In this document: one piece after another, positions 1 to 64,000 of the stretch
Numbering within the stretch: position 1 is the stretch's first letter
Layout of the letters: each line of letters starts with the position of its first letter
Source of the DNA: an uncultured Muribaculaceae bacterium
GTDB taxonomy: Bacteria; Bacteroidota; Bacteroidia; Bacteroidales; UBA932
Assembly: GCA_964458425.1 (NCBI GenBank)
Contig: CAYWIW010000001.1
Coordinates: 94,275 to 158,274, forward strand
Direction of reading: 5' to 3'
Length of the DNA: 64,000 bases
Notes under the pieces: generated by a model
The model's database searches: none
Told to the model about the DNA's origin: nothing
The model's input: the letters and a program-made list of their open reading frames with translations, nothing else
Position numbers and translations under genes: made by a program

Positions 1-1
1 C

Positions 2-1576
2 AGAGACTGCAACATATTCCTTGAGAATGTAGACAAGGTGCCGGATATGCCAAGATCCGAGAAGGAAAGATGGAAAGCCGAGGTCAAGTTCATAAAGGCA
101 TATCTCCACATCTGGCTGTTCCAACTGTACGGGCCTATTCCTTTCGTGGACAAGAACATCGACGTGGATGCCTCAACGGAGGATGTCAAGGTCGAAAGGG
201 AGCCTGTGGACGACGTGGTCGCAAAGATCACAGGGCTTCTTGACGAGGCGATCGGTAGCAACGCCCTTCCTGAACACATCAGGGCAAGAGACACCGAGCT
301 TGGAAGAGTCACGAAGGCCGCGGCCCTTGCCATAAAGGCGCGTCTCCTCACTTACGCCGCAAGTCCGCTCTACAATGGGAACCAGGACTTTGCCGGGTGG
401 AAGGACTCCGAGGGAAGGAATATGATCAATCCAGAATATGACGCAAGCAAATGGGAGCTTGCGAGGGCTGCCTGCAAGGAGGCGATTGACGCCGCCGTCA
501 CCGCCGGACACGGTCTGTACACTTTCGACGAGCCGGTCAAGAACATCTCTGACACCACCAGGCTTGAGCTTACTCTCAGACACACCCTGACCAAGAAATT
601 CGGCGACGAGCTCATCTGGGGACTCGGTAGAAGGAACACCGAGGACTTGATGCGCATCGTCAACCCTCCTCTCACAACATATCATCTCTCAAACCAGCTT
701 TTCTGGGTGAAGATGATGCACAACCCGACCTTGGAGATTGTCGAGGAGTTCTACACAAGGAACGGTGTTCCAATCGACGAGGACAAAGACTATGACTACG
801 AAGGGAGGTACGATGTGATAAAGGTGCCTCACGACCATCAGTACTATGCGGACACGACCGCGAAAACCGCAAGGCTGCATCTTTTCAGAGAGCCGAGATT
901 CTATGCGTGGGTCGGCTTCGACAACGGCAAGTGGTTCAATATGGAAGTTACTGATGACAAGCATTCATACGTGCTTCACAGCAAGTCCGGCGGTCTGGCG
1001 GGTCGCTCGCTCGACAATTATTCCGTCACAGGCTTCTTCACCAAGAAACTCGTCAGCTACGAGCTTGTCCTGACCCAGTCCACGAACACAGGAGGACAAT
1101 GCTCAAGCTATGCGTTCCCGATCATAAGGCTCGCGGATCTGTATCTTCTCTATGCGGAGTGCCTCAACGAGTGCAAGGACTCCCCGGACGAGGAAGTGTA
1201 TGAGTATATCCAGCTCGTAAGGGACAAGGCGGGACTTGACAGAGAGACCGGCGGCCTTGTCGAGACCTGGGCGACATATTCATCAAATCCGGACAAGCCT
1301 AAGACAAAGGACGGGATGAGGGACATCATCCAGCGGGAGCGTATGATCGAGCTGGCCTTCGAAGGACAGAGATTCTACGACCTGAGGAGATGGAAGCTTG
1401 CGATGGACTATTGCAACCGTCCCGTAAGAGGATGGAGTGTCACAGAGTCCGACGATTCTTTCTACACTCCGTCATACATAGACTTCCCTACCTTCACACC
1501 GAAGAATTATTTCTGGCCGATCAAGCTTGACGACCTTTACAGGAACAATAAACTACAGCAGAGTTATCTCTGGTAA
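2..1576 (+). CDS. RagB/SusD family nutrient-uptake lipoprotein (5' truncated by window edge)
   Basis: The frame is open from base 2 (RDCNIFLENVDKVPDM). SusD motifs: LGRVTKAAALAIKARLLTYAASPLYN, REPRFYA, IIRLADLYLLYAE, ERMIELAFEGQRFYDLRRW. Confidence 0.95.
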   Translation, partial: RDCNIFLENVDKVPDMPRSEKERWKAEVKFIKAYLHIWLFQLYGPIPFVDKNIDVDASTEDVKVEREPVDDVVAKITGLLDEAIGSNALPEHIRARDTELGRVTKAAALAIKARLLTYAASPLYNGNQDFAGWKDSEGRNMINPEYDASKWELARAACKEAIDAAVTAGHGLYTFDEPVKNISDTTRLELTLRHTLTKKFGDELIWGLGRRNTEDLMRIVNPPLTTYHLSNQLFWVKMMHNPTLEIVEEFYTRNGVPIDEDKDYDYEGRYDVIKVPHDHQYYADTTAKTARLHLFREPRFYAWVGFDNGKWFNMEVTDDKHSYVLHSKSGGLAGRSLDNYSVTGFFTKKLVSYELVLTQSTNTGGQCSSYAFPIIRLADLYLLYAECLNECKDSPDEEVYEYIQLVRDKAGLDRETGGLVETWATYSSNPDKPKTKDGMRDIIQRERMIELAFEGQRFYDLRRWKLAMDYCNRPVRGWSVTESDDSFYTPSYIDFPTFTPKNYFWPIKLDDLYRNNKLQQSYLW

Positions 1577-1594
1577 CCAATAACACCCAGAACA

Positions 1595-2818
1595 ATGAGA
1601 CACAAGATAACAGCCACATCATCACTGGCCTTGGCGATAGCGCTGGCAGGATGTTCGGACGTGAATTTGCTGCGTCCTTACGGATTAGACGACGGGAAAG
1701 GCCCCGGGCCGGTCTCAGAAGTGACCGTGACGAACAGACCCGGAGCCGCGGTCATAAAGTACAAACTGCCCTCAGACACCGACTTGTCTTATGTAAAGGC
1801 GGAGTTCATCGGCTCGGACGGCTCAAAAAGAGACGCAAGAGCCTCATCCTACGTTGATTCACTGCTCATCGAAGGATTCGGGGACACCAAAGACTACGCC
1901 ATAGAAATCAGGGCCTATGACAAGTTTGAGAACGCATCCTCACCTGTAAAGGTCACCGTGACTCCCCTCACCCCTCCGATTCAGGACGTTTACGAATCCC
2001 TTGAGTGGGCCGAGGACTTCGGAGGCTTCGTGATATCCTTTGAAAACAAGTCGAAGTCCAACGTGGGCATATATGTCACAAGAAAAGACACGCTTTCCGG
2101 CAAAATGGAATATTACGATGTCTATTACACCGAGAAAGCCGAAGGAAGCTACGCCGTCAGAGGGCTTCCGGACGACACCAATGAATTCGGACTGTTTGTA
2201 CAGGATCATTGGGGGAACAAGTCAGAGACACTTGTATTCACGGCCACCCCGTGGAGAGAGGACCTTCTGGACAAGAAACTGTTCTCGCCGGTTCATCCGA
2301 ATCTTGTCAATGGCGACCTTGCCACAAATCAATACGACACTGATATGACCCACGTCTGGGACGGGATAATCGGAGGCTGGAATTACATCCACACCTTGTG
2401 GCCGATAGAGTTTCCGCACAGATTCACGTTCGACCTTGGTGTGGAAGCGAAGCTGTCAAGGCTCAGGACCTGGCAGAGACCCGAGGATGATGTCAGATGG
2501 CAGCACGGGGCGTGGCGCATATTCAACGTCTATGGCTGTAAGGAATTGCCTGAGATAACAGATGACCCGCTATATGGGTGGAACCTTATAGGCTCGTTCA
2601 CATCAGTGAAGCCATCAGGGCTGCCTCAGGGGCAGGTTTCCGACGAGGACATCCAGCTTATCTCGGACGGAGAGGAATTCCAGTTCGACAGGAACGCCGA
2701 GCCGGTAAGATATGTCAGATTCGAAATCCTGGCCGTACACTCCCAGATGAAGCTCTCCTGTATGGCTGAGCTGACGCTTTGGGGACAGATTGGCTCAGAA
2801 TCAAGTGACACGGAATAA
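1595..2818 (+). CDS. PUL-associated lipoprotein, DUF4959/DUF5126/DUF5000-type architecture with C-terminal galactose-binding-like domain
   Basis: Lipobox LAGC; PGAAVIKYKLPSDTDLSYVKAEF; FPHRFTFDLGVEAKLSR; VRYVRFEI. Lies directly after susD and is paralogous to 62036..63355. Confidence 0.8.
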   Translation: MRHKITATSSLALAIALAGCSDVNLLRPYGLDDGKGPGPVSEVTVTNRPGAAVIKYKLPSDTDLSYVKAEFIGSDGSKRDARASSYVDSLLIEGFGDTKDYAIEIRAYDKFENASSPVKVTVTPLTPPIQDVYESLEWAEDFGGFVISFENKSKSNVGIYVTRKDTLSGKMEYYDVYYTEKAEGSYAVRGLPDDTNEFGLFVQDHWGNKSETLVFTATPWREDLLDKKLFSPVHPNLVNGDLATNQYDTDMTHVWDGIIGGWNYIHTLWPIEFPHRFTFDLGVEAKLSRLRTWQRPEDDVRWQHGAWRIFNVYGCKELPEITDDPLYGWNLIGSFTSVKPSGLPQGQVSDEDIQLISDGEEFQFDRNAEPVRYVRFEILAVHSQMKLSCMAELTLWGQIGSESSDTE

Positions 2819-2836
2819 GTTATTGAAGACTTCAAT

Positions 2837-4156
2837 ATGGTAAAAGATATGAAACAAGTATTCACACTCATCACAGGGTTGTCCTGCCTTTCCACGCTTC
2901 TCGCGGGGTGCTATGGAATCGATGACACACAGAAAGAGTGGACAGACAAGGGCGAGAAAACATACGTCGGCAAAATCGACTCACTGCGAGTCCGTTCCGG
3001 AATGAACAGGGTCGAAATCGTCGGGAACACCAAATATCTGAGAACTGCGACCGAGTGCTCCGTCAGCTATGATGACACGACTGTCACATTCAGCATCACC
3101 GACATCGTAGGAGATGACGGCAAGGCCAGGATGGTCATCGACAAACTGGACGGCGGAAGCTACTATTTCAACGTGATGACATACGACAAGGACGGGAACA
3201 AATCCGTTCCGTCGGAGGTCTACGGTGTCGCATACGGTGTCAATGACATCCTGAAGGAGACTCCCAAAAGGGTGGCTTCGTTCGTGCAGAAATTCGACGG
3301 CACCGTTGACGTGGAATGGAACAGGGCTTCCACCACTTATTTCAGACTGGCCTGGGAAGACGAGGATGGCGTCAGGCAGGAAATGGACATCACCGGCTCT
3401 CCATCGAAGACAAATATCAAATCCTGGAAAAAGGGAGGGAGGGTGTCAGTCCAGACCTTCATAATGAAGAACAAGACCGACCTCGACCTTCTCGCCCTCG
3501 AACCTTTGGAGTACACGTTCCCGACCGAGATCGAGGAATCCATCCCTCGGTTCGGCGATGGTTCCTATATGAACCTTGGAGCCTACTCCGACTGGGATAT
3601 GGGCGAGGAGTTCACCATCGAGCTTAGAGCCAGATACACCGAGATCGCAGGAGGCGACCAGTGCGTGATTTCGTGCGAATCCGACGGCCCGCCGGCAGGT
3701 ATGATGCTCAGAAGCAGCGGAAGCGCCCTTCAGTTCTACATCGGAGACGGCGGATGGAGCGGAATCTCATTCTCTCCTTTATCGACAGGAATATGGTATG
3801 ACATCGCCATCACCTACAAGGCCAATGCCGGCATAGAGCTCTACATCAACGGAGAGCTCAAGGCAAGCGGAAGATGCGGAAGGATGAACACTCCTACATC
3901 AAGGTTGCAGATCGGCACATCACCTTACTATTCCTCAAGGTATATGCGAGGTGACATACAGCACGTTTCTGTCTGGAAAGAAGTCCGGTCCGCCGACCAG
4001 ATAAAATCCGACATCGGACAGAGCTATGCCTTCAAAGGCAACGAGGACGGATTGAAAGCCTACTGGCCACTGACGGTGAACTGGGGAGACGAGATTCCTG
4101 ACCAGACAGGAAAACACATCGCAGAGTTCGGGAATGTCATATGGAACAGCAAATAA
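2837..4156 (+). CDS. DUF4998-type lipoprotein with C-terminal LamG/concanavalin-like domain (surface glycan-binding protein)
   Basis: Lipobox LAGC; GEKTYVGKIDSLRVRSGMNRV; LamG-like FTIELRARY, WYDIAITY, LYINGEL, LQIG, GDIQHVSVW. Confidence 0.75.
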   Translation: MVKDMKQVFTLITGLSCLSTLLAGCYGIDDTQKEWTDKGEKTYVGKIDSLRVRSGMNRVEIVGNTKYLRTATECSVSYDDTTVTFSITDIVGDDGKARMVIDKLDGGSYYFNVMTYDKDGNKSVPSEVYGVAYGVNDILKETPKRVASFVQKFDGTVDVEWNRASTTYFRLAWEDEDGVRQEMDITGSPSKTNIKSWKKGGRVSVQTFIMKNKTDLDLLALEPLEYTFPTEIEESIPRFGDGSYMNLGAYSDWDMGEEFTIELRARYTEIAGGDQCVISCESDGPPAGMMLRSSGSALQFYIGDGGWSGISFSPLSTGIWYDIAITYKANAGIELYINGELKASGRCGRMNTPTSRLQIGTSPYYSSRYMRGDIQHVSVWKEVRSADQIKSDIGQSYAFKGNEDGLKAYWPLTVNWGDEIPDQTGKHIAEFGNVIWNSK

Positions 4157-4226
4157 GAAGCTGCCACGGGGGACGGTTTGTCTGGTTTTAAGGCAGTGAG
4201 TCCGACGTAATATTGTTCAGCAATTA

Positions 4227-4257
4227 TTTGATTTATGTAAAAATATGCCTACTTTTG
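4227..4257 (+). promoter_or_regulatory. Bacteroidetes sigma70 promoter of the gntR-MFS operon
   Basis: TTTG (4227-4230), 19-nt spacer, TACTTTTG (4250-4257); matches the established TTTG / TAnnTTTG consensus. Confidence 0.75.
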
Positions 4258-4268
4258 TTTGAACATAT
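4253..4268. promoter_or_regulatory. Candidate GntR operator 1 (TTTTGT-TTGA-ACATAT)
   Basis: One of three copies of TGTWTRAACATAT; overlaps the -7 element of the gntR promoter. Confidence 0.65.
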
Positions 4269-4298
4269 TATCAAACATATTCTTAGCGACCCACGGCA

Positions 4299-5030
4299 AT
4301 GAAACTTGAATTAGACCATAATTCCTCGACTCCTCTGCACCAACAGGCCGAAGACATCCTGCGCAAAATGATCCAGGAAGAAGACTACAGAAACGGGAAA
4401 CTGCTTCCGAATGAGATAGAGCTTTCAAAACAGCTGAAGATATCCCGCAACACCCTTAGGCAGGCCATCAACAGGCTTGTATTCGAAGGACTTCTCATAC
4501 GCAAGAAAGGCTACGGGACCTGCGTGGCGCTTCAGGACGTGATGAGCAACGCCCGCAACTGGATGAGCTTCTCACAGGAGATGGCCTCGCAAGGAATGAC
4601 GGTACAGAACTTTGAACTGCACATAAGCTGGAAACTTCCGTCCAAGGAAGCCGCCGATTTCTTCGGTGTCCCCCACGGCAAGAAACTGCTGTGCCTTGAG
4701 AGACTCCGCGGCAAGCCGGATCTTCCCTTCGTGTTCTTCATATCATATTTCAACCCCTCCATTCCGATGTCGGTGTCAGAGGATATGAGCAAGCCTCTCT
4801 ACGAGATTCTGCGCAACAGGTACGGCATCAACGTCAAAACCTCAAAAGAACAGATTTCCGCCAAAGGGGCAAGCCCGGAGCTTTCAGACAAGTTAAGCAT
4901 CTCGGCAGGAGACCCCATCCTGGTCAGAAAACGCTTTGTCCTCGACGACAACAACAACCCGGTGGAATACAACATCGGCTATTACAGAGCCGACTCGTTC
5001 ACTTACTCAATAGAATGCACAAACGAATAA
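4299..5030 (+). CDS. GntR family transcriptional regulator (HutC subfamily, UTRA domain)
   Basis: N-terminal wHTH LLPNEIELSKQLKISRNTLRQAINRLVFEGLLIRKKGYGT; C-terminal UTRA-like ERLR, PLYEILR, PVEYNIGYYRAD. Confidence 0.95.
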   Translation: MKLELDHNSSTPLHQQAEDILRKMIQEEDYRNGKLLPNEIELSKQLKISRNTLRQAINRLVFEGLLIRKKGYGTCVALQDVMSNARNWMSFSQEMASQGMTVQNFELHISWKLPSKEAADFFGVPHGKKLLCLERLRGKPDLPFVFFISYFNPSIPMSVSEDMSKPLYEILRNRYGINVKTSKEQISAKGASPELSDKLSISAGDPILVRKRFVLDDNNNPVEYNIGYYRADSFTYSIECTNE

Positions 5031-5046
5031 CGGACATACATAAACT

Positions 5047-6198
5047 ATGAACAAAAGTTTGACGAAGGCTCTTCCCGTACTTTTCGGCTTCTTTGTGATG
5101 GGCTTCTGCGATGTCGTGGGAATCGCCACAAGCTACGTAAAGCAGGATTTCAACCTGAGCGAAAGCCTGGCCGGATTAATTCCGTCGATGGTCTTCATCT
5201 GGTTTCTCCTGCTTTCAATCCCCGTCGCCGTCGCGATGAACAAGGCCGGAAGGAAGAGTATGGTACAGATCAGCAACATCATCACCTTCGCCGGAATGAT
5301 GCTGCCTTTCATCAGCTACAACTTCGCCACGTGCCTGCTTGCCTTTGTGTTACTTGGCATAGGAAACACGATCCTGCAGGTCTCATTGAACCCGCTGCTT
5401 ACCAATGTCGTTACAGGGAAAGCCCTTACAAGCTCTCTCACCGCAGGACAGGTGATCAAGGCCGTCTCATCTTTCTGCGGGCCGTTCATCGCCGCATTCG
5501 CCGCCGGGGCCCTCGGCAACTGGAAATACCTGTTCCCGATCTTTGCGGCCATAACCCTGCTCTCAGGAATATGGCTGCTCGCCACCCCGATCAGGGAGAG
5601 CCGTCCGGAGAACAACACATCGTCTCCGGGAGCCGTATTCGGACTATTGAAAGACAGGCGGATACTTCTTCTTTTCCTCGGGATTTTCTTCATCGTAGGA
5701 GTTGACGTAGGAGTGAACACGGTCTCACCGAAGCTGCTCATCGAAAGAGCCGGATGGGCCGTCGAAAAAGCCGGAATGGCCTCCAGCGTTTACTTCGTCT
5801 GCCGGACAATCGGAGCGCTCATCGGTTCTGTGGCCCTCGCCAAGGTCAACGAAATCAAATATTTCAGGTACAACATCATAGCTGCGACCATATCGCTCAC
5901 CCTTCTCTTTTTCCTGAAGGGAACGACAGCTATGCTCGCATTGATAGGGCTTCTCGGGTTCCTGTGTTCAAGCGTATTCTCGATTATATATTCATCGGCG
6001 CTGAAAGAGCGCCCGGAAAAAGCAAACGAAATCTCGGGACTGATGATCACCGGAGTCTCCGGAGGAGCGGCCATACCTCCTTGTATGGGCATTCTTGCAG
6101 ACATTACCGGAAGCCAGTCCGGCTCGCTGGCCGTCATCGGGCTGTGCCTCCTCTACCTTGTCTGGTGCTCACTGTATCTTCGTACCGAAAAGGCATAG
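5047..6198 (+). CDS. MFS sugar transporter (FucP/GluP-like)
   Basis: About 12 hydrophobic segments; GIGNTILQVSLNPLL and YVGVDVGV-type FucP-family signatures. Confidence 0.85.
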   Translation: MNKSLTKALPVLFGFFVMGFCDVVGIATSYVKQDFNLSESLAGLIPSMVFIWFLLLSIPVAVAMNKAGRKSMVQISNIITFAGMMLPFISYNFATCLLAFVLLGIGNTILQVSLNPLLTNVVTGKALTSSLTAGQVIKAVSSFCGPFIAAFAAGALGNWKYLFPIFAAITLLSGIWLLATPIRESRPENNTSSPGAVFGLLKDRRILLLFLGIFFIVGVDVGVNTVSPKLLIERAGWAVEKAGMASSVYFVCRTIGALIGSVALAKVNEIKYFRYNIIAATISLTLLFFLKGTTAMLALIGLLGFLCSSVFSIIYSSALKERPEKANEISGLMITGVSGGAAIPPCMGILADITGSQSGSLAVIGLCLLYLVWCSLYLRTEKA

Positions 6199-6208
6199 GC
6201 TCTCGGAA

Positions 6209-7975
6209 TCACTTCATAAAAGCCTTGACCATCATTATCGGCTTTCCCGAATTGTTGATTATGCGATATGAACCTGCGGCCGCAGAGATGACCATCGATT
6301 CGGCATAGGTAAGCCTGAATGTCATCCCGCCTTCAGTGACAACAGTTGCGGAAGAACCCTCCACAAGATTAAGCGCGTGGAACTTCCCTTCCGTCCTCAC
6401 TTCGACCTCAGTCTCAACGACGTAGCGATGCACGTCATAGGAATGATTCTTATGCGTAGGAATATGCCACAGTTCCCAGCCTCCGCCTTTCTCCATCAAA
6501 TAAGGATGGGAGACGAACTCCTCGGCGACGCGGCTTCCCTTGCGGTCGAAGTACAGGTTATCCACCGCTCTTTGTATGTTCAGAGGACGAGGCCGGCCGT
6601 CAAGGTCGAGCGACATCCAGTCGTACATCTTGAACGTGAATATGTAAGGAGTAGTACTGATCTCCAGGACCAGATTATTCCTGCCCGAACTGTGAAGAGT
6701 GCCTGGAGGGATGAGATACAGGCCGTGCCTTACCGACGGCTCGGAGTTAACATATTTCCGCACGTCAAGCGGTGTCCCGTTCCTGTGGCTTTCCTCAAGA
6801 GCGGCCTTGAACTCTTCGGGAACGACATCATCCTTGAACCCGAGGAAGACCTCCGCACCCGGCTTGTTGTCAAGAATATAATACGTCTCCTCCTGAGTCA
6901 GGACCTCACCGAAATTCTTCTGTATGTACTCCTTGCGTGGATGGCACTGAATAGAAAGATTCCCGCCGTCGAAATTGTCAAGATAATCGAGCCGGATAGG
7001 GAACTCATCACCATACTCCGAATAACATCCACTGCCTACCACGTCTTCTCCCGCCTCATACATAATGGTGTCGAAAGACAACTCGAGCATTTTGTCTCCG
7101 CCGGCGAATATAATGCCGTTCTCGGGAACGATAAGCTCGAATGACCAGGCATAGTTAGGGACATCTTGCGGGAGCTCGTTTATGAATTCCTTAATCCGCT
7201 GCCCTCCCCAGGAGCCAGGCTCAAACCAAGGACGGACTCTGAATCCATTTCTTGCAAGCCTGTCCAGGCCGGTACGGACAACATCACCCTCAGCCCAAGT
7301 GATTTCAGCAAGCCGCTGCGCGTCAACGAAAACATCGACCTGCGGAAGCAACGACTTCTTATGCCTGTTCAGAACGACCCAGTCGATAAAGTAGAAACGC
7401 TTGTACATCCTTTTCGGAGTGTCCGGACCGGAGGCTCCAAGATTCCTGACGCTCCCGGCCCTGGATCTGAACTGGATCTCATTCTTCGGAATATCAAGAT
7501 AAACCAGAGTCCCGCCCCATCCGGCAAGGGAAGCGCCGGAGCCATAGATGACATTAAGTTCAACCGTCCTGTCCGGCCTTATCGCAGCCAGCCGGTCCTC
7601 ATCGAAAAAATCCGGCAAAGACAAGTCCGTCCGGAATCCGAATATCGGGTCATCACCTCCTAAATACGGCTCTATCAGCCTGTCAACCTCCTGCGGAGAT
7701 TTCATAGCGGCTTCCACATTCCAGAAAAGAGTCTTGACACCGGCGTCGGCCAGCGCGTCGGCCAGGCGCGAGATGAAGCCGTCAAAACTCACGCCGACAT
7801 ATCCATCGACAACCACGGTTCCGCTACCGGAAAGACGGCGCGCCAGCTCATCGAAGCCAGACGAGACTGTCCCTTCTCCAAGATTATGAACCGGATAGAT
7901 ATCGTATTCTTCCGCACCGGGAGACACTTTGTCCACGGGAATAATATACTGGGTTGTCTTTCTAATCTCTGACAT
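6209..7975 (-). CDS. Class I mannose-6-phosphate isomerase-like cupin protein with long N-terminal extension
   Basis: PWFEPGSWGGQ, NLSIQCHP, ETYYIL, PPGTLHS, LEIS, YDW motifs. Start moved to MSEIRK (7975) to avoid overlap with the ROK gene. Confidence 0.8.
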   Translation of the reverse strand: MSEIRKTTQYIIPVDKVSPGAEEYDIYPVHNLGEGTVSSGFDELARRLSGSGTVVVDGYVGVSFDGFISRLADALADAGVKTLFWNVEAAMKSPQEVDRLIEPYLGGDDPIFGFRTDLSLPDFFDEDRLAAIRPDRTVELNVIYGSGASLAGWGGTLVYLDIPKNEIQFRSRAGSVRNLGASGPDTPKRMYKRFYFIDWVVLNRHKKSLLPQVDVFVDAQRLAEITWAEGDVVRTGLDRLARNGFRVRPWFEPGSWGGQRIKEFINELPQDVPNYAWSFELIVPENGIIFAGGDKMLELSFDTIMYEAGEDVVGSGCYSEYGDEFPIRLDYLDNFDGGNLSIQCHPRKEYIQKNFGEVLTQEETYYILDNKPGAEVFLGFKDDVVPEEFKAALEESHRNGTPLDVRKYVNSEPSVRHGLYLIPPGTLHSSGRNNLVLEISTTPYIFTFKMYDWMSLDLDGRPRPLNIQRAVDNLYFDRKGSRVAEEFVSHPYLMEKGGGWELWHIPTHKNHSYDVHRYVVETEVEVRTEGKFHALNLVEGSSATVVTEGGMTFRLTYAESMVISAAAGSYRIINNSGKPIMMVKAFMK

Positions 7976-7985
7976 ATTGATAGTT

Positions 7986-8891
7986 TTATTGGAATAATGA
8001 TGCGGCGCCCAACATAGCCGCATTGTCTATTAATGAGGACACCCTGACCTTTGCGGTCATTCCTCCTTCCGACACAACGCTCTCGAGCGCGGGAGAAAAC
8101 AACGGAAAAGATTTGGAAATATTGCCGCCGAGGACCACTGAAGAACATCCGAAACGCTCCACCAAAGGAATCAGGAAAGCTCCGAGGCGCAAACCGTATT
8201 CTTCAAACACCTGCCTTGCGGCCCTGTCTTCAGCGCACCTGTCCGCCACATCCTTCGCCCCGGACAACACCTCACCGGCCAGTTCCGAATAGCGGCGCAC
8301 TATCCAGCGTGTGGAAAAAGCGTCATCAGCGGTTCCACCCTCGAAAGGCAGACAGTAAACCCAACCGTTCGGCGGAACATCGGGCGAATCCGTAACAAGC
8401 TTTCCGCCAGCGACAAATCCTGAGCCGACTCCTGTTCCAAGGGTAATGGCCAACAGTCTGTCATCACCACGAGCCTCGCCATAAAAGGCCTCGCCGAAAG
8501 CGAAAGCCGACGCATCGTTGACAAAACGCAGTTCCATATCCCGCGACGGAAGCATCCGCAAGACGGACTTCCCCACATCCAGACCGTAGACGGACTCATA
8601 TTTGCCGACTCCGCTTATCTTGGAGATTCCTTTTTCATAATCAAACGGCCCGGGGAAAGCAAAGCCTACACCTTTGACTTCACCGCCAAACGAATCAATC
8701 GTGGAACGGACATTGGAGGCCCAGGCCGAAACTATCTCATACGCTCCGGCGCGGCTGTCAACCGGAGTTGTCACGGGGACAGTACACAAAGCTCCGGAGG
8801 CAACTTCAACAACAGCCGAACTCAGATGAGAGCCGCCCACATCGACTCCAACCACATAGCTGTCTTTCACAGCTGGCATCTTCATATTCAA
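7986..8891 (-). CDS. ROK family sugar kinase
   Basis: VVGVDVGGS, FAFPGPFDY, VNDASAFA.GE, ITLGTGVGSGF, VVLGGNIS. Confidence 0.92.
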   Translation of the reverse strand: MNMKMPAVKDSYVVGVDVGGSHLSSAVVEVASGALCTVPVTTPVDSRAGAYEIVSAWASNVRSTIDSFGGEVKGVGFAFPGPFDYEKGISKISGVGKYESVYGLDVGKSVLRMLPSRDMELRFVNDASAFAFGEAFYGEARGDDRLLAITLGTGVGSGFVAGGKLVTDSPDVPPNGWVYCLPFEGGTADDAFSTRWIVRRYSELAGEVLSGAKDVADRCAEDRAARQVFEEYGLRLGAFLIPLVERFGCSSVVLGGNISKSFPLFSPALESVVSEGGMTAKVRVSSLIDNAAMLGAASLFQ

Positions 8892-8901
8892 ATCTTAAAT
8901 T

Positions 8902-8917
8902 ATATGTATGAACATAT
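8902..8917. promoter_or_regulatory. Candidate GntR operator 2 (ATATGT-ATGA-ACATAT, perfect palindromic arms)
   Basis: Lies just downstream of the minus-strand -7 element TATCTTTG (8927-8934) serving the ROK-isomerase operon. Confidence 0.7.
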
Positions 8918-9047
8918 CTAACAAGACAAAGATAAGACAATAATTTCAATAATACAATTGTTTAAGAAAAACATAATGAAAAGACAGCTCTGAACCAACT
9001 AAAAGCGAAATTTCCGGCAATCCGGGTCATTGATGTGACAACCGCCA

Positions 9048-9063
9048 TATTGTATAAACATAT
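9048..9063. promoter_or_regulatory. Candidate GntR operator 3 (TATTGT-ATAA-ACATAT)
   Basis: Third copy of the motif, upstream of the GH78 gene. Its core TGTATAAACA fits the HutC-type GT-N-TA-N-AC pattern. Confidence 0.65.
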
Positions 9064-9186
9064 AATCACACTCTCGTCTACGGCACAATGCCGGAACCTT
9101 GGCTTTCAAAAGACACCCGCAAAAGAATCGTCCTTGCCCCTCCGGAAGAGTCCGTTCTCTCAGGATTTTTCATTATGTTTGTGAAT

Positions 9187-10929
9187 ATGTTACGAAAGAT
9201 GTTCATTCTCACGGCACTGCTGATGGCGGCAGTGTCGGTTGCGGGACAGGAGGCAAGGTCTGCCGGTCCCGCCGAAACCCGACGGAAGGACTCCGAGTTT
9301 GTAAGTGACTACCTCACTCCTACACGGATAATTCTTTCAAAGGGCAACGTGACCGGAGCCGAGAAACTCCTGAAGCCGTATCGCGGGCAGGTTTCCACGA
9401 ACGAACCCGAGGTCTGCGTATTCAAAAACGACAAGAGCGGCGTAAGTTCGATTCTGCTGGATTTCGGAAAAGAAATCCAGGGGGGCATACAGATTGTCAG
9501 GGCGATGTCCGGGGACAAGTCCGCGGCACGATTCCGCGTCTGCTTCGGCGAATCCGTAAGCGAGGCGGTGAGCAGCGTTGACGAGAGCGGCACCACGGCC
9601 ACCAACGAGCACTCAGTCAGAGACTTCGAGATTTCCGTCCCTTGGCTGGGAGCCGCCGAGTACGGCAACACCGGATTCCGGTTTGTCCGCCTTGACCTGC
9701 TTGGCGATGACGCAAAAGCATCACTCGTGACCGTAAGGGCCATCTCCCGCTACCGCGACATTCCATACGTAGGACAGTTCAAATGCAGCGATGAAAGGCT
9801 GAACCAAATCTGGAACACAGGAGCTTACACGGTACATCTGAATATGCAGGACTACCTTTGGGACGGAATCAAACGCGACAGGCTCGTGTGGATCGGGGAT
9901 ATGCACCCGGAGGTTATGGCGGTGAACACTGTCTTCGGCGACCACAAGGTCGTGCAGAAGAGCCTCGACTACGTACGCGAGAGCACCCCGGCGACAGTTT
10001 GGATGAATGGAATATGCTCATATTCATTATGGTGGATCATCATTCACCACCATCTGTACGAGTATTACGGAGACCTCGGCTACCTAAGGGAGCAGCACAC
10101 ATATCTGACAGACCTGCTGCACACGGTAATGTCCAACTTCGACGGCTCAAAAGAGAACTTCAGGAGCGGCAGGTTCATAGACTGGCCGACTTCCGAGAAA
10201 CCGGAAGCCATCCACGCCGGACTACAGGCTCTTTCAGTAAGGGCGATGGAAGCCGGAGCGCGGATGGCCCGATGGCTCGATGACAAGAAACTCGAGGAGG
10301 AGTGTTCCGCCGCGGCCGCCAGACTGCGGGAGTACAGACCGCCGGTCACTTCAAGCAAACAGGCCGCCGCCTTGCTTTACCTTGAGGATCTTGCGGACAA
10401 GGAGCAGGCCCGCAAGGTCATCCTGTCCGGCGGAGCAAACGGGTTCTCCTCGTTTATGGGCTATTATATGCTTGAGGCCCTAGCCAAAAGCGGTGATTAT
10501 GACGAGGCTATGAAGATGATTTCCGACTATTGGGGCGCGATGCTCGATCTCGGAGCCACGACATTCTGGGAAGACTTCGACTATTCAAAGGCGGCGGAGG
10601 CCGGAAGAATCGACGAGATTGTGCCGGAAGGCAAATACGACATACACGCTGACGGAGGAGCCTATTGCTATGTCGGACTCCGCCACAGTTTCTGCCACGG
10701 ATGGGCCTCCGGTCCTACTGTATGGCTAAGTTCCCACGTGCTCGGGATCGAACCTGCGGAACCCGGATTCAGGAAAGTGAGAATAAACCCGCATCTCGGC
10801 TCCCTTGAATGGGCGGAGGGTTCCTATCCGACCCCTTACGGCCCGATAACAGTGTCGCACCGCCGCGCCGCGAACGGCACAGTCAAATCAGACATCCGCC
10901 TGCCGAAAGGCGTGAGGCTCGTGAAATAA
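9187..10929 (+). CDS. Alpha-L-rhamnosidase-like glycoside hydrolase (GH78), secreted
   Basis: Signal peptide; ILLDFGKE, GFRFVR, WDGIKRDRLVWIGD, GATTFWE, SFCHGWASGP, LGIEPAEPGF, PTPYGPI. Start taken at MLRKMF (9187). Confidence 0.9.
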   Translation: MLRKMFILTALLMAAVSVAGQEARSAGPAETRRKDSEFVSDYLTPTRIILSKGNVTGAEKLLKPYRGQVSTNEPEVCVFKNDKSGVSSILLDFGKEIQGGIQIVRAMSGDKSAARFRVCFGESVSEAVSSVDESGTTATNEHSVRDFEISVPWLGAAEYGNTGFRFVRLDLLGDDAKASLVTVRAISRYRDIPYVGQFKCSDERLNQIWNTGAYTVHLNMQDYLWDGIKRDRLVWIGDMHPEVMAVNTVFGDHKVVQKSLDYVRESTPATVWMNGICSYSLWWIIIHHHLYEYYGDLGYLREQHTYLTDLLHTVMSNFDGSKENFRSGRFIDWPTSEKPEAIHAGLQALSVRAMEAGARMARWLDDKKLEEECSAAAARLREYRPPVTSSKQAAALLYLEDLADKEQARKVILSGGANGFSSFMGYYMLEALAKSGDYDEAMKMISDYWGAMLDLGATTFWEDFDYSKAAEAGRIDEIVPEGKYDIHADGGAYCYVGLRHSFCHGWASGPTVWLSSHVLGIEPAEPGFRKVRINPHLGSLEWAEGSYPTPYGPITVSHRRAANGTVKSDIRLPKGVRLVK

Positions 10930-10937
10930 CAGCAAAT

Positions 10938-10977
10938 ACGAAGAAAGCCCGGCGGAACCCGTCGGGCTTTCTTTCGT
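10938..10977. terminator. Bidirectional intrinsic terminator between the GH78 gene and tRNA-Leu
   Basis: AAGAAAGCCCGGC-GGAACC-CGTCGGGCTTTCTT inverted repeat with A/T tracts on both sides. Confidence 0.85.
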
Positions 10978-11059
10978 GCGGTAGGTGAGAGTCGAACTCA
11001 CACGGGCTTGCGCCCACTACCCCCTCAAAGTAGCGTGTATACCATTTCACCACTACCGC
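10977..11059 (-). tRNA. tRNA-Leu(GAG)
   Basis: Reverse complement GCGGTAGTGGTGAAATGGTATACACGCTACTTTGAGGGGGTAGTGGGCGCAAGCCCGTGTGAGTTCGACTCTCACCTACCGCA; anticodon loop TT-GAG-GG and long variable arm. Confidence 0.95.
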
Positions 11060-11086
11060 AAGTATGTCTCCCATCGTTTGGGATTG

Positions 11087-11154
11087 CAAAAATAGGTAAT
11101 ATTCCTGAAAAACCAAAATTTTTTCGATGATAAATTAATATTTTGCTATCTTTG
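11087..11154. promoter_or_regulatory. Divergent sigma70 -7 elements for tRNA-Leu (minus) and rpsP (plus)
   Basis: TATTTTTG on minus (11087-11094); TATCTTTG on plus (11147-11154). Confidence 0.7.
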
Positions 11155-11216
11155 CACGTCTTCACGAGTTGGAGACAACAGGTTAATATTTTATAAACAT
11201 TTAAAACAGATTCACA

Positions 11217-11783
11217 ATGGCTGTTAAAATCAGACTTCAGCGCCACGGTAAGAAGAATTTCGCATTCTTCCACATTGTTGTGGCTGATTCACGCGCACCA
11301 CGCGACGGACGTTTCATCGAGCAACTCGGCTCCTACAATCCAAACACCAACCCTGCCACCATCATCCTTGATGGCGAGAAGGCTCTCAAATGGCTCAATG
11401 TCGGCGCGCAGCCTACACTCGTAGCCCGCAGAATCCTCTCTTACGAGGGAGTTCTCCTGAGAAAGCACCTCGAGGGTGGTATCGCCAAGGGAGCGCTCAC
11501 ACAGGAGCAGGCTGACCAGAAATGGAATGCCTGGAAGGCTCAGAGAGACGCGAAGATCGCCGCCAAGAAGGAGGGTCTTGTAAAGGATGCCGCCGACAAG
11601 GCAAAGGTTGCTCTCGAGGCTGAGAAGAAGGTTAACGCGGAAAGGGCAGAGGCTCTTGCCAAGAAGGCAGAGGAGCTTGCCGAGGCTCAGCGCAAGGCCG
11701 CCGAAGAGGCTGCCGCAGCTAAAGCCGCAGAGGAAGCAGCCGCTGCCGCGGAGGCCGCTCCTGAAGCCCCAGCCGAGGCCTAA
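11217..11783 (+). CDS. rpsP: 30S ribosomal protein S16 with Ala/Glu/Lys-rich C-terminal extension
   Basis: MAVKIRLQRHGKK, IVVADSRAPRDGRFIEQLGSYNP. Confidence 0.98.
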   Translation: MAVKIRLQRHGKKNFAFFHIVVADSRAPRDGRFIEQLGSYNPNTNPATIILDGEKALKWLNVGAQPTLVARRILSYEGVLLRKHLEGGIAKGALTQEQADQKWNAWKAQRDAKIAAKKEGLVKDAADKAKVALEAEKKVNAERAEALAKKAEELAEAQRKAAEEAAAAKAAEEAAAAAEAAPEAPAEA

Positions 11784-11787
11784 TCCT

Positions 11788-12312
11788 ATGACCAGGGCAA
11801 AAACAGAGTTTCTGCGTGTTGCCCGGGTACTGAAGTCCAACGGTACCGACGGCGAAATCCTCATCGGATTCCGCGAGATCAGCCCCGAGGACTTGAACCA
11901 GAAGGAACCGGTGTTCATCACATTCGATGGACTGCCGGTTCCGTTTTTCTTTGAATCATTCTCAAAGAAGGGCGTCAGCAGAGCCCTCGTCCACATCACA
12001 GGAGTCAGAAACCTTCGGGACGCTGAAGAGATTGTGGGCAAAGACATATTCGCCAAACCGGATGCGCTCCTTGAATACGAAAGTGACGATGACGGCCTTT
12101 CTGTGGATGACCTTATCGGATGGACGCTTTTGGACGCAAATAATGAAAAGGTCGGCGAAATCACTGACTATGAGGACATTCCTGGAAACACCTGCATCTA
12201 CGTGGAAACGAAAGACGGACAGGCGATGATTCCTCTGCACGAAGACCTCATCCTGTCCGTCGATGAAGATTCCAAATCCATTTCGGTGTCGGTTCCGGAT
12301 GGACTGCTCTGA
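11788..12312 (+). CDS. rimM: 16S rRNA processing protein RimM
   Basis: Follows rpsP; VFITFDGLPVPFF, DLIGWTL, VGEITD, AMIPLHEDLI, VPDGLL. The true ATG is at 11788. Confidence 0.9.
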   Translation: MTRAKTEFLRVARVLKSNGTDGEILIGFREISPEDLNQKEPVFITFDGLPVPFFFESFSKKGVSRALVHITGVRNLRDAEEIVGKDIFAKPDALLEYESDDDGLSVDDLIGWTLLDANNEKVGEITDYEDIPGNTCIYVETKDGQAMIPLHEDLILSVDEDSKSISVSVPDGLL

Positions 12313-12385
12313 GCCACCCGCTCACGACACACATAAACGTCGGTTACTTAAATCCTTAAAAAACTGTTTCCTGACAACCAGTCGC

Positions 12386-13120
12386 TTAGTACTCCACCGA
12401 GATGCTGGCGACAAGGAAATCCAAGCAGAACGACTCCGGTAATGTGCCGCTTGCTGAGGAAACAGCAAACTTCACGGCATCAACATCGCATTTCCGCGCG
12501 TTTTCCATTTCCCAGGCAGTCCAATCCTTGACGATTTTCTTCTCAGTTCCGCTGTAGTCAACCAGATAGTACTCCTCGGTGCAGACAGGGAGAGAACCCT
12601 TGTAGAATGTCGCCGTCACCTTGAGATAGTCTCCGTCCGCAATCAACCCTTTCTCAGCCAAGGTTTCAATATACTTTGTGTTGTTGATGTAGAAGCCAAC
12701 CACGTTGCACGACGATTTCGTAAAATACTCGGAGTACTTGAACACGATGTCGTAATCCTTAGGGGACGAAGTATAGACCGCATAGGCTTGGTTTTTAGAG
12801 AATCCGACAAACTGGCCGGCCGAGGAAAACATCTGCTGCTCCGCAGGCTCCGAGGCGTCGCCCTTCTTCAACGATACCTTCCAGCCGCCGACGAAACCGT
12901 TGTTTAAATCTTCGCAGGAAGTGCATAATGCGGAATAGCTGTCAAGCAGTACATACTCGCGATAAAACAGGCTGTCAACAACAGGGTAATACTGTGGATT
13001 CTCCGCCACATTGTTGAAAGTCGCAGACAATGTATAACTCATTGTGGAAGGCTCGTTCTTACAAGAGACAGCCACCACACAGATTGCCGCAAGGGCAAGA
13101 AGTTTAATTGAGTTTTTCAT
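12386..13120 (-). CDS. DUF4465-like lipoprotein
   Basis: Lipobox VAVSC; GFYINNT, YLKVTATFY, YLVDY..IVKDWTAW, FCLD. Confidence 0.7.
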   Translation of the reverse strand: MKNSIKLLALAAICVVAVSCKNEPSTMSYTLSATFNNVAENPQYYPVVDSLFYREYVLLDSYSALCTSCEDLNNGFVGGWKVSLKKGDASEPAEQQMFSSAGQFVGFSKNQAYAVYTSSPKDYDIVFKYSEYFTKSSCNVVGFYINNTKYIETLAEKGLIADGDYLKVTATFYKGSLPVCTEEYYLVDYSGTEKKIVKDWTAWEMENARKCDVDAVKFAVSSASGTLPESFCLDFLVASISVEY

Positions 13121-13153
13121 ATTAATAACACTAAAATATTAAAGCTGTCAAAG

Positions 13154-13993
13154 TTACAACATAATTTCAACAGTGCCAACAAAATCGGCCGGGCCGGTAA
13201 GCCAAATGTCTCTGACAGACAACCCGGATCCGGCGCATTCGGGGACAAAATCAACCGAAAGCGATGCTATAGCCGCCTTGACCGCACAGGAGACCCTTCC
13301 ATCCGGACATTCCCTTCCGGCCAGACCTTGTGAATATGCGGCCACAGCCGAAGCGACGATTCCGGTACCGCAGGCCAGGGTCTCATCCTCGACACCTTTT
13401 TCAAATGTACGGATGTCAAGTATGACATCGCCATCCTCCGGCACAGGCTCGACGAAATTCACATTGGTCCCGACCGGAGCAAAGCGCCTGTCGCTCCGAA
13501 GAGCGCGGCCTTCTTCAATGACCGGATACCCTCCAAGTCCGCTGACAAATTTGACAAGATGACGGGTGCCGGTGTCGAGAAAGCAGGCATTGTCTTCAGG
13601 AAAGTATTCAATTTCAGACACATCCCTCATTTTCAGACGTATTGTTCTCCCAGTATGTTCCGACGGAAGCATCTCCGCCTGATGAAGGCCGTCGGGGGCC
13701 TCGAAAAAGACCGGATTCCCGCGGCTGACTATTCCGAGATCGGCGGCAAAAGCCACAATGCAGCGTCCTCCGTTGCCGCACATCATCCCGCCGCTGCCAT
13801 CCGGATTGTAGAAAACCATCCTGAAGGCTGACGAATCACTGTTTTCAAGAAGCATCACACCGTCGGCTCCAAAGCCGGTATGGCGAGCGCACAGATGACG
13901 GACCCGCTCCGGTGTCAGGGTCACGGCACCGGAACGGTTGTCGGCCAGCAGAAAATCATTGCCGGCTCCGTGGTATTTATAGAATTTGTACAT
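13154..13993 (-). CDS. dapF: Diaminopimelate epimerase
   Basis: KYHGAGNDF, GFGADG, MCGNGGRC, DTGTRH, TNVNF, RTFEKGVEDETLACGTG (both catalytic Cys present). Confidence 0.97.
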   Translation of the reverse strand: MYKFYKYHGAGNDFLLADNRSGAVTLTPERVRHLCARHTGFGADGVMLLENSDSSAFRMVFYNPDGSGGMMCGNGGRCIVAFAADLGIVSRGNPVFFEAPDGLHQAEMLPSEHTGRTIRLKMRDVSEIEYFPEDNACFLDTGTRHLVKFVSGLGGYPVIEEGRALRSDRRFAPVGTNVNFVEPVPEDGDVILDIRTFEKGVEDETLACGTGIVASAVAAYSQGLAGRECPDGRVSCAVKAAIASLSVDFVPECAGSGLSVRDIWLTGPADFVGTVEIML

Positions 13994-14002
13994 AACGGAT
14001 TC

Positions 14003-14764
14003 TTACCGGAGCAAGGTTTCCAACTCGACGGAGGCATCGGTCCTGCCGTCACGGTATTTGACTATGACCGGTGTGTAAAGATGAATCCCGGCATCCTTGC
14101 CGAAACCGGAAGCCATCGGACGGCTGCCCGCTACCACGACCGCACCCGGAGGCACGACAGTCTGCCCGGAAGCGCTGCGAGGGACATACTCTCCGGATGT
14201 GGAGTCATAGAGAGCCGTCCCTTTTGTCAGGATCACTCCGGAAGCCAGCACAGCTCCTTCTCCCACAATCGTACCCTCGTATATTCCGCAATTACCACCG
14301 ATGAAAGCATTGTCCTCGACAATCACCGGCAAGGCTCCGGCAGGCTCAAGCACACCGCCGATCTGGGCAGCGGCGGAGATGTGGACATTCTTTCCCACCT
14401 GAGCGCAGGAACCGACAAGAGCGTGGGAGTCGATCATCGTTCCCTCATCCACATACGCCCCGATGTTGACATAGGACGGCGGCATCATAATGACAGAAGG
14501 TGCAAGATAGGAGCCGCAACGAACGCTGCTCCCGCCCGGAACGATACGTACCCTGTCCTCCGGTGAGAACCTATGGAGCGGAAGAGTGTCCTTGTCGAAA
14601 AATGAGTATCCCCCCTCACTCAAATCCTTGAGCTTCCCGACACGGAAACCCTCCAGAATCGCCTCCTTGACCCACGCATTTACCGTCCAGACTCCGTCAA
14701 TCTTCTCGGCCACACGGACTTCGCCGGATTCAAGCCGGCTGCAAAGCATCTGAAAGTCCATCAT
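14003..14764 (-). CDS. dapD: 2,3,4,5-tetrahydropyridine-2,6-dicarboxylate N-succinyltransferase
   Basis: [48 protein letters not shown] hexapeptide repeats. Confidence 0.93.
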
Positions 14765-15630
14765 ACCCCAAGCCCCTCCATAGCTTTTCTCATAGCCTCG
14801 AAAGTAGAAGGGACAGCCTCAGTGAGAGGCAGGCGCATCCCGGCTGCGCAGAGGCCAAGGATGTCAAGCCCGGCCTTCACAGGAATCGGATTGCTTTCCA
14901 CAAAGCAACCGCGGAACAAAGGGTCAAGACGGTCGTTGAGTTTTGCCGCCGTCTCCAGATCCCCGTCAGCCAAGGCACCGACCAGTCTCACCATCAATTC
15001 AGGCGCGATGTTGGAAGCCACGCTGATCACTCCGTCTCCGCCACGCTCCATAATCTGCAATGTCTGGTCATCGTTGCCGCTCAGCACACTGAAGCCCTCC
15101 GGTTTCCCGGAGAGTATCCTGCCAATCTGCTCCAGATTGCCGGAAGCCTCCTTGACGGCGATCACATTCGGAATCTCAGCCAGGCGAAGAGCCGTCTCCG
15201 CAGACATATTCACACCTGTCCTGCCCGGCACATTGTAGGCCACGATGCCTTTGCCGGTGGCGGCCGCGACAGTCCTGAAATATTCAACGATTCCCTCCTG
15301 TGTCGGCTTGTTGTAGTAAGGCACAACAATCAGGAAGGCATCCGGCCCGCAAGCCTCCAGAAGACGGATGTTGCGTATCGTGGCCGCCGGAGAGTTAGTC
15401 CCCGCACCGGCAACCACCGGCCTGTCAGGGCAAAGCTCCCTTGTCATCCGGAGAAGCGCAAGCTTCTCATCGTCGTCCAGACACGGAGTCTCAGCCGTGG
15501 TCCCAAGCGGAACCAGAAAATGCACACCGGCCTCAACCTGTCTTATTACCAGCGCCCTGTACGCATCATAATCGACCTTCCCGTCCTTGAACGGAGTCAC
15601 AAGCGCCGTTCCGCAGCCCTGTAGTATCAT
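14761..15630 (-). CDS. dapA: 4-hydroxy-tetrahydrodipicolinate synthase
   Basis: [38 protein letters not shown]. Confidence 0.97.
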
Positions 15631-16307
15631 ATTCCTTCCTCCTTAAAAAACAGTTCCTTGAATTCGTGGACACCTTGCAGGTTCTCGGTCATAAGCGCCG
15701 CCACGACCGCCCCCTCGGCAAAACCTTTTCTGGAAAAAGCCTCGTGTTCCACGGTGATCCTGTCATTCTCTCCCTCAAAACCGACCGTATGGATTCCGGC
15801 CACCTCACCGACCCTGACGGAAGCCACATCCGGACTTGCGTCCATATTCTCCGCAACCACGGAAGCCAACGACTTCGCGGTTCCGCTCGGAGCGTCCAAT
15901 TTATGAATATGATGCTTCTCGACAATGTACGGGGAATAACCTCCCGCCTTGCCCAGATATTTGGCTATCAATCCGACAGCCGCCGAAAGCACATTCACTC
16001 CCACTGAGTAGTTGGACGAGTGGATCATCGGAGTACCCTGCCTGTTGAAACAGTCCGTCACCTCATCCTTGATGTCGTTCCAGCCGGTCGTACCTATCAC
16101 CGCGGCCTTGAAGTTCTCTGCGATGAACCTGTAATTGCTACGGAAAGCCTCAGGTGTCGTAAAGTCAATGCAGACACATTCCCTGGCAAGAGTCCTGTCA
16201 AACGACGAGATGTCCTCGCTGCATCCGGCGCACTCGATCCCACGGCTTTCCAGCACCTGCTCCACGTTATGCCCCATACGGCCATAGCCGCTTATAACCA
16301 CTTTCAT
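15627..16307 (-). CDS. dapB: 4-hydroxy-tetrahydrodipicolinate reductase
   Basis: GYGRMG, IDFTTP, IGTTGW, SNYSVG, EKHHIHKLDAPSGTA, HEAFSRKGFAEGA. Confidence 0.96.
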   Translation of the reverse strand: MKVVISGYGRMGHNVEQVLESRGIECAGCSEDISSFDRTLARECVCIDFTTPEAFRSNYRFIAENFKAAVIGTTGWNDIKDEVTDCFNRQGTPMIHSSNYSVGVNVLSAAVGLIAKYLGKAGGYSPYIVEKHHIHKLDAPSGTAKSLASVVAENMDASPDVASVRVGEVAGIHTVGFEGENDRITVEHEAFSRKGFAEGAVVAALMTENLQGVHEFKELFFKEEGI

Positions 16308-16312
16308 ATCAA

Positions 16313-17662
16313 TTAATTGAAAATAAAGCTATGTAATCCCTCAAGCGTCACTCCGAGCCTGTCTCCGTCAATGACAAAGCTCTCGCTCATCATATTGGCG
16401 CCCACGTCGGCGAGATAAACCCTGCCGGCAAGCCCTATGACCTTGTCACCAAGCCCATCCAGGCCATAGATGTTCCTGCCGACCACGGAGATGAAAGCCT
16501 TGTCCCTGAAAACAGTGACATCGGCCCATTTCCTGATCTCCTCCACAGCCTCGACAAAGCCGGTAGATTCCTCCGGCACAACCAGTGCGACCTCGGATTC
16601 TGAGGCTTTCGTCAGGACTGTAGGTATTCTCCTCGGATAGAATGACGAAAAGACCTTTCCGAGCATCCTCGTAACACCTTCGATCTTTGAGGAAGATATC
16701 TTCACGAACAGAATCTCGTCCCTCACCGCAATGGATTTGGGCCCGTCCGGAGACTTGTCACCTCTGACAACCCGCGTCCCCTCGCAATCAGGATTCGTCG
16801 AATTCAGGACAAGCACCGGAATATTCCTTTTCCTCGCCGGTTCTATGGTGAGAGGATGCAGCACTCTGGCGCCCATCGCAGCCATCTCCGCGGCCTCCTC
16901 ATAGGAAATCGCATCAATTTTTCTGGTGTCGGAGACAATCCTCGGATCAGCCGTCCTGACACCATCGACATCCGTCCAGATCTCTATTCTCTGCGCGCCG
17001 AGAGCCATTCCGAAAATGGCGGCGGAATAGTCGGAACCCTCAAAACCAAGGACTGACGGCGCTCCGGACTCGGTGGAAGCGATGAAACCCTGGGTCAGGA
17101 CTATGTCCACACCTTTACACTCTGCCCCCACTATTCTCTTGACATTCGCCTCGGTGACATCCAAGTCAGGCCTGGCGTTAAGATAGTTGTCATCGGTGAT
17201 GACCATTCTTCTGGCGTCAATCCACTGGCAGGATATTCCGTTTGCGTTGAACGCGTAGCCTATGATGGTCGATGAGAGCAGCTCACCCGTGGAGATGACC
17301 CTCGCCTTGCTGCGCGGGGACAGCTCACCGATCAGGCACACGCCTCCGACAAATGTCTCAAGCCCCTTGATGAGGTTCTCCACACTCTCCAACGCATTCT
17401 CAAGCAGTTTTGGATTGCCCTGAAGAAGTTGCCCGGCCATCTCGAAATGCCTCTGACGAAGCTGAGACAGAAGCCCGCGCACATTATCCTCGTGCTGCGC
17501 CTCCGCCTCGGCGGCAATGGAGCAAAGCAGCTTGGTCACTTTTGACAACGCCGAGACCACAACCAGCGGTTTGTCCCGCAAACGGCCTCTGACAATGGAA
17601 ATCACCCTTCCGACAGCGTCTGCGTCCTGAACGGACGTACCGCCGAATTTCATTACGATCAT
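16313..17662 (-). CDS. lysC: Aspartate kinase
   Basis: VMKFGGTSV, VVVSA, GELLSS, QGFIAS, GSDYSAA, IWTDVDG, GARVLHP, C-terminal ACT-like region. Confidence 0.95.
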   Translation of the reverse strand: MIVMKFGGTSVQDADAVGRVISIVRGRLRDKPLVVVSALSKVTKLLCSIAAEAEAQHEDNVRGLLSQLRQRHFEMAGQLLQGNPKLLENALESVENLIKGLETFVGGVCLIGELSPRSKARVISTGELLSSTIIGYAFNANGISCQWIDARRMVITDDNYLNARPDLDVTEANVKRIVGAECKGVDIVLTQGFIASTESGAPSVLGFEGSDYSAAIFGMALGAQRIEIWTDVDGVRTADPRIVSDTRKIDAISYEEAAEMAAMGARVLHPLTIEPARKRNIPVLVLNSTNPDCEGTRVVRGDKSPDGPKSIAVRDEILFVKISSSKIEGVTRMLGKVFSSFYPRRIPTVLTKASESEVALVVPEESTGFVEAVEEIRKWADVTVFRDKAFISVVGRNIYGLDGLGDKVIGLAGRVYLADVGANMMSESFVIDGDRLGVTLEGLHSFIFN

Positions 17663-17668
17663 CGCTTG

Positions 17669-18730
17669 TTATTTGTTAAGTCCATTAATAGTTCTAAATA
17701 TTCTCACATACTGGCCCACAGCCTTTTCCAGCTGCGAAAGCAGGACATACTCATTGTCCGTGTGGGCGGTGAGTATCGAGCCGGGGCCGCATATCGCCTT
17801 CATCGGGAACCCGTTCAGCCTCGGAGCGTCGCTGCCGAATGACACAGCCTTCGTCTCTATCCCCCCGACACTATGGAAATACTCCAGCGGGGAATCCCCT
17901 CCGTAAGCCGTGACGGAGATGTCGTGAGGCAACACCTCCGAAAGGACACCGTCTATCAGGCCGTCCGTGGCGAACGTAGTCCGGAAGTAGAGCCTGAACC
18001 TGACCTCAGGACTTAGGATGTTCTGTGGGTTGCCGCTCTCCAGCCTACCGATGTTCCAGGTGGTTTCCCCAAGTATGGGGTCTTCAGGAAACTCAACCGC
18101 TTTCAATGCGTTACAGAATTCCACGAACCTGTCCACAGCACTTATCCCCTGATGCGGGTAGCCGGAATGGCACGCTTTCCCGGGAATGGAGATTCCGAAA
18201 GCCTTGGTACCCTTGCTCGCGGTCACAAGGCAATTGTCGGTCGGCTCCCCCACCAGTACGAACTTTCCTCCCGGACGGGTCAGCGAATATGCCTTCGCCC
18301 CGAACGAGCCGGTCTCTTCACCGGAAAGCAGGAGCAGCCCGAAGTCACGGAATCCGTCCTCGTAAAGCCTTTCGCAGGCGGAGTGCATCGCGGCTATCTG
18401 TCCCTTGGCGTCACAGCTGCCTCTTCCTCTCACAATGGTGTCATCGCACACGGCTGTCACTCCGTCCGGCAGTATGTCACCGGCGCGGACCTCCGCGAAC
18501 TCCGGAGGAATGTAGGGCGGAACCGTGTCCAGATGCGTGCAGAAAACGGATGAAGGGCAACCGGTGCCGGACCAGTCAAACAGAAGGTTCAGCGTGCCGT
18601 CCCCTACCTCATCCGACTGTACCGCGCAATCTCCGAACGGCAGACGCTCCCTGAGGAACTCGGCCAAAGGCCTTTCCTCACCCGATGTCGAAGGCATCGA
18701 CAATATTTCCCGGAACATCCTAAGGTTCAT
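17669..18730 (-). CDS. M20A family metallohydrolase (ArgE/DapE-like), probable acyl-diaminopimelate deacylase
   Basis: HLDTVPP, GRGSCDAKG, GEETG, GEPT, HSGYP, AHTDNE. First gene of the dap operon. Confidence 0.8.
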   Translation of the reverse strand: MNLRMFREILSMPSTSGEERPLAEFLRERLPFGDCAVQSDEVGDGTLNLLFDWSGTGCPSSVFCTHLDTVPPYIPPEFAEVRAGDILPDGVTAVCDDTIVRGRGSCDAKGQIAAMHSACERLYEDGFRDFGLLLLSGEETGSFGAKAYSLTRPGGKFVLVGEPTDNCLVTASKGTKAFGISIPGKACHSGYPHQGISAVDRFVEFCNALKAVEFPEDPILGETTWNIGRLESGNPQNILSPEVRFRLYFRTTFATDGLIDGVLSEVLPHDISVTAYGGDSPLEYFHSVGGIETKAVSFGSDAPRLNGFPMKAICGPGSILTAHTDNEYVLLSQLEKAVGQYVRIFRTINGLNK

Positions 18731-18747
18731 ACACTACACCGTTTTGC

Positions 18748-18755
18748 CAAATATA
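18748..18755 (-). promoter_or_regulatory. -7 element of the dap operon promoter
   Basis: TATATTTG on the minus strand just upstream of 18730. Confidence 0.6.
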
Positions 18756-18860
18756 GTAATTCCTACGTATTTGGTCAAGACAAAAACGAGAAAACGCCTT
18801 GACAACCCGAACGTTTTCCGAATCATCAGGCGCTTTGCAAGCATTCAGACGAACAGCTTC

Positions 18861-20213
18861 CTATGCCTGATCCGGACGGTCAAGCCCCATCTGAGGGTTC
18901 TTACGGGAATAGACATTGATGGCCAGTGCAAGGGCAAGAGCCACGACACAGACCGCCAGAAACATCAGCTCGACACGAACGGCCCCGGTCTCGCTCACCC
19001 CTTTGGCAAGATTGGCAGACGCAAGTATCTTCCCGGCGAACATCTTGAAAGACATAAGTCCAAGATTCTGAACCCAGTAGATTAAAGAATAGGCCGTACC
19101 GAGCACCTTGTCCGGGACAATCTTCGGCACCGATGGCCACATCGCGGCCGGCACCAGCGAATAGCCGAAGCCAAGGAAAACCATCGCCAGATAACCGTAG
19201 AACGGGATTCCTGACGGAGCGAACGCAAGCATAAGATGCGCCGTCAAGGCCAGAGCCGCCCCGACAAGCATCCAACGCGTCCCGTGGCCGACCTTGTCAA
19301 CCAACACGCCGAAAACCGGAGCGAACACGACCGTGGCGAAAGGCAGCATCGAAACCATCCAGCTCGCGGACTCGACAGGAACGTCGAAGCGAGGGATAAG
19401 AATCGCCGACGCGAACTTCTTGAACGATATGACGCTGCTGTAAAAGAACACGCAGAGCAAAGCAAGGGCGATGAACCGCTTGTTTTTCAGCAGTTCCAGC
19501 ACATCCGAAAAGCGGAATTTGTCTTCCTCGGCGGTATCTGTCGAGTCTTTCAGCCCGGCCTGACGGTCGAACCTTGCGTCCATCGCCACGAAAACCGCCC
19601 AGAGAAGCATCCCCGCCAGCATCAGGGCACCCCCAAGGAAAGCCGGTCTCGCAGTCTCTGCCAATGAATATGTCTGGGCGACCTCCTTGGCGGCCACAAG
19701 TTTCGGGGATATGACCAGAGCGAAGGCCGTTCCAAGCCTGGCGATAGCCAGCTGGAGTCCCATCGCGAAAGCCATATTCCCTTCCTTGAACCACTTTGCA
19801 ATCGACCTTGTTACGGCCACGCCGGCAATCTCGCTTCCAAGTCCGAAGAACATACATCCGACGTAAGCAACTGACAAAGAAGTCTTTGGCGGCAGACCGG
19901 AAACCAGTGCATAAGTGACCAAGGCAGCACCTGAGGCCATCATCGTGACAAAGATGGAGCCTGTGACCCGCACTCCCCACCTGTCCAGAAGCATTCCGCA
20001 GACCACAAGGCCTCCGAACACGCACAGCACCGAGTAGCCGCTGGCATAGAGACCATAGTCAGCCGAGTTCCATCCAAGCTGGAGCGCGGACGGGTTCTCG
20101 AACAGGTGGGACAGTGTTGAGAACATATCGTCAAAGTAGTACGATGCGAACATCGGTACCACCAGACAAGCCAGAGCGATCCAGCAGGAATATTTCCTGA
20201 AATCCTTAGTCAC
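18861..20213 (-). CDS. MFS transporter (paralogue of the adjacent gene)
   Basis: About 12 TM segments; GMLLDRWG, AKWFK..MAFAMGLQLAIARLG, SLVPAAMWPSVPKIVP. Confidence 0.9.
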   Translation of the reverse strand: MTKDFRKYSCWIALACLVVPMFASYYFDDMFSTLSHLFENPSALQLGWNSADYGLYASGYSVLCVFGGLVVCGMLLDRWGVRVTGSIFVTMMASGAALVTYALVSGLPPKTSLSVAYVGCMFFGLGSEIAGVAVTRSIAKWFKEGNMAFAMGLQLAIARLGTAFALVISPKLVAAKEVAQTYSLAETARPAFLGGALMLAGMLLWAVFVAMDARFDRQAGLKDSTDTAEEDKFRFSDVLELLKNKRFIALALLCVFFYSSVISFKKFASAILIPRFDVPVESASWMVSMLPFATVVFAPVFGVLVDKVGHGTRWMLVGAALALTAHLMLAFAPSGIPFYGYLAMVFLGFGYSLVPAAMWPSVPKIVPDKVLGTAYSLIYWVQNLGLMSFKMFAGKILASANLAKGVSETGAVRVELMFLAVCVVALALALAINVYSRKNPQMGLDRPDQA

Positions 20214-20248
20214 GGTAAAGCGATGTGTTCTTCAGCCGGAGATCCGGA

Positions 20249-21673
20249 TTATTTCTGGATGTTCGGGAGTTCAAGGCCAAGGTGGCGCTTGCCGTCCAGA
20301 ACCTTGAGATAGAGTGCTATAAGGAGGGCGGCCACACCGAATCCCGCGAAAATCACAAGCGGAACGGTGTAATTGTAAGGGATGAACTCCGCACCAGCCG
20401 CCTTTGCGGCGATGACAGCGGGATTGTCCGCGTTCACGCTCGTCAGTACGCTTCCAATCAGCTTCGGGACAAAGCACAGGCCGATGTTCTGGACCCAGAA
20501 GATAAGGCAGTACGCCGAACCGAGAATCTTCTCGTCAATAATCTTAGGGACGGATGGCCAAAGAGCGGCCGGAACAAGCGAGAAGCTGACTCCCAGAACC
20601 ACGATCGTCGCGAGCGCGATGAACTTGCTGTGAGTGGCAGGAAGCACGAAAGCGAAGATCAAATGGCAGACAATCAGAAGCAGAGCGCCCCAGATGAGCA
20701 TAGTCGCGCCCTTTCCCTTAGTGTCAAGGAACCGTCCGAGGAACGGTGTGATGACGGCGGCTCCGATCGGGAACCATCTGAATATGTCGGAGGCGGTTCT
20801 GGCCGAGATTCCGTCAAGGTTGCACTGAAGCATATTCGCTCCGTACCTCTGGAACGGGAATATCGCGGAATAATAAAGCACGCACAGAAGCGCCACAACC
20901 CAGAAACTCCTGGAAGAGAAAATCTTGCCGAGGTCGCTGAGCTTGAACTCGTCATCGGAGGAAGGCTCTTCGGACTTGATTCCGGCCTCCACAAGCTGCC
21001 CGTCGAATTTCCTGTCCATTACACTGAACACGATGAAGTTGATCAGACCGATGAGGAGAAGCACGGTGCAGAAGCCGACCGGGCCCTGCACTCCACCGAG
21101 TTTGGAAGCGAGGATAGGGCTTATCGAGAACACGGAGAACACTCCCACGCGGGCAATCGCCATCTCGATTCCCATAGCCATAGCCATCTCCTTGCCTTTG
21201 AACCATTTGGCTATCGCTTTGGAGACTGTCGTTCCGGCCATTTCGCAGCCGCAGCCGAAAATCATAAATCCGAGAGCGGCCATCTTGGCGCTTCCCGGCA
21301 TAGCCACCCACCAGGTTCCCAGCCACTCGCAGAAAGCCGTGGTCTGGAACCAATCGGTTATTCCTATATATTTAATGGTGGCTCCGATGAACATCATCGA
21401 TGCGGAGAGGACTCCAGTGAAACGGACTCCCATCTTGTCGAGGATGATACCGGCGAGAATAAGGAAGCCGCAGACATTAAGGATATACTCGGCGCTGGCG
21501 TAAGTGCCGAACACATCCGGACTCCAGCCCCTCTGCTGCTCGATGAGGGACTGCAACGGTGACATCACATCGACAAACATATAGCCGAAGAACATCATCA
21601 GCGCAATGAGAATGAGTGCGGTCCACCTTGCGACCGGCGAATCATTCATCAGTTTTTGGATTTTTTCTGCCAT
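20249..21673 (-). CDS. MFS transporter (paralogue of the adjacent gene)
   Basis: GIILDKMG, AKWFKGKEMAMAMGIEMAIARVG, SLVPAALWPSVPKII. Confidence 0.9.
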   Translation of the reverse strand: MAEKIQKLMNDSPVARWTALILIALMMFFGYMFVDVMSPLQSLIEQQRGWSPDVFGTYASAEYILNVCGFLILAGIILDKMGVRFTGVLSASMMFIGATIKYIGITDWFQTTAFCEWLGTWWVAMPGSAKMAALGFMIFGCGCEMAGTTVSKAIAKWFKGKEMAMAMGIEMAIARVGVFSVFSISPILASKLGGVQGPVGFCTVLLLIGLINFIVFSVMDRKFDGQLVEAGIKSEEPSSDDEFKLSDLGKIFSSRSFWVVALLCVLYYSAIFPFQRYGANMLQCNLDGISARTASDIFRWFPIGAAVITPFLGRFLDTKGKGATMLIWGALLLIVCHLIFAFVLPATHSKFIALATIVVLGVSFSLVPAALWPSVPKIIDEKILGSAYCLIFWVQNIGLCFVPKLIGSVLTSVNADNPAVIAAKAAGAEFIPYNYTVPLVIFAGFGVAALLIALYLKVLDGKRHLGLELPNIQK

Positions 21674-21774
21674 TTTGACTATTTCTTTTAAAAATATTCG
21701 GAACGAACGTAAAATTATTCAAACAATCTGCGAATATAAGAAAAATGTCGGAATAAAGTCGTACCTTAGCCTTT

Positions 21775-23649
21775 ATGATTCTCGACAATGTCAATTTTCC
21801 TGAAGACCTCAGGAAGCTTAAAATAGAGGAATTACAGCCGCTCTGCGACGAGATCCGGGACTATATTGTCAGATGCTGCGCCGACAATCCGGGACATCTG
21901 GCCTCCAGCCTGGGCGCCGTGGAACTGATAGTAGGCCTGCATTATGTGTTCGACACCCCGAAAGACAAACTGGTCTTCGATGTGGGGCATCAGGCTTATG
22001 CCCACAAGATTCTGACGGGACGGAAGGAAGGTTTCAAGAAAAACAGGATGGCTGACGGAATCAGCGGATTCCCGAACCGGGACGAAAGCGAATACGACGC
22101 ATTCGGGGCCGGACACGCCTCCACATCCATATCCGCCGCCCTCGGAATGTCCGAAGCCGCCAAAATCTCCGGCTCCGGTGAGAGAATCGTGGCGATGATC
22201 GGCGACGGCGCGATGACCGGCGGCCTGGCTCTCGAAGGCCTGAACAATGCCGGATGGGAGGACACAGACCTGCTTGTCGTGCTGAACGACAACGAGATGG
22301 CGATTGACGGGAACAAGGGTGCCCTGCACTCCTATCTGCTCAAACTGACGACAGACCCTGCCTACAACCGCATCAAGACCCACATCTGGAACAAGCTCGG
22401 GGCGGGCAGGTTCCGCAACCGCATCCAGCAGTTCGTGCGCAAGGCTAAGTCCGGACTGGTCACAACGTCAGGGGGAGACTTGTTCGAGGCTTTCGGATTC
22501 AGATACTTCGGCCCCATCGACGGGAATGACATCATAAAGGTTGTCAACACATTGCGGCGCGTCAAGGAAATCAAGGGGCCAAAAATCCTGCACACCTGTA
22601 CCATAAAGGGCAAAGGCTATGCGCCGGCAGAGTCAGACCCCACCACCTGGCACGCTCCGGGAACATTCAACGCCGAGACAGGAGAAAGACCAGTCAGGAA
22701 ACATTCCGCCGACCGCTACCAGGACGTGTTCGGAGAGGTTCTGTGCGAAATGGCCGAAAAAGACCGGAAAGTCGTCGGAATCACTCCGGCGATGGCCACC
22801 GGAAGCGGGATGAGCGATTTCGCCGCTCGCTTCCCGGACAGATTCTTCGATGTCGGCATAGCGGAAGAGCACGCCGCAACTTTCGCCGCGGGACTCGCCG
22901 CCGGGGGGATGAAGCCTTTCTGCGCCATCTACTCCTCGTTCGCCCAAAGAGCCTACGATGAAATCATACACGACATCGCACTCCAAAGGCTTAACGTGGT
23001 GATCTGCCTCGACAGAGCCGGGCTTGTGGGCGAGGACGGAGCCACCCACCAAGGCGCTTTCGACCTTGCCTCGCTGCGCTGCATCCCGAACACCGTCATC
23101 GCCGCGCCGAAAGACGAGATCCAGCTCAAAAGGCTACTCTACACAGGGCTTGGCGTCAAAGAAGGCCCGTTCGTCATCCGATACCAGAGAGGCTTGGGAG
23201 AAGGGACCGACTGGAGACGGGCCGAACCGGAACCAGCGGAGATCGGCAAAGGCGAGAAACTGGCTGACGGAGAGAATGTCGCCGTCCTGGCATTGGGCCC
23301 CGTGGCGAACCGCGCGGTCGAAGCGGCGGAAAGGCTGAGGAAAGAGACAGGGACCGGACCGGCCATATTCAACGCCATATTCCTTAAGCCGTTTGACACC
23401 GGCATTCTCGAGGAAGCGTCAGGCTTCGGGCAGATTGTCACCTTGGAGGAAGGCAGCCTGAAGGGAGGCCTGTTCAGCGAGGTAAGCGAATATGTCGCCT
23501 CAAGGGGGCTAGACATCACCGTGACCGGAATAGGACTGCCCGACAGATTTATCCATCAGGCGACAGTAGGACAGCAAAGAAAGGACTGCGGACTTGACAC
23601 AGACAGGATATATTCGGAGCTTAAACGACTTTTCGATAAAAATAATTGA
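21775..23649 (+). CDS. dxs: 1-deoxy-D-xylulose-5-phosphate synthase
   Basis: GHLASSLGAVEL, FDVGHQAY.HK, GHASTSIS, GDGAMTGG, LNDN, FDVGIAEEH, DRAGLVGEDGATH. Confidence 0.98.
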   Translation: MILDNVNFPEDLRKLKIEELQPLCDEIRDYIVRCCADNPGHLASSLGAVELIVGLHYVFDTPKDKLVFDVGHQAYAHKILTGRKEGFKKNRMADGISGFPNRDESEYDAFGAGHASTSISAALGMSEAAKISGSGERIVAMIGDGAMTGGLALEGLNNAGWEDTDLLVVLNDNEMAIDGNKGALHSYLLKLTTDPAYNRIKTHIWNKLGAGRFRNRIQQFVRKAKSGLVTTSGGDLFEAFGFRYFGPIDGNDIIKVVNTLRRVKEIKGPKILHTCTIKGKGYAPAESDPTTWHAPGTFNAETGERPVRKHSADRYQDVFGEVLCEMAEKDRKVVGITPAMATGSGMSDFAARFPDRFFDVGIAEEHAATFAAGLAAGGMKPFCAIYSSFAQRAYDEIIHDIALQRLNVVICLDRAGLVGEDGATHQGAFDLASLRCIPNTVIAAPKDEIQLKRLLYTGLGVKEGPFVIRYQRGLGEGTDWRRAEPEPAEIGKGEKLADGENVAVLALGPVANRAVEAAERLRKETGTGPAIFNAIFLKPFDTGILEEASGFGQIVTLEEGSLKGGLFSEVSEYVASRGLDITVTGIGLPDRFIHQATVGQQRKDCGLDTDRIYSELKRLFDKNN

Positions 23650-23655
23650 AAAAGT

Positions 23656-23686
23656 TTTGGATAATCCAAATAAATACCTATCTTTG
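23656..23686 (+). promoter_or_regulatory. sigma70 promoter of the tRNA-tuf operon
   Basis: TTTG (23656-23659), 19-nt spacer, TATCTTTG (23679-23686). Confidence 0.85.
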
Positions 23687-23723
23687 CAATCCCTTTGTGA
23701 AAGGGAACATTCATTGAAATATC

Positions 23724-23797
23724 GCCGATGTAGCTCAGTTGGCCAGAGCACGTGATTTGTAATCTCGGGGTCGTGGGTTCGACTCCCTCCATCGGCT
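23724..23797 (+). tRNA. tRNA-Thr(TGT)
   Basis: GCCGATGTAGCTCAG...TT-TGT-AA...GGTTCGACTCC...ATCGGCT cloverleaf. Confidence 0.96.
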
Positions 23798-23829
23798 CAA
23801 AGTCTCTGAAGCATATTCGGAGTAAACTT

Positions 23830-23909
23830 GGGAGGATCGCATAGCGGCAATTGCGGCGGACTGTAAATCCGCTCCTTCGGGTTCGGTGGTTCGAGTCCAC
23901 CTCCTCCCA
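23830..23909 (+). tRNA. tRNA-Tyr(GTA)
   Basis: GGGAGGA/TCCTCCC acceptor stem, CT-GTA-AA loop, variable arm, GTTCGAGTC. Confidence 0.96.
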
Positions 23910-23917
23910 CAACATTC

Positions 23918-23990
23918 GCGGAAGTAGCTCAGTTGGTAGAGCATCAGCCTTCCAAGCTGAGGGTCGCGAGTTCGAACCTCGTCTTCCGCT
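23918..23990 (+). tRNA. tRNA-Gly(TCC)
   Basis: GCGGAAG/CTTCCGC stem, CT-TCC-AA loop; followed by encoded CCA. Confidence 0.96.
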
Positions 23991-24002
23991 CCAATCAAAA
24001 AA

Positions 24003-24074
<72 letters not shown>

Positions 24075-24115
24075 CAAACTGCATTATTTAGTTTACTCAT
24101 TTAAAACATAATATT

Positions 24116-25309
24116 ATGGCAAAAGAAACTTTCCAAAGAACGAAGCCGCACGTAAACAACGGTACAATTGGCCACGTTGACCACGGTAAGACCACTTTGA
24201 CTGCCGCTATTACCAAGGTTCTCGCCGAGAGAGTCTCAGGTAACTCCGACAAGGTAAAGTCCTTCGATCAGATTGACAATGCCCCCGAGGAGAAGGAGCG
24301 TGGTATCACCATCAACTCAGCGCACGTTGAGTACGAGACCGAGAACCGCCACTATGCTCACGTTGACTGCCCGGGCCACGCTGACTACGTTAAGAACATG
24401 GTTACCGGTGCCGCCCAGATGGATGGAGCCATCCTCGTTGTAGCATCTACCGACGGTCCTATGCCTCAGACCCGTGAGCACATCCTGCTCGCCCGTCAGG
24501 TGAACGTTCCAAGAATCCTCGTCTTTATGAACAAGGTTGACCTTGTTGACGACGCAGAGATGCTTGACCTCGTAGAGATGGAGATCCGTGACCTCCTCGG
24601 ATTCTACAAGTTCGATGAGAACTGCCCTATCATCCGCGGTTCCGCTCTTGGAGCTCTCAACGGAGAGAAGGAATGGGAAGACAAGGTAATGGAGCTTATG
24701 AGCGCTGTTGACGAGTACATCCCTCAGCCTGTTCGCCAGAACGAGAAGCCGTTCCTTATGCCTATCGAGGACATCTTCTCAATCACCGGCCGCGGTACCG
24801 TAGTTACCGGCCGTATCGAGACTGGTACCATCCACGTCAACGATCCTGTTGAGCTTGTAGGTTTCGGCGATGCTCCTAAGAACACTGTGGTTACCGGTGT
24901 CGAGATGTTCCGCAAGCTTCTTGACCAGGGTGAGGCCGGAGACAATGTAGGTCTTCTCCTCCGCGGTATCGACAAGAAGGAAGTCAAGAGAGGTGAGGTT
25001 GTAGCCAAGCCAGGTTCAATCACTCCTCACAAGCACTTCAAGGCTCAGATTTACGTCCTCAAGAAGGAAGAGGGTGGACGTCACACTCCATTCCACAACC
25101 ACTATCGTCCTCAGTTCTTCATCCGTACACTGGATGTTACCGGTGAGATCACTCTTCCGGAAGGAGTTGAGATGGTTATGCCTGGCGATAACGTTGAGAT
25201 CGACGTTCAGCTCATCACCCCTGTAGCCCTCAACGAAGGACTCCAGTTCGCTATCCGCGAAGGTGGACGTACCGTTGGAGCCGGCCAGGTTATCAAGATC
25301 GAAGAATAA
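24116..25309 (+). CDS. tuf: Elongation factor Tu
   Basis: [36 protein letters not shown]. Confidence 0.99.
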
Positions 25310-25321
25310 TTCTTCACAATA

Positions 25322-25353
25322 CAGGACGGATGTCCGGAAAGATGTCCGTCCTG
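25322..25353 (+). terminator. Hairpin between tuf and tRNA-Trp (terminator or processing stem)
   Basis: CAGGACGGA...TCCGTCCTG 9-bp inverted repeat with a weak U tract. Confidence 0.5.
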
Positions 25354-25358
25354 ATTAT

Positions 25359-25429
25359 AGGGGAATAGAACAAGGGTAGTTCAGCGGTCTCCAAAACCGT
25401 CGATGTGGGTTCGAATCCTGCTTCCCCTG
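25359..25429 (+). tRNA. tRNA-Trp(CCA)
   Basis: AGGGGAA/TTCCCCT stem, CT-CCA-AA loop, GGTTCGAATCC; encoded CCA follows. Confidence 0.95.
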
Positions 25430-25514
25430 CCAAAAATATCAAAGGTTACGATTTGGTAATTGTTTAACAGACATCGTAGAAGCTTCCAAATTACGAGGTC
25501 CATTAAATGCAAAG

Positions 25515-25703
25515 ATGAGAAAGTTCATTAACTATTGCAAAGAGTCATACGCAGAACTCACAAAGAAGGTCACTTGGCCTACCTGGGAGAAGCTTCAAAG
25601 CTCCGCCCTTTTGGTTATGGTCGCCACAGTGATCCTCGCTTTGGTACTCTTCGTGGTTGACTTCGCTTTCGAGCATCTGATGACAGCGATATACACATTG
25701 TAA
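25515..25703 (+). CDS. secE: Preprotein translocase subunit SecE
   Basis: ELTKKVTWPT motif plus one TM segment; lies between tRNA-Trp and nusG. Confidence 0.95.
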   Translation: MRKFINYCKESYAELTKKVTWPTWEKLQSSALLVMVATVILALVLFVVDFAFEHLMTAIYTL

Positions 25704-25709
25704 TTATCA

Positions 25710-26282
25710 TTGATTACCATGGCTGATATGAAATGGTATGTCCTTAGGACAGCGGGAAGCAAGGAGAAGAAGGCCAAAGAATATCTTGAGAAAGAAATAG
25801 AAAGGTTTGGCCTGCAGGATCAAGTCGCACAGGTACTTGTTCCGGTGAAGCGTGAGATCGTCACCAAGAACGGCAAGAGAAAGGTGGTTGAAAGACTGCT
25901 TTATCCCGGCTATGTCTTGATACAGGCTCAGCTTTGCCCGGAACTTGAGTATATTATCCGCAACGATATTCCTGGAATGTCCGGGTTCCTGACTGAGAAG
26001 AGGACTTCCGGTTCCCTTACAGAAAGGGTGCCTGTCCCGATCAGAGATGAGGAGGCGCAGCTTATTCTTGGTAATCAGGATCAGAACGTGGATAACGCGG
26101 CAGAGACAGAGGTTAACTTCGAGGTCGGTGAGTCAGTCAAGATTACTGACGGGCCGTTCAGCGGATTTAACGGAACTGTCGATGCAATCGAGGAGGACAG
26201 AAGCAAACTCAAGGTGATAGTTGTGATTTTCGGCAGGAAGACCCTGCTGGAGCTCAGCTTTACTCAAGTAACAAAAGAATAA
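25710..26282 (+). CDS. nusG: Transcription termination/antitermination factor NusG
   Basis: KWYVLRT, YPGYVLI, KOW motif VKITDGPFSGFNG, IFGRKT. The start may be 25719. Confidence 0.97.
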   Translation: MITMADMKWYVLRTAGSKEKKAKEYLEKEIERFGLQDQVAQVLVPVKREIVTKNGKRKVVERLLYPGYVLIQAQLCPELEYIIRNDIPGMSGFLTEKRTSGSLTERVPVPIRDEEAQLILGNQDQNVDNAAETEVNFEVGESVKITDGPFSGFNGTVDAIEEDRSKLKVIVVIFGRKTLLELSFTQVTKE

Positions 26283-26291
26283 CAAACAATT

Positions 26292-26735
26292 ATGGCAAAA
26301 GAAGTTACCGGATTCATTAAGCTCCAAATCAAAGCAGGAGCCGCCAATCCAGCACCTCCGGTAGGACCGGCACTCGGTTCCAAAGGCTTGAACATTATGG
26401 ACTTCTGCAAGCAGTTCAATGCGGCGACACAACAGAACGCCGGAAAGATCGTGCCTGTAGTCATCACCGTTTATTCGGACAAGTCCTTCACGTTCGAGGT
26501 AAAACAGCCGCCTGTAGCCATTTCCCTCAAGGAAGCTGCCAAGCTTCAGAAAGGTTCAGGCGAGCCTAACAGAAGAAAGGTTGCCTCTATCACCTGGGAT
26601 CAGGTTAAGGCCATCGCTGAAGGTAAGATGCCAGACCTCAATGCTTTCACACTTGCGGCTGCTATGAAGATGGTCGCCGGAACAGCAAGGAGTATGGGTA
26701 TCAAAGTCACCGGAACATTCCCTGAGAACCTTTAA
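26292..26735 (+). CDS. rplK: 50S ribosomal protein L11
   Basis: [27 protein letters not shown]. Confidence 0.99.
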
Positions 26736-26749
26736 TTTTCTCACGCGAA

Positions 26750-27457
26750 ATGAGTAGAATCACAAAAAACCAGAAAGCTGTCGTAGCGAAGTACGACGCT
26801 TCCAAGCAGTACACTCTTGCCCAGGCTTGTGAAATGCTGAAGGACATAACCTTCACGAAGTTCGACGCATCAGTTGAGATTTCAGCCAATCTGGGAGTTG
26901 ACCCTCGTAAGGCTAATCAGATGATCCGTGGCGTGGTAAGCCTTCCTCACGGAACCGGTAAGGTTGTAAGAGTTCTTGTCCTTTGTACACCGGACAAGGA
27001 GAATGAGGCCAAGGAAGCGGGAGCTGACTATGTAGGTCTCGATGAATATGTAGAGAAGATCAAAGGCGGCTGGACGGATGTCGATGTCATCATCTGCACC
27101 CCTTCAGTAATGGCCAAGGTCGGTGTTCTCGGTCGTATCCTCGGCCCAAGAGGCCTTATGCCTAACCCTAAGACAGGCACCGTTACAATGGAAGTCGGCA
27201 ATGCCGTCAAGGATGTAAAGGGTGGTAAGATTGATTTCAAGGTTGACAAGACCGGTATCATACACGCGGCCATCGGCAAGGTTTCCTTCACTCCGGCACA
27301 GATCTGCGAGAACGCTACCGCACTTCTGAACGAGGTAATCAAACTCAAGCCACAGACTCTCAAGGGAACATATCTCAAAGGTGCGGCAATCTGCACGACA
27401 ATGAGCCCTGGTATCAAGATAGACGTCAAAGCATTCATTAGCGGAAGCGCTGAGTAA
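26750..27457 (+). CDS. rplA: 50S ribosomal protein L1
   Basis: [36 protein letters not shown]. Confidence 0.99.
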
Positions 27458-27471
27458 AAAAGGATTTCATT

Positions 27472-28002
27472 ATGAAGAAGGAACTCAAAGATCAGATTAT
27501 TGAAAGCATCTCAGCACAACTGAAGCAGTACCCTAACTTCTATGTCGCCGACATCGAGGGTCTGAATGCTGAAAACACCGTTAAACTCCGCCGCGCCTGC
27601 TTCGAGCAGGGAATCAAGCTGACCGTGGTAAAGAACACTTTGTTCGCCCACGTTCTCAAGGCTCTGGACAACGAGGAGATGAACCTTCTCCTCCCTATCC
27701 TCAAGGGCAACACGGCAATTATGTACACCGAGGCACCTAACGCTCCAGCGAAGCTCATCAAGAAGCTTCAGAAGGATATGGGCAAGCCACAGCTTAAAGG
27801 CGCCTATGTTCAGGAGTGTGCGTTCATCGGAGCTGAAAAACTCGACGAACTCTGCGCAATCAAGTCCAGGGAAGAACTTATCGGAGACATCGTTGCTCTC
27901 CTTCAGGCTCCTATGCGCAATGTCATCTCCGCTCTCCAGAATGGCGGCGGAAGCACAATCGCGGGTCTCGTCAAGACACTTTCAGAAAAAGAAGAGAAAT
28001 AA
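27472..28002 (+). CDS. rplJ: 50S ribosomal protein L10
   Basis: [28 protein letters not shown]; synteny. Confidence 0.97.
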
Positions 28003-28029
28003 TAACAAACAATTTAATAATTATCAATT

Positions 28030-28404
28030 ATGGCAGATGTAAAAGCACTTGCAGAAGAGTTGGTTAACCTTTCTGTAAAAGACGTTCAGGAACTTGCAAA
28101 AGTTCTCAAGGAAGAATATGGTATCGAGCCTGCAGCCGCAGCCGTAGCTGTAGCAGGTCCTGCTGCAGCCGCTGAGGCAGCTCCGGCAGAGCAGACTGAG
28201 TTCGACGTTGTCCTCAAGTCAGCCGGTGCAGCTAAGCTTCAGGTAATCAAGGCCGTTAAGGAGGCTCTCGGTCTCGGCCTTAAGGAAGCTAAGGATCTCG
28301 TAGACGGCGCTCCTAAGACTGTTAAGGAGAAGGCCTCTAAGGCTGAAGCTGAGCAACTGAAAGCTGCCCTTGAAGAGGCAGGTGCCGAAGTTGAGGTTAA
28401 ATAA
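28030..28404 (+). CDS. rplL: 50S ribosomal protein L7/L12
   Basis: [34 protein letters not shown]. Confidence 0.99.
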
Positions 28405-28432
28405 CCCAGCTTCCCCTGGCGGGAAAATCATC

Positions 28433-28465
28433 AGGTTTAGAGCCTAAATGGCTCTAAACCTTTTT
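28433..28465 (+). terminator. rplL-rpoB intergenic terminator/attenuator
   Basis: AGGTTTAGAGCC-TAAAT-GGCTCTAAACCT followed by TTTT. Confidence 0.85.
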
Positions 28466-28503
28466 GTCGTATTAAGTTTTTCTCATTTCCTAAAGGCAGA
28501 TCA

Positions 28504-31500
28504 ATGTCAAAAAAGACTAATTATAAGCGAATAATGTTCGCTACTTCTAAGATTCTGGAATATCCTGACCTGCTGGAAGTTCAGTTGAAATCGTTCAAGG
28601 ATTTCTTCCAGCTGGAGACAACACCGGAAAACAGGAAGAACGAAGGTCTCTTCCAGGTGTTCCAGGAGATATTCCCGATCGAGGACACGAGGAACAACTA
28701 CAAGTTGGAATTCATCGACTATTTCATCGATCCACCTCAGTATTCGATTGACGAATGTCTTGAGAGAGGCCTTACATACAACGTTCCTCTGAAGGCAAAA
28801 CTCCGCCTTTCGTGCACAGATCCCGAGCACGAGGACTTCGACACAAGAGTCCAGGATGTGTACCTCGGCAACATTCCGTATATGACACCGGCCGGCACAT
28901 TCGTAATAAACGGGTCAGAAAGAATCATAGTGTCCCAGCTGCACCGTTCTCCAGGCGTATTCTTCGACCAGAGTATGCACGCGAACGGAACAAAGCTCTA
29001 TTCAGCCAGAATCATCCCTTTCAAGGGTTCCTGGATTGAATTCGCCACGGACATCAACAACGTGATGTACGCCTACATCGACCGTAAGAAGAAGCTGCCT
29101 GTCACGACACTTCTCAGAGCGATAGGCTTCAACTCAGACAAAGACATCATCGACATATTCGGTCTCGCCGACGAAGTGGAGGTCAACGAAACGAACCTTG
29201 AAGAAAACAAAGGCAGGAAACTCGCCGCCAAGGTTCTCAAGACCTGGACGGAAGACTTTGAGGATGAAGACACTGGCGAGGTCATACCTATCGAAAGGAC
29301 CATACCTATCGTTGAACGAGGCGAGATCCTCGATGACGATACAATCGCCAAAATCAAGGATACGGACGTCAAGTCAATCCTTCTCCAGAAGGACGAGACG
29401 AACTCCAATGAGTATGTCATCATATTCAATACCCTCCAGAAGGATCCTACCAACACCGAAATTGAGGCTGTCAATTTCATCTACAAACAGTTGCGTAATT
29501 CAGAACCACCTGATGAGGCAACCGCGAGGGATGTAATCGACAAGCTCTTCTTCTCTGAGAAGAGGTACGACCTCGGCAACGTCGGCAGGTTCAGACTGAA
29601 CAAGAAGCTTGGCCTTACCACCGACCCGGAGATCAGGGTACTTACAAACACCGACATCATCGAGATCATCAAGTACCTGATCCAGCTGATAAACTCAAAG
29701 GCTACTGTCGATGACATCGACCACTTGAGCAACAGACGCGTGCGCACAGTAGGCGAACAGCTCGCCAACCAGTTCAGCGTGGGTCTTTCCAGAATGGCGA
29801 GAACCATCCGAGAAAGGATGAACGTACGTGATAGCGAGCAGTTCAACCCGATCGACCTGATCAACGCGAAGACCCTGTCATCCGTGATCAACTCGTTCTT
29901 CGGAACAAGCCAGTTGTCCCAGTTTATGGACCAGACCAACCCGCTTGCCGAAATCACGCACAAGCGCCGTCTGTCCGCCCTCGGTCCCGGAGGTCTTTCA
30001 AGAGACAGGGCTGGATTCGAGGTCAGGGACGTGCACTACACCCACTACGGAAGACTCTGCCCTATCGAGTCACCTGAAGGCCCGAACATCGGACTTATCT
30101 CGTCCCTTTGCGTCTATGCGAGAATCAACCAGCTTGGTTTCATCGAGACTCCGTACCGCGAGGTACACGACGGAAAGGTGGATCTGACCGAGAAGGGCTG
30201 GCACTATATGACCGCAGAGGAGGAGGAGAACAAGCTCGTCTCACTCGCGAAAGTCAAGATGGACGACGACGGCACAATCGAGGAAGACAGAATACAGTGC
30301 CGCCTCGAGGCTGACTTCCCTGTCGTTTCAAAGGAGCAGGTTGACTATATGGACGTGGCTCCGAACCAGATGGCCTCGGTGGCAGCGTCCCTTATCCCGT
30401 TCCTTGAGCACGACGACGCCCACCGTGCCTTGATGGGTGCGAATATGATGCGTCAGGCAGTTCCGCTCCTCCGTCCTGAATCCCCTATCGTGGGAACCGG
30501 ACTTGAGGAAAGGGTTTGTCTTGACTCAAGGACACAGTACGTCGCCGAACGCGAGGGCGAGGTGACCTACGTGGACGCCAAGGAGATCAGAATCAAGTAC
30601 AACAGGACGGATGACGAGAAATTCGTGTCATTCGCTCCTGAAGAGACCGTATACACACTTCCTATATATAGAAGGACCAACCAGAGCACTACCGTGACCC
30701 TGAAGCCGATTGTCCGCAAAGGCGAGAAGGTTGTCGGCGGCCAGGTTCTTACAGAAGGCTACTCGACCCAGAAGGGCGAGCTGGCTCTCGGACGTAACCT
30801 CAAGGTGGCGTTTATGCCTTGGAAAGGCTACAACTACGAGGATGCCATCGTGCTCTCCGAGGAGATGGTAAAGTGGGACATCCTCACATCCGTGCACGTG
30901 GACGAGTATCTGACTGAGGTCAGGGAGACCAAGCGCGGTATGGAAGAGCTGACATCGGACATCCCTAACGTCAGCGAGGACGCCACGAAGGATCTCGACA
31001 GGCAAGGTATCATCAGAATAGGCGCGCACATCGAGCCGGGTGACATTATGATCGGTAAGATCACGCCTAAGGGAGAAAGCGATCCGTCACCTGAGGAGAA
31101 GCTTCTGAAGGCCATCTTCGGCGACAAGGCCGGCGACGTTAAGGACGCGTCTCTTAAGGCCAATCCTTCACTTAGCGGAACTGTCATCAAGACAGCCGTT
31201 TATGCGAAGGCTGCAAAGGAAGGCAACAGAAAAACGGCCAAGGTTGACCAGAAAGCCCGTCTTGACCTTATTCAGGACGAATTCGACAAGAGAGCGGCCA
31301 AGCTGTACGCGGACTTCTTCAAGAGACTCACTGTCCTGACAAAGGGCAAGAAGAGCGCCGGTGTGAACGACCTCTACGACGTGGAGATTATCGCCAAAGG
31401 GAAGGAAATCACTGTCGAGAAGCTCAAGACCATTGATTTCCAGAACATCAACTCCAGCAAATGGACAACTGACGACAACACCAACCATCTCATCCAGGAG

Positions 31501-32322
31501 CTTATCAACAACTACTGCCTCACCTATAAGGTGGCCGAGGCGGAGTGCAAGAGGCAGATGGACAAAATCAAGGTGGGTGACGAACTCCCTAACGGAGTTA
31601 TGCAGCTCGCCAAGGTTTACATCGCCAAGAAGAGAAAGATCACGGTGGGTGACAAGATGGCCGGACGACACGGAAACAAAGGTATCGTCGCGAAGATCGT
31701 CCGTCAGGAGGATATGCCGTTCCTTGAGGACGGAACATCTGTCGACATCGTCCTCAACCCTCTGGGTGTACCTTCCCGAATGAATCTCGGCCAGATTTAC
31801 GAGACTGTTCTCGGCTGGGCCGGAAAGAAACTCGGACTGAAGTTCAGCACACCTATCTTCGACGGAGCCACCATCGACGAGATCTGCGACTACACGGACA
31901 AGGCCGGTGTCCCTAAATATGGAAAGACCCGCCTGCGCGACGGTGGAACAGGAGACTGGTTCGACCAGCCGGCGACAGTGGGTGTGATCTATATGATCAA
32001 GCTGGGACATATGGTTGACGACAAGATGCACGCCCGTTCAATCGGACCGTACTCACTCATCACCCAGCAGCCGCTCGGCGGTAAGGCACAGTTCGGAGGC
32101 CAGAGATTCGGAGAGATGGAGGTTTGGGCCCTCGAGGCATTCGGAGCGGCCAACGCCCTTCAGGAAATCCTCACCGTCAAATCCGACGACGTGACCGGAC
32201 GTTCCAAGACTTACGAGGCGATTGTCAAGGGAGACCCTATGCCGTCACCTGGCATTCCGGAATCACTGAACGTCCTGCTTCACGAACTCAGGGGACTTGG
32301 TCTCAAGGTTACTTTGGATTAA
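28504..32322 (+). CDS. rpoB: DNA-directed RNA polymerase subunit beta
   Basis: SQLHRSPG; [37 protein letters not shown] (wild-type-like); [12 protein letters not shown]; GGQRFGEME. Confidence 0.99.
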
Positions 32323-32349
32323 TTTTCAAGAATATTGACATTCAAGAAT

Positions 32350-35300
32350 ATGCCTACTTTCAATAATAAGGAAAACAAGGTAAAGAGCAACTTCTCTAAA
32401 ATCAGCATCTCGCTGGCCTCTCCGGAGGACATCTCGGCGAGATCCTGCGGAGAGGTCCTCAAGCCGGAGACGGTGAACTACAGGACCTACAAACCGGAAA
32501 GAGACGGACTCTTCTGCGAAAAGATATTCGGACCGACAAAGGATTACGAGTGCTATTGCGGAAAATACAAGAGAATCCGCTACCGTGGAATCGTCTGCGA
32601 CAGATGCGGCGTGGAGGTGACGGAGAAGAAAGTCCGCAGGGAAAGGATGGGACATATCGCCCTTACAGTTCCCGTGGCCCACATCTGGTACTTCAAGTCA
32701 GCTCCCAACAAGATTTCGGCTCTTCTCGGACTTCCTGCCAAAAAGCTTGAGTCTGTCATCTACTATGAGAAATACATAGTAGTGAACCCTGGCGACAGCG
32801 GACTTGAGAAAATGGATCTTCTCTCCGAGGACGAGTACCTCGATGTACTGGCCAGACTTCCTGAGAATGACGAGCTTACGTTCGACGACCCAAGGAAGTT
32901 CGTAGCCAAGATGGGTGCCGAGGGCATCTACGAGCTTCTCAAAGAGACAGACATTGAAGGCCTGTCAAAGGAGCTGCGCATCAAGATGCTGAACGAGACT
33001 TCACAGCAGAGAAAGGCCGAGCATCTCAAGAGACTCGGTGTCGTGAAATGGTTTATGGAGTCAAGGAACATCAACCGTCCTGAATGGATGATTATGAAGG
33101 TGATTCCTGTGATTCCGCCGGATCTTCGCCCGCTTGTTCCACTCGATGGAGGACGCTTCGCCACAACAGACCTCAACGACCTGTACAGAAGGGTCATCAT
33201 CAGGAACAACCGACTCAAGAAACTCATTGAGATAAAGGCTCCGGAGGTCATCCTCAGAAACGAGAAGCGTATGCTTCAGGAGGCGGTAGACTCGCTATTC
33301 GACAACTCCAAGAAGTCAAGCGCCGTGAAGAGCGAATCCAACAGGGCGCTCAAGTCACTGTCAGACTCTCTCAAGGGAAAGCAGGGACGTTTCCGTCAGA
33401 ACCTCCTCGGAAAGCGTGTGGACTATTCCGCCCGTTCGGTAATCGTCGTGGGTCCTGAACTGAATATGCACGAGTGCGGTCTGCCTAAGTTTATGGCTGC
33501 CGAGCTTTACAAACCGTTCATCATCCGCAAACTCATAGAAAGAGGAATCGTCAAGACCGTAAAGTCGGCCAAGAAGATTGTGGACAGAAAGGATCCTGTC
33601 ATCTGGGACATTCTTGAGAATGTGATGAAAGGACACCCGGTTCTTCTTAACCGTGCCCCTACCCTCCACAGACTTGGTATTCAGGCTTTCCAGCCAAGAA
33701 TGATAGAAGGAAAAGCCATCCAGCTTCATCCGCTCGCCTGTACGGCCTTCAACGCCGACTTCGACGGTGACCAGATGGCCGTCCACCTTCCTCTCGGCAA
33801 CGCCGCCGTGATGGAGGCCCAGCTCCTGATGCTCGGTTCCCAGAATATTCTCAACCCTGCGAACGGAACACCTATCACTGTGCCTTCACAGGATATGGTC
33901 CTCGGTCTTTACTACATCACCAAGGTAAGGCCGGGCGCGAAAGGCGAGGGAATGAACTTCTACGGGCCTGAGGAAGTCATCGTTGCCTACAACGAGAAGG
34001 CAATCGATATGCACGCCGAAATCGGTGTAAGGCTTCCTGTGGACAAGCAGGATCTCAGCAAGGGCTACGAAATCAAGAAGACGACCGCCGGACGTATCAT
34101 CGTGAACCAGTTCGTTCCGGATGAGGTGCCTTACATCAACGTGATTCTCGGAAAGAAAGCCTTGAGGAAGATCATCACCGAGGTCATCAAGTGCACAGGC
34201 GTCACAAGAACAGCCCAGTTCCTTGACGACATCAAGAACCTTGGTTACGACCAGGCGTTCAGGGCCGGTATCTCGTTCAACCTTGGAGATGTAATCATCC
34301 CTAAGGAGAAAGCGAACCTTATCGAGCAGGGCTACAAGCAGGTGGAGGAAGTCAAGAGCAACTACGCTATGGGCTTCATCACCAACAACGAACGCTACAA
34401 CAAGGTGATTGACCTCTGGTCATCCATCGACAACAAGCTTACCGACATCGTCGAGAAGCAGATTTCGGCGGACCAGCAGGGATTCAATCCTGTCTATATG
34501 ATGCTTGATTCCGGAGCCCGTGGTTCCACACAGCAGATCAAGCAGCTTTGCGGTATGCGAGGACTTATGGCCAAGCCTCAGAAGTCCGGAGCCGCCGGAG
34601 CCGAGATTATCGAGAACCCTATCATCTCCAACCTTAAGGAGGGTATGACGGTGCTCGAGTACTTCATCTCCACTCACGGTGCCCGTAAGGGTCTTGCCGA
34701 CACCGCCCTCAAGACCGCCGACGCCGGTTACCTTACCCGTCGTCTTGTGGATGTGTCACACGACGTGATCATCACGGAAGAGGACTGCGGCACACTCAGG
34801 GGACTTATCGCCACCGCCATCAAGAACAAGGACGAGATTGTCGAGTCCCTTGGAGAAAGAATCCTCGGACGTACTTCTGTCCACGACATATTCAATCCTC
34901 TCACCGGTGAGCTGATCATCAAGGCAGGAGAGGAAATCCGCGAGGCCACGGCCAACCTTATCGACCACCTTCCTATCGAGCAGGTCGAGATCCGTTCAGT
35001 ACTCACCTGCGAGTCCCGCAAGGGTGTCTGCGCCAAGTGCTACGGACGTAACCTTGCGACCAGCAGAATGGTCGAGAAGGGTGAGGTTGTAGGTGTGATC
35101 GCAGCGCAGTCCATCGGAGAGCCGGGAACCCAGCTTACGCTTCGTACCTTCCACGTCGGCGGTACAGCGTCCAGCACGGCCGCCGACTCTTCCATCGAGT
35201 CAAAATACGATGGTAAACTTGTCTTCGAGGAACTCAGGACCATCCAGAAAATCGATGAGGACGGCAATGCGCAGGATATCGTCGTCAGCCGTATGACCGA

Positions 35301-36600
35301 GGTCAGCATCATTGACGAGAACACAGGCATCACCTACTCACATTACGATGTGCCTTACGGCTCTAAACTGTACTTCAAGGACGGAGACACCATCAAGAAG
35401 GGCGACCTGCTCTGCGAATGGGATCCTTACAATGCCATAACGATAGTCGAGACTTCCGGTAAGATTCAGTTCGACAACCTGTTCGAGGGTGTCAACTACC
35501 GCGAGGAAGCCGCCGACGAGTTCGCGCTCAACAAGGACAAGGTCATCATCGAATCCAGAGACAAGACCAAGAACCCGTCCATCCTTATTCTTGACGACGA
35601 GGGTAACCAGATCAGGCAGTACAACCTTCCTGTCGGCGCCCACCTTATCGCCAACAACGGCGAGAAGGTCAATGTCGGCGATGTGATCATCAAGATTCCT
35701 CGCGCCATCGGCAAGTCAAGCGACATCACCGGTGGTCTTCCAAGAGTCACAGAGCTCTTCGAGGCAAGAACCCCATCCGCTCCAGCCATACTTGCCGAGA
35801 TCAACGGTGAGGTTCTTATGGGCAAGATCAAGAGGGGTAACCGCGAGATTATCGTCAAGAACAAGGCCGGAATGGAGAAGCACTATCTGGTTCCGCTGAC
35901 AAAGCAGATCCTCGTTCAGGAGAACGACTACGTCAAGGCCGGCACAAGGCTTTCCGACGGCGGCATCTCCCCTACGGACATTCTCAACATCCTCGGACCT
36001 GTCAAGGCTCAGGACTACATCGTCAACGAGGTTCAGGCGGTTTACCGTCTGCAGGGCGTTAAGATTAACGATAAGCACTTTGAGATTATCGTCCGCCAGA
36101 TGATGCGCAAGGTTCAGATCACCAATCCTGGCGACACGGAATTCCTTCAGGAAGAGCTGGTTGACAAGTGGGATTTTATGGATGCCAACGACAACATATT
36201 CGGAAAGTATTTTGTCCTTGACGCAGGAGATTCCCAGAGGTATATCCAAGGCGACATCATCGATGCCCGCGATATGAGGAATGAGAACTCCTCTCTTGAA
36301 AGGCAGAACAGGAAGCTGATGGCAGTGCGTGAGGCAATGCCTGCCACCGCGAAGCTCGTGCTTCAGGGTATCACCAGAGCGGCTCTCAGAACCAACAGCT
36401 TCATCTCCGCCGCATCCTTCCAGGAGACCACAAAGGTGCTCAGCGAGGCCGCCATCAGAGCGCGTGTCGATCACCTCGAGGGTCTTAAGGAGAACGTCAT
36501 CTGCGGTCATCTCATTCCGGCCGGAACTGGCCAGAAAGAGTTCCAGGACATCCTGGTAGGTCGCAAAGACGAGTACGAACAGGAAATGAACGAACTTTAA
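32350..36600 (+). CDS. rpoC: DNA-directed RNA polymerase subunit beta-prime
   Basis: Zn-finger CYCGKY..CDRC, catalytic [37 protein letters not shown] at 32350. Confidence 0.99.
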
Positions 36601-36619
36601 GGTTCTTCATTAATATTCA

Positions 36620-36665
36620 GAGAGGGTGTGACTAAAATCCCGTTTTAGTCACACCCTCTCTTTTT
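36620..36665 (+). terminator. Strong intrinsic terminator after rpoC
   Basis: GAGAGGGTGTGACTAAAA-TCCCG-TTTTAGTCACACCCTCTC (18-bp perfect stem) followed by TTTTT. Confidence 0.92.
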
Positions 36666-36812
36666 AATCAACCCCCAGTCACTTGCGTGACAGCCCCCGG
36701 GGGCGCGGGAAAGGTTCTTCGGATCACGATTTACGGATATCCGGCGAGGTATAAGAAGCAGGATTAGCGGACAAGAGGGCAAAGCGGGGGCAAGAAGCTG
36801 TCAGAAGCCCCG

Positions 36813-38366
36813 CTATTTCCTCTCAAGGGTCTGGAGAAAGAATGACTTGCGAGGGGAATCGGAGGCGGAGATACGGCCTTTTAGACGCCACACACGGTTG
36901 TAGATGATGCTCTTCTCCTTGCCGAACAAGGCTGAGACAGTCGTGCTTGAAAAACCGGCGGCCACAAAACTGAACAGCAGGAAATCATCCTCTTTCCACG
37001 ACGGGAACGAAGAACGTAGAGCGGACATCACTCCGTCCATCGTCTGGTCAAGCATATTCTCAAGCTCCTTCTGGACCTTCCTGTCATTGCGAAGGCCATC
37101 GACTATCGATTTCACCTCCTTAAGAATCTTAGGCTGAAGATTGTCTGTGCCTTCGTAAACATAGTACTGCTCGCAAAGACGCTCCAGGACATTGAAGCGG
37201 TCCAGACCATACCTCGGACTCGAAAGACGGGACTTAAGGTCTTCTGCCATATTCATATACCTCTCCGTCTCGGCCTTCTCCGCCTCCAATCTCCTGCGGG
37301 ACTCAGCTTTCTGGATGAAATAGATGACCGCGACTGCGGCCAATGCCAGCAAAGAGGAAAGCGCCAATACCCAGATCTTAAGACGGGAAGCCCTGAGCCT
37401 CTCGGCATCCGCGGAAGCCTTTCCCTGAATATAATCACGCTGGCTAGCGGACACCGCCCCGGAAAGAGCGGCTGACTGGCTTCTGTCGGCATAGTCCAGA
37501 ACTTTCTCCAAAGCGGCAAGAGCCCGCCCTTTGTCACCGGTGCGGGAAGCAATCTGATACTCCCTGAAGTTGACGTCGGCTGTTTCGGCCTCTGTCTCGG
37601 CGGAAGATGCGGCGGCTGAAAGCCATTCCCTAGACTCCGCCGGAAGACCGGCAATGGAACAGGCATAAGCCAGGATACCCTTGTCCGCACAGGTCAGCGG
37701 ATAACCAAGTTCATCGGCGGCACGCCCCAAAAGGTCTATCGCCAAAGCCGCATCCAGCGTGTCCTTGCTCACCGCCAAGGCCGCATACGACTCAAGGCAA
37801 CGAACCTCCAGAAGTGTGTCCCTCAACTCGTGAGCGTCATACAGGACACTTTTGAATATGTCCTCCGCAGGCCCGTACTTTCCAAGCCCCGACTCGGCCT
37901 GTCCGATTTCCAAGAGTGCCTGCTGGGATTCCCGCTGATAACCAGCCACTTTGAAGGCCTCTGCCGAACGGGCGAGATACATCATCTCGTCTGCCGGATT
38001 GCCGGAAGCATTGCAGATGTGGGCAAGGTCATAACAGATTCTGGCCACACGAAGAGTGTCTGCGGCCTCGGCGGAATGGTCAAGAGCCTTGGTGTAGGAA
38101 ACGATGGCCGCCGACAAGTCCCCGTCATTGAACTGGTTACGTCCAAGACAATAAAGCGCCCTGCCCTTCTGGCTGTCATCCCCCCGCCTGACGAACCAGT
38201 CCGCCATTTTAGCCACATCATCGGTGGCCAAGGTGTTGACATATCCAAGCTCCTGCTCCACATTGTCCAAAACCACATCCATCTGTTTGAACAGACCCGT
38301 GTCGCACGAGGAAAAAGCCGCAAGAAACGGCAAAAGCAAGAAAAACAAGCCGGTTGGTCTCATCAT
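36813..38366 (-). CDS. TPR-repeat membrane protein with C-terminal HTH-like domain (one-component regulator-like)
   Basis: Lipobox-like AFSSC; TPR helices (RALYCLG, AAIVSYTKALD); TM IWVLALSSLLALAAVAVIYFI; C-terminal FSSTTVSALFGKEKSIIYNRVWRLK. Confidence 0.7.
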   Translation of the reverse strand: MMRPTGLFFLLLPFLAAFSSCDTGLFKQMDVVLDNVEQELGYVNTLATDDVAKMADWFVRRGDDSQKGRALYCLGRNQFNDGDLSAAIVSYTKALDHSAEAADTLRVARICYDLAHICNASGNPADEMMYLARSAEAFKVAGYQRESQQALLEIGQAESGLGKYGPAEDIFKSVLYDAHELRDTLLEVRCLESYAALAVSKDTLDAALAIDLLGRAADELGYPLTCADKGILAYACSIAGLPAESREWLSAAASSAETEAETADVNFREYQIASRTGDKGRALAALEKVLDYADRSQSAALSGAVSASQRDYIQGKASADAERLRASRLKIWVLALSSLLALAAVAVIYFIQKAESRRRLEAEKAETERYMNMAEDLKSRLSSPRYGLDRFNVLERLCEQYYVYEGTDNLQPKILKEVKSIVDGLRNDRKVQKELENMLDQTMDGVMSALRSSFPSWKEDDFLLFSFVAAGFSSTTVSALFGKEKSIIYNRVWRLKGRISASDSPRKSFFLQTLERK

Positions 38367-38386
38367 CTGTCGATTGGGATTACTTA

Positions 38387-39400
38387 CTATTCGGCCTCGC
38401 TCCAGCCCTGGGCGAGAATCGGATGCTCAATGCCGTCAGGAGAGACGAGCACCGTACCGACCTCAGGCTGAGCAAGATGTCCGATGATATCAAAGGTCTG
38501 GAAGTCCCGGCGGAACTTCTCCGCGGAGAGAATCGGAATCGTGAACAGCAGCCTGAAATCATCGCCACCGTTCATCGCCGCCGAGATAGGATCTATGTTC
38601 AGCTCCTTTCCGAAAGCGAAGCTGTTGCCCTCGAACGGAATCTTGTCCGCATAGACCTTCACTCCAAGCCCCGAGTCGCGGGAAAGCCTCTTGACAGCGT
38701 CTGAGAGTCCGTTGACCACAAGATAGCCGTTGGAAGGATAAATCTGTGTCTCCTCAAGCCTTGAGACCACGGAATTGCCCAGCTCAGGCTTCAGATAGCT
38801 GCCTATCAGCATCTTGTATTTATCAAGCTGCGGCTGACGGCTGTCATCTTCGGTCTGATTGAAACCCTTCTTCTCCCTCTCGAGAATCTGCTGTCCGAGG
38901 AACGCCGCGCCAAGACTTCCTGAGACGCAGACAAGATCCTTGCTTCTGGCCTTGACGGTGCGCCCTTTTGTGAGCTTGAACTCCTCGCCCACAGCCGAAA
39001 CGCTTATGGTAAGCCCGTTCGGAGAAGGCGCCAGATCAAGATCCACGGAACCGAATCCGTGTTCCCTCGCCGCTACGGTCACTCCGCTCCAAAGCTCTTT
39101 CACGTGCCTGAAGTCCAGCTTCGCCGAGACCCCAAGTCGGACGGACAGCAGACGAGGATGCGACATCGCCGCATAGAGTTCTCCCGCCACAGCGACAACT
39201 GATTTATAGCCAAGATGTTTGAGCGGGAAATAGGTCAGATCGAAATCCACGCCTTCCACCAGGAGTCTCGATGCCGAGCAAAGCACGCTTCCGGCCTGAG
39301 GCTCAAAAGAAGACCTCTCCAGCCGCCTGAACCCGCTGCCGTCGAAAAGCAGATCCACCGCCTGCACCTTGCCATATTCGTTAAAAGTCTTTTCAGTCAT
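38387..39400 (-). CDS. thiL: Thiamine-monophosphate kinase (ThiL) homologue with degenerate active site
   Basis: LLVEGVDFDLTYFPLKHLGYKSVV, DLVCVSGSLGAAFLG, AMNGGDDFRLLFTIP, IIGH, LAQGW all match Bacteroidales ThiL; the metal-binding Asp motifs are absent. Start MTEKTF (39400). Confidence 0.85.
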   Translation of the reverse strand: MTEKTFNEYGKVQAVDLLFDGSGFRRLERSSFEPQAGSVLCSASRLLVEGVDFDLTYFPLKHLGYKSVVAVAGELYAAMSHPRLLSVRLGVSAKLDFRHVKELWSGVTVAAREHGFGSVDLDLAPSPNGLTISVSAVGEEFKLTKGRTVKARSKDLVCVSGSLGAAFLGQQILEREKKGFNQTEDDSRQPQLDKYKMLIGSYLKPELGNSVVSRLEETQIYPSNGYLVVNGLSDAVKRLSRDSGLGVKVYADKIPFEGNSFAFGKELNIDPISAAMNGGDDFRLLFTIPILSAEKFRRDFQTFDIIGHLAQPEVGTVLVSPDGIEHPILAQGWSEAE

Positions 39401-39424
39401 ATCGTTTTTCCATTTGATAATAGG

Positions 39425-39451
39425 CAAAATTAGCACAATTTGTTAAATTTG
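39425..39451. promoter_or_regulatory. Divergent -7 elements for thiL-like (minus) and EEP (plus)
   Basis: TAATTTTG on minus (39425-39432); TAAATTTG on plus (39444-39451). Confidence 0.6.
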
Positions 39452-39497
39452 TAGTCCACATACTGTCTTATGAATATAATATTTAAGAGATAACGCG

Positions 39498-40343
39498 ATG
39501 AAAAGAGCATTTATAGTCCTGATGGCGGCGCTAATGGTTATGCCGTTCTGTCTGGCCGCAAACAATGGCAGACCTGCTGACATCACTGTGATTTCCTACA
39601 ACATCCGGGTAGGCACGGCCAAAGACGGCACCAATTCGTGGGAGTTCCGTTATCCGGCATCCGCGATGATGATAACAGACCAGAAGCCGGACATATTCGG
39701 TCTTCAGGAAGCGCTTGACTTCCAGTTCAAATACATTGAGGAATATTGCCGCGACTACAAAGGAGTCGGAGTCGGACGCGAGGACGGCAGGCACAAGGGC
39801 GAGCATATGGCCATCTTCTACAACAAGAAGACTGTCAAGTTGCTGAAATGGGGGACATTCTGGCTCTCAGAGACTCCGGAAAAGCCTTCGATGGGCTGGG
39901 ACGCGGCCTGCTTCCGTTCAGCCACCTGGGCTTTGATGAAGGACAAGGCCAGCGGCAAGAAGTTCTACTACGTCAACACGCACCTCGACCACGTCGGCTG
40001 GGAGGCACGCAAGAACGGTCTCAAGCTCATCGTGGACAGAATCAAGGACATCAATCCTGAAAACTACCCGATGATTCTGACGGGAGATTTCAATATGAGA
40101 ATCGACAGACCCGAGTTCGACGACCTGAAGAAGGCTATGCAGGACGCCCGCGAGACCGCGGTCAGGACAGACCACCACAACACATTCAACGACTGGGGCA
40201 AGGCATCATCCGACAACATCATAGACTACATCTGGTTCAAAGGCTTCAGCAGCTGCACCGAATACGAGACAATAACGAAAGAATATCTGAACAGGGCATA
40301 CATATCAGACCACTACCCTATCAAGGCCACTCTGATATTCTGA
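39498..40343 (+). CDS. Secreted endonuclease/exonuclease/phosphatase family protein
   Basis: Signal peptide; SYNIR, GLQEA, NTHLDH, TGDFN, IDYIW, SDHYPI. Confidence 0.92.
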   Translation: MKRAFIVLMAALMVMPFCLAANNGRPADITVISYNIRVGTAKDGTNSWEFRYPASAMMITDQKPDIFGLQEALDFQFKYIEEYCRDYKGVGVGREDGRHKGEHMAIFYNKKTVKLLKWGTFWLSETPEKPSMGWDAACFRSATWALMKDKASGKKFYYVNTHLDHVGWEARKNGLKLIVDRIKDINPENYPMILTGDFNMRIDRPEFDDLKKAMQDARETAVRTDHHNTFNDWGKASSDNIIDYIWFKGFSSCTEYETITKEYLNRAYISDHYPIKATLIF

Positions 40344-40431
40344 TCCAGCGGACGGAAAACCGCCCGCCGCCGGGCTGAGAACCCGACAACAGCGGGACAA
40401 ACCCTTATGACGATAACCCAAAGACAATTTA

Positions 40432-41703
40432 TTGACAATGAAAAGATTGATAACCGCACTGATAGTTGCGTCGCTCAGTATATCCGCCCTGGCGCAAAGC
40501 GGGCTGAAAACCCGGGAGCCGGAGAGTCACGGAATGGACTCCGGGAAGCTGGCTCAGATTGACAAGGTAGTCGAGAACGCCATAGAGGCCAAAGAGATTC
40601 CCGGTGCCGTGATTTCCGTGGTCAGGGACAACGAAATCGTATTCCTTAAGGCCTACGGCAACAAATCCGTCGTTCCCTACGTCGAGCCGATGGGCAAAGA
40701 AACTGTTTTCGACCTCGCCTCAGTCAGCAAATGCGTTGGAACGACCTTGTCGTTTATGCAGCTGATAGAGAACGGACTCGTCCGTCTGACCGACAACGTA
40801 GAAAGGTACATCCCTGATTTCAAGCCTTGGAAAGACCCGGAGACCGGCGAGACTGTCAACATCACGGTCAGGGATCTTCTGACCCACTCTTCCGGCCTGT
40901 CTCCCTACATCAACACCAACGCCTTTGTCAATGAATACGGCGAGAACAATCCTGACGAACTGGAGAAATACATAGCGACAGCCGTGAAAAGGAATTTCCG
41001 TCCGGGAAGCGATTTTATGTACAGCTGCCTGAATTTCATTACATTACAGAGAATCCTCGAAAAAGTGACAGGTAAGAAGCTCTATGAATATGCCCAGGAA
41101 CACATCTTCGACGTTCTCGGACTAAGACACACCTGCTACTTCCCGTTAGCCTCCGATCCGGCAGCCGCAAACGCCTCTGAGCTGAAGTCGCTCTGCGCTC
41201 CTACCGAGGTTCAGGCAGACGGAAAGCCTTTGCTCGCACAGGTTCACGACCCGATCGCGCGCAGGGTAATGAGCGGCAACTCCGGCAACGCCGGGGTGTT
41301 CTCCAATGCCGGGGATCTCTCCGTGATCTGCGCTGCCATTATGAACGGCGGCGCCCTTTCGGACAAAAAGGGCAGACCGCTGGAGCGCACAAGAATACTC
41401 AGCCCGGCCACAGTCCGCCTGATGACCACGGTCCCAAGCGAGAACGACCCTTCGGTAGGCCGCGCCCTCGGATGGGACAAGAACAGCAGCCACAGCGGTT
41501 TGCGAGGCGACCTGTTCAATCCGGAGACCACGATTATGCACACAGGCTACACCGGTACGTCAATCGTGATGGATCTGGAAAGCAAGACGGCCATCGTGCT
41601 GCTGACCAACAGGGTTCACCCTAAGGACAAAGGCGCGGTAGGAAGGCTGCGGGCGCTGGTCTCCAACATCGTGGCGGGTTCAATCGTCGAGACAAGGGAA
41701 TAA
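40432..41703 (+). CDS. Serine hydrolase, beta-lactamase/AmpC-like family, secreted
   Basis: FDLASVSK (SxxK), DLLTHSSGL, FMYSCLNF, GNAGVFS, HTGYTG, LLTNRVHP. Confidence 0.9.
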   Translation: MTMKRLITALIVASLSISALAQSGLKTREPESHGMDSGKLAQIDKVVENAIEAKEIPGAVISVVRDNEIVFLKAYGNKSVVPYVEPMGKETVFDLASVSKCVGTTLSFMQLIENGLVRLTDNVERYIPDFKPWKDPETGETVNITVRDLLTHSSGLSPYINTNAFVNEYGENNPDELEKYIATAVKRNFRPGSDFMYSCLNFITLQRILEKVTGKKLYEYAQEHIFDVLGLRHTCYFPLASDPAAANASELKSLCAPTEVQADGKPLLAQVHDPIARRVMSGNSGNAGVFSNAGDLSVICAAIMNGGALSDKKGRPLERTRILSPATVRLMTTVPSENDPSVGRALGWDKNSSHSGLRGDLFNPETTIMHTGYTGTSIVMDLESKTAIVLLTNRVHPKDKGAVGRLRALVSNIVAGSIVETRE

Positions 41704-41809
41704 GCGAGTCCGGACTGAGGTCCGGCGATAAACATAAGAAGCTGTTTTGACAGCAGGCAACCGCACGCCTGCGAAAGTTGAATCGGCATATTCGCATAAC
41801 AAATAAGAA

Positions 41810-42232
41810 ATGTACACATTCAAGCAGGATGGCGACAGGTTTGTCGTCAGCATTGACAACCATCGTAATCTCGTGGAGACGCTCGCGGCGTTCTGCCAGG
41901 AGCAAGGAATACTCGCCGGAGAGGTCAGCGGCATCGGAGCCGTGAACAGCGCCACGCTCAGGTTCCTCAACCCGGCGACAAAGGCCTACGTTGACAAGAC
42001 ATTCGATGAGCAGATGGAAATCTCCAGCCTTACAGGCAACATTTCCGAGAAAGACGGAAAGGTTTATCTTCACCTTCACGCCAATTTCGGGCGCGAGGAC
42101 TATACCGTTGTCGGAGGGCATCTGCTCGAAACCACAATCAACGGAGCCTGCGAGGTGTTCGTCAGACGCTACAACTGCAAGGTCGGCCGCCACTTCGACG
42201 AAGAGACGGGACTGAATCTCTACACCCTGTAG
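41810..42232 (+). CDS. PPC/DUF296 domain protein
   Basis: GIGAV, EISSLTGNIS, YLHLHANFG, VVGGHL. Confidence 0.9.
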   Translation: MYTFKQDGDRFVVSIDNHRNLVETLAAFCQEQGILAGEVSGIGAVNSATLRFLNPATKAYVDKTFDEQMEISSLTGNISEKDGKVYLHLHANFGREDYTVVGGHLLETTINGACEVFVRRYNCKVGRHFDEETGLNLYTL

Positions 42233-42239
42233 CCTGTAG

Positions 42240-43286
42240 ATGGACAGAATCAACATCGTGGGCTGTCCCCTGGAGGAAGTCGGGAACCACCTCGGAGACT
42301 ACGGGAGCATATTCATAATCCACGACCGCAATGTCGGCTGTGTCGTGGAAAGACTTGGTGTCAGGGCGGAAGGGACATTCCGGATTGAGGCCTCCGAAGA
42401 AAAGAAGACTCTTGCCACAGTCGCGGCCATCGAGGAATGGCTGTTGGAAAAAGGCGCTGACAGAGAGGCTTTTGTGCTTGGAGTCGGAGGAGGGATCACC
42501 ACTGACATCACCGGCTTCGCCGCATCGGTCTACAAGCGCGGGGTCAGGTTCGGCTTCGTCCCTACCACCCTGTTGTCGCAGGTTGACGCGGCCATCGGCG
42601 GAAAGAACGGAGTGAACCTTGACTCCTACAAGAACATCATAGGAGTGATACGCCAGCCGGAGATGACCTTCATCTGCCCGGAGGCTCTGGAGACCCTGTC
42701 CTACAAACAAATCCTTTCAGGAGCGGCAGAATTGCTCAAAACATTCATAATCAGCAACGAAAGCAAGGAATATGAAAGAGCTGTGAATATGCTCTCGGAC
42801 ATCCGTACCCAAGCCGCCGGAGGGAGTGCAGAGACAGCGGTCAGAGAGCGTTCCGCCCTGCTGCGCGAGCTGATTTCCGCCGCGGCCAAGGTAAAGGCCG
42901 GAATAGCGGGCCGTGACCCCGATGAGCGCGGAGAACGCCGTCTGCTTAACCTCGGACACACTTTCGCCCACGCTATCGAGAAGAATTCCGGAGAGACAGT
43001 CGCGCACGGGACAGCCGTGTCGATGGGCATCATTATGGCAGCAAGACTGTCAGAAGCCCTTGGACTGGCTGACGGACTGGCCAGGCGGCTCGAATCCGAT
43101 TTCATTTCCTGCGGCCTGCCCGTGGAGAGCCCATACAGTGTACGCACCCTCGCTGACGCGATGAAGAAAGACAAGAAAGCCGACGGGGATTTTGTCCACT
43201 TCGTGCTGCCATTAGGCATCGGCAAGGTAGAGACAAGGGAGCTTAAAGTCGAGGAGGCGGTCATCGCGCTTCAAGGAAGCGACTGA
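42240..43286 (+). CDS. aroB: 3-dehydroquinate synthase
   Basis: GGGITTDITGF, PTTLLSQVDAAIGGKNGVN, AELLK, LNLGHTFAHAIE, AHG, DKK. Confidence 0.95.
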   Translation: MDRINIVGCPLEEVGNHLGDYGSIFIIHDRNVGCVVERLGVRAEGTFRIEASEEKKTLATVAAIEEWLLEKGADREAFVLGVGGGITTDITGFAASVYKRGVRFGFVPTTLLSQVDAAIGGKNGVNLDSYKNIIGVIRQPEMTFICPEALETLSYKQILSGAAELLKTFIISNESKEYERAVNMLSDIRTQAAGGSAETAVRERSALLRELISAAAKVKAGIAGRDPDERGERRLLNLGHTFAHAIEKNSGETVAHGTAVSMGIIMAARLSEALGLADGLARRLESDFISCGLPVESPYSVRTLADAMKKDKKADGDFVHFVLPLGIGKVETRELKVEEAVIALQGSD

Positions 43287-43384
43287 ATCACATCCTAAAC
43301 GGGCTTTTTTCTCGTACGGCGATCAGACAAACAAACTGATTCCAAGGCCGATTATCGCATTAGGAATCAAAACCGAACACATTT

Positions 43385-45538
43385 ATGATTTGCACCACAA
43401 TCCAGAACCGAAATCTGGAAGAGATAATTAACCTGCTGGAAAACAGCGACCCACGTATTCAGATGGCCGAGATTCGGTTAGACCGATGCCCTCTCGGAAT
43501 CGAGGAGATCGAGTGTCTGTTCTCTTCTTCGGACACCCCGCTGGTGGCCACCTGTCGTGTCGCAGATGACGGAGACGGCAGCTGGGAAGAGGCGGAAAGC
43601 AAACTGACCGCGGCTGTGGAGGCCGGGGCGGCCTTTATGGATCTTGAGATTGAAGCTCCCAAGGAAATCGGGAAAAGATTGCGCAGGGCTTGCACCGAGT
43701 ATGGCACCACAATGATCCGCTCAAGCCATTTCTTTGCCGGGACACCTTCTGATGACGTGCTCAGGAGAACAGTGGAGAAATGCAGGAAGTTCGGCGGCGA
43801 GATTGTGAAAATCGTCACTATGGCCAAGTCCGAGGAGGATGTCGCAAGGGTGCTAGGGCTTTATTCCACGGCTCAGCACCTGCCACAGACATCTCTTGAG
43901 GCCGCCAACGGCAGAGACTCACAAATCATTGACGGTCAAGAGTTCCAACAGCCAAGACAGTCAGACGAAAGAAAGCGGGCTACTGAGCTTGTCGCATTTG
44001 CGATGGGAGAGACCGGGAAGCGCAGCCGATTGGAGTGCCTGAGGCTGGGCAGCCCGTTCACTTACGCCGCGCTCAACGACGAAGAGGCGGCGGCTCCGGG
44101 ACAGTGGTCATATTCAGAGATGCTCGACGAAGTGTACGGTTCCAGAAAACCGCTTCACAGTGACACTGCGTTGGATATGCCGGCCTCGAAGAGTTTTGCC
44201 CAGCGCGCCATCATCGCCGCCGCCCTCGCCGAGGGAGAATCGAGGCTCGGCCGCTACTCTTCCTGCGGTGACAACGATGCAGCCGTAGAGGTCGCAAAGG
44301 CTTTGGGAGCCACGGTCAGAGTAGAAGGTTCATCGCTGATAATCAAAGGCATAGGTTCATCATCCAGAGAGTTTCCCGACAAGCTGAATGTCGGGGAGTC
44401 CGGCCTTCTTACCAGACTGATGATTCCTCTGGCAGCCGCGCTCGGAAACGGTAAACAGACAGGAATCGACGGCATCGGAACACTTCCGGACAGGCCGCTG
44501 AAAGGAGCGGCGGAGATAATGGCCGGATTCGGCACAATCCTGAGGCCGCTGAACCCGGCGCCGGAAGTCCACGTCCCTCTGACCGTGCAAGGCCCCCTGC
44601 TCTCGGGCAAGGCCAACATCTCAGGCAAGGGAGGATCGCAGCTCATCTCCGGCCTTTTGATGGCGCTGCCGCTCCTTCAGGGAGAATCGACACTGCATAT
44701 TCACGACCCCAAGAGCATTCCGTATATGTTCATAACTGCGGATGTCCTGCGACGCTTCGGAATCAGAATCGGCAGCGAGATGGAAGGAGGAGAAGACTTT
44801 CTTGAGACCCAAGACTGGAGCCTGTGCAGCGGGGTTACATTCAAGATAAAGGGAGGACAGAAGTATTCGGCCGCCTGCTTCGACATTGAGGGCGACTGGA
44901 GCGCCGCCGCCAACTTTCTGGTGGCCGGAGCGTTGTTCGGGGATGTCAGGCTGACCGGTCTCGACACGACCTCACTGCAAGCCGACATCTCGATAATGGA
45001 CATCCTGATGGAAGCCGGGGCCAGTCTCTCACAGACCAACGATGGCCCTACGGACGGCGAATCATCAGATGAAGAGGAAACCGGCGGCACACAGAACGGG
45101 CGCGGTGTCATCACGGCACAGAAAGCCCCTCTGCGCGCGTTTGACACCGATCTCAACAACTGTCCCGACCTGTTCCCTATTGTCTCCGTCCTCGCCGCTT
45201 CCTGCCACGGACGTAGTAATATTCAGGGATTCAAGAGGTTGGCAAGCAAGGAAAGCGACCGCGGGACGGCGATTCTGAATATGCTCACCCAGATGGGCGT
45301 GGAAGCTTCCGCAGCCGGGGACACCCTTTCAATCGTCGGCGAATCCGTCGAGAGCCGCCTGCTGAACGGGCATCTTCTGAGGGGCGGTGAATATACCTCC
45401 TCGCGCGACCACCGTATGGCTATGGCCCTGACCGTTGCCTCCTGGTGCGCCGACTCACCCATCCTCATCGACGACATCGGCTGCATCGCCAAATCCTTCC
45501 CCGCTTTCCTCCCCACCTACCGCCGCCTGCTGCCATAG
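43385..45538 (+). CDS. aroA: Bifunctional type I 3-dehydroquinate dehydratase (AroD) / EPSP synthase (AroA) fusion
   Basis: N-terminal AEIRLD, ATCR, DLE, SSH, VKIV, MG, APGQ; C-terminal PASKSFAQRA, RP, DWSAA, CPD, KESDR, DHRMAM, KSFP. Confidence 0.92.
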   Translation: MICTTIQNRNLEEIINLLENSDPRIQMAEIRLDRCPLGIEEIECLFSSSDTPLVATCRVADDGDGSWEEAESKLTAAVEAGAAFMDLEIEAPKEIGKRLRRACTEYGTTMIRSSHFFAGTPSDDVLRRTVEKCRKFGGEIVKIVTMAKSEEDVARVLGLYSTAQHLPQTSLEAANGRDSQIIDGQEFQQPRQSDERKRATELVAFAMGETGKRSRLECLRLGSPFTYAALNDEEAAAPGQWSYSEMLDEVYGSRKPLHSDTALDMPASKSFAQRAIIAAALAEGESRLGRYSSCGDNDAAVEVAKALGATVRVEGSSLIIKGIGSSSREFPDKLNVGESGLLTRLMIPLAAALGNGKQTGIDGIGTLPDRPLKGAAEIMAGFGTILRPLNPAPEVHVPLTVQGPLLSGKANISGKGGSQLISGLLMALPLLQGESTLHIHDPKSIPYMFITADVLRRFGIRIGSEMEGGEDFLETQDWSLCSGVTFKIKGGQKYSAACFDIEGDWSAAANFLVAGALFGDVRLTGLDTTSLQADISIMDILMEAGASLSQTNDGPTDGESSDEEETGGTQNGRGVITAQKAPLRAFDTDLNNCPDLFPIVSVLAASCHGRSNIQGFKRLASKESDRGTAILNMLTQMGVEASAAGDTLSIVGESVESRLLNGHLLRGGEYTSSRDHRMAMALTVASWCADSPILIDDIGCIAKSFPAFLPTYRRLLP

Positions 45539-45608
45539 AGCGTCAACGCTCTCAATGTGACATTGGGCACTAAATGTAATCACTTGTAAACAATAAGTTC
45601 CCGCCTAC

Positions 45609-45682
45609 GCTACAGCCCCGGCAGGAATAAGCAAGCGACTCTTCTGTAGCCGGTCGCTTTTACGTGCGCACGCTTCTGCGTG
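45609..45682. ncRNA. Candidate structured RNA (pseudoknot plus hairpin) upstream of the rpn gene
   Basis: Two interleaved perfect 7-bp helices, GCTACAG/CTGTAGC and AAGCGAC/GTCGCTT, plus the hairpin CACGC-TTCT-GCGTG. Confidence 0.4.
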
Positions 45683-45841
45683 TCAAGATGCCCAAAGCGT
45701 CGCCGGGATGACGGCAATAATAATTTGTCCAGCAGCCAAAAGAAAAGATTTTTCTGTTTCTTATGATTCCGATACGTTTCTTTTCGTTTTTTACGTTTAC
45801 TGTGCATATTATCGCGGCCTAAACTTTAACGCGATATTGAT

Positions 45842-46744
45842 ATGTTTAATGAAAGACAAAACCGTGAAAGGCCGGCTCCGTTCGTGGATCTTCGGAGCGA
45901 CGCCGGATTCAAGGCCGTTCTGGCCGACAGGAACAACAAGGACATCCTCATCGGGGTTCTGAACCTGATTCTGCCTGCCGAGGCGAGGGTGGAGGACATC
46001 ATCGAATACTCCGACCGTGAGCAGCGCCGGGATGTGATCTACGGGAAGAAGACAGTGCTGGACCTGGTCTGCGTGGATCAGAGGGGGAGGACGTTCATCG
46101 TGGAGATGCAGTCCTCCCCTGAGGACAGGTTCTTCGAGAGGTGCGTCTATTACGCCTCTGGACTCTACCACCTTGAATTGTCGGACGGGGATGAGTACGA
46201 GGGTCTGCGGCCTGTCTATGTCGTTTCCTTCCTGGATTACCGGCTGCGGCACGAAGACGAGTCGCTGTGGGACACGGACAGGTTCATCTCCCACTGGCGT
46301 TTCATCGAAAATCGTACGGGAGAGGTTGCGGATCAGACAATTAGTGTTATCTTTGTGGAGATGGCGCTGTTCACCAAGAGTGCCGGGGAGTGCGTGACGG
46401 AGTCCGACAGGCTGTTCTACATATTCAGGAACGGCGGCGGGTTCGAGCGTATCCCGGAGTGGATCGAGGAGTCCGGCGGGGTGTCGCGGAGGCTCGCCGA
46501 GGCCTGCGAGGTGGCCGCGTTCAGCAAGGAGAAGAAACTAAAATACGAGATTGAGAAGATGAACGAGAGAGACATCAGGGCGCAGCGGGCGTATGCAGTG
46601 CGTGTGGGCCGAGAGGAAGCCCGACAAGAAGAAAAAGCCTCAATAGCCAAGAAACTGTTTGAGGCCGGCATTCCGATTGATGTGATTGTCAGCTGCACCG
46701 GCATAGACCAGACTGCCGCCGAGGCCTTGTCCGAACGTTCCTGA
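45842..46744 (+). CDS. Rpn family recombination-promoting nuclease / putative transposase (PD-(D/E)XK)
   Basis: DLRSDAGFKAVL, LDLVCVD..GRTFIVEMQ, ERCVYYAS, PVYVVSFL, FVEM, C-terminal IAKKL..GIPIDVIVSCTG. Confidence 0.93.
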   Translation: MFNERQNRERPAPFVDLRSDAGFKAVLADRNNKDILIGVLNLILPAEARVEDIIEYSDREQRRDVIYGKKTVLDLVCVDQRGRTFIVEMQSSPEDRFFERCVYYASGLYHLELSDGDEYEGLRPVYVVSFLDYRLRHEDESLWDTDRFISHWRFIENRTGEVADQTISVIFVEMALFTKSAGECVTESDRLFYIFRNGGGFERIPEWIEESGGVSRRLAEACEVAAFSKEKKLKYEIEKMNERDIRAQRAYAVRVGREEARQEEKASIAKKLFEAGIPIDVIVSCTGIDQTAAEALSERS

Positions 46745-47077
46745 GCGGCTGTCTGATAGCGTCTTAGAAACCACGGCCAAGCCGAGGGACTTTAAGTGTT
46801 CACTTAGATGATGTTGATGAGGCTGACCCTATACCTGCGATATATGATCAGCCTCAGTTTCCGCATCCGCTTTCGTAACCGCTAAGACATACCGTTATGC
46901 AGCTCTATGGTGATCACACAAAAAAACACGCAAATCCAGAAATCAGGATATGATGACGCAACCCTGTAGCAGCGTTCAACGACACGGATTGTACCACAGC
47001 CCGAATTTCGTCTTAGGAATACCCTGAAGATGACGGAAAGGATATAACTGCCCACTAATTATTTAAAGTCATAACAG

Positions 47078-47323
47078 TTAAGCACTTAAACCAGTCGAGA
47101 AAGGATATGCTAAAAAGTGTATTCTATGAGGATAGTTTGATATAAAGAATGCAAGTCTCCTATCTATCCTCGCCATTTTTTTCATTTCTCTCCTGACATA
47201 ATCCACTGTGACCGCAAAACCATAATGGTCATGCAGCTCTTTGGTGATTTCTTTCGCAGACATTTTAATTCCTGGTCCGGATCTTAATACATCTAAACCA
47301 GCCAATTGAAGTCTTGAACACAT
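47078..47323 (-). CDS. Small hypothetical protein, winged-helix-like
   Basis: MSAKEITKELHDHYGFAVTVDYVRREMKKM looks like an HTH; lies directly after the FRG gene and in the same frame. Confidence 0.45.
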   Translation of the reverse strand: MCSRLQLAGLDVLRSGPGIKMSAKEITKELHDHYGFAVTVDYVRREMKKMARIDRRLAFFISNYPHRIHFLAYPFSTGLSA

Positions 47324-47341
47324 CGACAACGCAATTAAATA

Positions 47342-48307
47342 TTATCCATAATTCTTCATTACTTTATTAAGCGCATCAATGGAAATGCTACGCTCATCTG
47401 GAAAGTATTTATGTTTACCTGCTTCGATTGACGGTATATCAAGATATCCCAAAGCCCGTTCTAATAAACCTTTATGGATATCGACACAAGAAAGGTATTT
47501 CCTATTATCATCCTTAAACAATTCTTCAAGTGGTCTACTACCATCCATATTACAAATGAACTCACCATCTTGTGCAGTTGAGTTCATATTAGCGATGGTA
47601 AAGATTGAGATGAGCCTTTTGTCTTTATTCTCAATGCTGGATGACGAATTATAAGTCGGGATCATCAAAAGTGTTTTATGCTCCTTAAGCATTTTTTCAT
47701 AAGTGAAAGAATCCCAGAACTTTGCCCCCTTGTATTTCCGGAATCTTTGAGCCTTTTTCTTTGCTAATGACACTATACTAGGCGCAAACTGTGCGGCATC
47801 AACTCCTTTATATGAGTACAAGGAGACATAGTTACTTAGCTCACTATTGTCTCGTTGTCTTAATCGGCTGTCATAATATGCGAAATACAATGCCGTTTTG
47901 AATTTCTTTGAAAAATCTATCAAAGGCGAGATTGATTCGTGGTGCTGCAAGTATGACAACACAAGCCAATCATTCATCACAACGCCTAAACGGTTCATAT
48001 AACAGCGAAACAAATTGTCTTTGCTTTGCATTTCCTTAATAAGATCACAAATGAGATCATCATACTGAAGCCCAGTATGATTCAAGCCTCGTTCAATATA
48101 GAACCGCTGAGCCGAAGTGAACAGTTTATATCGTGCATCGGAAACTCCTCTGAAAACATATCGTTCTTTAATTTTTGACTCATTCTTTTCAGATTCTTCA
48201 TATAAAGCCCCAAACTGTTCCGGCGTATTAACCATCCTATAATTAGCGAAGAATTTTTTCTTATCCTCTGCCGATTCATACTCCTGTAATCTCATTTTCG
48301 CACTCAA
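47342..48307 (-). CDS. FRG domain-containing protein
   Basis: YVFRGVS...LFTS and LQHHESISPLIDFS..ALYFA match FRG-family motifs; AT-rich. Confidence 0.85.
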   Translation of the reverse strand: MSAKMRLQEYESAEDKKKFFANYRMVNTPEQFGALYEESEKNESKIKERYVFRGVSDARYKLFTSAQRFYIERGLNHTGLQYDDLICDLIKEMQSKDNLFRCYMNRLGVVMNDWLVLSYLQHHESISPLIDFSKKFKTALYFAYYDSRLRQRDNSELSNYVSLYSYKGVDAAQFAPSIVSLAKKKAQRFRKYKGAKFWDSFTYEKMLKEHKTLLMIPTYNSSSSIENKDKRLISIFTIANMNSTAQDGEFICNMDGSRPLEELFKDDNRKYLSCVDIHKGLLERALGYLDIPSIEAGKHKYFPDERSISIDALNKVMKNYG

Positions 48308-48436
48308 TTATTCTTTAAACAGGGATAATCTTCGTCATCTCTTTACATATTTAATTGAACACCGTACAATCATTAAATGAAGCGAGAGCATTTGAAGATT
48401 ACCCTGCTTAAAGCATCATATTAATCAAATCTGTTT

Positions 48437-51166
48437 CTAAAAGTCGTAGCCGACGATGCTGTCCTTGTACTTGCTCCAATATTCATGAGCCTTGTAAGCA
48501 TCGACAGAGGACCTTGGAACATATATTCTCAAATCAACCAATGAATCAATACCTGACAAGTATGGCGGTACTGTGGCTTTGACATATAGTTTTGAGATTT
48601 TTTCGCACCTTAGGAATGCGGAAATAACTTTAATAGTACTTGGCAAAGTTACGGATTGGAGGTTAGTACAATTGAAAAAACAGTCCGTTGGTATTCTATC
48701 TACACCTTCTAAAACAACAACAGATAATAGTTTTTTACAGCCAGAGAATACATGCTCTCCATAACTGATAGCTGGCATCTCAAGGTGTACGATATTTGTG
48801 CCTCCAAATGCTCCGTCTCCTATTGAAATCACACTTTGAGGAATTGAGAATTTGTCAATAGCGGTACTAGTAAATGCACTAGATGCTATATTCTCCAAAC
48901 CCTCAGGCAATACTAAATCAACCAAAGATTTGCACTGTGAAAAAGCACCATGCCCTATAATTTTTACTCCTTGAGAAATAATTACTGATTTAAGTCTATC
49001 ACAATACCTAAATGCACCTCGCCCAATAAATTGCACATTACCTGGGATAGTAATTGCTTCTATTGTAGTAAAAGCAAAAACGTCAGAATTGATTTCTGAT
49101 AATCCGCCCGGAATATTAATAGTTGATATTTTGGAATCTTTAAAGGCCCCTTCCCCCAGTGATGACAAAGACTCGGGTAATACCACATTTGCAACTTTTA
49201 TCCTTGTAAATGCGTATCGTTCTATAGATTCCAAGCCTTCAGGCAATACTAAATCAACCAAAGATTCGCAGTAAGAAAAAGCATACTCTCCAATAGATTT
49301 AACCCCTTGGGGAATTATTATTGACTTGAGTGAGCTTGAACTAAAAGTATAAGGTTCGATTCTTGACAATTCGCTTGGAAGATTAATGGTTGATATTCCA
49401 GTATTATAAAAAGCTCTACCGCCTATTTTAGTAACCTTGTCTGGAATATTCACAGATTGCAAGTTTTTGCAATCGTTAAAAGCGAGTCCACCAATCTTCG
49501 TCACAGGGCCGTCGAACACTATTCTTCCAATGCCTTCCACGTATTCATTTGAGACAATGTTTGCCCCGAAAGTGTCATTATCGTACGGTTGCACAATGTT
49601 GCCGTCACTGGATGTGTAGTAGATTACATTATCGGGATGAGTGACAGACACATTGCAGGAAGCAGAGAAACCCGCCGAAATCGCTGTTATTATCGCTGTC
49701 CCGGTAGAAACGGCAGTCACTTTGCCGTTGTTGACTCTGGCCACGGACGCATCGGAGGATGACCAGGCCACGGTCTTGTCGGTCGCGTCAGCAGGACTTA
49801 CTGTGGCGGTCAGCTGGGCAGTCTCGCCCACAGCAAGAGAGAGGGCCGTCTTGTCAAGGCTGATTGAGGTCACAGGGACGCTCACAGTCACGACACACTC
49901 CGCGGTCTTCTCGCCGCACTTGGCGGTTATCGTGGCCTTGCCGGATTTCAACGCCGTCACCTTGCCGTTGTCAACCTTGGCCACGGACGCATCGGAGGAT
50001 GACCAGGCCACGGTCTTGTCGGTCGCGTCAGCAGGACTTACTGTGGCGGTCAGCTGGGCAGTCTCGCCCACAGCAAGAGAGAGGGCCGTCTTGTCAAGGC
50101 TGATTGAGGTCACAGGGACGCTCACAGTCACGACACACTCCGCGGTCTTCTCGCCGCACTTGGCGGTTATCGTGGCCTTGCCGGATTTCAACGCCGTCAC
50201 CTTGCCGTTGTCAACCTTGGCCACGGACGCATCGGAGGATGACCAGGCCACGGTCTTGTCGGTCGCGTCAGCAGGACTTACTGTGGCGGTCAGCTGGGCA
50301 GTCTCGCCCACAGCAAGAGAGAGGGCCGTCTTGTCAAGGCTGATTGAGGTCACAGGGACGCTCACAGTCACGACACACTCCGCGGTCTTCTCGCCGCACT
50401 TGGCGGTTATCGTGGCCTTGCCGGATTTCAACGCCGTCACCTTGCCGTTGTCAACCTTGGCCACGGACGCATCGGAGGATGACCAGGCCACGGTCTTGTC
50501 GGTCGCGTCAGCAGGACTTACTGTGGCGGTCAGCTGGGCAGTCTCGCCCACAGCAAGAGAGAGGGCCGTCTTGTCAAGGGTCACCGACTCAGTGTTGACA
50601 GTAACAGAGACATCGCATTCCGCGGTGCAGTTCCCGGACTTCGCCGTGATTGTGGCGGTACCGGATTTCCTGGCGGTCACCTTGCCGTCGGACACTGTCG
50701 CCACGGAGACATCCGACGAGTTCCACTCCACGGACTTATTGCTCGCGTTGTCCGGCTTCACTGTCGCCGTCAGAGTGGCCGTCTCGCCCACCTGAAGAGA
50801 CAGGGATGAATTGTCGAGGGTGACAGAGGTCACGGCGATTACCTTGGCGGAGACCCTTACGCCACAGGTGGAGGACTTGCCGCCGGCGCTGGCGGTGATG
50901 GTGGCGGTGCCTTCCTTCAAGGCGGTGACAACGCCGGAGGGGTTGACCCCGGCGACAGAGGCGTTGGAAGAGGCCCAGGTCACCCCGTCATACTCGGCGT
51001 CCTTCGGAAGCACCGTGGCGACGAGGCTGAACGTCTCGCCTTCCACCATTTCGATTGTCGCCGTGTTAAGCGACACGGAGGAAACCTCGACAAGGGTTTC
51101 CTTCTCTGCACATCCTGCAAATAAGATTGCAAGCATAGCGCTACATGTTAACTTGTGTAATTTCAT
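48437..51166 (-). CDS. Surface lipoprotein with six Big_2 (Ig-like) domains and a BspA-type LRR_5 C-terminus
   Basis: Lipobox LFAGC; repeats of V.SV.LD..L.L.VGET.L.ATV.P..A..K.V.WSSS; LRR repeats IPxxVxxIGxxAFxxC; C-terminal ATVPP, IYVP.SSVDAYK, WSKY. Confidence 0.93.
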   Translation of the reverse strand: MKLHKLTCSAMLAILFAGCAEKETLVEVSSVSLNTATIEMVEGETFSLVATVLPKDAEYDGVTWASSNASVAGVNPSGVVTALKEGTATITASAGGKSSTCGVRVSAKVIAVTSVTLDNSSLSLQVGETATLTATVKPDNASNKSVEWNSSDVSVATVSDGKVTARKSGTATITAKSGNCTAECDVSVTVNTESVTLDKTALSLAVGETAQLTATVSPADATDKTVAWSSSDASVAKVDNGKVTALKSGKATITAKCGEKTAECVVTVSVPVTSISLDKTALSLAVGETAQLTATVSPADATDKTVAWSSSDASVAKVDNGKVTALKSGKATITAKCGEKTAECVVTVSVPVTSISLDKTALSLAVGETAQLTATVSPADATDKTVAWSSSDASVAKVDNGKVTALKSGKATITAKCGEKTAECVVTVSVPVTSISLDKTALSLAVGETAQLTATVSPADATDKTVAWSSSDASVARVNNGKVTAVSTGTAIITAISAGFSASCNVSVTHPDNVIYYTSSDGNIVQPYDNDTFGANIVSNEYVEGIGRIVFDGPVTKIGGLAFNDCKNLQSVNIPDKVTKIGGRAFYNTGISTINLPSELSRIEPYTFSSSSLKSIIIPQGVKSIGEYAFSYCESLVDLVLPEGLESIERYAFTRIKVANVVLPESLSSLGEGAFKDSKISTINIPGGLSEINSDVFAFTTIEAITIPGNVQFIGRGAFRYCDRLKSVIISQGVKIIGHGAFSQCKSLVDLVLPEGLENIASSAFTSTAIDKFSIPQSVISIGDGAFGGTNIVHLEMPAISYGEHVFSGCKKLLSVVVLEGVDRIPTDCFFNCTNLQSVTLPSTIKVISAFLRCEKISKLYVKATVPPYLSGIDSLVDLRIYVPRSSVDAYKAHEYWSKYKDSIVGYDF
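49738..50579. repeat. Perfect 240-bp tandem repeat, about 3.5 copies
   Basis: The lines starting at 49741, 49981, 50221 and 50461 are identical, as are those at 49801, 50041 and 50281; 50521 differs only at 50580. Confidence 0.97.
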
Positions 51167-51178
51167 AAACTGGTGATA

Positions 51179-51526
51179 TTATATTATTATTTTGTATGGA
51201 ATTTCAACTGTAAACCCCTTAGATTCATTATCATAATTCGTAACAAGATATTCCCCCGACACGTCTTTTCTTTCGCTCAACTTGCCGATATCTTTATTTG
51301 GGTCATTGTCATCCGTTATTTGAGATAAAAGCGTTACTGTTGCATTAAAATAACCCTTCTTGCAATCTTCAAGACAATCGTCATTCACGGAATTTCCTGA
51401 TAGGTCTAAGCAAGATTCTAACGTAACGTCTTCTACTCTTTCAACAGAAGCTGTTTCAATTTTATGGCCAAGTAACTTGTTCTTAATACTTTCTTCCAAA
51501 TTGTTTCTTTTAACACTTTGTGGCAT
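51179..51526 (-). CDS. Hypothetical protein (acidic, AT-rich)
   Basis: 115-aa ORF with ATG, 12 nt upstream of the Big_2/LRR gene; no recognisable motif. Confidence 0.55.
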   Translation of the reverse strand: MPQSVKRNNLEESIKNKLLGHKIETASVERVEDVTLESCLDLSGNSVNDDCLEDCKKGYFNATVTLLSQITDDNDPNKDIGKLSERKDVSGEYLVTNYDNESKGFTVEIPYKIII

Positions 51527-51529
51527 AAT

Positions 51530-51830
51530 GCTGGCTTATTATTCGGCCCGGCCCCCGTAGCTGATTAAGTTTGTACAAAAAGAAAGTGTGGAGCCGATTC
51601 GTTTATCTAAAGAGAGGCTGTGGTAAAACCTTGGAATAAATAAACGGAAACAATCCCCACACCTGTATCGTTGAGTGTAGGGTACACGCAAGCAGATACA
51701 GATGAAAAGGTGTTGTCGGCGTCCCTATTCCATTGAAAATTACCACATTTTCTCTTTAAGGACAGTGCGAAAACACTTTCACCTAATATGTATGTTTCGG
51801 GTCACAAGACCTAAAACGATGCTAAGATAG
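51530..51830 (-). ncRNA. Candidate structured leader or small RNA
   Basis: Minus-strand TATCTTAG (51822-51829); long-range IR 51608-51626 / 51740-51758 enclosing nested stems CTGTATC/GATACAG and GTGTA/TACAC. Confidence 0.45.
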
Positions 51831-51971
51831 CAATATTTTCGGAGAAGACAACACCAGAGGGATTGTTTCGATGTAAAGTAATGATAATCAAAACAAGTAG
51901 GACGTAATTTGAAATATTGGCAGCGGCCTGGGCGAAGCTGATGGCAAAAACATCTGAATGTCTGCCTATTG

Positions 51972-52850
51972 TCAACAATGATTTCCCCACTTCAATGACC
52001 TGAAACTGTCCTGCAACTGCTCCATAATTTCATCAAATGATGGTGCTTCAGCATAGATGAAGCCAATTTGCATTTGGCGGTAAACGTCCTGTAATGCGGT
52101 CATTATATGTGCAGGAGGAACAGAATTTACGTTTGCGGCAAATGTGAGGCATAGTCAAGACCGCTCCAAGCGGTGAATTGACTACGGTGCGACACAATAT
52201 CCTCATACAGTATCTTGTTGTTCATTGCTTCGGAGGCAAACGGCTTATCCGTCATTTTGACAATGTCATACATATGGCAAGCTATACGTTCTATGCGTGT
52301 GCAACCATTAGGACGATTGAACTCTTTATGCAACAAAAACACTTTTTCCAGAAATGTTCGTCCCGGAGCAACTGTGGGAACAGCAAATGCAGATAAAGGA
52401 AATTCTTCATCAGGATACGCATCCTCTATCATCGAACGAATCTCTATCCTTTCAGACGGTTTCATAAGAGAACGACAACTTATTTAAAACTTAACTCGCT
52501 CCGGAATATATTGAATCTTATTTTGTAGGATTGAATCATACTCAATTAATACTGCAACAGGGTCGAGGTCACTTACCGAGGTTTCCGGGACAATTGCTTT
52601 ACAATGGTCAGATAAACCCAATTCATTTAATTTGTCGGCTATATCTACGGCAAAAACGGTGTCGATAGACTTCTTTGAATCTTTGCGTAATTTAGTTCGC
52701 CGACTTTTGGTATCAACAGTGGTGAATCCCAAATACTGGCGGTCTATTGCCAAATCAATATCTTCAGAAAACCGTTCTATCAATGACCAACCTTTGCTTT
52801 AACTCGTTCCGCCTTTGAATACAAAAGCAGTAGCGTATGTAGGATAGTAA
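51972..52850 (-). pseudogene. AbiEii/AbiGii nucleotidyltransferase toxin pseudogene
   Basis: AFVFKGGTS*SKGWSLIERFSEDIDL; PERVKF*ISCRSLM; RTFLEKVFLLH; HMYDI; frameshift near 52127, then VPP...YRQMQIGFIYAEAPSFDEIM. The 5' end is missing. Confidence 0.9.
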
Positions 52851-52977
52851 GTTTTTCTTCCATTGTAATTCTGTCCGAAATTCTTAAAGAAAATCAGACA
52901 ATTTATATAATAGAATCCCATATTAGGGATTATTGTTGTCCTTTGGGAATCTTGTAAACAATGGGATATTTGTGGTA

Positions 52978-53124
52978 TCAATATGGAGGCTCTTGGGAAT
53001 AATCCACTTCGCCGCCTTCGTTGAGCCTATCGGTCGGAACGGAGCCGAAAACATACAGCGAAACCACTTTATGCTTTTCACACAAAGCGATTATCTGAGC
53101 CATATTCCGTTCAATCAACTTCAT
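52978..53124 (-). pseudogene. Truncated minimal nucleotidyltransferase (MNT-type antitoxin) fragment
   Basis: MKLIERNMAQIIALCEKHKVVSLYVFGSVPTDRLN; has the GS motif but a degraded DxD and ends after about 48 aa. Confidence 0.75.
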
Positions 53125-53177
53125 AAGCACAAAGAAGTTAATTGCCGCCGAATAAGGCAAATCCGACAAATATGCCG

Positions 53178-53930
53178 TCAGAGATCGAGATCAAGCTCGA
53201 CAGGGCAGTGGTCGGAGCCGAGGATTCCGGTGTGGATCTCGGTGGAGCGGATCTTGTCCTTGAGGCTGTCGGAGACAAGGAAGTAGTCAAGACGCCAGCC
53301 GACGTTCTTCTCACGGGCGTGGAAACGGTACGACCACCAGGAGTACTTCACCTCGTCCGGGTGCTGGAAACGCCACGAGTCCGTGAAACCAGAATCCAGA
53401 AGCCCAGAGAACTTGCCCCGTTCCTCATCGGTGAATCCGGCGTTGCGGCGGTTCGTGTCAGGATTCTTGATGTCTATCTCGTTGTGCGCCACATTCAGAT
53501 CCCCGCAGACCACCACACCCTTGCGGGCGAAGAGTCCGGCAAGATACTCCCGGAAATCGTCCTCCCAACGCATCCTGTAGTCAAGCCTGCGCAGGCCGTC
53601 CTGTGAATTAGGCACATAGACACAGACAAGGTAGAACTCCGGCATCTCAAGCGTGATGACCCTACCTTCGTGGTCGTGCTCTTCAACCCCGATGCCGTAA
53701 GTCACCGACAGCGGCTGATGCCTCGAATATATCGCCGTTCCGGAGTATCCCTTCTTCTCCGCGGAGTTCCAGTAGGATGTGTAGCCCAGGAACTCCAGAT
53801 CCAGCTGCCCCGGCTGCATCTTGGTCTCCTGAATACAGAAAAAATCCGCGTCCAGAGTGTTGAACGCCTCATCGAAACCCTTTCCCGCACAAGCGCGCAG
53901 ACCGTTCACGTTCCAACTGATGAATCTCAT
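53178..53930 (-). CDS. xth: Exodeoxyribonuclease III
   Basis: ISWNVNGLRA, CIQETK, YVPNS, CGDLNVAH, YSWWSYR, GWRLDYF, SDHCPV. Start MRFISW (53930). Confidence 0.96.
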   Translation of the reverse strand: MRFISWNVNGLRACAGKGFDEAFNTLDADFFCIQETKMQPGQLDLEFLGYTSYWNSAEKKGYSGTAIYSRHQPLSVTYGIGVEEHDHEGRVITLEMPEFYLVCVYVPNSQDGLRRLDYRMRWEDDFREYLAGLFARKGVVVCGDLNVAHNEIDIKNPDTNRRNAGFTDEERGKFSGLLDSGFTDSWRFQHPDEVKYSWWSYRFHAREKNVGWRLDYFLVSDSLKDKIRSTEIHTGILGSDHCPVELDLDL

Positions 53931-54212
53931 ACCTTCAAATAATTCAAACCTCTGCAAAAATAGCACATTATCGTTGAATATCCCTATGCAACCATATTGA
54001 AGCTGACCAACGGTTGTCAGAATCAGCCGGACTCACATTCCATAATTGCCTCGGGACATCAGAAGCACCAATTGCCACGATGGTATCAGTCAACTCCCAC
54101 TAAAATCCCTATCCCTATTCAACCGCGACGAATCAGTTATTCAGCCCATTGCGGTTTTGGGTGCTTCGGTGTGCGGGGGGGTCTTGGCGCGCAAGGCTTC
54201 GTTGTGACGGGA

Positions 54213-56552
54213 CTACTTCCTTGGAGTGAGGGAGTACGGCTTATCCTCCGGCTTCAGGCCGCGTGACTTGTTCGGCCGGGAAGACATCACAAACTCGATA
54301 GTACCGCCTTGAAGAAGGTCATCGTGGGTTATGTAGAGGCGCTTGTACTCGACACCGTTCCGGAGAATCTTCTTCACGTAGCGGTTCGTGTCACTCACGC
54401 CTGAAGCCTTCACCTCAAGGGTCTTTCCGTCAGCCAATGCAATCTTGGCATAAGGAAGATACGGCGCTCCGAACACGTACTGGTCGCTTCCAGGACAGAC
54501 AGGATAGAACCCAAGGACTCCGAATATGTACCAGGCGGACATCTGCCCGCAATCGTCATTACCGCCAAGCCCGTGAATGTCAGGTCGGTACATCCTGTTG
54601 ATTATCTCCCTTATCCAATACTGTGTCTTCCAAGGCTGGCTTGTCCAGGCATAAAGATAAGGAATATGGTGGCTCGGCTCGTTGCCGTGGACATAGCCTC
54701 CGATCAGGCAGTCCTTGGTGACATCCTCGTTGGTGGCGTAGGCATATTCAGGAAGATCATGGTAGAACAGTTCGTCCAGCGCTGTGACAAACCTCTTCTC
54801 TCCGCCCATCAGCTCCATAACCCCGAACACATCCTGAGGCGCGTGGAACGAGAAGTTCAGCGAGTTCCCCTCGATGAAACCCTCGCCCATCGTCTGCATT
54901 ATGTCGAAGTCCTTCTTGAAAGAGCCATCGGAATACTTCGGCCGGGCGAAACCCAACTCAGTGTCAAACACGTTCCTATAGTAGCGCGCGCGTGGAAGGT
55001 ATTCGTCGGCGACCTTGCCGTTCCCGACAAGGCGGGCGGTGTTCCAGACAGTCCAGTCGTCGTAGGAATATTCCAGTGTGTTGCTCGCCGCCGTGGAGAT
55101 TCGGTCGTATGGCACATAGCCGAGCTTCATATAATCGCCGAGACCGGCGTACCACTCCGCCTTTGAGGTGGTCACCATAGCCTCAAGCGCCCTGTCACGG
55201 TCAACGTCAAGCCCCTTTGCGATAGCGTCCGCCAGCACAGGGACAGCGTGATAACCGCTCATACACCAGTTCTCGTTGGCGCAGTGACTCCAGACAGGAA
55301 GCATCTTCAGGACATTCTGGTCATAGTGCGCAAGCATCGACTCGATCATATCCCGGTCACGATCCGGCTTGAACAGGGCCAGGAACGGATGCTCGGCGCG
55401 GTAAGTGTCCCAGAGAGAGAACACCGTGTAGTTCGTGAAGCCGTCGGCCTGGTGTATCTCGTGGTCAAGCCCCCTGTACTTTCCATCCACATCCATATAG
55501 ACTGACGGATTGATCATCGTATGGTAGAGGGATGTATAGAACATCTTCTTCTCGTCTTCGGTCCCCTGTACATCTATCTGCGAGAGTTCCTTTTCCCAAG
55601 CCGAGGAGGCTTCAGCCGCGATGGTCCCGAAAGACTTTCCCGACGCTTCCGCCGCAAGGTTCTTCAGCGCGCCCTCCGCGCCTGTGGCGGAAAGTGCCAC
55701 CTTAACCGTCAGCACAGGGTTTCTGGAGGTGGCGAACTTGAACCAGGCTACCAGCTTGCGTCCCGCCATAGCAGGGAAATCACGGTACTGGGCGAACTTG
55801 CTCCAGCCACCCTTGTAGTTGATTCGGGCACGGTCGGTGTAGCCATATTCAGTGACAGGCTGCGAGAATGAAATCGCGAAATATGTGTAGTTGGCGCGCG
55901 CCCAGCCATTTGTGATCCGGTAGCCGGTCAGCAGGGTGTCGTTCCGGACCTGCACCTCAGCCCAGAGGGTCTTGCCGTCGTAGTTGTAGATTCCGTGTAT
56001 CAAGTCCAGAATCACCTGGCCGTCAGTGCCCTGCGGGAATGAATATTCGTGTACTCCCACTCTGGTGGTAGCTGTCAGACGGGCTTTCACGCCGTAGTCG
56101 TCGAGCATCACCTCGTAGTAACCGGGCGAGGCCTTCTCGGTGTCGTGGGAAAAGCGGCTGCGATAGCCGCTGTCCGGGTTGTCGCCGGTTCCGGGATTCA
56201 GTCTGAGCGTCCCCGTGGTCGGCATCAGCAGGATGTCCCCGAGATCAGAGTGGCCGGTACCGCTGAAATGGGTGTGGCTGAAGCCCACAATGGTCGGATC
56301 CGAGTAACGGTAGCCGGCACAATACTCATAGACATGCGGCTGGTACTTACCGTCCACGTTGTGAGGAATCGTGTCCGTGTCCGGACTGAGCTGAACCCCG
56401 CCAAACGGCACGCACGCCCCGGGAAATGTGTGCCCCATTCCGTCGGTGCCGATGAAAGGATCGACATAACCTGCCTTGGATGCAGGCTGCTGCGCGGATG
56501 TCACCGCACAGAGAAGCAGGAACAATCCTGCACATAACCATTTCATATTCAT
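54213..56552 (-). CDS. GH92 alpha-mannosidase, secreted
   Basis: VDPFIGT, GHTFPGACVPFG.VQLSPDT, FSHTHFSGTG, FSLWDTYRA, HGNEPSHH, GNDDCGQMSAW. Confidence 0.95.
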   Translation of the reverse strand: MNMKWLCAGLFLLLCAVTSAQQPASKAGYVDPFIGTDGMGHTFPGACVPFGGVQLSPDTDTIPHNVDGKYQPHVYEYCAGYRYSDPTIVGFSHTHFSGTGHSDLGDILLMPTTGTLRLNPGTGDNPDSGYRSRFSHDTEKASPGYYEVMLDDYGVKARLTATTRVGVHEYSFPQGTDGQVILDLIHGIYNYDGKTLWAEVQVRNDTLLTGYRITNGWARANYTYFAISFSQPVTEYGYTDRARINYKGGWSKFAQYRDFPAMAGRKLVAWFKFATSRNPVLTVKVALSATGAEGALKNLAAEASGKSFGTIAAEASSAWEKELSQIDVQGTEDEKKMFYTSLYHTMINPSVYMDVDGKYRGLDHEIHQADGFTNYTVFSLWDTYRAEHPFLALFKPDRDRDMIESMLAHYDQNVLKMLPVWSHCANENWCMSGYHAVPVLADAIAKGLDVDRDRALEAMVTTSKAEWYAGLGDYMKLGYVPYDRISTAASNTLEYSYDDWTVWNTARLVGNGKVADEYLPRARYYRNVFDTELGFARPKYSDGSFKKDFDIMQTMGEGFIEGNSLNFSFHAPQDVFGVMELMGGEKRFVTALDELFYHDLPEYAYATNEDVTKDCLIGGYVHGNEPSHHIPYLYAWTSQPWKTQYWIREIINRMYRPDIHGLGGNDDCGQMSAWYIFGVLGFYPVCPGSDQYVFGAPYLPYAKIALADGKTLEVKASGVSDTNRYVKKILRNGVEYKRLYITHDDLLQGGTIEFVMSSRPNKSRGLKPEDKPYSLTPRK

Positions 56553-56908
56553 AGGCCAAATATACAAAAACTATTGTTTTTTAAATACATTTTTGTAAAT
56601 TGCCGACTAAATCGGTTTTGGTTGAATAGTATTGATGCGTTGAACCACGCATTGGATTTTGTAACTAATTGACACATTTTAAACAAGTTCTTTGATAACC
56701 ACAATTTGAAACGAGTTCGTAGTCTTGCGTTCTGATCCGCAGGATATGAACAAAGGCAAGCAAGCATTCACCCAAGTCCTGAGTCCGGCTCCGCGGCGGA
56801 TTATCCGAGAGCCCCTCGACTTGCGTATTTCTTTTTGGGGAAATCGCTGACGCGTCCATCCCTCTTTCTATTACTACTGATTCACATTAAACTTCAAATT
56901 CAGTATTT

Positions 56909-59900
56909 ATGTCTTTAAAGAAAATCGTACTGTCTCTCCTCCTGACACTCGCTCCATTGGCGGTTCTGGCCCAGACCAAGACCATCAAGGGTGTGATCTA
57001 CGAGGAGGAAAGCGGCGAGACTATGCCGGGAGCGACAGTGTCGGTTGTCGGATCCACCAAGGGTGTGATGACTGACCTTGACGGTTCCTTCGAGCTGTCC
57101 GGAGTCAAGCCGACTGACAAACTTAAATTTGAGTGCCTTGGAAAGGAGTCTCAGATTCTGGAGGTCGGAAGTATGACCAACTTCATCGTTAAGCTGAAGA
57201 ACGCGGCTAACGAACTTGACGAGGTGACCGTTGTCGCCTTCGGTAAACAGAGAAAAGAGAGCACCGTGGCCGCCATCACCACCGTTGATGTCGGAACATT
57301 GAAGGTGCCGTCCAGCAACCTGACCACAGCCCTTGCGGGTAATGTCGCCGGTGTCATCGCCTACCAGCGTTCCGGTGAGCCGGGACAGGACAACGCCGAC
57401 TTCTTCGTGCGCGGTATCACCACATTCGGAGCCAACACCAGCCCTCTGATCCTCATTGACAACATCGAGCTGACCTCCACCGATCTCGCCCGCCTTCAGC
57501 CGGATGACATCGAAAGCTTCTCGATTATGAAGGACGCCACGGCTACCGCCCTCTACGGAGCGCGCGGAGCTAACGGAGTCATCTTCGTGACCACAAAACG
57601 CGGCCAGGAAGGCCCGGCTAAAATCTTCGCCCGTGTCGAGACTTCTATCTCCCAGCCGACCGACGTTGTCGAGCTTGCCGACCCTATCACCTATATGAAG
57701 TCCTACAACGAGGCCATCACCACCCGTGACCCTCTCGGAGAGCTGATGTACTCCTACGACAAGATCGAGAACACCGGGAAGCCGGGCTCCAATCCGTACA
57801 TCTATCCTGCCAACGATTGGTACAAGATGCTTTTCAAAGATTTTTCTACGGCGTATCGCGCAAACGTTTCCGCACGTGGTGGAGGCAAGGTTGCCACCTA
57901 CTATGTCTCCGGTGCCTTCACCCAGGACACAGGTATTCTGAACGTCGATAAGAGGAACAGCTTCAACAACAACATTGACCAGAAGACATATACCCTGCGC
58001 TCCAACATCGACATAAATGTGACCCCGACCACAAAGCTTGCCGTCCGCCTTACCGGCAACTTCACCGACTACCGCGGACCGCTCGACGGAGGAAACAAGG
58101 TTTATGTGGATGTGGTTCACTCCGACCCTGTGCTCTTCCCGGCCTACTATCCTATGGATGACGACCACATCGGAATCAAGCACATTATGTTCGGCAACTA
58201 CGATAAGGGGCAGTACACAAACCCTTACGCCAATATGGTGAAAGGTTACCGTGACTACCAGCGCTCACAGATGATAGCCGCCATCGAGCTGAACCAGAAT
58301 CTTGATTTCATCACAAAGGGACTCAGCGCTATGACTCTCTTCAACCTGACCCGTCTTTCTGACTTCAGCGTGAACCGTCAGTTCAGCCCCTTCTGGTACA
58401 CCCTCAACACCCACGATTCCTACACCGGAGAGTACCACCTTGCCCGAATCAACGACGACGGTACCGATTACCTCACCTACAACGAAGGCAACAAGACGGT
58501 ACAGAACACATTGTACTCGGAAACGCGCCTTAACTACGCCCGCGACTTCGGCCGCAGCGAGGTCACCGGACTGTTGGTTCTCACTGCCTACGAGTCACGG
58601 AAGGCCAACGCCGGTTCCCTCCAGCTTTCCCTCCCTTCCCGCAACGCCGGTCTTTCCGGACGTTTCACCTACGGCTGGGACAAAAGGTACTTCACCGAGT
58701 TCAACTTCGGTTACAATGGATCGGAACGCTTCCACAAGTCCCACCGCTGGGGATTCTTCCCGTCCGCCGGAGCCGCCTGGGTGGTCTCCAACGAGCATTG
58801 GTTCAAGTCTTTGAAGAAGACAGTTGACAACCTCAAGCTACGCGTCTCCTATGGTCTCGTCGGAAACGACAAGATCGGAAGCGAGAGCAACCGTTTCTAT
58901 TATCTCTCCGAAATGAACATGAGCAGCTCCAGCCTGTCAGCCACTTTCGGCGAGTTCCGCGGAGTGACCTATAAGGGCATCGATGTTGTCCGCTACGCCA
59001 ACGAAGCCATCACGTGGGAAAAATCCTACAAGACCAACTACGCTGTCGAAATAGGCTTGTTCGACAATTTCGACCTCATCGCCGAGTACTTCACGGAGAG
59101 ACGCAAGGACATATTTATGTCCCGCGCCGATGTTCCTGAGACAATGGGACTTCAGGCCGGCATCTCCGCCAACATCGGAGAGGCGAGGGCACACGGCGTG
59201 GATCTCCAGGCCGAGTACCAGAAAGTTTGGAGCAAGGATCTCTGGACATCGGCGAGAGCCAACTTCACCTGGTCAAACGGAAAATACGATGTCTACGAGG
59301 AGCCTACCTATCCCGAGAAGTACCGCCAGCACGCCGGCCACTCGATCAAACAGACCTGGGGCTACATCGCCGAACGTCTGTTCATCGATGACGAGGAGGC
59401 AGCCAACAGCCCTGACCAGACTTCATTCGGCTCTCCTTACGGCGGAGGTGACATCAAGTACACCGATGTCAACGGCGACGGCAAGATTACCTCCGCGGAT
59501 ATGGTCCCTATCGGCTATCCTACCTCTCCGGAGATCATCTACGGCTTCGGTGTGTCCATCGGTTACAAGGGTGTTGACCTTTCCGTGTTCTTCCAGGGCC
59601 TTGGCCGCGAATCATTCTGGATCAATGCCACAAGCACCTACAACACAAAGAACAACATTTACGGCACCGCTCCGTTCGTCAACAACACGCAGCTGCTTAA
59701 GGCATATTCCGACAGCCACTGGAGCGAGGACAACCGCGACATCTACGCTCTTTACCCAAGGTTCAGCTCCTACGAGAACCGTAACAACACGGCGACAAGC
59801 ACCTGGTGGATGAGGGACGGCTCGTTCCTCAGGCTGAAGCAGCTAGAACTAGGCTACACCCTTCCGCAGAAGCTCACTCGCAAGCTCAGCATCGACAGCC

Positions 59901-60043
59901 TGCGGCTTTACTTCCAGGGCAACAACCTCTGGTGCTGGAGCAAGTTCAAGCTTTGGGACCCAGAGCTTGCCGGAAACGGCCTCAACTACCCTATTCAGAG
60001 GACATTCAACTTTGGTGTGAATGTTACGTTCGACACCAAATAA
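56909..60043 (+). CDS. SusC/RagA family TonB-dependent transporter
   Basis: CarboxypepD-like N-terminus, LDEVTVVAFG, DIESFSIMKDA.ATALYGARGANGVI.VTTKRG plug, YPIQRTFNFGVNVTF. Confidence 0.97.
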   Translation: MSLKKIVLSLLLTLAPLAVLAQTKTIKGVIYEEESGETMPGATVSVVGSTKGVMTDLDGSFELSGVKPTDKLKFECLGKESQILEVGSMTNFIVKLKNAANELDEVTVVAFGKQRKESTVAAITTVDVGTLKVPSSNLTTALAGNVAGVIAYQRSGEPGQDNADFFVRGITTFGANTSPLILIDNIELTSTDLARLQPDDIESFSIMKDATATALYGARGANGVIFVTTKRGQEGPAKIFARVETSISQPTDVVELADPITYMKSYNEAITTRDPLGELMYSYDKIENTGKPGSNPYIYPANDWYKMLFKDFSTAYRANVSARGGGKVATYYVSGAFTQDTGILNVDKRNSFNNNIDQKTYTLRSNIDINVTPTTKLAVRLTGNFTDYRGPLDGGNKVYVDVVHSDPVLFPAYYPMDDDHIGIKHIMFGNYDKGQYTNPYANMVKGYRDYQRSQMIAAIELNQNLDFITKGLSAMTLFNLTRLSDFSVNRQFSPFWYTLNTHDSYTGEYHLARINDDGTDYLTYNEGNKTVQNTLYSETRLNYARDFGRSEVTGLLVLTAYESRKANAGSLQLSLPSRNAGLSGRFTYGWDKRYFTEFNFGYNGSERFHKSHRWGFFPSAGAAWVVSNEHWFKSLKKTVDNLKLRVSYGLVGNDKIGSESNRFYYLSEMNMSSSSLSATFGEFRGVTYKGIDVVRYANEAITWEKSYKTNYAVEIGLFDNFDLIAEYFTERRKDIFMSRADVPETMGLQAGISANIGEARAHGVDLQAEYQKVWSKDLWTSARANFTWSNGKYDVYEEPTYPEKYRQHAGHSIKQTWGYIAERLFIDDEEAANSPDQTSFGSPYGGGDIKYTDVNGDGKITSADMVPIGYPTSPEIIYGFGVSIGYKGVDLSVFFQGLGRESFWINATSTYNTKNNIYGTAPFVNNTQLLKAYSDSHWSEDNRDIYALYPRFSSYENRNNTATSTWWMRDGSFLRLKQLELGYTLPQKLTRKLSIDSLRLYFQGNNLWCWSKFKLWDPELAGNGLNYPIQRTFNFGVNVTFDTK

Positions 60044-60055
60044 TGTACGGGAATT

Positions 60056-62026
60056 ATGAAAAAGTCATTTAAGAATATCACAATTTCGCTGTTGGCGGCG
60101 GGGGCATTGTCTGCGGTCAGCGGCTGCAACCAGTTCCTTGACGTTGTGCCTGATGACGGCCTGGCGTCAATCGAGACGGCCTTCAACCTCAGATCGACGG
60201 CCATTAGGTATCTGGCCACCTGCTACTCCTATATGACCAACGATGGCGTGGCCGGAAAGGACAGCGGTATGCTCACCGGTGACGACCTGTGGGATCTTGA
60301 CACCCGCGTCACCACGTATCTCTACAACAAGAACTCAGCCTCGTTCCCTATCGCGAAAGGCCTTCAGAGCGCCGCTATCTGCTACAACAGCGACTGGAAG
60401 AGTATGTACGAGGGAATCCGTTGCTGTGACATCCTTGTGGAGAACATCGACGGCGTCCCGGATATGACCGAGGATGAGAAATCCCAGTGGAAGGCCGAGG
60501 CTTCGTTCCTCAAGGCCTACTACCACTTCAACCTTATCCGCAAATGGGGTCCCGTCCCGATCATCCGCGAGAGCCTTCCGATAGACTCTTCAGTCGAGGA
60601 GGTGCGTGTGTACCGCGACAATATTGACGATTGCTTTGACTTCGTGCTTGACCTTCTGGACGAGGCTTTGCCCTATCTGCCTCTTGTCAACCCGTCCTCC
60701 GACGAGCTTGGCCGCATCACCAAGCCAATCTGTGCCGCTCTCAAGGCCAAGGTCGCCGTTTATGCCGCTAGCCCTCTGTTCAACGGCAACGATGAGGAAG
60801 CCGCCTTGGTTGACGGCAAGGGCGAGAGACTCTTCCCGGCAAAGTCCGAAGCCGACAAACTCAAACGTTGGGAATATGCCCTTGAGGCTTGTGAGGATGC
60901 CATAGATGTCTGCGAAGAGGCCAACCTAAAGCTTTATGACAGGGTCAATGTGGAAAGGGAATACAGGATGTGCGACTCACTCATCACCGACCTCACAATC
61001 CGCAACGCTTTCTGCGAAAGATGGAACAGCGAGTTGATCTGGGGCAACACCCAGGTCTCCACCGGAACATTCCAGCAGTGGTGCGCGCCTATTCTGCAGA
61101 AAGACGCAGACGGGGCCAAGCTTGGCGGTATCGGAGGAACCGACTTCATCGGAGTTCCGCTAAAGATAGCCGAGATGTTCTACACAAAGAACGGCCTTCC
61201 GATCAACTACGACAAAGAGTTCGCAAGTACGGACCAGTACAGTCTCAGAACCGGAGACACCGCCCATAAATACTACATCAAGCAGGGCTACCAGACCATC
61301 CAGCTGAACTTTGACCGTGAGCCAAGGTTCTATGCCGACCTTGGATTCGACGGTGGCAAGTGGCTCGGAGCCCTTGGCAACTACAATGACCTTCAGCCCG
61401 ATGACATCCACACCCTTGAGGCCCGAGGCGGAAGCTCCAACGGAAAGACCAACAACAAGGAAGCCGGTCCTGTCACAGGCTATTTCCCCAAGAAACTCGC
61501 CCCTTACAGGCTGATTTGGTCAGGGAACGCCTCCTTTGCGTCGGTATCGACATATTGGTACCCTTGGCCGATAATCAGACTGTCAGACCTTTACCTGCTT
61601 TACGCCGAGGCCATCAATGAGGCAGAGGGACCTGACGGAGCCTACAGCGAGGAGTTGTTCAACGCTCTTGACGCGATTCGCAAGCGGGCCGGAATCCCCG
61701 GCGTGAAAGAGTCCTGGGACAACTACAGCACGCGCCCTGACCTCTACAAGTCACAGGTCGGAATGCGTGAGATCATCCATCGCGAGCGTCTGATCGAGCT
61801 GGCGTTCGAGAGCCAGAGATTCTGGGATCTCCGCCGTTGGAAGGAGGCTTCCACCGAGTACCAGAAAGGAATCTACGGATTCCGTGTCTCGGCCTCGTCT
61901 CCGGGCGAATACTATCAGAAGACTCTGGTCTCAGAGCAGAACTTCGGTCTCAAGGACTACTTCTGGCCTATCTACACGTACTACATTGAAAGAAACCCTA
62001 ATCTGGTGCAGAATCTGGGCTGGTAA
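60056..62026 (+). CDS. RagB/SusD family lipoprotein
   Basis: Lipobox VSGC, FLDVVP, AYYHFNL, LGRITK, REPRFYA, IIRLSDLYLLYAE, ERLIELAFE.QRFWDLRRW. Confidence 0.96.
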   Translation: MKKSFKNITISLLAAGALSAVSGCNQFLDVVPDDGLASIETAFNLRSTAIRYLATCYSYMTNDGVAGKDSGMLTGDDLWDLDTRVTTYLYNKNSASFPIAKGLQSAAICYNSDWKSMYEGIRCCDILVENIDGVPDMTEDEKSQWKAEASFLKAYYHFNLIRKWGPVPIIRESLPIDSSVEEVRVYRDNIDDCFDFVLDLLDEALPYLPLVNPSSDELGRITKPICAALKAKVAVYAASPLFNGNDEEAALVDGKGERLFPAKSEADKLKRWEYALEACEDAIDVCEEANLKLYDRVNVEREYRMCDSLITDLTIRNAFCERWNSELIWGNTQVSTGTFQQWCAPILQKDADGAKLGGIGGTDFIGVPLKIAEMFYTKNGLPINYDKEFASTDQYSLRTGDTAHKYYIKQGYQTIQLNFDREPRFYADLGFDGGKWLGALGNYNDLQPDDIHTLEARGGSSNGKTNNKEAGPVTGYFPKKLAPYRLIWSGNASFASVSTYWYPWPIIRLSDLYLLYAEAINEAEGPDGAYSEELFNALDAIRKRAGIPGVKESWDNYSTRPDLYKSQVGMREIIHRERLIELAFESQRFWDLRRWKEASTEYQKGIYGFRVSASSPGEYYQKTLVSEQNFGLKDYFWPIYTYYIERNPNLVQNLGW

Positions 62027-62035
62027 CTTTAATTA

Positions 62036-63355
62036 ATGACACAAAGTATGAACAACATATTCAAGACAACATTCTTTCTGCTCTGCTCCGCTCTTCTTCT
62101 TGCCGCCTGCGACGACGGAGCGAATGAGTTTGGACGTATAGACCAGAAAGACGAGAGCATCCCCGCTCCAAGCCCTGTTTCGGTAGAGAGCGTGAGAAGC
62201 ATCAGCGGAGGGGCTGTCATCAAGGTGAACATCCCCGATGATGACAACATCAAGGGTGTCATCGCAAAGTACACCCGCAACGGAGAGCAGGTAAACGCGA
62301 AAATCTCCCGCTACGTGGACAGCCTTACCGTGGTGGGCTTCGTTGACACCAAGCCGCACACCGTCGAGCTTGCGTCCATCAATGTCAACGAGGTGGAGTC
62401 AACGCCTGTCAAGGTGGAGGTCACCCCTCTTGAGCCGGCCATCTCCCTTGCCACTGCCACTCTTTACCAGACGTTCGGAGGTGTGAAGGTCCGGATTGAC
62501 GGCAACACTCCCAGGGAGAACCTGACAATCGTTCTTCTGCGCGACACCGACCTCAGCGATTTCGACAAGCCGGTCAGCCAGATGAAATGGGAGCAGGTGA
62601 CCACGCTGTTCACAGCCGCCGAGCAGATAACTCTTTCAAGGCGTGACATTGAGCCTGTGGAGGCCATCTTCGGAGCCTACCTCCGCGACAGGTGGGGCAA
62701 TGTGTCCGACACCGTGAAGGCGATCCTCACCCCTTTGGAGGAAGTCAAGCTCACGAAGTCCAAGTTCAGGGACGCAAAGATCAAGGATGACAACTGCACC
62801 GCCAGCTCGTCCAAATATGGAGTGGATATGCTTTGGGACGGGCTTAACGACCCTGACGGAAAGGGGACGAACCTCTTCGACAGCAACCCTGCGGCTTTGC
62901 CGGCGTGGATCACCATCGATCTGGGAGTGCTGACCAAGCTCAGCCACGTCCAGACCCTGCCACGCGGCCGTAACTACTACTGCTACGACGGCGCACAGGT
63001 GCGCAAATTCGAATTCTGGGGAAGCAAGAACCCTACCGGCGAAGTAGTGGCCGGGAACGAACACGGATTCGACAACACCTGGTTCTGCCTCGGACGTTTT
63101 GAGCAGACAAAGCCGTCCGGCTATGATCCTGACGGTGCGGTCGGCCCTATCACCCAGGATGACAGGGAGTATTGGAACAAAGGCAATGACTTTGAGTTCA
63201 ACAATGAGGAATACCCTCACGCCTACGACGAACTCCGCTACCTGCGCGTTGTCTTCGTGGACACCTTCGCCTCTTACGGCTACACCGGCAGCTCGTTCAA
63301 AATCCAGATGGGTGAGCTGACCCCTTACGGACAGGTGCTTCAGGAATATAGATAA
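62036..63355 (+). CDS. PUL-associated lipoprotein, DUF4959/DUF5126/DUF5000-type
   Basis: Lipobox LAAC; GGAVIKVNIPDD, TFGGVKV, DRWGNVSD, WITIDLGV, RYLRV; paralogue of 1595..2818. Confidence 0.8.
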   Translation: MTQSMNNIFKTTFFLLCSALLLAACDDGANEFGRIDQKDESIPAPSPVSVESVRSISGGAVIKVNIPDDDNIKGVIAKYTRNGEQVNAKISRYVDSLTVVGFVDTKPHTVELASINVNEVESTPVKVEVTPLEPAISLATATLYQTFGGVKVRIDGNTPRENLTIVLLRDTDLSDFDKPVSQMKWEQVTTLFTAAEQITLSRRDIEPVEAIFGAYLRDRWGNVSDTVKAILTPLEEVKLTKSKFRDAKIKDDNCTASSSKYGVDMLWDGLNDPDGKGTNLFDSNPAALPAWITIDLGVLTKLSHVQTLPRGRNYYCYDGAQVRKFEFWGSKNPTGEVVAGNEHGFDNTWFCLGRFEQTKPSGYDPDGAVGPITQDDREYWNKGNDFEFNNEEYPHAYDELRYLRVVFVDTFASYGYTGSSFKIQMGELTPYGQVLQEYR

Positions 63356-63365
63356 AAACCGCTTT

Positions 63366-64000
63366 ATGATGAATATGAAAACATTGAAAACAAGCATATT
63401 TGCATCCGCTATCGTCCTTGCCGCGGCCGCCTGCACCTCACAGGATGACATCTACAAGGAGTTTGTCAAGGGCGGTGGCTACATCTATCCGGCCAAGGCC
63501 TTGAACATCAAGTCTGAAACCGGATTCAACAAGGTGACGCTGTTCTGGCCTGTACCGAAGGATCCTTCCGTCAGAAGCGCCAGGGTCTACTGGGACAGCA
63601 GGTCCGACTCGGTTGATCTGAACTACTCGGATTTCACAGACACCGTGTCCGTGAAGATAGAGGGTCTCGACGACCGTGGCTACACATTTGAAATCGTCAA
63701 TTTCGACAAACTCGGCAACAGGTCTATGTCATCCGAACTTACCGCCACTCCTTATGGCAAGAACTGGCTCTCGACCCACGAGGAAAGAAAGTTCACCCAC
63801 GCTTGGGTTGACGGCACGACAGCCACGGTCCAGCTTACGGAATCGACATCCGAGATGGTGGCCACCAAGTTCCGCTACAAGAACACGGAGGGAGAATGGG
63901 TGGAGTACGGCCCGAGGATGACTCCGCGAGAGGTAAGTTTCAAACTTCCTGACGCCAAGCGCGGAAAGTACTTCGAGTTCTGCTCGGGATTCCTCCCAAG
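63366..64000 (+). CDS. DUF4998-type lipoprotein (3' truncated by window edge)
   Basis: Absent from the ORF track because it has no stop: MMNMKTLKTSIFASAIVLAAAACTSQDDIYKEFVKGGGYIYPAKA...GFNKVTL...YTFEIVNFDKLGNRS. Confidence 0.8.
   Translation, partial: MMNMKTLKTSIFASAIVLAAAACTSQDDIYKEFVKGGGYIYPAKALNIKSETGFNKVTLFWPVPKDPSVRSARVYWDSRSDSVDLNYSDFTDTVSVKIEGLDDRGYTFEIVNFDKLGNRSMSSELTATPYGKNWLSTHEERKFTHAWVDGTTATVQLTESTSEMVATKFRYKNTEGEWVEYGPRMTPREVSFKLPDAKRGKYFEFCSGFLP

Follow-up and report, generated by a model that had tools for sequence, protein, structure and literature searches.

Near-complete loss of the word CATG from a Cryptobacteroides-like genome: a probable case of restriction-site avoidance on a single branch

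The tetranucleotide CATG has been almost completely purged from the core of the Cryptobacteroides-like genome of an uncultured bacterium of the Bacteroidales from the gut (G000; 2.56 Mb, 94% complete, a draft that is probably metagenome-derived), and the loss occurred on this genome's own branch. The shortage is best explained, with a probability of roughly 0.7, as restriction-site avoidance, a known phenomenon, for which the cognate enzyme would be unassembled, unrecognised or very recently lost. Genome-wide word counts, a comparison with related species at orthologous positions and a survey of restriction-modification (R-M) genes are presented below, together with the alternatives to this reading.

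RESULTS

CATG in the 64-kb window

The window, a 64-kb stretch of DNA from G000, contains 11 CATG sites by exact search, compared to 249.6 ± 14.3 expected from dinucleotide-preserving shuffles, and the smallest excess of expectation over observation is about 17 standard deviations. An earlier note on this DNA had described near-complete avoidance from sites found by eye, and the avoidance proved stronger than it had stated, at 11 sites versus about 250 expected. All eight sites that it listed are real, and three others (25718, 54758, and 58918) had been overlooked. Its gene labels for tRNA-Thr, tuf and GH92 also hold, the last two by Pfam, which likewise identifies nusG. The segments and individual sites that carry the argument are as follows.

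1..46800, CATG-purged core: 3 sites versus about 174 expected (O/E 0.02)
24049..24052, remaining CATG within tRNA-Thr(ggt) (24003-24075): ancestral, since relatives have the same site
24397..24400, remaining CATG in tuf: AAC ATG, in the frame nnC ATG
25718..25721, remaining CATG at nusG: its C precedes the start codon (taCCATGGct)
28504..36600, plus strand, rpoB-rpoC: 0 CATG in 8.1 kb
46801..53900, low-GC island (GC as low as 0.37): 5 CATG (47230, 48484, 48751, 48949, and 51144), O/E 0.26
53901..64000, GH92, SusC and SusD polysaccharide-utilisation genes: 3 CATG (54758, 56333, and 58918) versus about 34 expected (O/E 0.09)

The site at 24049 lies in an RNA gene, so that a synonymous escape is impossible there. 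Two of the sites in the polysaccharide-utilisation segment, 54758 and 56333, fall in the GH92 gene and the third, 58918, in a gene for a SusC-like TonB receptor. The island is bordered on its left by a PD-(D/E)XK transposase-like gene (45842-46744) and encodes an FRG-domain protein, a 909-amino-acid BspA-LRR/Big_2 surface protein and an AbiEii fragment. The suggestion that avoidance is relaxed only in this island is roughly right, its O/E of 0.26 standing against 0.02 and 0.09 in the two flanks. In rpoB, where the earlier note had remarked on the codons before Met, none of the 28 ends in C; the same is true of all 36 in rpoC (0 of 64 together), compared to an overall C-ending share of 39% in rpoB and 39 to 41% across the two genes.

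Genome-wide depletion and CATG-bearing islands

Across G000 there are 565 CATG sites versus about 9,400 expected, a deeper depletion than that of any other of the 256 tetramers. The genome-wide O/E is 0.060 under a maximal-order Markov model, 0.054 at first order and 0.057 at zero order, and is therefore far from the value near 1 that would have spoken against avoidance. The remaining sites are strongly clustered: 460 of the 565 fall in about 24 islands or clusters, mostly of low GC content, leaving 105 in the core at an O/E of about 0.012. Some 99% of core CATG words have been removed by silent changes. Site-free contigs reach 274 kb, and 74% of 5-kb tiles contain no CATG at all, where about 19 per tile would be expected. 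The mean count per tile is 8.3 at a GC content below 0.42 and 0.3 to 0.55 at 0.50 or above, and about 20 islands have near-normal CATG density, so both the site clusters and the GC tiles indicate that recently acquired DNA is less depleted than the core. One low-GC segment, C17:42-52.5 kb, is nonetheless CATG-free; it encodes NUDIX, NADAR and ADP-ribosylglycohydrolase proteins, but R-M genes were not found there.

Because 74% of tiles contain zero sites, CATG density is of practical use in G000 as a sharp marker for sequence that is foreign or mis-binned. The further proposal that it dates foreign DNA stands only qualitatively, as the donors of such DNA may be depleted too.

Depletion of a DNA word

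The depletion is not explained by codon usage, dinucleotide bias or amino acid sequence. Long open reading frames contain 395 CATG, versus 6451 ± 30 after synonymous shuffling within genes, and the word is depleted in all three reading frames. C-ending codons make up 1.3% of codons before Met and 36% overall, and His is encoded by CAT in 5% of cases before G but in 34 to 64% before other bases. DNA outside open reading frames is depleted as well (O/E 0.21). The shuffles, the Markov models and the non-ORF DNA together thus dispose of the concern that codon or dinucleotide bias might account for the shortage.

Former CATG sites are now TATG/CATA in about 50% of cases, CACG/CGTG in about 16% and GATG/CATC in about 13%, with AATG, CCTG and others making up the rest. 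The excess of TATG arises because a change from nnC to nnT is the sole synonymous escape in two-fold codons. Before Met, the third base is G in 45% of codons, T in 37% and A in 17%, compared to 45, 31, and 23% if the share of C were simply redistributed in proportion to overall third-base frequencies; the reallocation is thus nearly proportional. Use of every synonymous replacement route, with near-proportional reallocation of bases, is what selection against the word CATG itself predicts.

Placement of the loss within the genus

In the four nearest species (RpoB 95 to 97% identical), CATG O/E, measured, as for all relatives here, in sampled loci, is 0.65 to 0.87. These species have CATG sites in common at orthologous positions, and their common ancestor was therefore not depleted. 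Of the 70 sites common to the relatives G025 and G018, 67 have been lost in G000 and none has been gained, where about 20 gains would be expected in 37 kb. For other tetramers on the same branch, retention is 0.69 and the median gain ratio 0.29; the lowest retention after that of CATG is 0.46. The purge is thus derived on the branch of G000 itself, and gains of CATG were suppressed there until very recently. The lineage-wide pressure envisaged in the earlier note is contradicted by these O/E values and by the ancestral sites.

Depletion is nevertheless a recurrent feature of the genus. It is patchy, requiring at least seven independent changes, with an O/E continuum from 0 to 0.4; the same pattern is seen in independent assemblies of other species. 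The deeply purged genomes are G000, G017b, G020, G024, G035 and G321. Sampling of about 150 Bacteroidota genomes showed strong purges (O/E ≤ 0.26) in no other genus.

An NlaIII/IceA-type cassette in one depleted congener

One depleted congener, G020 (O/E 0.06), has a complete cognate system, in which an endonuclease of the ICEA/NlaIII family (PF05315, E 5e-113) is flanked by an N6_N4 methyltransferase and a D12 methyltransferase. As described in PMC13340068 and its references 17 and 45, IceA1 is a CATG-recognising homologue of NlaIII, and HpyIM is a CATG methylase. The G020 cassette resembles the NlaIII and IceA1-HpyIM systems of Neisseria lactamica and Helicobacter pylori (PMC13340068) in its endonuclease family, in its adenine/N4-type methylases and in the word concerned, and it is accompanied by the same depletion as in G000. 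G000 itself stands outside this group, with neither an ICEA homologue nor a D12 or N6_N4 methylase. The profiles PF05315, PF02086, PF01555, PF05869 and PF05063 gave no match there, in an assembly whose 94% completeness leaves absence unproven; the PF05315 model does work, as it matches G020, G374, G270 and G432. A tblastn search of G000 with the G020 cassette gave no trace (ICEA protein, E 0.79 or worse), and the locus orthologous to the site of the cassette carries neither an insertion nor a remnant.

Among 61 genomes of the genus, the endonuclease occurs in G020 alone, the other depleted congeners lacking such a cassette. For instance, G011 (98% complete, O/E about 0.15) has only a broken C5 methyltransferase, and a cognate system is likewise missing from several further depleted members of the genus. 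Outside the genus, Bacteroidales with an intact ICEA gene avoid CATG only mildly (O/E 0.48 to 0.68). The idea that ICEA presence predicts extreme depletion in general was accordingly rejected, and an ordinary NlaIII-type system alone does not predict an 80-fold purge.

Resident restriction-modification systems

G000 contains a Sau3AI-family system (GATC, O/E 0.59) and a TdeIII-family system (GGWCC, O/E 0.37), whose sites are mildly avoided, and several other systems, none of which tracks CATG depletion. Four candidates were considered and rejected. One of the five C5 methyltransferases is paired with Vsr (C2:42998-44392) and has orthologues (76 to 79% identity) in G025 and G032, neither of which is depleted. 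A methyltransferase paired with MzaB on C12 is also present in the non-depleted G015. The pair on C41 of an EcoRI_methylase-family methyltransferase with a GmrSD_N-HNH protein is retained in six other congeners, of which G007, G021, G025 and G026, where O/E was measured, are not depleted; the G000 cassette, about 1.5 kb long, contains 8 CATG, and GAATTC shows no avoidance. Finally, an operon in the C2 island (controller, methyltransferase, ORF240, AAA_5 and a LlaJI-like gene) is of LlaJI/McrBC type and lies in CATG-rich DNA at 38% GC, with a methyltransferase unique to G000; so recent an arrival cannot have been the driver of the purge. When the 192 island open reading frames were compared to PADLOC, redundant models for Type I specificity and for Cas proteins predominated among the matches listed (the 25 commonest families).

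Every methyltransferase found in G000 thus has another assignment, is shared with non-depleted relatives or lies in recently arrived CATG-rich DNA. No methyltransferase without another assignment was found in its CATG-poor DNA, and no candidate gene was found to track depletion across the genus.

DISCUSSION

Many genomes avoid orthodox Type II sites, the more so the longer the system has been resident, and the avoidance often persists after the system is gone (Rusinov et al. 2015, PMC4687349). Gelfand and Koonin (1997) and Rocha et al. (2001), both cited in PMC4687349, described avoidance of short palindromes in prokaryotic chromosomes. The pattern in G000 agrees with such avoidance in that the word concerned is a 4-bp palindrome known as an orthodox Type II site and is strongly under-represented relative to Markov expectation, independently of codon bias, less so in recent DNA, variably between close relatives and, as is sometimes the case, without a cognate system. 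It differs in depth, with a core O/E of about 0.012 compared to about 0.37 to 0.68 for the systems present here or in ICEA-positive relatives. It differs as well in its distribution: the purge is limited to a single terminal branch, with at least seven recurrences in the genus, where a cognate system is found in 1 of 61 genomes.

Under restriction-site avoidance, the G000 chromosome would have been exposed, after its split from the nearest sampled relatives, to a CATG-cutting nuclease, in the simplest form an orthodox Type II restriction enzyme with NlaIII-like specificity. Each unprotected or incompletely methylated CATG would impose a small cost, and silent removal would always be possible (nnC ATG to nnT/A/G; CAT G to CAC G; nCA TGn to nCB TGn), so that selection could have purged the coding and noncoding core and blocked new sites. 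DNA arriving later would still hold CATG, with older imports partly purged. We therefore infer that a CATG endonuclease probably acted in G000. Its gene may lie in the missing 6% or so of the genome or on a plasmid, may belong to an undescribed family, or may have been lost in about the last 4% of the branch. The R-M cause advanced in the earlier note thus gains support from the cassette for the same word in depleted G020 but, with no CATG methyltransferase or endonuclease in the 94%-complete G000 assembly, rests there on analogy. CATG cutters beyond the reach of homology searches do exist: UpaP162 of Ureaplasma parvum is a CATG endonuclease with no recognisable domain, paired with a methylase (PMC6191088). 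Its likeness to the present case, by description only, illustrates one way in which the G000 enzyme could be missed; the methylase partner is a difference, as G000 has no unassigned methylase in CATG-poor DNA. The approximately 460 tolerated island sites count against restriction-site avoidance, which could accommodate them only if methylation protects them or if either the loss of the enzyme or the arrival of the islands was very recent.

Two alternatives retain a role for a CATG-directed activity. In a variant of the main explanation that is judged unlikely, the footprint is a relic only: a CATG R-M system was resident long enough to purge the genome, has since been lost, and nothing acts on CATG now. 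The lack of cognate genes in the 94%-complete assembly, the tolerance of some 20 islands of near-normal density and a genus-wide O/E continuum between 0 and 0.4, such as relics at differing stages of recovery should produce, would all fit, and avoidance without a system is common and has been read as the trace of lost systems (PMC4687349). Against this stand the zero gains in 37 kb (about 20 expected) and the 105 isolated core sites genome-wide, where roughly 2,500 gains would be expected over the whole branch; any pressure-free period would thus be limited to about 4% of the branch, and sampling a genome within so short a period is improbable a priori. Less likely still is a CATG-directed agent other than an orthodox methylase-protected R-M system, such as a solitary or poorly protected nuclease that circulates in the genus and belongs to an undescribed family, or a methylation-dependent nuclease in conflict with methylated CATG. 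With such an agent every CATG would be costly, which would explain an 80-fold purge, far deeper than that of the genome's own R-M sites (0.37 to 0.59) or of CATG in ICEA-positive Bacteroidales (0.48 to 0.68); the restriction of strong purges to this genus among the genomes sampled, the lack of a candidate CATG methylase in most depleted congeners and the presence in G000 of nucleases of modification-dependent type (GmrSD_N-HNH and the McrB-like/LlaJI-like pair) also point in its direction. However, no candidate gene follows depletion across the genus, the survival of 460 island sites is not expected under an unprotected nuclease, and both nuclease cassettes lie in CATG-rich, recently arrived DNA and so were not the long-term driver. 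Of comparable standing to the relic is the speculative notion that a CATG restriction activity of an unrecognised family circulates in this genus, with neither an NlaIII/IceA homologue nor an adenine/N4 methylase partner. Protection by methylation might be weak or absent, and the activity would drive near-total purges of single species repeatedly and independently.

A mutational cause, either decay of 5-methylcytosine at CATG to TATG/CATA (compare CpG decay) or Vsr very-short-patch repair converting CATG to CACG, is very improbable and already largely refuted. The five C5 methyltransferases, one with Vsr, and the predominance of TATG/CATA replacements would be in keeping with it, but roughly half of the former sites have changed to other words, including transversions and changes at the A and T positions, with no single transition class dominating, and the T-to-C products that Vsr predicts make up only about 16%. 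In addition, the near-proportional bases before Met show no flood of T, and the methyltransferase-Vsr pair is not specific to depleted genomes. An artefact of library, assembly or binning, or avoidance of C before AUG at the level of translation, has practically no probability and is already refuted: the genome is a draft, and the nnC ATG frame does hold most expected sites, but noncoding DNA and all three frames are depleted, site-free contigs extend to 274 kb, islands on the same contigs keep CATG, former sites show clean synonymous substitutions at orthologous positions, and the independent assemblies of other species agree.

Restriction-site avoidance is textbook biology, and the present case does not change that picture; it is unusually clean and extreme because an unpurged sister species places the loss, the purge recurs at least seven times in the genus and the enzyme is visible in 1 of 61 genomes. 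The genus thereby offers a natural experiment on the speed and completeness with which a 4-bp word is purged, on the persistence of the footprint after the enzyme and on the existence of unrecognised CATG nucleases.

CATG scarcity in the window and the genome

An exact search of the 64-kb window found 11 CATG, compared to 249.6 +/- 14.3 expected from dinucleotide-preserving shuffles. The strong shortage that an earlier note had described by eye is therefore real; the eight coordinates that it listed were all correct, and three further sites had been overlooked.

Selected surviving CATG sites in the window
24049: inside tRNA-Thr(ggt)
24397: in tuf
25718: C preceding the nusG start codon (overlooked)
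54758: second site of the GH92 gene (overlooked)
58918: SusC-like receptor (overlooked)

As also noticed previously for rpoB, codons preceding Met avoid a terminal C: none of the 64 such codons in rpoB and rpoC ends in C, versus 39-41% of all codons. Genome-wide, the studied assembly (G000, a 2.56-Mb draft of 48 contigs, 94% complete, whose nearest RpoB loci are labelled, e.g., Candidatus Cryptobacteroides or uncultured Bacteroidales) contains 565 CATG where ~9,400 are expected. The observed/expected ratio (O/E) is 0.060, 0.054, and 0.057 under maximal-order Markov, first-order, and zero-order models, respectively, far from 1 and the lowest of all 256 tetramers. CTAG is also scarce (0.09), as it is in almost every sampled relative, which makes it a trait of the group rather than of the species. 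Other avoided words include GAGCTC (0.24), CATATG (0.24), GTCGAC (0.27), GAGCCC/GGGCTC (0.29), CTGCAG (0.37), and GACGTC (0.38); the CATATG value may partly be a by-product of the TATG and CATA excess left by the CATG purge.

Probable selection against the DNA word

When synonymous codons were shuffled inside individual genes, so that the encoded protein and the codon usage of each gene stayed the same, the 1,317 long ORFs (2.03 Mb) were predicted to hold 6,451 +/- 30 CATG where 395 are present, most of them concentrated in 71 genes, so that codon or dinucleotide bias is insufficient to explain the depletion, in line with the earlier note. Every frame is affected: 201 sites versus 4,970 predicted in nnC-ATG, 139 versus 894 in CAT-G, and 55 versus 554 in nCA-TGn. 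Only 1.3% of codons before Met end in C, versus 36% overall in the long ORFs, and His is encoded by CAT in 5% of cases before G versus 34-64% before other bases. DNA outside open frames of >=80 codons holds 43 CATG versus 208 expected (O/E 0.21). Depletion in all three frames as well as in non-ORF DNA indicates a pressure on the DNA word itself, not codon bias or translation.

Former CATG sites are now TATG/CATA (~50%), CACG/CGTG (~16%), GATG/CATC (~13%), AATG/CATT, CCTG/CAGG, and others, precisely the words that silent changes of CATG can produce in the three frames. Deamination of m5C would yield TATG/CATA only, and Vsr-biased repair would yield CACG/CGTG, which make up only ~16%; given this mixture, both are essentially excluded as the cause of CATG loss. 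The base preceding Met is G, T, or A in 45, 37, and 17% of cases, close to the 45, 31, and 23% calculated from overall third-base frequencies for a proportional reallocation of the share of C. This near-proportional reallocation, together with the use of all escape routes, argues for selection against the word, and mutational and artefactual causes are essentially excluded.

Distribution of surviving sites

In G000, 460 of the 565 sites lie within ~24 clusters, mostly of low GC content. The remaining 105 stand alone in DNA that is otherwise free of CATG, giving a core O/E near 0.012. No CATG occurs in 364 of 489 5-kb tiles, where ~19 each would be expected; the mean per tile falls from 8.3 at GC <0.42 to 0.3-0.55 at GC >=0.50. 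CATG density in low-GC segments takes all values between 0 and 2.8 sites per kb. The relaxation that the earlier note saw in the window's AT-rich island (46801-53900) was borne out: its O/E of 0.26 is intermediate, versus 0.02 and 0.09 in the flanks. A PD-(D/E)XK transposase-like gene (PDDEXK_2) borders this island.

Genes of the window island (45842-53966)
FRG-domain protein
909-aa BspA-LRR/Big_2 surface protein
AbiEii toxin fragment
Exo_endo_phos nuclease-family gene

No preferred context was seen among the bases flanking surviving sites, indicating that the target is the bare tetramer. Two tRNA-Met genes retain one CATG each (G000 contigs C4:47689 and C11:77881), as does tRNA-Thr in the window, which fits survival limited to places without a silent escape. 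The CATG-rich islands (C2:1-10000, C29:1-12500, C12:66-78 kb, and others in loci L266-L276) are also dense in defence genes, including two Type I systems (four specificity-subunit genes), a Type IIG enzyme, type III and type II CRISPR-Cas genes, an Mza (MzaB) system, and a HipA kinase.

Loss on a single branch and patchiness in the genus

The pressure had been proposed to be lineage-wide; this did not hold. In the nearest species (RpoB identity 95-97%; nucleotide identity in the rpoB region ~83-88%), CATG O/E is 0.65-0.87, and orthologous positions share CATG at a frequency (0.48-0.84) like that of other tetramers, indicating a common ancestor without depletion. Taking positions where congeners G025 and G018 agree as ancestral across 37 kb, 67 of 70 ancestral CATG were lost in G000 and none was gained, versus ~20 gains expected locally; for other tetramers, retention was 0.69 (0.46 for the next-lowest word) and the median gain ratio 0.29. 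CATG was thus lost at 8.5 times the background rate or more. Divergence from the nearest species at four-fold sites is p = 0.49, so that the branch is long enough for such a purge. Genome-wide, the 105 isolated sites compare to roughly 2,500 expected gains, as inferred from the 0.29 ratio; this near-absence of gains implies that the pressure either persisted until roughly the final 4% of the branch or continues today.

Samples from 36 congeners (5-80 kb per genome), then from three more, revealed further deep depletion.

CATG O/E of deeply depleted congeners
G020: 0.06
G024: 0.01-0.26
G035: 0.04-0.11
G011: 0.11-0.30
G321: 0.15
G033: 0.16-0.32

Smaller samples suggest that G001 and G036 are also deeply depleted. 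The public bin G017 (loci L092, L211, L155, and L212) mixes two close species: rpoB is present twice, 95% and 96% identical to that of G000, and one component has 0 of ~171 expected CATG while the other has a normal 22 of 27. In a phylogeny of RpoB proteins, nine changes are required to account for the nine depleted rows, at least seven of them forced by well-supported branches, and G000 pairs with unpurged G025. Outside the genus, the lowest O/E among ~55 Bacteroidota loci and 15 order-level genomes was 0.40.

Other tetramers are purged to similar depth in the group: ACGT (0.07) and AGCT (0.04) in G019, and GATC in G026 (0.20), L014 (0.05), and G038 (0.06). The genomes with the strongest GATC depletions in the genus (G026, G010, and G016) carry Dam-like D12 methylases, usually beside an N6_N4 methylase.

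Loci with purges of other words
L157 (G019:C1)
L164, L107 (G026)
L014
L017
L038

Candidate enzymes

The earlier note had called for a CATG methyltransferase or endonuclease to be sought; in the 94%-complete G000 assembly, neither an endonuclease of the ICEA/NlaIII family nor a methylase of the D12, N6_N4, phage-Dam, or MT-A70 type was found. None of the resident systems fits CATG.

Restriction-modification and related systems of G000
Sau3AI-family endonuclease (NCBIfam equivalog, 413 bits) and C5 methylase; GATC O/E 0.59
TdeIII-family endonuclease and C5 methylase; GGWCC O/E 0.37
Orphan C5 methylase and Vsr; also in unpurged G025 and G032
Controller-C5 methyltransferase-McrB-like-LlaJI-like operon; CATG-rich island, 38% GC
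DrmMII-like methylase and MzaB; common to unpurged G015
Two Type I systems; one Type IIG enzyme
C41:403-2669 (L276): EcoRI_methylase-family methyltransferase (E 4e-147) and Type IV-like GmrSD_N (DUF262)-HNH nuclease

The GGWCC avoidance fits the TdeIII-family system. The EcoRI_methylase/GmrSD_N-HNH pair, also present in six other congeners (38-70% identity), was rejected as the driver, since its four measured carriers (G007, G021, G025, and G026) are unpurged; in G000 it lies in low-GC DNA with 8 CATG, and GAATTC is not avoided (O/E 1.03). Island cassettes were likewise rejected: a long-resident driver should itself be CATG-poor, and these are not.

Among 61 genus genomes, the only ICEA match was in G020, at the start of contig 11, in a complete NlaIII/IceA1-type cassette. 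IceA1 recognises CATG and is homologous to NlaIII, and hpyIM is the CATG methylase gene (PMC13340068, refs 17 and 45).

G020 cassette (G020:C11:1-3652, L205; same strand, in tandem)
L201:667-1482: N6_N4 methyltransferase (271 aa)
L201:1352-2167: ICEA endonuclease (271 aa, E 5e-113)
L188:1495-2496: D12 methyltransferase (333 aa)

The first two frames overlap by ~130 nt if taken from the first possible start codons. No trace of this cassette was found in G000. In a sample of 401 genomes of the order, the ICEA gene was intact in three and broken in one, with CATG O/E of 0.48-0.68. The 98%-complete G011 (CATG O/E ~0.15) lacks the four main Type II methylase families, save a C5 gene decayed by two in-frame stops (L306, G011:C15:738-1211).

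Origin of the purge

Restriction-type pressure, as the earlier note supposed, remains plausible even though a cognate system was not found in G000: with a probability of about 0.7, CATG-cutting restriction activity caused the purge on the G000 branch. Orthodox Type II restriction-modification systems leave such avoidance, which may outlive the system (PMC4687349), and CATG enzymes without recognisable domains exist, such as UpaP162 (PMC6191088). If restriction was responsible, a live system that is unassembled or unrecognised is more likely than one that disappeared during the final few percent of the branch. A less orthodox CATG-directed agent has a low probability; room for it is left by a purge much deeper than those associated with systems resident in G000 or with ICEA carriers elsewhere, and by the lack of a plausible methylase in most purged congeners too. 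An unprotected nuclease is at odds with the ~460 island sites tolerated in G000. Under the favored explanation, past or present restriction at CATG, the G000 purge adds a new, very clean example to an already known phenomenon.

Follow-up and report, generated by a model that had tools for sequence, protein, structure and literature searches.

Repeated palindromes in an uncultured gut Cryptobacteroides are probably operators of a ManR-like HutC repressor that controls a mannose island

A palindromic motif that occurs three times in a 64,000-nucleotide stretch of DNA from an uncultured gut Cryptobacteroides (the window; negative positions lie upstream of its first nucleotide) very probably represents operators of a local, ManR-like repressor of the HutC subfamily. 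The predicted repressor would control one island of genes for the use of mannose and alpha-mannosides, and the adjoining GH78 gene most likely lies outside its regulon. The operator model consists of a 16-bp palindrome with five to six sites, three of which are at promoters. The island spans 15.7 kb, from window position -6530 to 9164.

The motif had been noticed at three places from the sequence, and TGTWTRAACATAT has exact matches at all three, each on the + strand (positions 4256-4268, 8905-8917, and 9051-9063). None of 100 dinucleotide shuffles contained a match, and the three matches in the window are the only ones in the 2.56-Mb assembly. Because TGTWTRAACATAT was derived from these same three copies, we made an independent test with a symmetrized 16-bp matrix, trained only on sites from loci whose GntR protein is no more than 77% identical, and applied it to the entire genome. 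The five best matches (20.1 to 25.6 bits) all fall in one stretch of ~13 kb: they are the window sites starting at 8902, 4253, and 9048, and two that lie ahead of the window, 3.6 and 4.0 kb before its first nucleotide, and precede a GH92 alpha-mannosidase gene and susC. The chance expectation at ≥20 bits, from third-order Markov simulations of the genome, is 0.7 matches per genome. The next matches (C2:201991, C1:189086, and C15:17171) lie within open reading frames (ORFs) at chance level and were rejected; the remaining matches in the genome, which were within ORFs or weak, were dismissed as chance. A genome-wide matrix scan was the check proposed with the original prediction, and its five top matches, all in one locus against 0.7 expected, bear the observation out. 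This clustering contradicts the view that the motif is frequent in random AT-rich DNA. The operator consensus is ATATGT-WYRW-ACATAT, a 16-bp palindrome with a GT-N4-AC core of the HutC type. The 81-site matrix shows ≥98% conservation of TGT and ACA, with W-Y-R-W between them. The best copy, at 8902-8917, has perfect arms (ATATGT-ATGA-ACATAT).

Operator site 1 (positions 4253 to 4268; TTTTGTTTGAACATAT, 21.4 bits) is a predicted autoregulatory site, centered 38 nt upstream of the start of the regulator gene, here called manR. It overlaps the TTTG of the manR -7 box (TACTTTTG, positions 4250 to 4257, + strand), an exact match to TAnnTTTG. A putative extra half-site, AACATAT, is found at 4274 to 4280, 12 bp beyond the right half of site 1; flanking half-boxes 7 to 12 nt from the site center have been described for GntR-family sites (PMC4494728). 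Predicted operator site 2 (8902 to 8917; ATATGTATGAACATAT), at 25.6 bits the best in the genome, is centered 25 nt upstream of the ROK kinase gene start and begins 10 nt downstream of the -7 box of the ROK-PMI operon (TATCTTTG, 8927 to 8934, - strand). Upstream of the window, the susC operator begins 2 nt after a -7 box, and the GH92 operator lies 69 nt from the start codon, with no exact -7 box nearby. At three sites (manR, susC, and ROK), the operator overlaps a canonical Bacteroidetes -7 box or comes directly after one; these boxes were identified as consensus matches. Judged from these matches, the arrangement is that of predicted repressor sites; since the operators lie at or after -7 boxes, a bound repressor would block RNA polymerase or early elongation. 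A scan for sigma-70 promoters and terminators gave no enrichment, and sigma-70 models are unsuited to Bacteroidetes promoters. Predicted operator site 3 (9048 to 9063; TATTGTATAAACATAT, 20.1 bits) lies in island DNA, 146 bp from site 2. The copies had been placed at the 5′ ends of three transcription units; this description fits the manR and ROK promoters but not site 3, which lies 111 nt before the GH78 -7 box.

The genes next to these sites point to mannose. The susC gene (C1:90736-93912, Plug and CarboxypepD_reg domains) lies just upstream of the window. It is followed by a susD-like gene (Pfam SusD_RagB and SusD-like_3), the 3′ part of which occupies positions 1 to 1576 on the + strand (full gene, G000:C1:93925-95850), and by two genes for proteins resembling surface proteins of polysaccharide utilization loci (PULs), also on the + strand, at 1595 to 2818 (Pfam DUF4959/DUF5126/DUF5000) and 2837 to 4156 (DUF4998 and Laminin_G_3). 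A gap of 16 nt separates manR from the second gene in its operon, which encodes a GluP/FucP-like MFS sugar permease (5047 to 6198, + strand; Pfam MFS_1, weak NCBIfam gluP/fucP matches); 35 loci have conserved this GntR-MFS pair. On the - strand, the ROK-PMI operon begins with a ROK-family sugar kinase without an HTH domain (7986 to 8885; Pfam ROK, DVGGS and GTGVG motifs). It also encodes a long protein resembling mannose-6-phosphate isomerase (PMI) (6209 to 7975; 588 amino acids from M17 of a 604-amino-acid ORF). The PMI-like protein matches 1qwr with an E value of 1e-11 by sequence and 5e-17 with a profile, and its AF2 model (pLDDT 90) matches the same structure in Foldseek with a TM score of 0.85. 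Residues Q343, H345, E363, and H428 are invariant; we take these to correspond to the metal ligands of type I PMI. The N-terminal domain is conserved, and a fold search with it returned only weak P-loop-kinase-like matches (TM scores, 0.43 to 0.5); no Walker A lysine was found in this domain.

The transporter, ROK kinase, and isomerase belong to the predicted regulon as first proposed, with sites at the manR-MFS and ROK-PMI operons. The GH92 domains of the gene outside the window, the PMI fold with its invariant residues, and the ROK kinase agree with the proposal that the sugar is mannose-like. The predicted regulon also takes in the SusC/SusD PUL, with adjacent susC and susD genes and a linked GH92 glycoside hydrolase, and the GH92 alpha-mannosidase gene, each with its own operator site; both were missed originally because they lie mostly outside the window. 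The breadth of this type of regulon across Bacteroidota classes, described below, is a reason to label the long PMI-like proteins, which Pfam does not detect, as functioning in mannoside utilization, together with the genes linked to them (GH92, GH38, and SusC/D).

The regulator (4299 to 5030, + strand; 243 amino acids) combines a GntR winged helix-turn-helix domain (PF00392; E value, 1.7e-16) with a UTRA domain (PF07702; E value, 7.8e-29), as the prediction of a HutC-subfamily GntR had it; the genome encodes no other UTRA protein. Along its full length it resembles the structures of NagR/YvoA and DasR (4u0v/2wv0; E value, about 1e-23). HutC operators have the consensus NyGTMTAKACNy, in which 4 nt separate GT from AC (PMC4494728), and the locus has this type of palindrome as well as the domain architecture and the contact and phosphate-binding residues of NagR. 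R50, the counterpart of the NagR Arg48 that reads the conserved G, is invariant in 74 of 74 orthologues. At the position of NagR Arg38, which reads a second G, the 74 orthologues always have V, I, M, or L, and such an aliphatic residue would fit T, not G, at operator position -5. The wing glycine G71 (NagR G69) is present in 64/74, and the equivalent of NagR Thr90 is Ser or Thr. Both R135 and R137, which match the NagR phosphate ligands Arg133 and Arg135, are invariant (74/74). Because the regulator keeps the G-reading arginine and both phosphate-binding arginines, we infer a phosphosugar effector, probably mannose-6-phosphate. As the sole UTRA regulator, with a HutC-like core in the sites and a conserved R50, this local GntR protein is the predicted binder of the sites. 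The site at its own promoter, conserved upstream of orthologues, is consistent with the suggested autoregulation. The predicted sites are ready-made probes for electrophoretic mobility shift assays (EMSA).

The GH78 gene had been counted as part of the regulon, and site 3 (20.1 bits) does lie between ROK and GH78, on the GH78 side. However, the DNA from 9165 to 10929, which carries the GH78-like gene (+ strand; -7 box TATGTTTG at 9174-9181, likely start ATG at 9187), is backbone. A contig of a related genome, whose GH78 is 83% identical, aligns collinearly as far as window position -6531 and then again from 9165, ~100 bp downstream of site 3. This genome has the order TPR gene-GH78-rpsP, with no island (site 3 included) and no site, and the promoter-proximal sequence of GH78, including its -7 box, is conserved in relatives without the island. 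Site 3 lies 124 nt before the probable start codon, and a site located ~125 nt ahead of where transcription starts is not placed for repression. No operator site was found within ~1.5 kb upstream of GH78 orthologues in ~25 loci, nor at this position in the island-free relatives L120 and L123. In one relative, the GH78 gene is preceded by a second GH78 gene.

It is therefore improbable that the same repressor also controls GH78 through site 3 as a functional part of the regulon, with a substrate that may not be a rhamnoside. There is no terminator-like element between site 3 and GH78. A transcript started in the island might read through site 3 into GH78, and a promoter like the one that drives GH92 at the same place in a related locus (L014) could fire through it. 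Yet the + strand from 8918 to 9047 has no exact -7 box. The doubt about rhamnose as substrate finds no support: the best solved relative of GH78 is 3cih, deposited as a putative alpha-rhamnosidase (E value, 2e-48). A non-rhamnosidase was rejected, since the protein is clearly GH78-like and its gene is syntenic with rpsP or a second GH78 gene in relatives. We conclude that GH78 is a backbone gene, probably outside the regulon, with an operator beside it only because the island abuts it; adjacency of genes can mislead, as this case shows. L014 has a matching layout of two sites, 143 bp apart, between ROK and the GH92 gene, and only these two sites align between the ROK-side intergenic regions of L014 and the window. 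Site 3 may serve site 2 as an auxiliary operator, or it may be the leftover operator of a GH92 gene placed there in a related island.

The motif is conserved far beyond this genome, upstream of orthologues as the original prediction had asked. Our set comprised 80 orthologous loci and the window's own locus (~1.03 Mb), including Cryptobacteroides, Alistipes, Muribaculaceae, Dysgonomonas, Pedobacter, Flavobacterium, and Reichenbachiella. In these loci, 119 of 135 sites with ≥15 bits are noncoding, although noncoding sequence makes up only ~10% of that DNA. In ~80 loci, which represent four classes of Bacteroidota, the motif recurs upstream of gntR, long PMI-like, GH92, GH38-like, and susC genes. 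Counting sites of ≥15 bits within 350 bp upstream, we found one at 47 of 72 gntR orthologues (65%; the other 35% lack a site), 57% of PMI-like genes, 50% of GH92 genes, 5/7 GH38-like genes, and 4% of other genes. With the same motif, the ManR-type regulon thus extends over Bacteroidia, Sphingobacteriia, Flavobacteriia, and Cytophagia. We also searched a 300-genome sample of the order with a strict 14-mer pattern. In two genomes (G158 and G112), a match is located 78 and 111 nt, respectively, from the start of manR; in two more (G126 and G229), matches share a contig with manR at a distance of 2 to 14 kb. The pattern was found in 10 of 19 regulator-bearing genomes compared to ~25% of the rest, and a reversed control pattern was also frequent; its profile over the 300 genomes discriminates weakly and is informative only through colocalization with manR.

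It is very unlikely that a global Crp-like regulator of the BT4338 type binds the sites in place of the local GntR protein. The Bacteroides Crp-like motif TATGTTnTAnAACATA, a 22-bp palindrome that regulates sugar-utilization genes (PMC3878776), has the same outer TATGT...ACATA arms as the operator sites. However, its spacing differs by 2 bp (TGT-N6-ACA, compared to TGT-N4-ACA in all training and window sites), and sites for a global regulator would be expected throughout the genome, whereas the five strong matches are confined to one island. Furthermore, in four Bacteroidota classes the sites accompany the gntR orthologue, and they are missing at that position from island-free relatives. Still less credible is a chance likeness to AT-rich DNA or promoter elements. 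The -7 box has a TTTG much like the left half, TTTGT, and the left arm coincides with the TAnnTTTG box at manR and in many relatives, which alone would give some conservation. But ACATAT, the right arm, is no promoter element and is conserved to the same degree, sites also occur away from -7 boxes (ROK, susC, and site 3), the thousands of promoters in the genome yield only five strong matches, all in one island, and the otherwise diverged ROK-side intergenic regions have kept nothing but the two operators.

For the local HutC repressor, we infer the following scheme. A dimer of the regulator would recognize the 16-bp palindrome and control the GH92 gene, susC/susD with the two surface-protein-like genes, the manR-MFS operon, and the ROK-PMI operon. 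GH92 would free mannose from alpha-mannosides, SusC/D and the MFS permease would import it, the ROK kinase would phosphorylate it, and the PMI-like enzyme would convert phosphorylated mannose to fructose-6-phosphate. The repressor would be released when a phosphosugar, most likely mannose-6-phosphate, binds to its UTRA domain. A wider and more speculative reading, which we consider possible but doubtful, is that this HutC-type repressor is an ancient, phylum-wide one-component switch, found in at least four classes, that reads cytoplasmic mannose-6-phosphate. It would directly gate outer-membrane SusC/D systems for alpha-mannosides and N-glycans, in some lineages through an ECF sigma factor with an operator at its gene start. 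Locally, the orphan site 3 may have subjected the backbone GH78 rhamnosidase gene to regulation by mannose, owing to the position of the island upstream of it. If true, this would be a general mode of PUL control beside the HTCS, SusR, and ECF/anti-sigma sensors. The matrix can be used for regulon prediction in metagenome-assembled genomes.

Related regulators are known from other systems. AusR of Zobellia galactanivorans is a GntR-family repressor of an alginate PUL (PMC7641319). AusR resembles the regulator here as a cytoplasmic one-component GntR repressor of a Bacteroidota polysaccharide system, not one of the usual HTCS, ECF-sigma, or SusR sensors; its substrate is alginate, compared to mannosides here. 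NagR/YvoA of Bacillus subtilis and DasR of Streptomyces have the same domain architecture as our regulator and share with it the palindromic GT-N4-AC operator, the G-reading arginine, the wing glycine, and the phosphate-binding Arg-x-Arg with helix N termini. NagR represses by binding its operator, and a sugar phosphate relieves the repression (PMC4333415). The operator arms differ (ATATGT here, TGGT in NagR/DasR), as do the aliphatic residue at the position of NagR Arg38 and the target pathway (mannose and alpha-mannosides, compared to GlcNAc). Unlike NagR and DasR, the regulator here is predicted to control an outer-membrane SusC/D system.

The closest parallel is the ManR (BT2103) mannose/mannoside regulon of Bacteroides thetaiotaomicron, a comparative-genomics prediction (Ravcheev 2013, PMC3878776; RegPrecise) that holds manR, pmi-manK, GH92, manP, and susC/D genes (PMC3878776). 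A ManR-type regulon was reported in 3 of the 11 Bacteroides genomes analyzed in 2013 (PMC3878776), and beyond that prediction we found no bench work on BT2103/ManR, or on GntR with GH92, in the searchable literature. PMI, ROK kinase, MFS/FucP permease, GH92, and SusC/SusD are all present in the island and loci studied here. Both systems have a local GntR-family regulator and a complete route from extracellular alpha-mannosides to fructose-6-phosphate. The hosts differ (Bacteroides and Cryptobacteroides), pmi-manK is fused in the ManR system whereas PMI and ROK are separate genes here, and the island is smaller than the ManR regulon, with one GH92 gene and no GH38 or "chitobiase-like" genes. 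In the nearest named Bacteroides relative, the B. finegoldii/congonensis cluster, a protein 59% identical to our regulator over its full length is encoded beside a SusC/D-GH18 PUL with a matching site. Likened by regulon content, the regulator appears to be the equivalent of ManR. This kind of regulon was already predicted in 2013 for Bacteroides, and the island described here adds another member, in Cryptobacteroides.

The pattern TGTWTRAACATAT occurs on the + strand at 4256-4268, 8905-8917, and 9051-9063, confirming the original observation of a palindrome present three times. It had matches in 0 of 100 shuffles and was restricted to these three copies when the whole 2.56-Mb, 48-contig assembly was searched. 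The full 16-bp sites are TTTTGTTTGAACATAT (site 1, 4253-4268), ATATGTATGAACATAT (site 2, 8902-8917), and TATTGTATAAACATAT (site 3, 9048-9063). Since this degenerate pattern had been derived from the three copies themselves, we used a matrix as an independent test. The symmetrised matrix was trained on 81 sites (53 distinct), all non-coding sites of loci with a regulator no more than 77% identical to that of the window; its TGT and ACA arms are at least 98% conserved, with a W-Y-R-W spacer. In a genome-wide scan, which had been proposed as a check, the top five matches (20.1 to 25.6 bits) were the three window sites and sites at C1:90682 and C1:90251 (C1 is the contig holding the window, which starts at C1:94275), located 3.6 and 4.0 kb before the window begins. 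The chance expectation from third-order Markov genomes was 0.7 matches of ≥20 bits per genome, and the matches ranking next after the top five were within ORFs, at chance level. A weaker site (16.6 bits) lies midway in the GH92/susC divergent region. We concluded that this is a clustered repeat far beyond chance. On a second contig, a weak match, TTTTGTTTATACGTAT (C2:78300-78315; 14.2 bits, chance level), is intergenic and precedes a 299-aa gene by ~30 nt.

A scan with one genome per species gave 80 loci encoding relatives 54 to 99% identical to the regulator, from Cryptobacteroides, Alistipes, Muribaculaceae, Dysgonomonas, Tannerellaceae, Bacteroides, Pedobacter, Flavobacterium, Reichenbachiella, Fulvivirga, and others. 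The 16-bp palindrome lies upstream of most of these regulator genes (e.g., ATATGTATGAACATAT, ATATGTATATACATAT, and ATTTGTTCGAACATAT). Across the 80 loci and our own (~1.03 Mb), 119 of 135 sites scoring at least 15 bits were non-coding, compared with ~10% non-coding DNA. The motif is conserved upstream of orthologues: with a distance limit of 350 bp, a site was found upstream of 47 of 72 gntR genes, compared with 18 of 410 other genes; the corresponding counts were 16 of 28 for PMI-like genes, 18 of 36 for GH92, 5 of 7 for GH38-like genes, and 6 of 26 for susC. Conserved partners identified by neighbor-gene clustering were GH92 (39 genes in 32 loci), the MFS permease (35), the long PMI-like protein (30), SusC (29), and ROK (13), together with SusD and GH38-like proteins. 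In a 300-genome sample of the order, the regulator was found in 19 other genomes. Strict-pattern matches lie 78 nt (genome G158) and 111 nt (G112) from the manR start, and in G126 and G229 they share a contig with manR, within 2 to 14 kb of it; by itself, the strict pattern discriminates weakly in this sample. Full-strength ManR-type sites in a Reichenbachiella locus (L063:7807-7822, ATATGTTCATACATAT) and a Roseivirgaceae locus (L069:6611-6626, GTATGTTCATACATAT) overlap the start of an ECF sigma-factor gene adjoining the regulator, and this overlap suggests a repressor-to-sigma cascade in these two genomes.

The mannose island spans 15.7 kb, from window -6530 (negative positions being upstream of the window) to 9164, or C1:87745-103438. 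It carries genes for a GH92 alpha-mannosidase (C1:87824-90190, - strand), SusC (C1:90736-93912, +), SusD (-349 to 1576, +), two surface-protein-like products, namely, a DUF4959/5126/5000 protein (1595-2818, +) and a DUF4998-LamG protein (2837-4156, +), the GntR+UTRA regulator (manR, 4299-5030, +), an MFS permease (5047-6198, +), a long PMI-like protein (6209-7975, -), and a ROK kinase (7986-8885, -). The regulon is wider than the window shows, as GH92, SusC/D, and both genes for surface-protein-like products also belong to it. Apart from the regulator, no protein in the whole genome has a UTRA domain.

The long PMI-like protein had no Pfam or NCBIfam match. It resembles Bacillus subtilis PMI (1qwr) by sequence, and its AF2 model (pLDDT 90) matches the 1qwr fold with a target-normalised TM-score of 0.85. 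Residues Q343, H345, E363, and H428, which we take to be the type-I PMI metal ligands, are invariant across 21 members of the family, whose length is 575 to 612 aa. The likely start is M17 (7975; 588 aa, as annotated in close relatives), and from this start the gene would not overlap that of the ROK kinase; the longest ORF (6209-8023) overstates it. The N-terminal domain of ~240 aa is confidently modeled (pLDDT ~90) and bears a weak likeness to P-loop kinases (PanK, UCK, PRK, and "fructose transport system kinase"; TM 0.43 to 0.5). It lacks the Walker A lysine, and its invariant residues include GxGA (145-148), D161, E166, R170, and K192-R193. Since Pedobacter loci have the long PMI-like gene without an adjacent ROK kinase, this domain might have a second activity. 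The ROK protein is free of an HTH domain and retains the ATP-binding motifs DxGGS and GTGxG; the cysteine-rich zinc motif that is typical of ROK kinases is absent.

The window motif fits the HutC subfamily consensus NyGTMTAKACNy, which has 4 nt between GT and AC (PMC4494728). The NagR-DNA structure shows the conserved G being read by Arg48 and a second G by Arg38, with Gly69 as the anchor of the wing (PMC4333415). We aligned the window regulator to NagR and checked these residues across 74 orthologues. The equivalent of Arg48 is R50, which never varies, and that of Gly69 is G71, present in 64 of the 74; the Arg38 position is V, I, M, or L, and an aliphatic residue there would fit a TGT arm instead of GGT. 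The two arginines that bind phosphate in NagR, Arg133 and Arg135, align with R135 and R137, both invariant, and the Thr90 position is Ser or Thr. Because the phosphate-ligand residues are kept, we infer that the effector is probably a phosphorylated sugar. Mannose-6-P, as the ROK kinase product and PMI substrate, is the obvious candidate.

We located -7 boxes as exact matches to the Bacteroidetes consensus TAnnTTTG. At the manR promoter, the operator (4253-4268) overlaps the box (TACTTTTG, 4250-4257). The susC operator begins 2 nt past its box (TATATTTG), and that of ROK (8917 to 8902, minus strand) begins 10 nt past its box (TATCTTTG, 8934 to 8927). For GH92, the distance from site to start codon is 69 nt, with no exact -7 box close by. 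The geometry at manR, susC, and ROK is that of a repressor occluding the promoter or blocking early elongation, and we infer repression by the regulator. In its core, the original prediction of an autoregulated HutC-type regulon for a mannose-like sugar was right.

Two further claims, that the regulon includes the GH78-like gene (~9187-10929, +) and that its specificity may not be for rhamnose, were not supported. The protein is a genuine GH78 relative, with a match (E 2e-48) to 3cih, deposited as a putative alpha-rhamnosidase. Its likely start is ATG 9187 (MLRKMFILTALLMAAVSVAG..., signal peptide); the longest ORF (9088-10929) overstates the gene. A related genome (83% identical GH78) has the order ClpB...LptE-sigma54 activator-TPR gene-GH78-rpsP-rimM-dap genes and lacks the island. 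The island-less contig is collinear with the present genome as far as window -6531 and then from 9165 on, at ~80% DNA identity, and its TPR gene directly precedes GH78-rpsP. Because of this collinearity on both flanks, the island and the six sites it holds, site 3 among them, are extra DNA relative to the island-less genome. Neither an integrase nor a repeat was seen at the island ends. The sequence from 9165 onward is conserved in island-less relatives, including the signal peptide and a box, TATGTTTG (9174-9181), just before ATG 9187; since the ATG is merely 5 nt past this -7 box, the GH78 mRNA would be nearly leaderless. The motif is wholly absent from the island-less relatives and from ~25 GH78 orthologue loci in the order. 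In one other relative, GH78 is preceded by a second, full-length GH78 gene. Further downstream, dapF, dapD, dapA, and dapB (13154-16307, minus strand) are syntenic in relatives L120 and L125.

In a locus whose regulator is 81% identical (L014), two sites spaced by 143 bp come after ROK, the second centered 13 nt upstream of a GH92 gene. Window sites 2 and 3 are 146 bp apart; when the two spacers are compared, only both sites align, and the rest has diverged. Given this common two-site layout, site 3 is a conserved island element; it either serves as an auxiliary operator or belongs to a GH92 gene missing from this island. Site 3 is not evidence for GH78 regulation, although a transcript may read through into GH78.

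Binding of the window sites by a Crp-like global regulator was rejected, because its motif, TATGTTnTAnAACATA (PMC3878776), has the same arms but a TGT-N6-ACA spacing, and its targets in the genome are many, whereas the window sites have N4 spacing and sites of their type occur in a single island. The set of operators described here is well defined and can be tested.

A GntR-family regulator, ManR (BT2103), has been predicted for "mannose, mannosides" in Bacteroides thetaiotaomicron (Ravcheev et al. 2013, PMC3878776). Its predicted regulon comprises manR, pmi-manK, GH92, manP (FucP family), and susC/susD, along with two "chitobiase-like" genes, GH92, a predicted beta-xylosidase, and GH38 (PMC3878776). 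A literature search found no experimental work on ManR. A B. finegoldii/congonensis cluster protein is 59% identical to the window regulator. On a contig of this type (L128:1-10732), the regulator orthologue is divergent from an N-glycan-type PUL (SusC-SusD-GH18-two BT_3987-like_N proteins-GH3) whose GH18 is a BT1044-like endo-beta-N-acetylglucosaminidase. Matching sites, including CTATGTATGAACATTC, lie in the intergenic region between the two, and the 20.7-kb stretch (10 kb either side of the regulator gene) has no PMI or ROK gene. Compared by content alone, the ManR (BT2103) regulon and the island have the same kinds of genes, and the regulon described here appears to correspond to the ManR regulon already predicted.

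Follow-up and report, generated by a model that had tools for sequence, protein, structure and literature searches.

The classical succinylase pathway to diaminopimelate (DAP), known from Escherichia coli and other Proteobacteria, relies on dapD, argD/dapC, dapE and dapF, and in E. coli it is ArgD that acts as DapC. A different solution, the DapL and Ddh routes, is used by Bacteroides and related gut genera. The aminotransferases of the LysN/KAT-II family take long dicarboxylic 2-oxo acids as substrates, which is also what the succinyl-DAP aminotransferase step demands. In the literature, DapC often goes without an assigned gene, and an ArgD-type enzyme counts as acceptable for that step; in pathway variant P2, DapC is optional (PMC9026213). 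Within the Bacteroidota, other members run the succinylase pathway with an alternative M20D desuccinylase of the Echvi_1427 type (GapMind 2026, PMC13759103).

Here we describe an operon from a gut and rumen lineage of uncultured Bacteroidales, found in a 64,000-nucleotide stretch of DNA (the window), which very probably forms one transcription unit for nearly the whole pathway from aspartate to meso-DAP by the succinylase route. Six tightly packed genes run along the minus strand from 18730 to 13154, and, in operon order, the features are as follows.

18748 to 18755, minus strand: Bacteroidetes-type -7 promoter box TATATTTG, from the sequence read and a pattern match; predicted promoter
17669 to 18730, minus strand: M20A metallo-deacylase of the ArgE/DapE family, 353 aa, putative DapE (Pfam Peptidase_M20 and M20_dimer)
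16313 to 17662, minus strand: aspartokinase (lysC), 449 aa (TIGR00657, 294.8 bits against a cut-off of 208.7)
15627 to 16307, minus strand: dapB, 4-hydroxy-tetrahydrodipicolinate reductase, short form, 226 aa (TIGR00036, 133.2 bits against 122)
14761 to 15630, minus strand: dapA, 4-hydroxy-tetrahydrodipicolinate synthase, 289 aa (TIGR00674, 284.5 bits against 206.15)
14003 to 14764, minus strand: dapD, tetrahydrodipicolinate N-succinyltransferase of a non-mainstream lineage, 253 aa (NF008808, 299.6 bits against 204)
13154 to 13993, minus strand: dapF, diaminopimelate epimerase, 279 aa (TIGR00652, 173.7 bits against 114.65)

The spacings between the genes are 6, 5, -4, -4 and 9 nt in operon order, the last being the distance from dapD to the start of dapF, and the TATATTTG box stands 17 nt upstream of the ATG of the M20 gene (18730). 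Near relatives retain a TAnnTTTG box 24-38 nt before the same ATG; taken by itself, the -7 motif shows no enrichment in the window, with 25 matches against 19.5 expected. With all six gene families matched, the spacing tight and the box in place, the compact succinylase-type operon with its own -7 box that the initial annotation had described is upheld, and the six genes are likely to be co-transcribed as a single unit. The leader spans only about 10-17 nt, and an Rfam scan of positions 10000-26000 (E<=1) found at the operon neither a lysine riboswitch (RF00168) nor any other cis-regulatory element; the scan returned five tRNAs and one chance match, and the matches at gathering score were tRNAs only, all of them outside the operon. 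A scan for sigma-70 promoters and terminators was set aside as uninformative for this phylum. The 244-aa gene downstream was left out of the operon because it encodes a lipoprotein, has its own -7 box and matches no family; as an anchor for an empty site, this lipoprotein was not found in genomes G006, G269, G152 or G344. Each of the six operon genes is present as a single copy in the genome, a second M20 occurring only in the arg cluster, and all six are under purifying selection, with dN/dS values of 0.05-0.21 against L029. We regard this selection as demonstrated, together with the gene identities, single-copy status, synteny and phyletic patterns.

In the proposed pathway, aspartate would be phosphorylated by the operon's aspartokinase, the semialdehyde would be supplied by an unlinked asd, and DapA and DapB would together yield tetrahydrodipicolinate, which DapD would then succinylate. 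An unlinked aminotransferase would form N-succinyl-LL-DAP, the operon's M20 enzyme, acting as DapE, would remove the succinate, and DapF would epimerise the product to meso-DAP, destined for peptidoglycan and, through an unlinked LysA, for lysine. The aspartokinase is both the sole match over cut-off and the sole tblastn match in the genome, and homoserine dehydrogenase was not found in this genome (94% complete), so the enzyme would serve the DAP/lysine pathway only, which would account for the place of lysC in the operon. DapB carries the Pfam domains DapB_N and DapB_C and the dinucleotide-binding motif GYGRMG, and DapF has both catalytic cysteine motifs, CGNG and ACGTG. The initial annotation had placed asd, lysA and any aminotransferase outside the window, which is the case: asd (C28) and lysA (C32) lie elsewhere in the genome, both over their cut-offs. 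Since they are present, the pathway also makes lysine, and the earlier suggestion that DAP is made for peptidoglycan rather than lysine falls away.

The chemistry is that of the classical pathway, with which the window also has in common an M20A deacylase of the ArgE/DapE family and an aminotransferase step that has no dedicated linked gene. Unlike the classical arrangement, the window's genes, lysC included, stand in one operon, and its M20 is too diverged for any DapE equivalog cut-off. With the Echvi_1427-type Bacteroidota it shares the phylum, a DapD-dependent N-succinyl route and a canonical DapE that standard models do not recognise, but the enzyme in the operon is of the M20A and not the M20D type. 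Users of the DapL and Ddh routes belong to the same order and habitat; unlike them, the window's genome yielded neither DapL (TIGR03542, best 94.6 bits against 364.7; TIGR03540, 352.4 against 593.25) nor any match to Ddh (TIGR01921) in the search that had been proposed, absences that are provisional because the genome is 94% complete.

DapD falls in the same equivalog family as the E. coli enzyme and matches solved succinyltransferase structures from E. coli, Burkholderia and Mycobacterium at E-51 to E-59, against E-19 to E-23 for acetyltransferases in the PDB; on the acetyl-type model TIGR03532 it reaches only 100.9 bits, against a cut-off of 231.75. This family resemblance suggests succinyl-CoA as the acyl donor. 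When 301 Bacteroidales genomes were drawn evenly from 148 families, 216 had DapD over the curated cut-off and 63 had DapL, and the operon itself is kept in about 60 of the best 80 related loci, representing some 60 species-level metagenome-assembled genomes from gut and rumen, so the view that the operon is atypical for Bacteroidales does not hold. The companion statement, that Bacteroides uses DapL and Ddh, was correct: the control genome of Bacteroides thetaiotaomicron has both and lacks DapD. The operon characterises an uncultured gut and rumen clade of Bacteroidales, a Cryptobacteroides/UBA932-like family, and what sets it apart is that a separate DapD lineage has become fixed in an all-in-one arrangement, whereas the mainstream Bacteroidales gene belongs to another lineage and stands alone in its neighbourhood. 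Within the window's family, the operon is patchy (11/61 genomes), as is its DapD type (10/60, even congeners differing), and in the 61-genome family sample its DapD never occurs together with DapL or Ddh. DapA is altogether lacking from over half of the species sampled in the family. A congener of the DapL type, G006, which has both DapL and Ddh, shares the upstream aspartokinase-dapB-dapA cluster with the window, without M20 and without dapD.

How this DapD came to the family is an evenly balanced question. A lateral arrival of the DapD-M20-dapF module in a ready-made operon, followed by vertical inheritance with many losses, has about even odds in our judgement. Quick and careful DapD trees alike contain two deeply split types; the window's protein is 53-66% identical to those of genomes labelled Chlorobiaceae and Ignavibacteriales, from other classes of the phylum, and only 40-54% identical to mainstream Bacteroidales DapD, and in the order sample its type is confined to the window's family, with the patchiness described above. 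Genome G484, from another order, carries the same M20-aspartokinase-dapB-dapA-dapD-aminotransferase operon, and in the DapD tree its sister is G152 (support 100/99). Against these points, an AU test did not reject the grouping of all Bacteroidales DapD in a single clade (p 0.835), for which reason we withdrew the tree as proof of lateral origin and dropped the claim of a demonstrated foreign source; moreover, the tree has no outgroup, and the branch leading to the mainstream clade measures about 5.8 changes per site and has no firm attachment. Between G006 and the window, identity is 47% for aspartokinase, 66% for DapB and 60% for DapA, comparable to the 64% of Dxs, as would fit an operon core that descended vertically.

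The operon's M20 enzyme is the leading candidate for DapE. It scores under the cut-off of every ArgE/DapE NCBIfam equivalog (TIGR01900, 74 bits against 304.2; TIGR01246, 45.2 against 361.8), so the assignment as N-succinyl-LL-DAP desuccinylase draws on operon context. The metal and catalytic motifs are all retained, namely HLDTV (66), GRGSCDAKG (102), GEETG (137), GEPT (161), GKACHSGYP (184) and AHTDNE (322), and wherever M20, lysC and dapD are linked, the operon begins with M20. The alternative, that this protein is some other deacylase or peptidase and that desuccinylation falls to the arg-cluster M20 or to an unrecognised enzyme, is in our view unlikely. In its favour, besides the low scores, the operon enzyme's closest match among solved structures is an acetylcitrulline deacetylase (2f7v) and the arg-cluster M20 does somewhat better on ArgE/DapE models (133.9 bits, TIGR01910); however, the operon's M20 is strictly linked to lysC, dapB, dapA and dapD throughout about 60 loci, and likewise outside the order, is missing from the cluster of G006, where dapD is missing as well, and keeps its full set of motifs. 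Nor was the M20D alternative found in this genome, where the two weak matches to TIGR01891 (30.1 and 26.3 bits against a cut-off of 153.75) are the genome's own M20A genes.

With the M20 enzyme as the putative DapE, the aminotransferase is the one step for which the operon encodes no gene, and none lies in the window. The initial annotation had remarked on this gap, and the comparison with relatives confirms it: in 33 related loci, dapD and dapF are separated by a gene of about 395 aa for a LysN/KAT-II-type aminotransferase, of which no orthologue was found in the window's genome (94% complete). The absence is real and derived; a gene of this type stood at that place in the older form of the operon and has since been lost from the window's subclade. 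The cluster is otherwise an ordinary, intact and known succinylase route, this loss being its sole unusual trait. The relatives' protein matches LysN/KAT-II enzymes of Thermus (LysN, 2egy), Pyrococcus (PH0207, 3aov) and Thermococcus (1wst) at E-70 to E-102, lies outside the three curated DapC families (TIGR03537, TIGR03538 and TIGR03539) and is publicly annotated only as a "PLP-dependent aminotransferase family protein"; its position in the operon suggests that it is a DapC.

In the window's genome, no aminotransferase reaches the cut-off of any of these three families, the best score belonging to a class I enzyme on contig 18 (TIGR03537, 172.3 bits against 453.6), while the ArgD-like enzyme encoded in the arg cluster, on contig 7, has 361 bits on TIGR00707 against a cut-off of 410. 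An ArgD-like enzyme or a class I aminotransferase, unlinked to the operon, probably substitutes for the lost gene, so the "novel transaminase" invoked earlier is unneeded; the ArgD-like enzyme appears the best candidate and the contig-18 enzyme the second. Neither follows the operon phyletically. The contig-18 type occurs in 16/61 family genomes, DapA-less ones included, and was dropped as a dedicated DapC because its distribution does not track DapD, and the ArgD-like type, in 58/61, is uninformative because it is near-universal in the family. Both types are present in 5/5 tested relatives that lack the operon aminotransferase, which does not discriminate between them. Least likely of all is that the contig-18 enzyme (DapL2/DapC_direct-like) turns tetrahydrodipicolinate directly into LL-DAP, leaving dapD and M20 redundant or with another purpose: although its best NCBIfam matches are LL-diaminopimelate aminotransferase models (NF006756, 357.8 bits; TIGR03540, 352.4 bits) and its type is found in all five of those relatives, the scores lie far under the cut-offs of 507 and 593 (593.25), the same type occurs in the DapA-less genomes G344 and G306 as well as in G006 with its true DapL, and dapD and M20 are under purifying selection in the window's subclade (dN/dS 0.086 and 0.126).

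Substitution by an unlinked general enzyme also bears on a wider reading, somewhat short of an even chance, in which the relatives' LysN/KAT-II-type protein represents an undescribed N-succinyl-LL-DAP aminotransferase family and the operon is a self-contained cassette for DAP and lysine prototrophy, gained, lost or swapped for DapL/Ddh within the family. If so, the cassette would still work after losing its own aminotransferase in the window's lineage, meaning that a general one, ArgD-like or class I, took over the step. The analysis gives a sound annotation to a poorly annotated operon of abundant uncultured gut and rumen bacteria, naming a diverged DapE candidate of the kind that automatic pipelines leave unnamed and indicating a testable DapC candidate family in the relatives. 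It also corrects an over-generalisation, the succinylase route being the majority solution in the sampled Bacteroidales and DapL/Ddh that of the well-studied gut genera only. The patchy and mutually exclusive distribution of the two solutions, along with the many relatives that lack DapA, bears on predictions of cross-feeding for amino acids and cell-wall precursors in the gut.

Six minus-strand open reading frames occupy positions 18730 to 13154 of the window, with intergenic gaps of 6, 5, -4, -4 and 9 nt, and their families, assigned with NCBIfam and Pfam, are as follows:

Operon gene 1, minus strand: M20 deacylase, ArgE/DapE family (NCBIfam/Pfam match, under every equivalog cut-off)
Operon gene 2, minus strand: aspartokinase (AK; TIGR00657, 294.8 bits, cut-off 208.7)
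Operon gene 3, minus strand: DapB, short form, 226 aa (TIGR00036, 133.2, cut-off 122)
Operon gene 4, minus strand: DapA (TIGR00674, 284.5, cut-off 206)
Operon gene 5, minus strand: DapD (NF008808, 299.6, cut-off 204)
Operon gene 6, minus strand: DapF (TIGR00652, 173.7, cut-off 114.65)

The acetyl-type model gives the same DapD just 100.9 against its cut-off of 231.75. All six ArgE/DapE motifs are kept in the M20 protein, both cysteine motifs in DapF and the dinucleotide-binding motif in DapB, and dN/dS against the closest relative is 0.05-0.21 across all six genes. In the 130-nt upstream region, a putative -7 box, TATATTTG, lies at 18748-18755, 17 nt 5′ of the ATG; near relatives have a TAnnTTTG box 24-38 nt 5′ of the M20 start, and an Rfam scan found no riboswitch or other cis-regulatory element at the operon. 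The packing of the frames, the family matches and the upstream box confirm the compact six-gene operon with its own -7 box that the initial annotation had described.

Directly upstream stand tandem MFS transporters (18861-20213 and 20249-21673, both minus strand; mutual identity ~36%), the proximal one keeping its position in most near relatives and inverted in a few (loci L038, L039 and L042). On the other side, 12386-13120 (minus strand) encodes a 244-aa lipoprotein, with a signal peptide ending VAVSC, a separate box TAACTTTG at 13149-13156 and no match in Pfam or NCBIfam. Its gene comes after dapF in most related loci (27-82% identity), and was not found in the four comparison genomes G006, G269, G152 and G344.

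The window is part of contig 1 of a 2.56-Mb, 94% complete assembly of 48 contigs, in which the five pathway genes of the operon are each single-copy. The operon's M20 has one paralogue only, a weak one (22% identity), the second M20A held by an argG-argC-argD-...-argB-M20 cluster on contig 7. A search of the genome recovered asd (contig 28) and lysA (contig 32), each over cut-off, together with an ArgD-like aminotransferase; DapL, Ddh, a dedicated DapC and the M20D alternative DapE were not found in this assembly. With asd and lysA present, the pathway yields lysine as well as meso-DAP, which does not support the earlier suggestion that it possibly supplies meso-DAP for peptidoglycan rather than lysine. 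The operon's aspartokinase is the sole one found, and a search of the whole assembly found no homoserine dehydrogenase, so the aspartokinase appears committed to DAP and lysine, which would account for its place within the operon. Synthesis of threonine and methionine from aspartate is probably not possible in this genome.

A gene of ~395 aa follows dapD directly and precedes dapF in 33 related loci. It encodes a class I aminotransferase of LysN/KAT-II type, with E-values of E-70 to E-102 against PDB 1wst, 3aov and 2egy, publicly annotated as 'PLP-dependent aminotransferase family protein'; in NCBIfam it matches aminotransferase domains from MocR-like regulators and none of the three DapC families. 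Among 61 sampled members of the window's family, this gene adjoins dapD in 7 of the 11 genomes with DapD, and a paralogue 46-52% identical to it is widespread; neither was found in the window's 94% complete assembly. On the DapD tree, the loci closest to the window that have no such gene group together in a well-supported subclade nested within lineages that carry it, so the absence is most simply a loss.

Purifying selection on dapD and M20 in this subclade implies that another aminotransferase must serve the step. There are two candidates, neither of which follows the operon's distribution: the ArgD-like enzyme of contig 7, the sole class III aminotransferase of the genome (TIGR00707, 361 bits against a cut-off of 410), and an unlinked class I enzyme on contig 18, whose best matches are LL-DAP aminotransferase models, far under their cut-offs. 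By precedent the ArgD-like enzyme would be favoured, because ArgD of E. coli also acts as DapC. It would be favoured also because arginine synthesis in Bacteroidetes runs via succinylated intermediates (PMC9026213). Several relatives carry homologues of the contig-18 enzyme with one or two in-frame stop codons, which may be decaying genes (genome:contig:positions G152:C5:160950-162107, G346:C6:18683-19837, G323:C2:132837-133991, G319:C2:5913-7073 and G652:C89:3181-4395). Class III aminotransferase domains within open frames of ~740-800 aa, probably fusion proteins, occur in four DapD-type genomes only of the sample, unlinked to the dap operon (G315:C6:3270-4424, G316:C39:7388-8569, G342:C23:23136-24317 and G343:C14:1387-2565).

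The order M20-AK-dapB-dapA-dapD is kept in ~60 of the best 80 related loci. The congener G006 retains AK-dapB-dapA (47, 66 and 60% identity), with neither M20 nor dapD, so the variable module is M20 and dapD, joined in some loci by the aminotransferase and dapF. Identity between the window's DapD and those of other classes of the phylum is 53-66%, against just 40-54% to the mainstream Bacteroidales DapD; the gene for the latter has no dapA, dapB or dapF in the 1.5 kb of flanking sequence retrieved on each side. On DapD trees the operon-linked type forms a strongly supported clade, and a very long branch of uncertain attachment leads to the mainstream type; an AU test did not reject a single Bacteroidales DapD clade (p 0.835). 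G484, which belongs to the same class but to another order, carries the full M20-AK-dapB-dapA-dapD-aminotransferase operon (L147, G484:C7:195000-213000); its DapD and the one from G152, of the window's family, are sisters on the trees (support 100/99), which points to at least one likely transfer of the operon between orders.

The operon had been called atypical for Bacteroidales, which is true of Bacteroides and not of the order: the control genome, Bacteroides thetaiotaomicron, has DapL and Ddh without DapD, whereas in an even sample of the order (301 genomes, 148 families) DapD exceeds its cut-off in 216 and DapL, in a nearly complementary set, in 63. In GapMind 2026, too, the N-succinyl route counts as a common one among Bacteroidota (PMC13759103). 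The closest DapD loci come from uncultured gut and rumen Bacteroidales MAGs, with labels including Alistipes sp. CAG:514, UMGS648, Candidatus Cryptobacteroides (Bacteroidales incertae sedis in NCBI), Candidatus Merdivivens, 'Muribaculaceae' and RUG/RGIG/UBA bins. The window's genome would accordingly belong to a UBA932-like family. Congeners are unlike, G006 having DapL and Ddh and G269 having DapD, and across the 61 family genomes DapD (11) shows zero overlap with DapL (7) or Ddh (6). Seven of these genomes (G303, G320, G328, G335, G347, G354 and G357) have DapA yet none of the three, resembling the 'no amination pathway' variant reported in Alistipes (PMC9026213). DapA itself occurs in just 27 of the 61; some of the 34 without it are closed or near-closed assemblies (G306, G344, G332, G322 and G349), which suggests widespread DAP/lysine auxotrophy, and many members of the family appear to lack the pathway. 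As a biosynthetic operon it is real, looks functional and is ordinary; its points of interest are its diverged M20A DapE candidate, its lineage-specific loss of the aminotransferase and its patchy distribution, exclusive of DapL and Ddh.

Follow-up and report, generated by a model that had tools for sequence, protein, structure and literature searches.

A ThiL-like protein with a remodelled ATP-Mg site in Cryptobacteroides-type gut Bacteroidales: a probable kinase-dead, neofunctionalised ThiL paralogue

Introduction

The window (the whole stretch of DNA analysed here, 64,000 nucleotides long) carries on its minus strand a full-length gene whose product is built like thiamine-phosphate kinase, ThiL (EC 2.7.4.16), and in which the former ATP-Mg site has been remodelled. 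The question that this locus raises is what such a protein does: it could still phosphorylate TMP or another substrate, sense a thiamine compound together with its neighbour, have taken on a new function, or be on its way to becoming a pseudogene. The reading that, from sequence comparison, best explains the evidence presented below, and to which we give a probability of roughly 0.65, is that of a kinase-dead, neofunctionalised ThiL paralogue.

Results

Organization of the locus

The features considered are the following:

36813..38366, minus strand: gene for a 517-aa protein, beginning 20 nt past the stop codon of the ThiL-like gene
38387..39400, minus strand: ThiL-like coding sequence, 337 aa plus stop, predicted PurM/ThiL two-domain fold with the former ATP-Mg site remodelled
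39425-39432, minus strand: TAATTTTG, match to the Bacteroidetes -7 box, about 25 nt upstream of the ThiL-like ATG
39444-39451, plus strand: TAAATTTG, match to the Bacteroidetes -7 box, positioned for the divergent gene
39498-41703, plus strand: a gene of the endonuclease/exonuclease/phosphatase (EEP) family, encoding 281 aa with a signal peptide, and one of the beta-lactamase family, encoding 423 aa, both divergent from the ThiL-like gene

The ThiL-like reading frame starts with an ATG, runs without interruption over 337 residues and has the length of its homologues, as the preliminary description of this DNA had stated. A longer reading of 349 aa from a GTG start was rejected, as it would engulf the promoter region and misfits the homologues (335-343 aa). 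The host-like codon usage that had been noted is also found, the gene having a GC content of 0.556 and a GC3 of 0.66, within reach of the 0.64-0.72 of the adjoining genes. Concerning the promoter, both TAATTTTG and TAAATTTG lie within the 97-bp divergent intergenic region, match the Bacteroidetes -7 promoter consensus (TAnnTTTG) and, standing back to back, resemble two Bacteroidetes promoters in divergent orientation. Across the window, however, the motif is not enriched (25 found vs 19.5 expected), so that a promoter for the ThiL-like gene is plausible at most and the location of the minus-strand box in this intergenic region is suggestive only; of the promoter element proposed earlier, the box stands and the wording "promoter-like" is as far as it can be taken.

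Family assignment and fold

Against the NCBIfam thiL model TIGR01379 the ThiL-like protein scores 116 bits over positions 38-318, which is below the curated cut-off of 184.15 bits (a whole-protein score), with canonical Bacteroidales ThiLs scoring 290-330 bits. The Pfam AIRS domain (PF00586) reaches 22.4 bits vs a gathering cut-off of 24, and AIRS_C (PF02769) was not reported. By sequence, the closest solved structures are ThiLs, the Aquifex entries 1vqv and 3c9r being matched at an E-value of 1e-12, or 1e-17 when a family profile is used. An AlphaFold2 model, a check that the preliminary description had called for, was built from 69 orthologues and shows a confident ThiL fold (pLDDT 91.7, pTM 0.89). 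In a Foldseek search of the PDB with this model the best 17 matches are all ThiL (E 1e-20 to 1e-23, TMt 0.73-0.85), followed by HypE, SelD and PurM. The modelled PurM/ThiL fold is unambiguous, and the earlier assignment of the protein as a ThiL homologue is upheld by these matches and by the alignments to Aquifex, Pseudomonas and Bacteroidales ThiL.

The protein shares with characterized ThiLs (AaThiL 3C9T, AbThiL 5DD7, PaThiL 8YKU) the two-domain PurM-type fold and the length, at a sequence identity of ~20-24% to the solved ThiLs and ~30-35% to Bacteroidales ThiL. Common to both are also the HLGYK, GxLG, KPE and GGxDY/F-LLFT motifs, the C-terminal QGW and the equivalents of Tyr189 and Asp122 (PaThiL numbering).

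Remodelling of the former active site

In PaThiL, Asp30, Asp47, Asp75 and Asp211 are strictly conserved metal ligands and Asp122, which is Asn in AaThiL, binds Mg1 (PMC13254938). Two loops are conserved in ThiL, Gly28-Asp29-Asp30 and Ser213-Asp214-Gly215-Leu216; TMP is held by hydrogen bonds to His54 and Tyr189, and its phosphate, which the second loop reaches via metal, is bridged to Asp214 (PMC13254938). The residues of the ThiL-like protein were mapped onto these positions through HMMER alignments to the Aquifex and Pseudomonas ThiL structures and through a MAFFT alignment to Bacteroidales ThiL, with concordant results, and were counted over 69 orthologues:

PaThiL D47: R45 in the window copy; R/K in 58/69 orthologues
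PaThiL H54: D52 in the window copy; D in 69/69
PaThiL D75: E74 in the window copy; E in 67/69
PaThiL D122: D122 in the window copy; D kept in 65/69
PaThiL Y189 equivalent: Y in 64/69
PaThiL D211: L227 in the window copy; L/F in 66/69
PaThiL S213: V229 in the window copy
PaThiL D214: N230 in the window copy; R/H/K in 62/69
Glu of GGEDYE (the Glu after GGEDY): R283 in the window copy; R/K in 64/69
C-terminal W: W in 68/69

Asp is gone from all four of the strictly conserved metal-ligand positions, with Glu at one of them and Arg/Lys or hydrophobic residues at the other three. The GDDAA sequence is missing, and with it the GDD loop, which in ThiL grips the ribose-phosphate of ATP; TTD has become ASR, xSD AGE, GGD DLD and DISDG LVVNG, so that the DxSDG loop is gone too, and the S-D-G-L stretch reads V-N-G-L in the window copy and T/S-R/H/K-G-L across the family. 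The preliminary description had regarded all of the Mg/ATP motifs as replaced. This is right for GDDAA and for the changes to ASR and LVVNG, but the Asp of GGD persists as D122 in most of the family, and the change from NxSD to VAGE, though real, is a conservative replacement of Asp by Glu. Its view that the EGVxF, GGxD(Y/F) and Trp elements on the TMP side are retained needs a similar correction: GGxD(Y/F) and the C-terminal Trp are indeed there, but the EGVxF element is without the TMP-contacting His, which is Asp in every orthologue. Of the three TMP contacts of PaThiL only the Tyr189 equivalent is kept, His54 being Asp and Asp214 being Arg, His, Lys or Asn in the family. It should be noted that at least one ThiL that looks canonical elsewhere (P0224) also has Asp for the His of EGxHF, and hence this exchange alone is not disabling.

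The active-site replacements are non-random and are conserved across the family. Variability is highest in the stretch that formerly held the GDD loop (residues 20-40, entropy ~2.2-2.35 bits vs 1.17 bits overall) and lowest in the C-terminal domain (0.77-0.81 bits). Many family-specific polar residues are invariant, namely D52, K94, D96, Y202, D234, K248, N277, H308 and E325, and an acidic set composed of D52, E74 and D122, which would lie in the cleft, is conserved.

The D47 and D211 equivalents and the GDD loop are shared across PurM-family ATP sites. Because the nucleotide-phosphate loop and three of the four invariant metal ligands are lost, ATP-dependent phosphorylation of TMP is, judging by structure-function relationships in the ThiL/PurM family, very unlikely to persist.

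Coexistence with canonical thiL and the thiamine pathway

A set of 25 same-genus genomes was screened with TIGR01379, where scores of ~85-130 bits correspond to the ThiL-like gene and ~190-320 bits to canonical thiL. The ThiL-like gene is present in 20 of the 25, including 9/9 of those with a completeness of 90% or more. Seven genomes have canonical thiL; in six of these it accompanies the ThiL-like gene, and because of this coexistence the latter has to be considered a separate paralogue. Six genomes contain thiE, and in three of them (G005, G008, G021) its distance to canonical thiL is 36 bp to 1.6 kb; 16 contain thiamine pyrophosphokinase (TPK), mostly without canonical thiL; within the genus, thiE plus canonical thiL on one side and TPK on the other are nearly complementary. 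In these relatives thiE tracks canonical thiL and not the ThiL-like gene, whose presence is independent of that of thiE, canonical thiL or TPK.

The genome from which the window derives is 94% complete, and neither canonical thiL nor thiE was found in it. The search for a second, canonical thiL that had been suggested at the outset gave none, and a cryptic copy was dismissed, as the only other PurM-fold match is purM itself. TPK is present (G000 C8:18360-19007), and from its gene content the organism looks auxotrophic for thiamine, obtaining its TPP through TPK. A TMP kinase is unneeded here, since thiE and canonical thiL are missing and TPK is present, and it would be redundant in those relatives where canonical thiL coexists; the ThiL-like gene has nevertheless been retained.

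In 16 genomes of other Bacteroidales families, canonical thiL is present and no ThiL-like match was obtained. Positional orthology with canonical thiL of other Bacteroidales was considered and rejected, as the 1.5-kb flanks of those thiL genes are without glyS, dnaE, secDF, folK and the DUF59, DUF4923 and EEP genes.

Distribution and selection

A word-indexed search retrieved more than 5000 homologues of the ThiL-like protein, the best 120 of which show 73-99% identity and lengths of 332-380 aa, nearly all of them 335-347 aa. An exhaustive search of representatives yielded 104 clusters at E < 1e-30, and a genome scan gave 80 species-level loci with 56-85% identity. The carriers among those loci are mostly labelled as Candidatus Cryptobacteroides or as Bacteroidales MAGs, from guts and rumens; besides these there are loci labelled Muribaculaceae, Alistipes, Bacteroidaceae or Rikenellaceae, and a handful from bins whose assignment is evidently wrong. 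All checked copies at the species loci are intact, and an apparent in-frame stop in one of them (L021) was discarded, being the natural stop, two codons earlier.

Values of dN/dS range from 0.05 to 0.15, with a median of 0.095 (Nei-Gojobori, 27 pairs with dS < 1.2); versus the window copy, dN is 0.10-0.29 with dS saturated. The ThiL-like gene is under strong purifying selection. The preliminary description had it as an intact gene kept under selection and had proposed to look for the same losses, with dN/dS below 1, in orthologues; both ideas are confirmed, with ~80 intact species loci, losses seen across the 69 orthologues and dN/dS near 0.1.

Apart from these loci, one genome of the genus with both canonical thiL and thiE has, close to the end of a contig, a ThiL-like copy interrupted by an in-frame TGA (G003:C68:40-903), either a possible pseudogene or the result of faulty assembly.

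In a quick ML tree the query belongs to a clade of seven representatives (SH-aLRT 100), located among Bacteroidota ThiL sequences and beside other partly degenerate lineages. Elsewhere in Bacteroidota, ThiL-like lineages differ in which of the metal-binding aspartates they have lost (representatives P0136, P0137, P0140, P0141, P0146, P0155, P0157, P0160, P0163, P0167, P0170, P0185, P0201, P0211, P0228 and P0231), and the degeneration of ThiL may have been repeated, or may have been early with later divergence.

Gene neighbourhood

The neighbourhood of the ThiL-like gene was analyzed at 76 loci. Downstream in the window, in the same direction and at the distance of 20 nt noted previously, lies the gene for the 517-aa protein. 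This protein has a lipoprotein-like signal, a single hydrophobic span and, at its C-terminus, a helical domain; beyond weak matches to TPRs it has no family assignment. No Pfam or NCBIfam match to an HTH was found in that domain. An AF2 model of the protein has a pLDDT of 78, and Foldseek gives weak but recurrent matches of its last ~60 residues to LuxR/NarL/DosR-type HTHs (E > 0.4). The HTH that had been attributed to this neighbour is weakly suggested by these matches; it is plausible on the model, and the protein is possibly a one-component regulator that spans the membrane and belongs to an undescribed family. A SusR-type identity was ruled out, the protein being unlike the SusR-like protein of a related locus and without a Pfam or NCBIfam HTH match.

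The gene is co-directional and downstream at 12 of the 76 loci, convergent on the opposite strand at 6 and absent from 58, and it is missing even from relatives at 82-85% identity; in some relatives it overlaps the ThiL-like gene by 1-4 nt. An operon with the TPR-TM protein as a general feature was rejected on the 12/76 count. The 517-aa protein is a neighbour in certain lineages and no fixed partner, and the sensing module of the preliminary description finds no support in this comparison.

On the other side, no gene adjoins the ThiL-like gene as often as the divergent EEP gene, which is directly upstream at 29/76 loci and is followed by the beta-lactamase-family gene at ~20. The end of glyS lies -4 to +13 nt from the ThiL-like start at 11/76 loci, where the overlap or abutment of glyS stop and ThiL-like start suggests translational coupling; these loci include L076, L085, L095 and L096 (about 6001) and seven others, and around them folK and a DUF59 gene are seen upstream, with dnaE and secDF nearby. 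In the genome of the window glyS is on another contig. A DUF4923 gene follows the ThiL-like gene at 11/76 loci, the dnaE, secDF, folK and DUF59 genes recur in its vicinity, and further neighbour clusters contain cydAB, DPP-IV, beta-lactamase-family, flotillin/NfeD, Tpx and rpsL genes. No thiamine-related gene is a recurrent neighbour across the 76 loci. In a 51%-identical relative (L016:2742-5831) the genes after the ThiL-like gene are those for DUF4923, inorganic pyrophosphatase and a split transketolase, the last of these enzymes being dependent on TPP; the split transketolase was met near the ThiL-like gene in this one lineage only.

Discussion

The proposed kinase-dead, neofunctionalised paralogue agrees with what is commonly expected of a pseudoenzyme, as the ThiL-like protein combines the loss of essential residues with purifying selection and wide conservation. 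In the mechanism that we propose, Arg or Lys at three formerly acidic positions would shape a cleft for an anionic, probably phosphorylated small ligand, which would be bound directly and not via Mg2+, together with the acidic set D52/E74/D122, Tyr195, Tyr202 and the C-terminal Trp. Another possibility is that the C-terminal domain, whose conservation is unusually high, serves a protein partner. Either way the protein would have a core housekeeping role in Cryptobacteroides-type Bacteroidales. The charge reversals, the acidic set, the Tyr and Trp residues and the conserved C-terminal domain point to a new and specific function, and the protein probably binds a ligand or a partner.

A bolder reading, possible but tentative, is that the ThiL scaffold has come to bind a phosphorylated metabolite without metal, or to act on it as a new enzyme, the metabolite being TMP/TPP or an unrelated one. 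Arg and Lys would then replace the Mg2+-binding aspartates, and the gene would ancestrally have been co-translated with glycyl-tRNA synthetase.

Metal binding and some catalysis might still take place through D52, E74 and D122, and an unlikely alternative is that the protein is a divergent but active kinase or other enzyme, which uses these residual acids and the new basic residues on TMP or on another phosphorylated substrate. The retention of D122, the Mg1 ligand of PaThiL, and of a Glu for D75 would suit such an enzyme, and the many invariant family-specific polar residues fit specific chemistry as well as they fit binding. Against it weigh the loss of the GDD loop and of the D47 and D211 equivalents, the region of the former GDD loop being the least constrained one, as well as the thiamine pathway itself, in which a TMP kinase is unneeded in the own genome (TPK, no thiE) and redundant beside canonical thiL.

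A sensor of TMP or TPP that forms a signalling module with the downstream TPR-TM-HTH protein appears improbable. The two genes are indeed co-directional and close, 20 nt apart in the window and overlapping by 1-4 nt in some relatives, the TMP-side Tyr189 equivalent and the C-terminal Trp are kept, and the last ~60 residues of the neighbour weakly resemble a LuxR-type HTH; but the neighbour is co-directional at so few loci, convergent at others and mostly absent, also at 82-85% identity, Asp takes the place of the TMP-contacting His, Asp214 has become Arg, His, Lys or Asn, no thiamine genes recur nearby, and no HTH match is significant. Least credible of all, to the point of being nearly negligible, is a decaying thiL remnant, i.e. 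a pseudogene in the making in a thiamine auxotroph. That ThiL activity is dispensable in the own genome, which lacks thiE and has TPK, is what such decay would need, but a dN/dS of ~0.1, intact full-length copies in ~80 species, replacement residues that are themselves conserved, and the presence of the gene in genomes with canonical thiL all speak against it.

Neither pseudoenzymes nor PurM-fold proteins in non-canonical roles are new as such. PurL has an auxiliary pseudo-active site, a PurM-fold half-site in a non-ancestral role, and one of the Foldseek matches of the AF2 model is 9hjt, the Zincore transcription complex, which contains SEPHS1, a non-canonical member of the PurM superfamily. 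In SEPHS1 and the PurL pseudo-site, as would be the case in the ThiL-like protein, the PurM fold has been kept while its role departs from the ATP-dependent reaction of the ancestor. Both, however, still bind nucleotide, whereas the ThiL-like protein has lost the nucleotide-phosphate ligands, and there is no sequence kinship beyond the superfamily. From ThiL itself it differs in scoring below the family cut-off, in being without the GDD loop, the D47/D211 equivalents and the DxSDG loop, in having Asp for the TMP-contacting His and Arg or Lys at three acidic positions, and in its gene, which is unlinked to thiE or thi operons and coexists with true thiL in some genomes. In the literature searched we found no ThiL-derived pseudoenzyme, and nothing relevant on Cryptobacteroides and thiamine. 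The ThiL-like protein offers a clean, strongly selected and consistently remodelled case for the repurposing of a PurM-fold kinase.

The result also bears on annotation. Some public records call these proteins 'thiamine-phosphate kinase', and therefore B1 reconstructions may credit Cryptobacteroides with a ThiL step that it most likely lacks, so that vitamin-B1 pathway predictions from gut and rumen metagenomes may be inflated for this lineage. Since the gene belongs to the core set of this lineage, which is abundant in gut and rumen and uncultured, the role of its product is probably physiologically relevant. If the protein does bind or convert a phosphorylated metabolite, it would represent a core, previously unrecognised vitamin-B1-related or housekeeping factor in Cryptobacteroides-type gut Bacteroidales.
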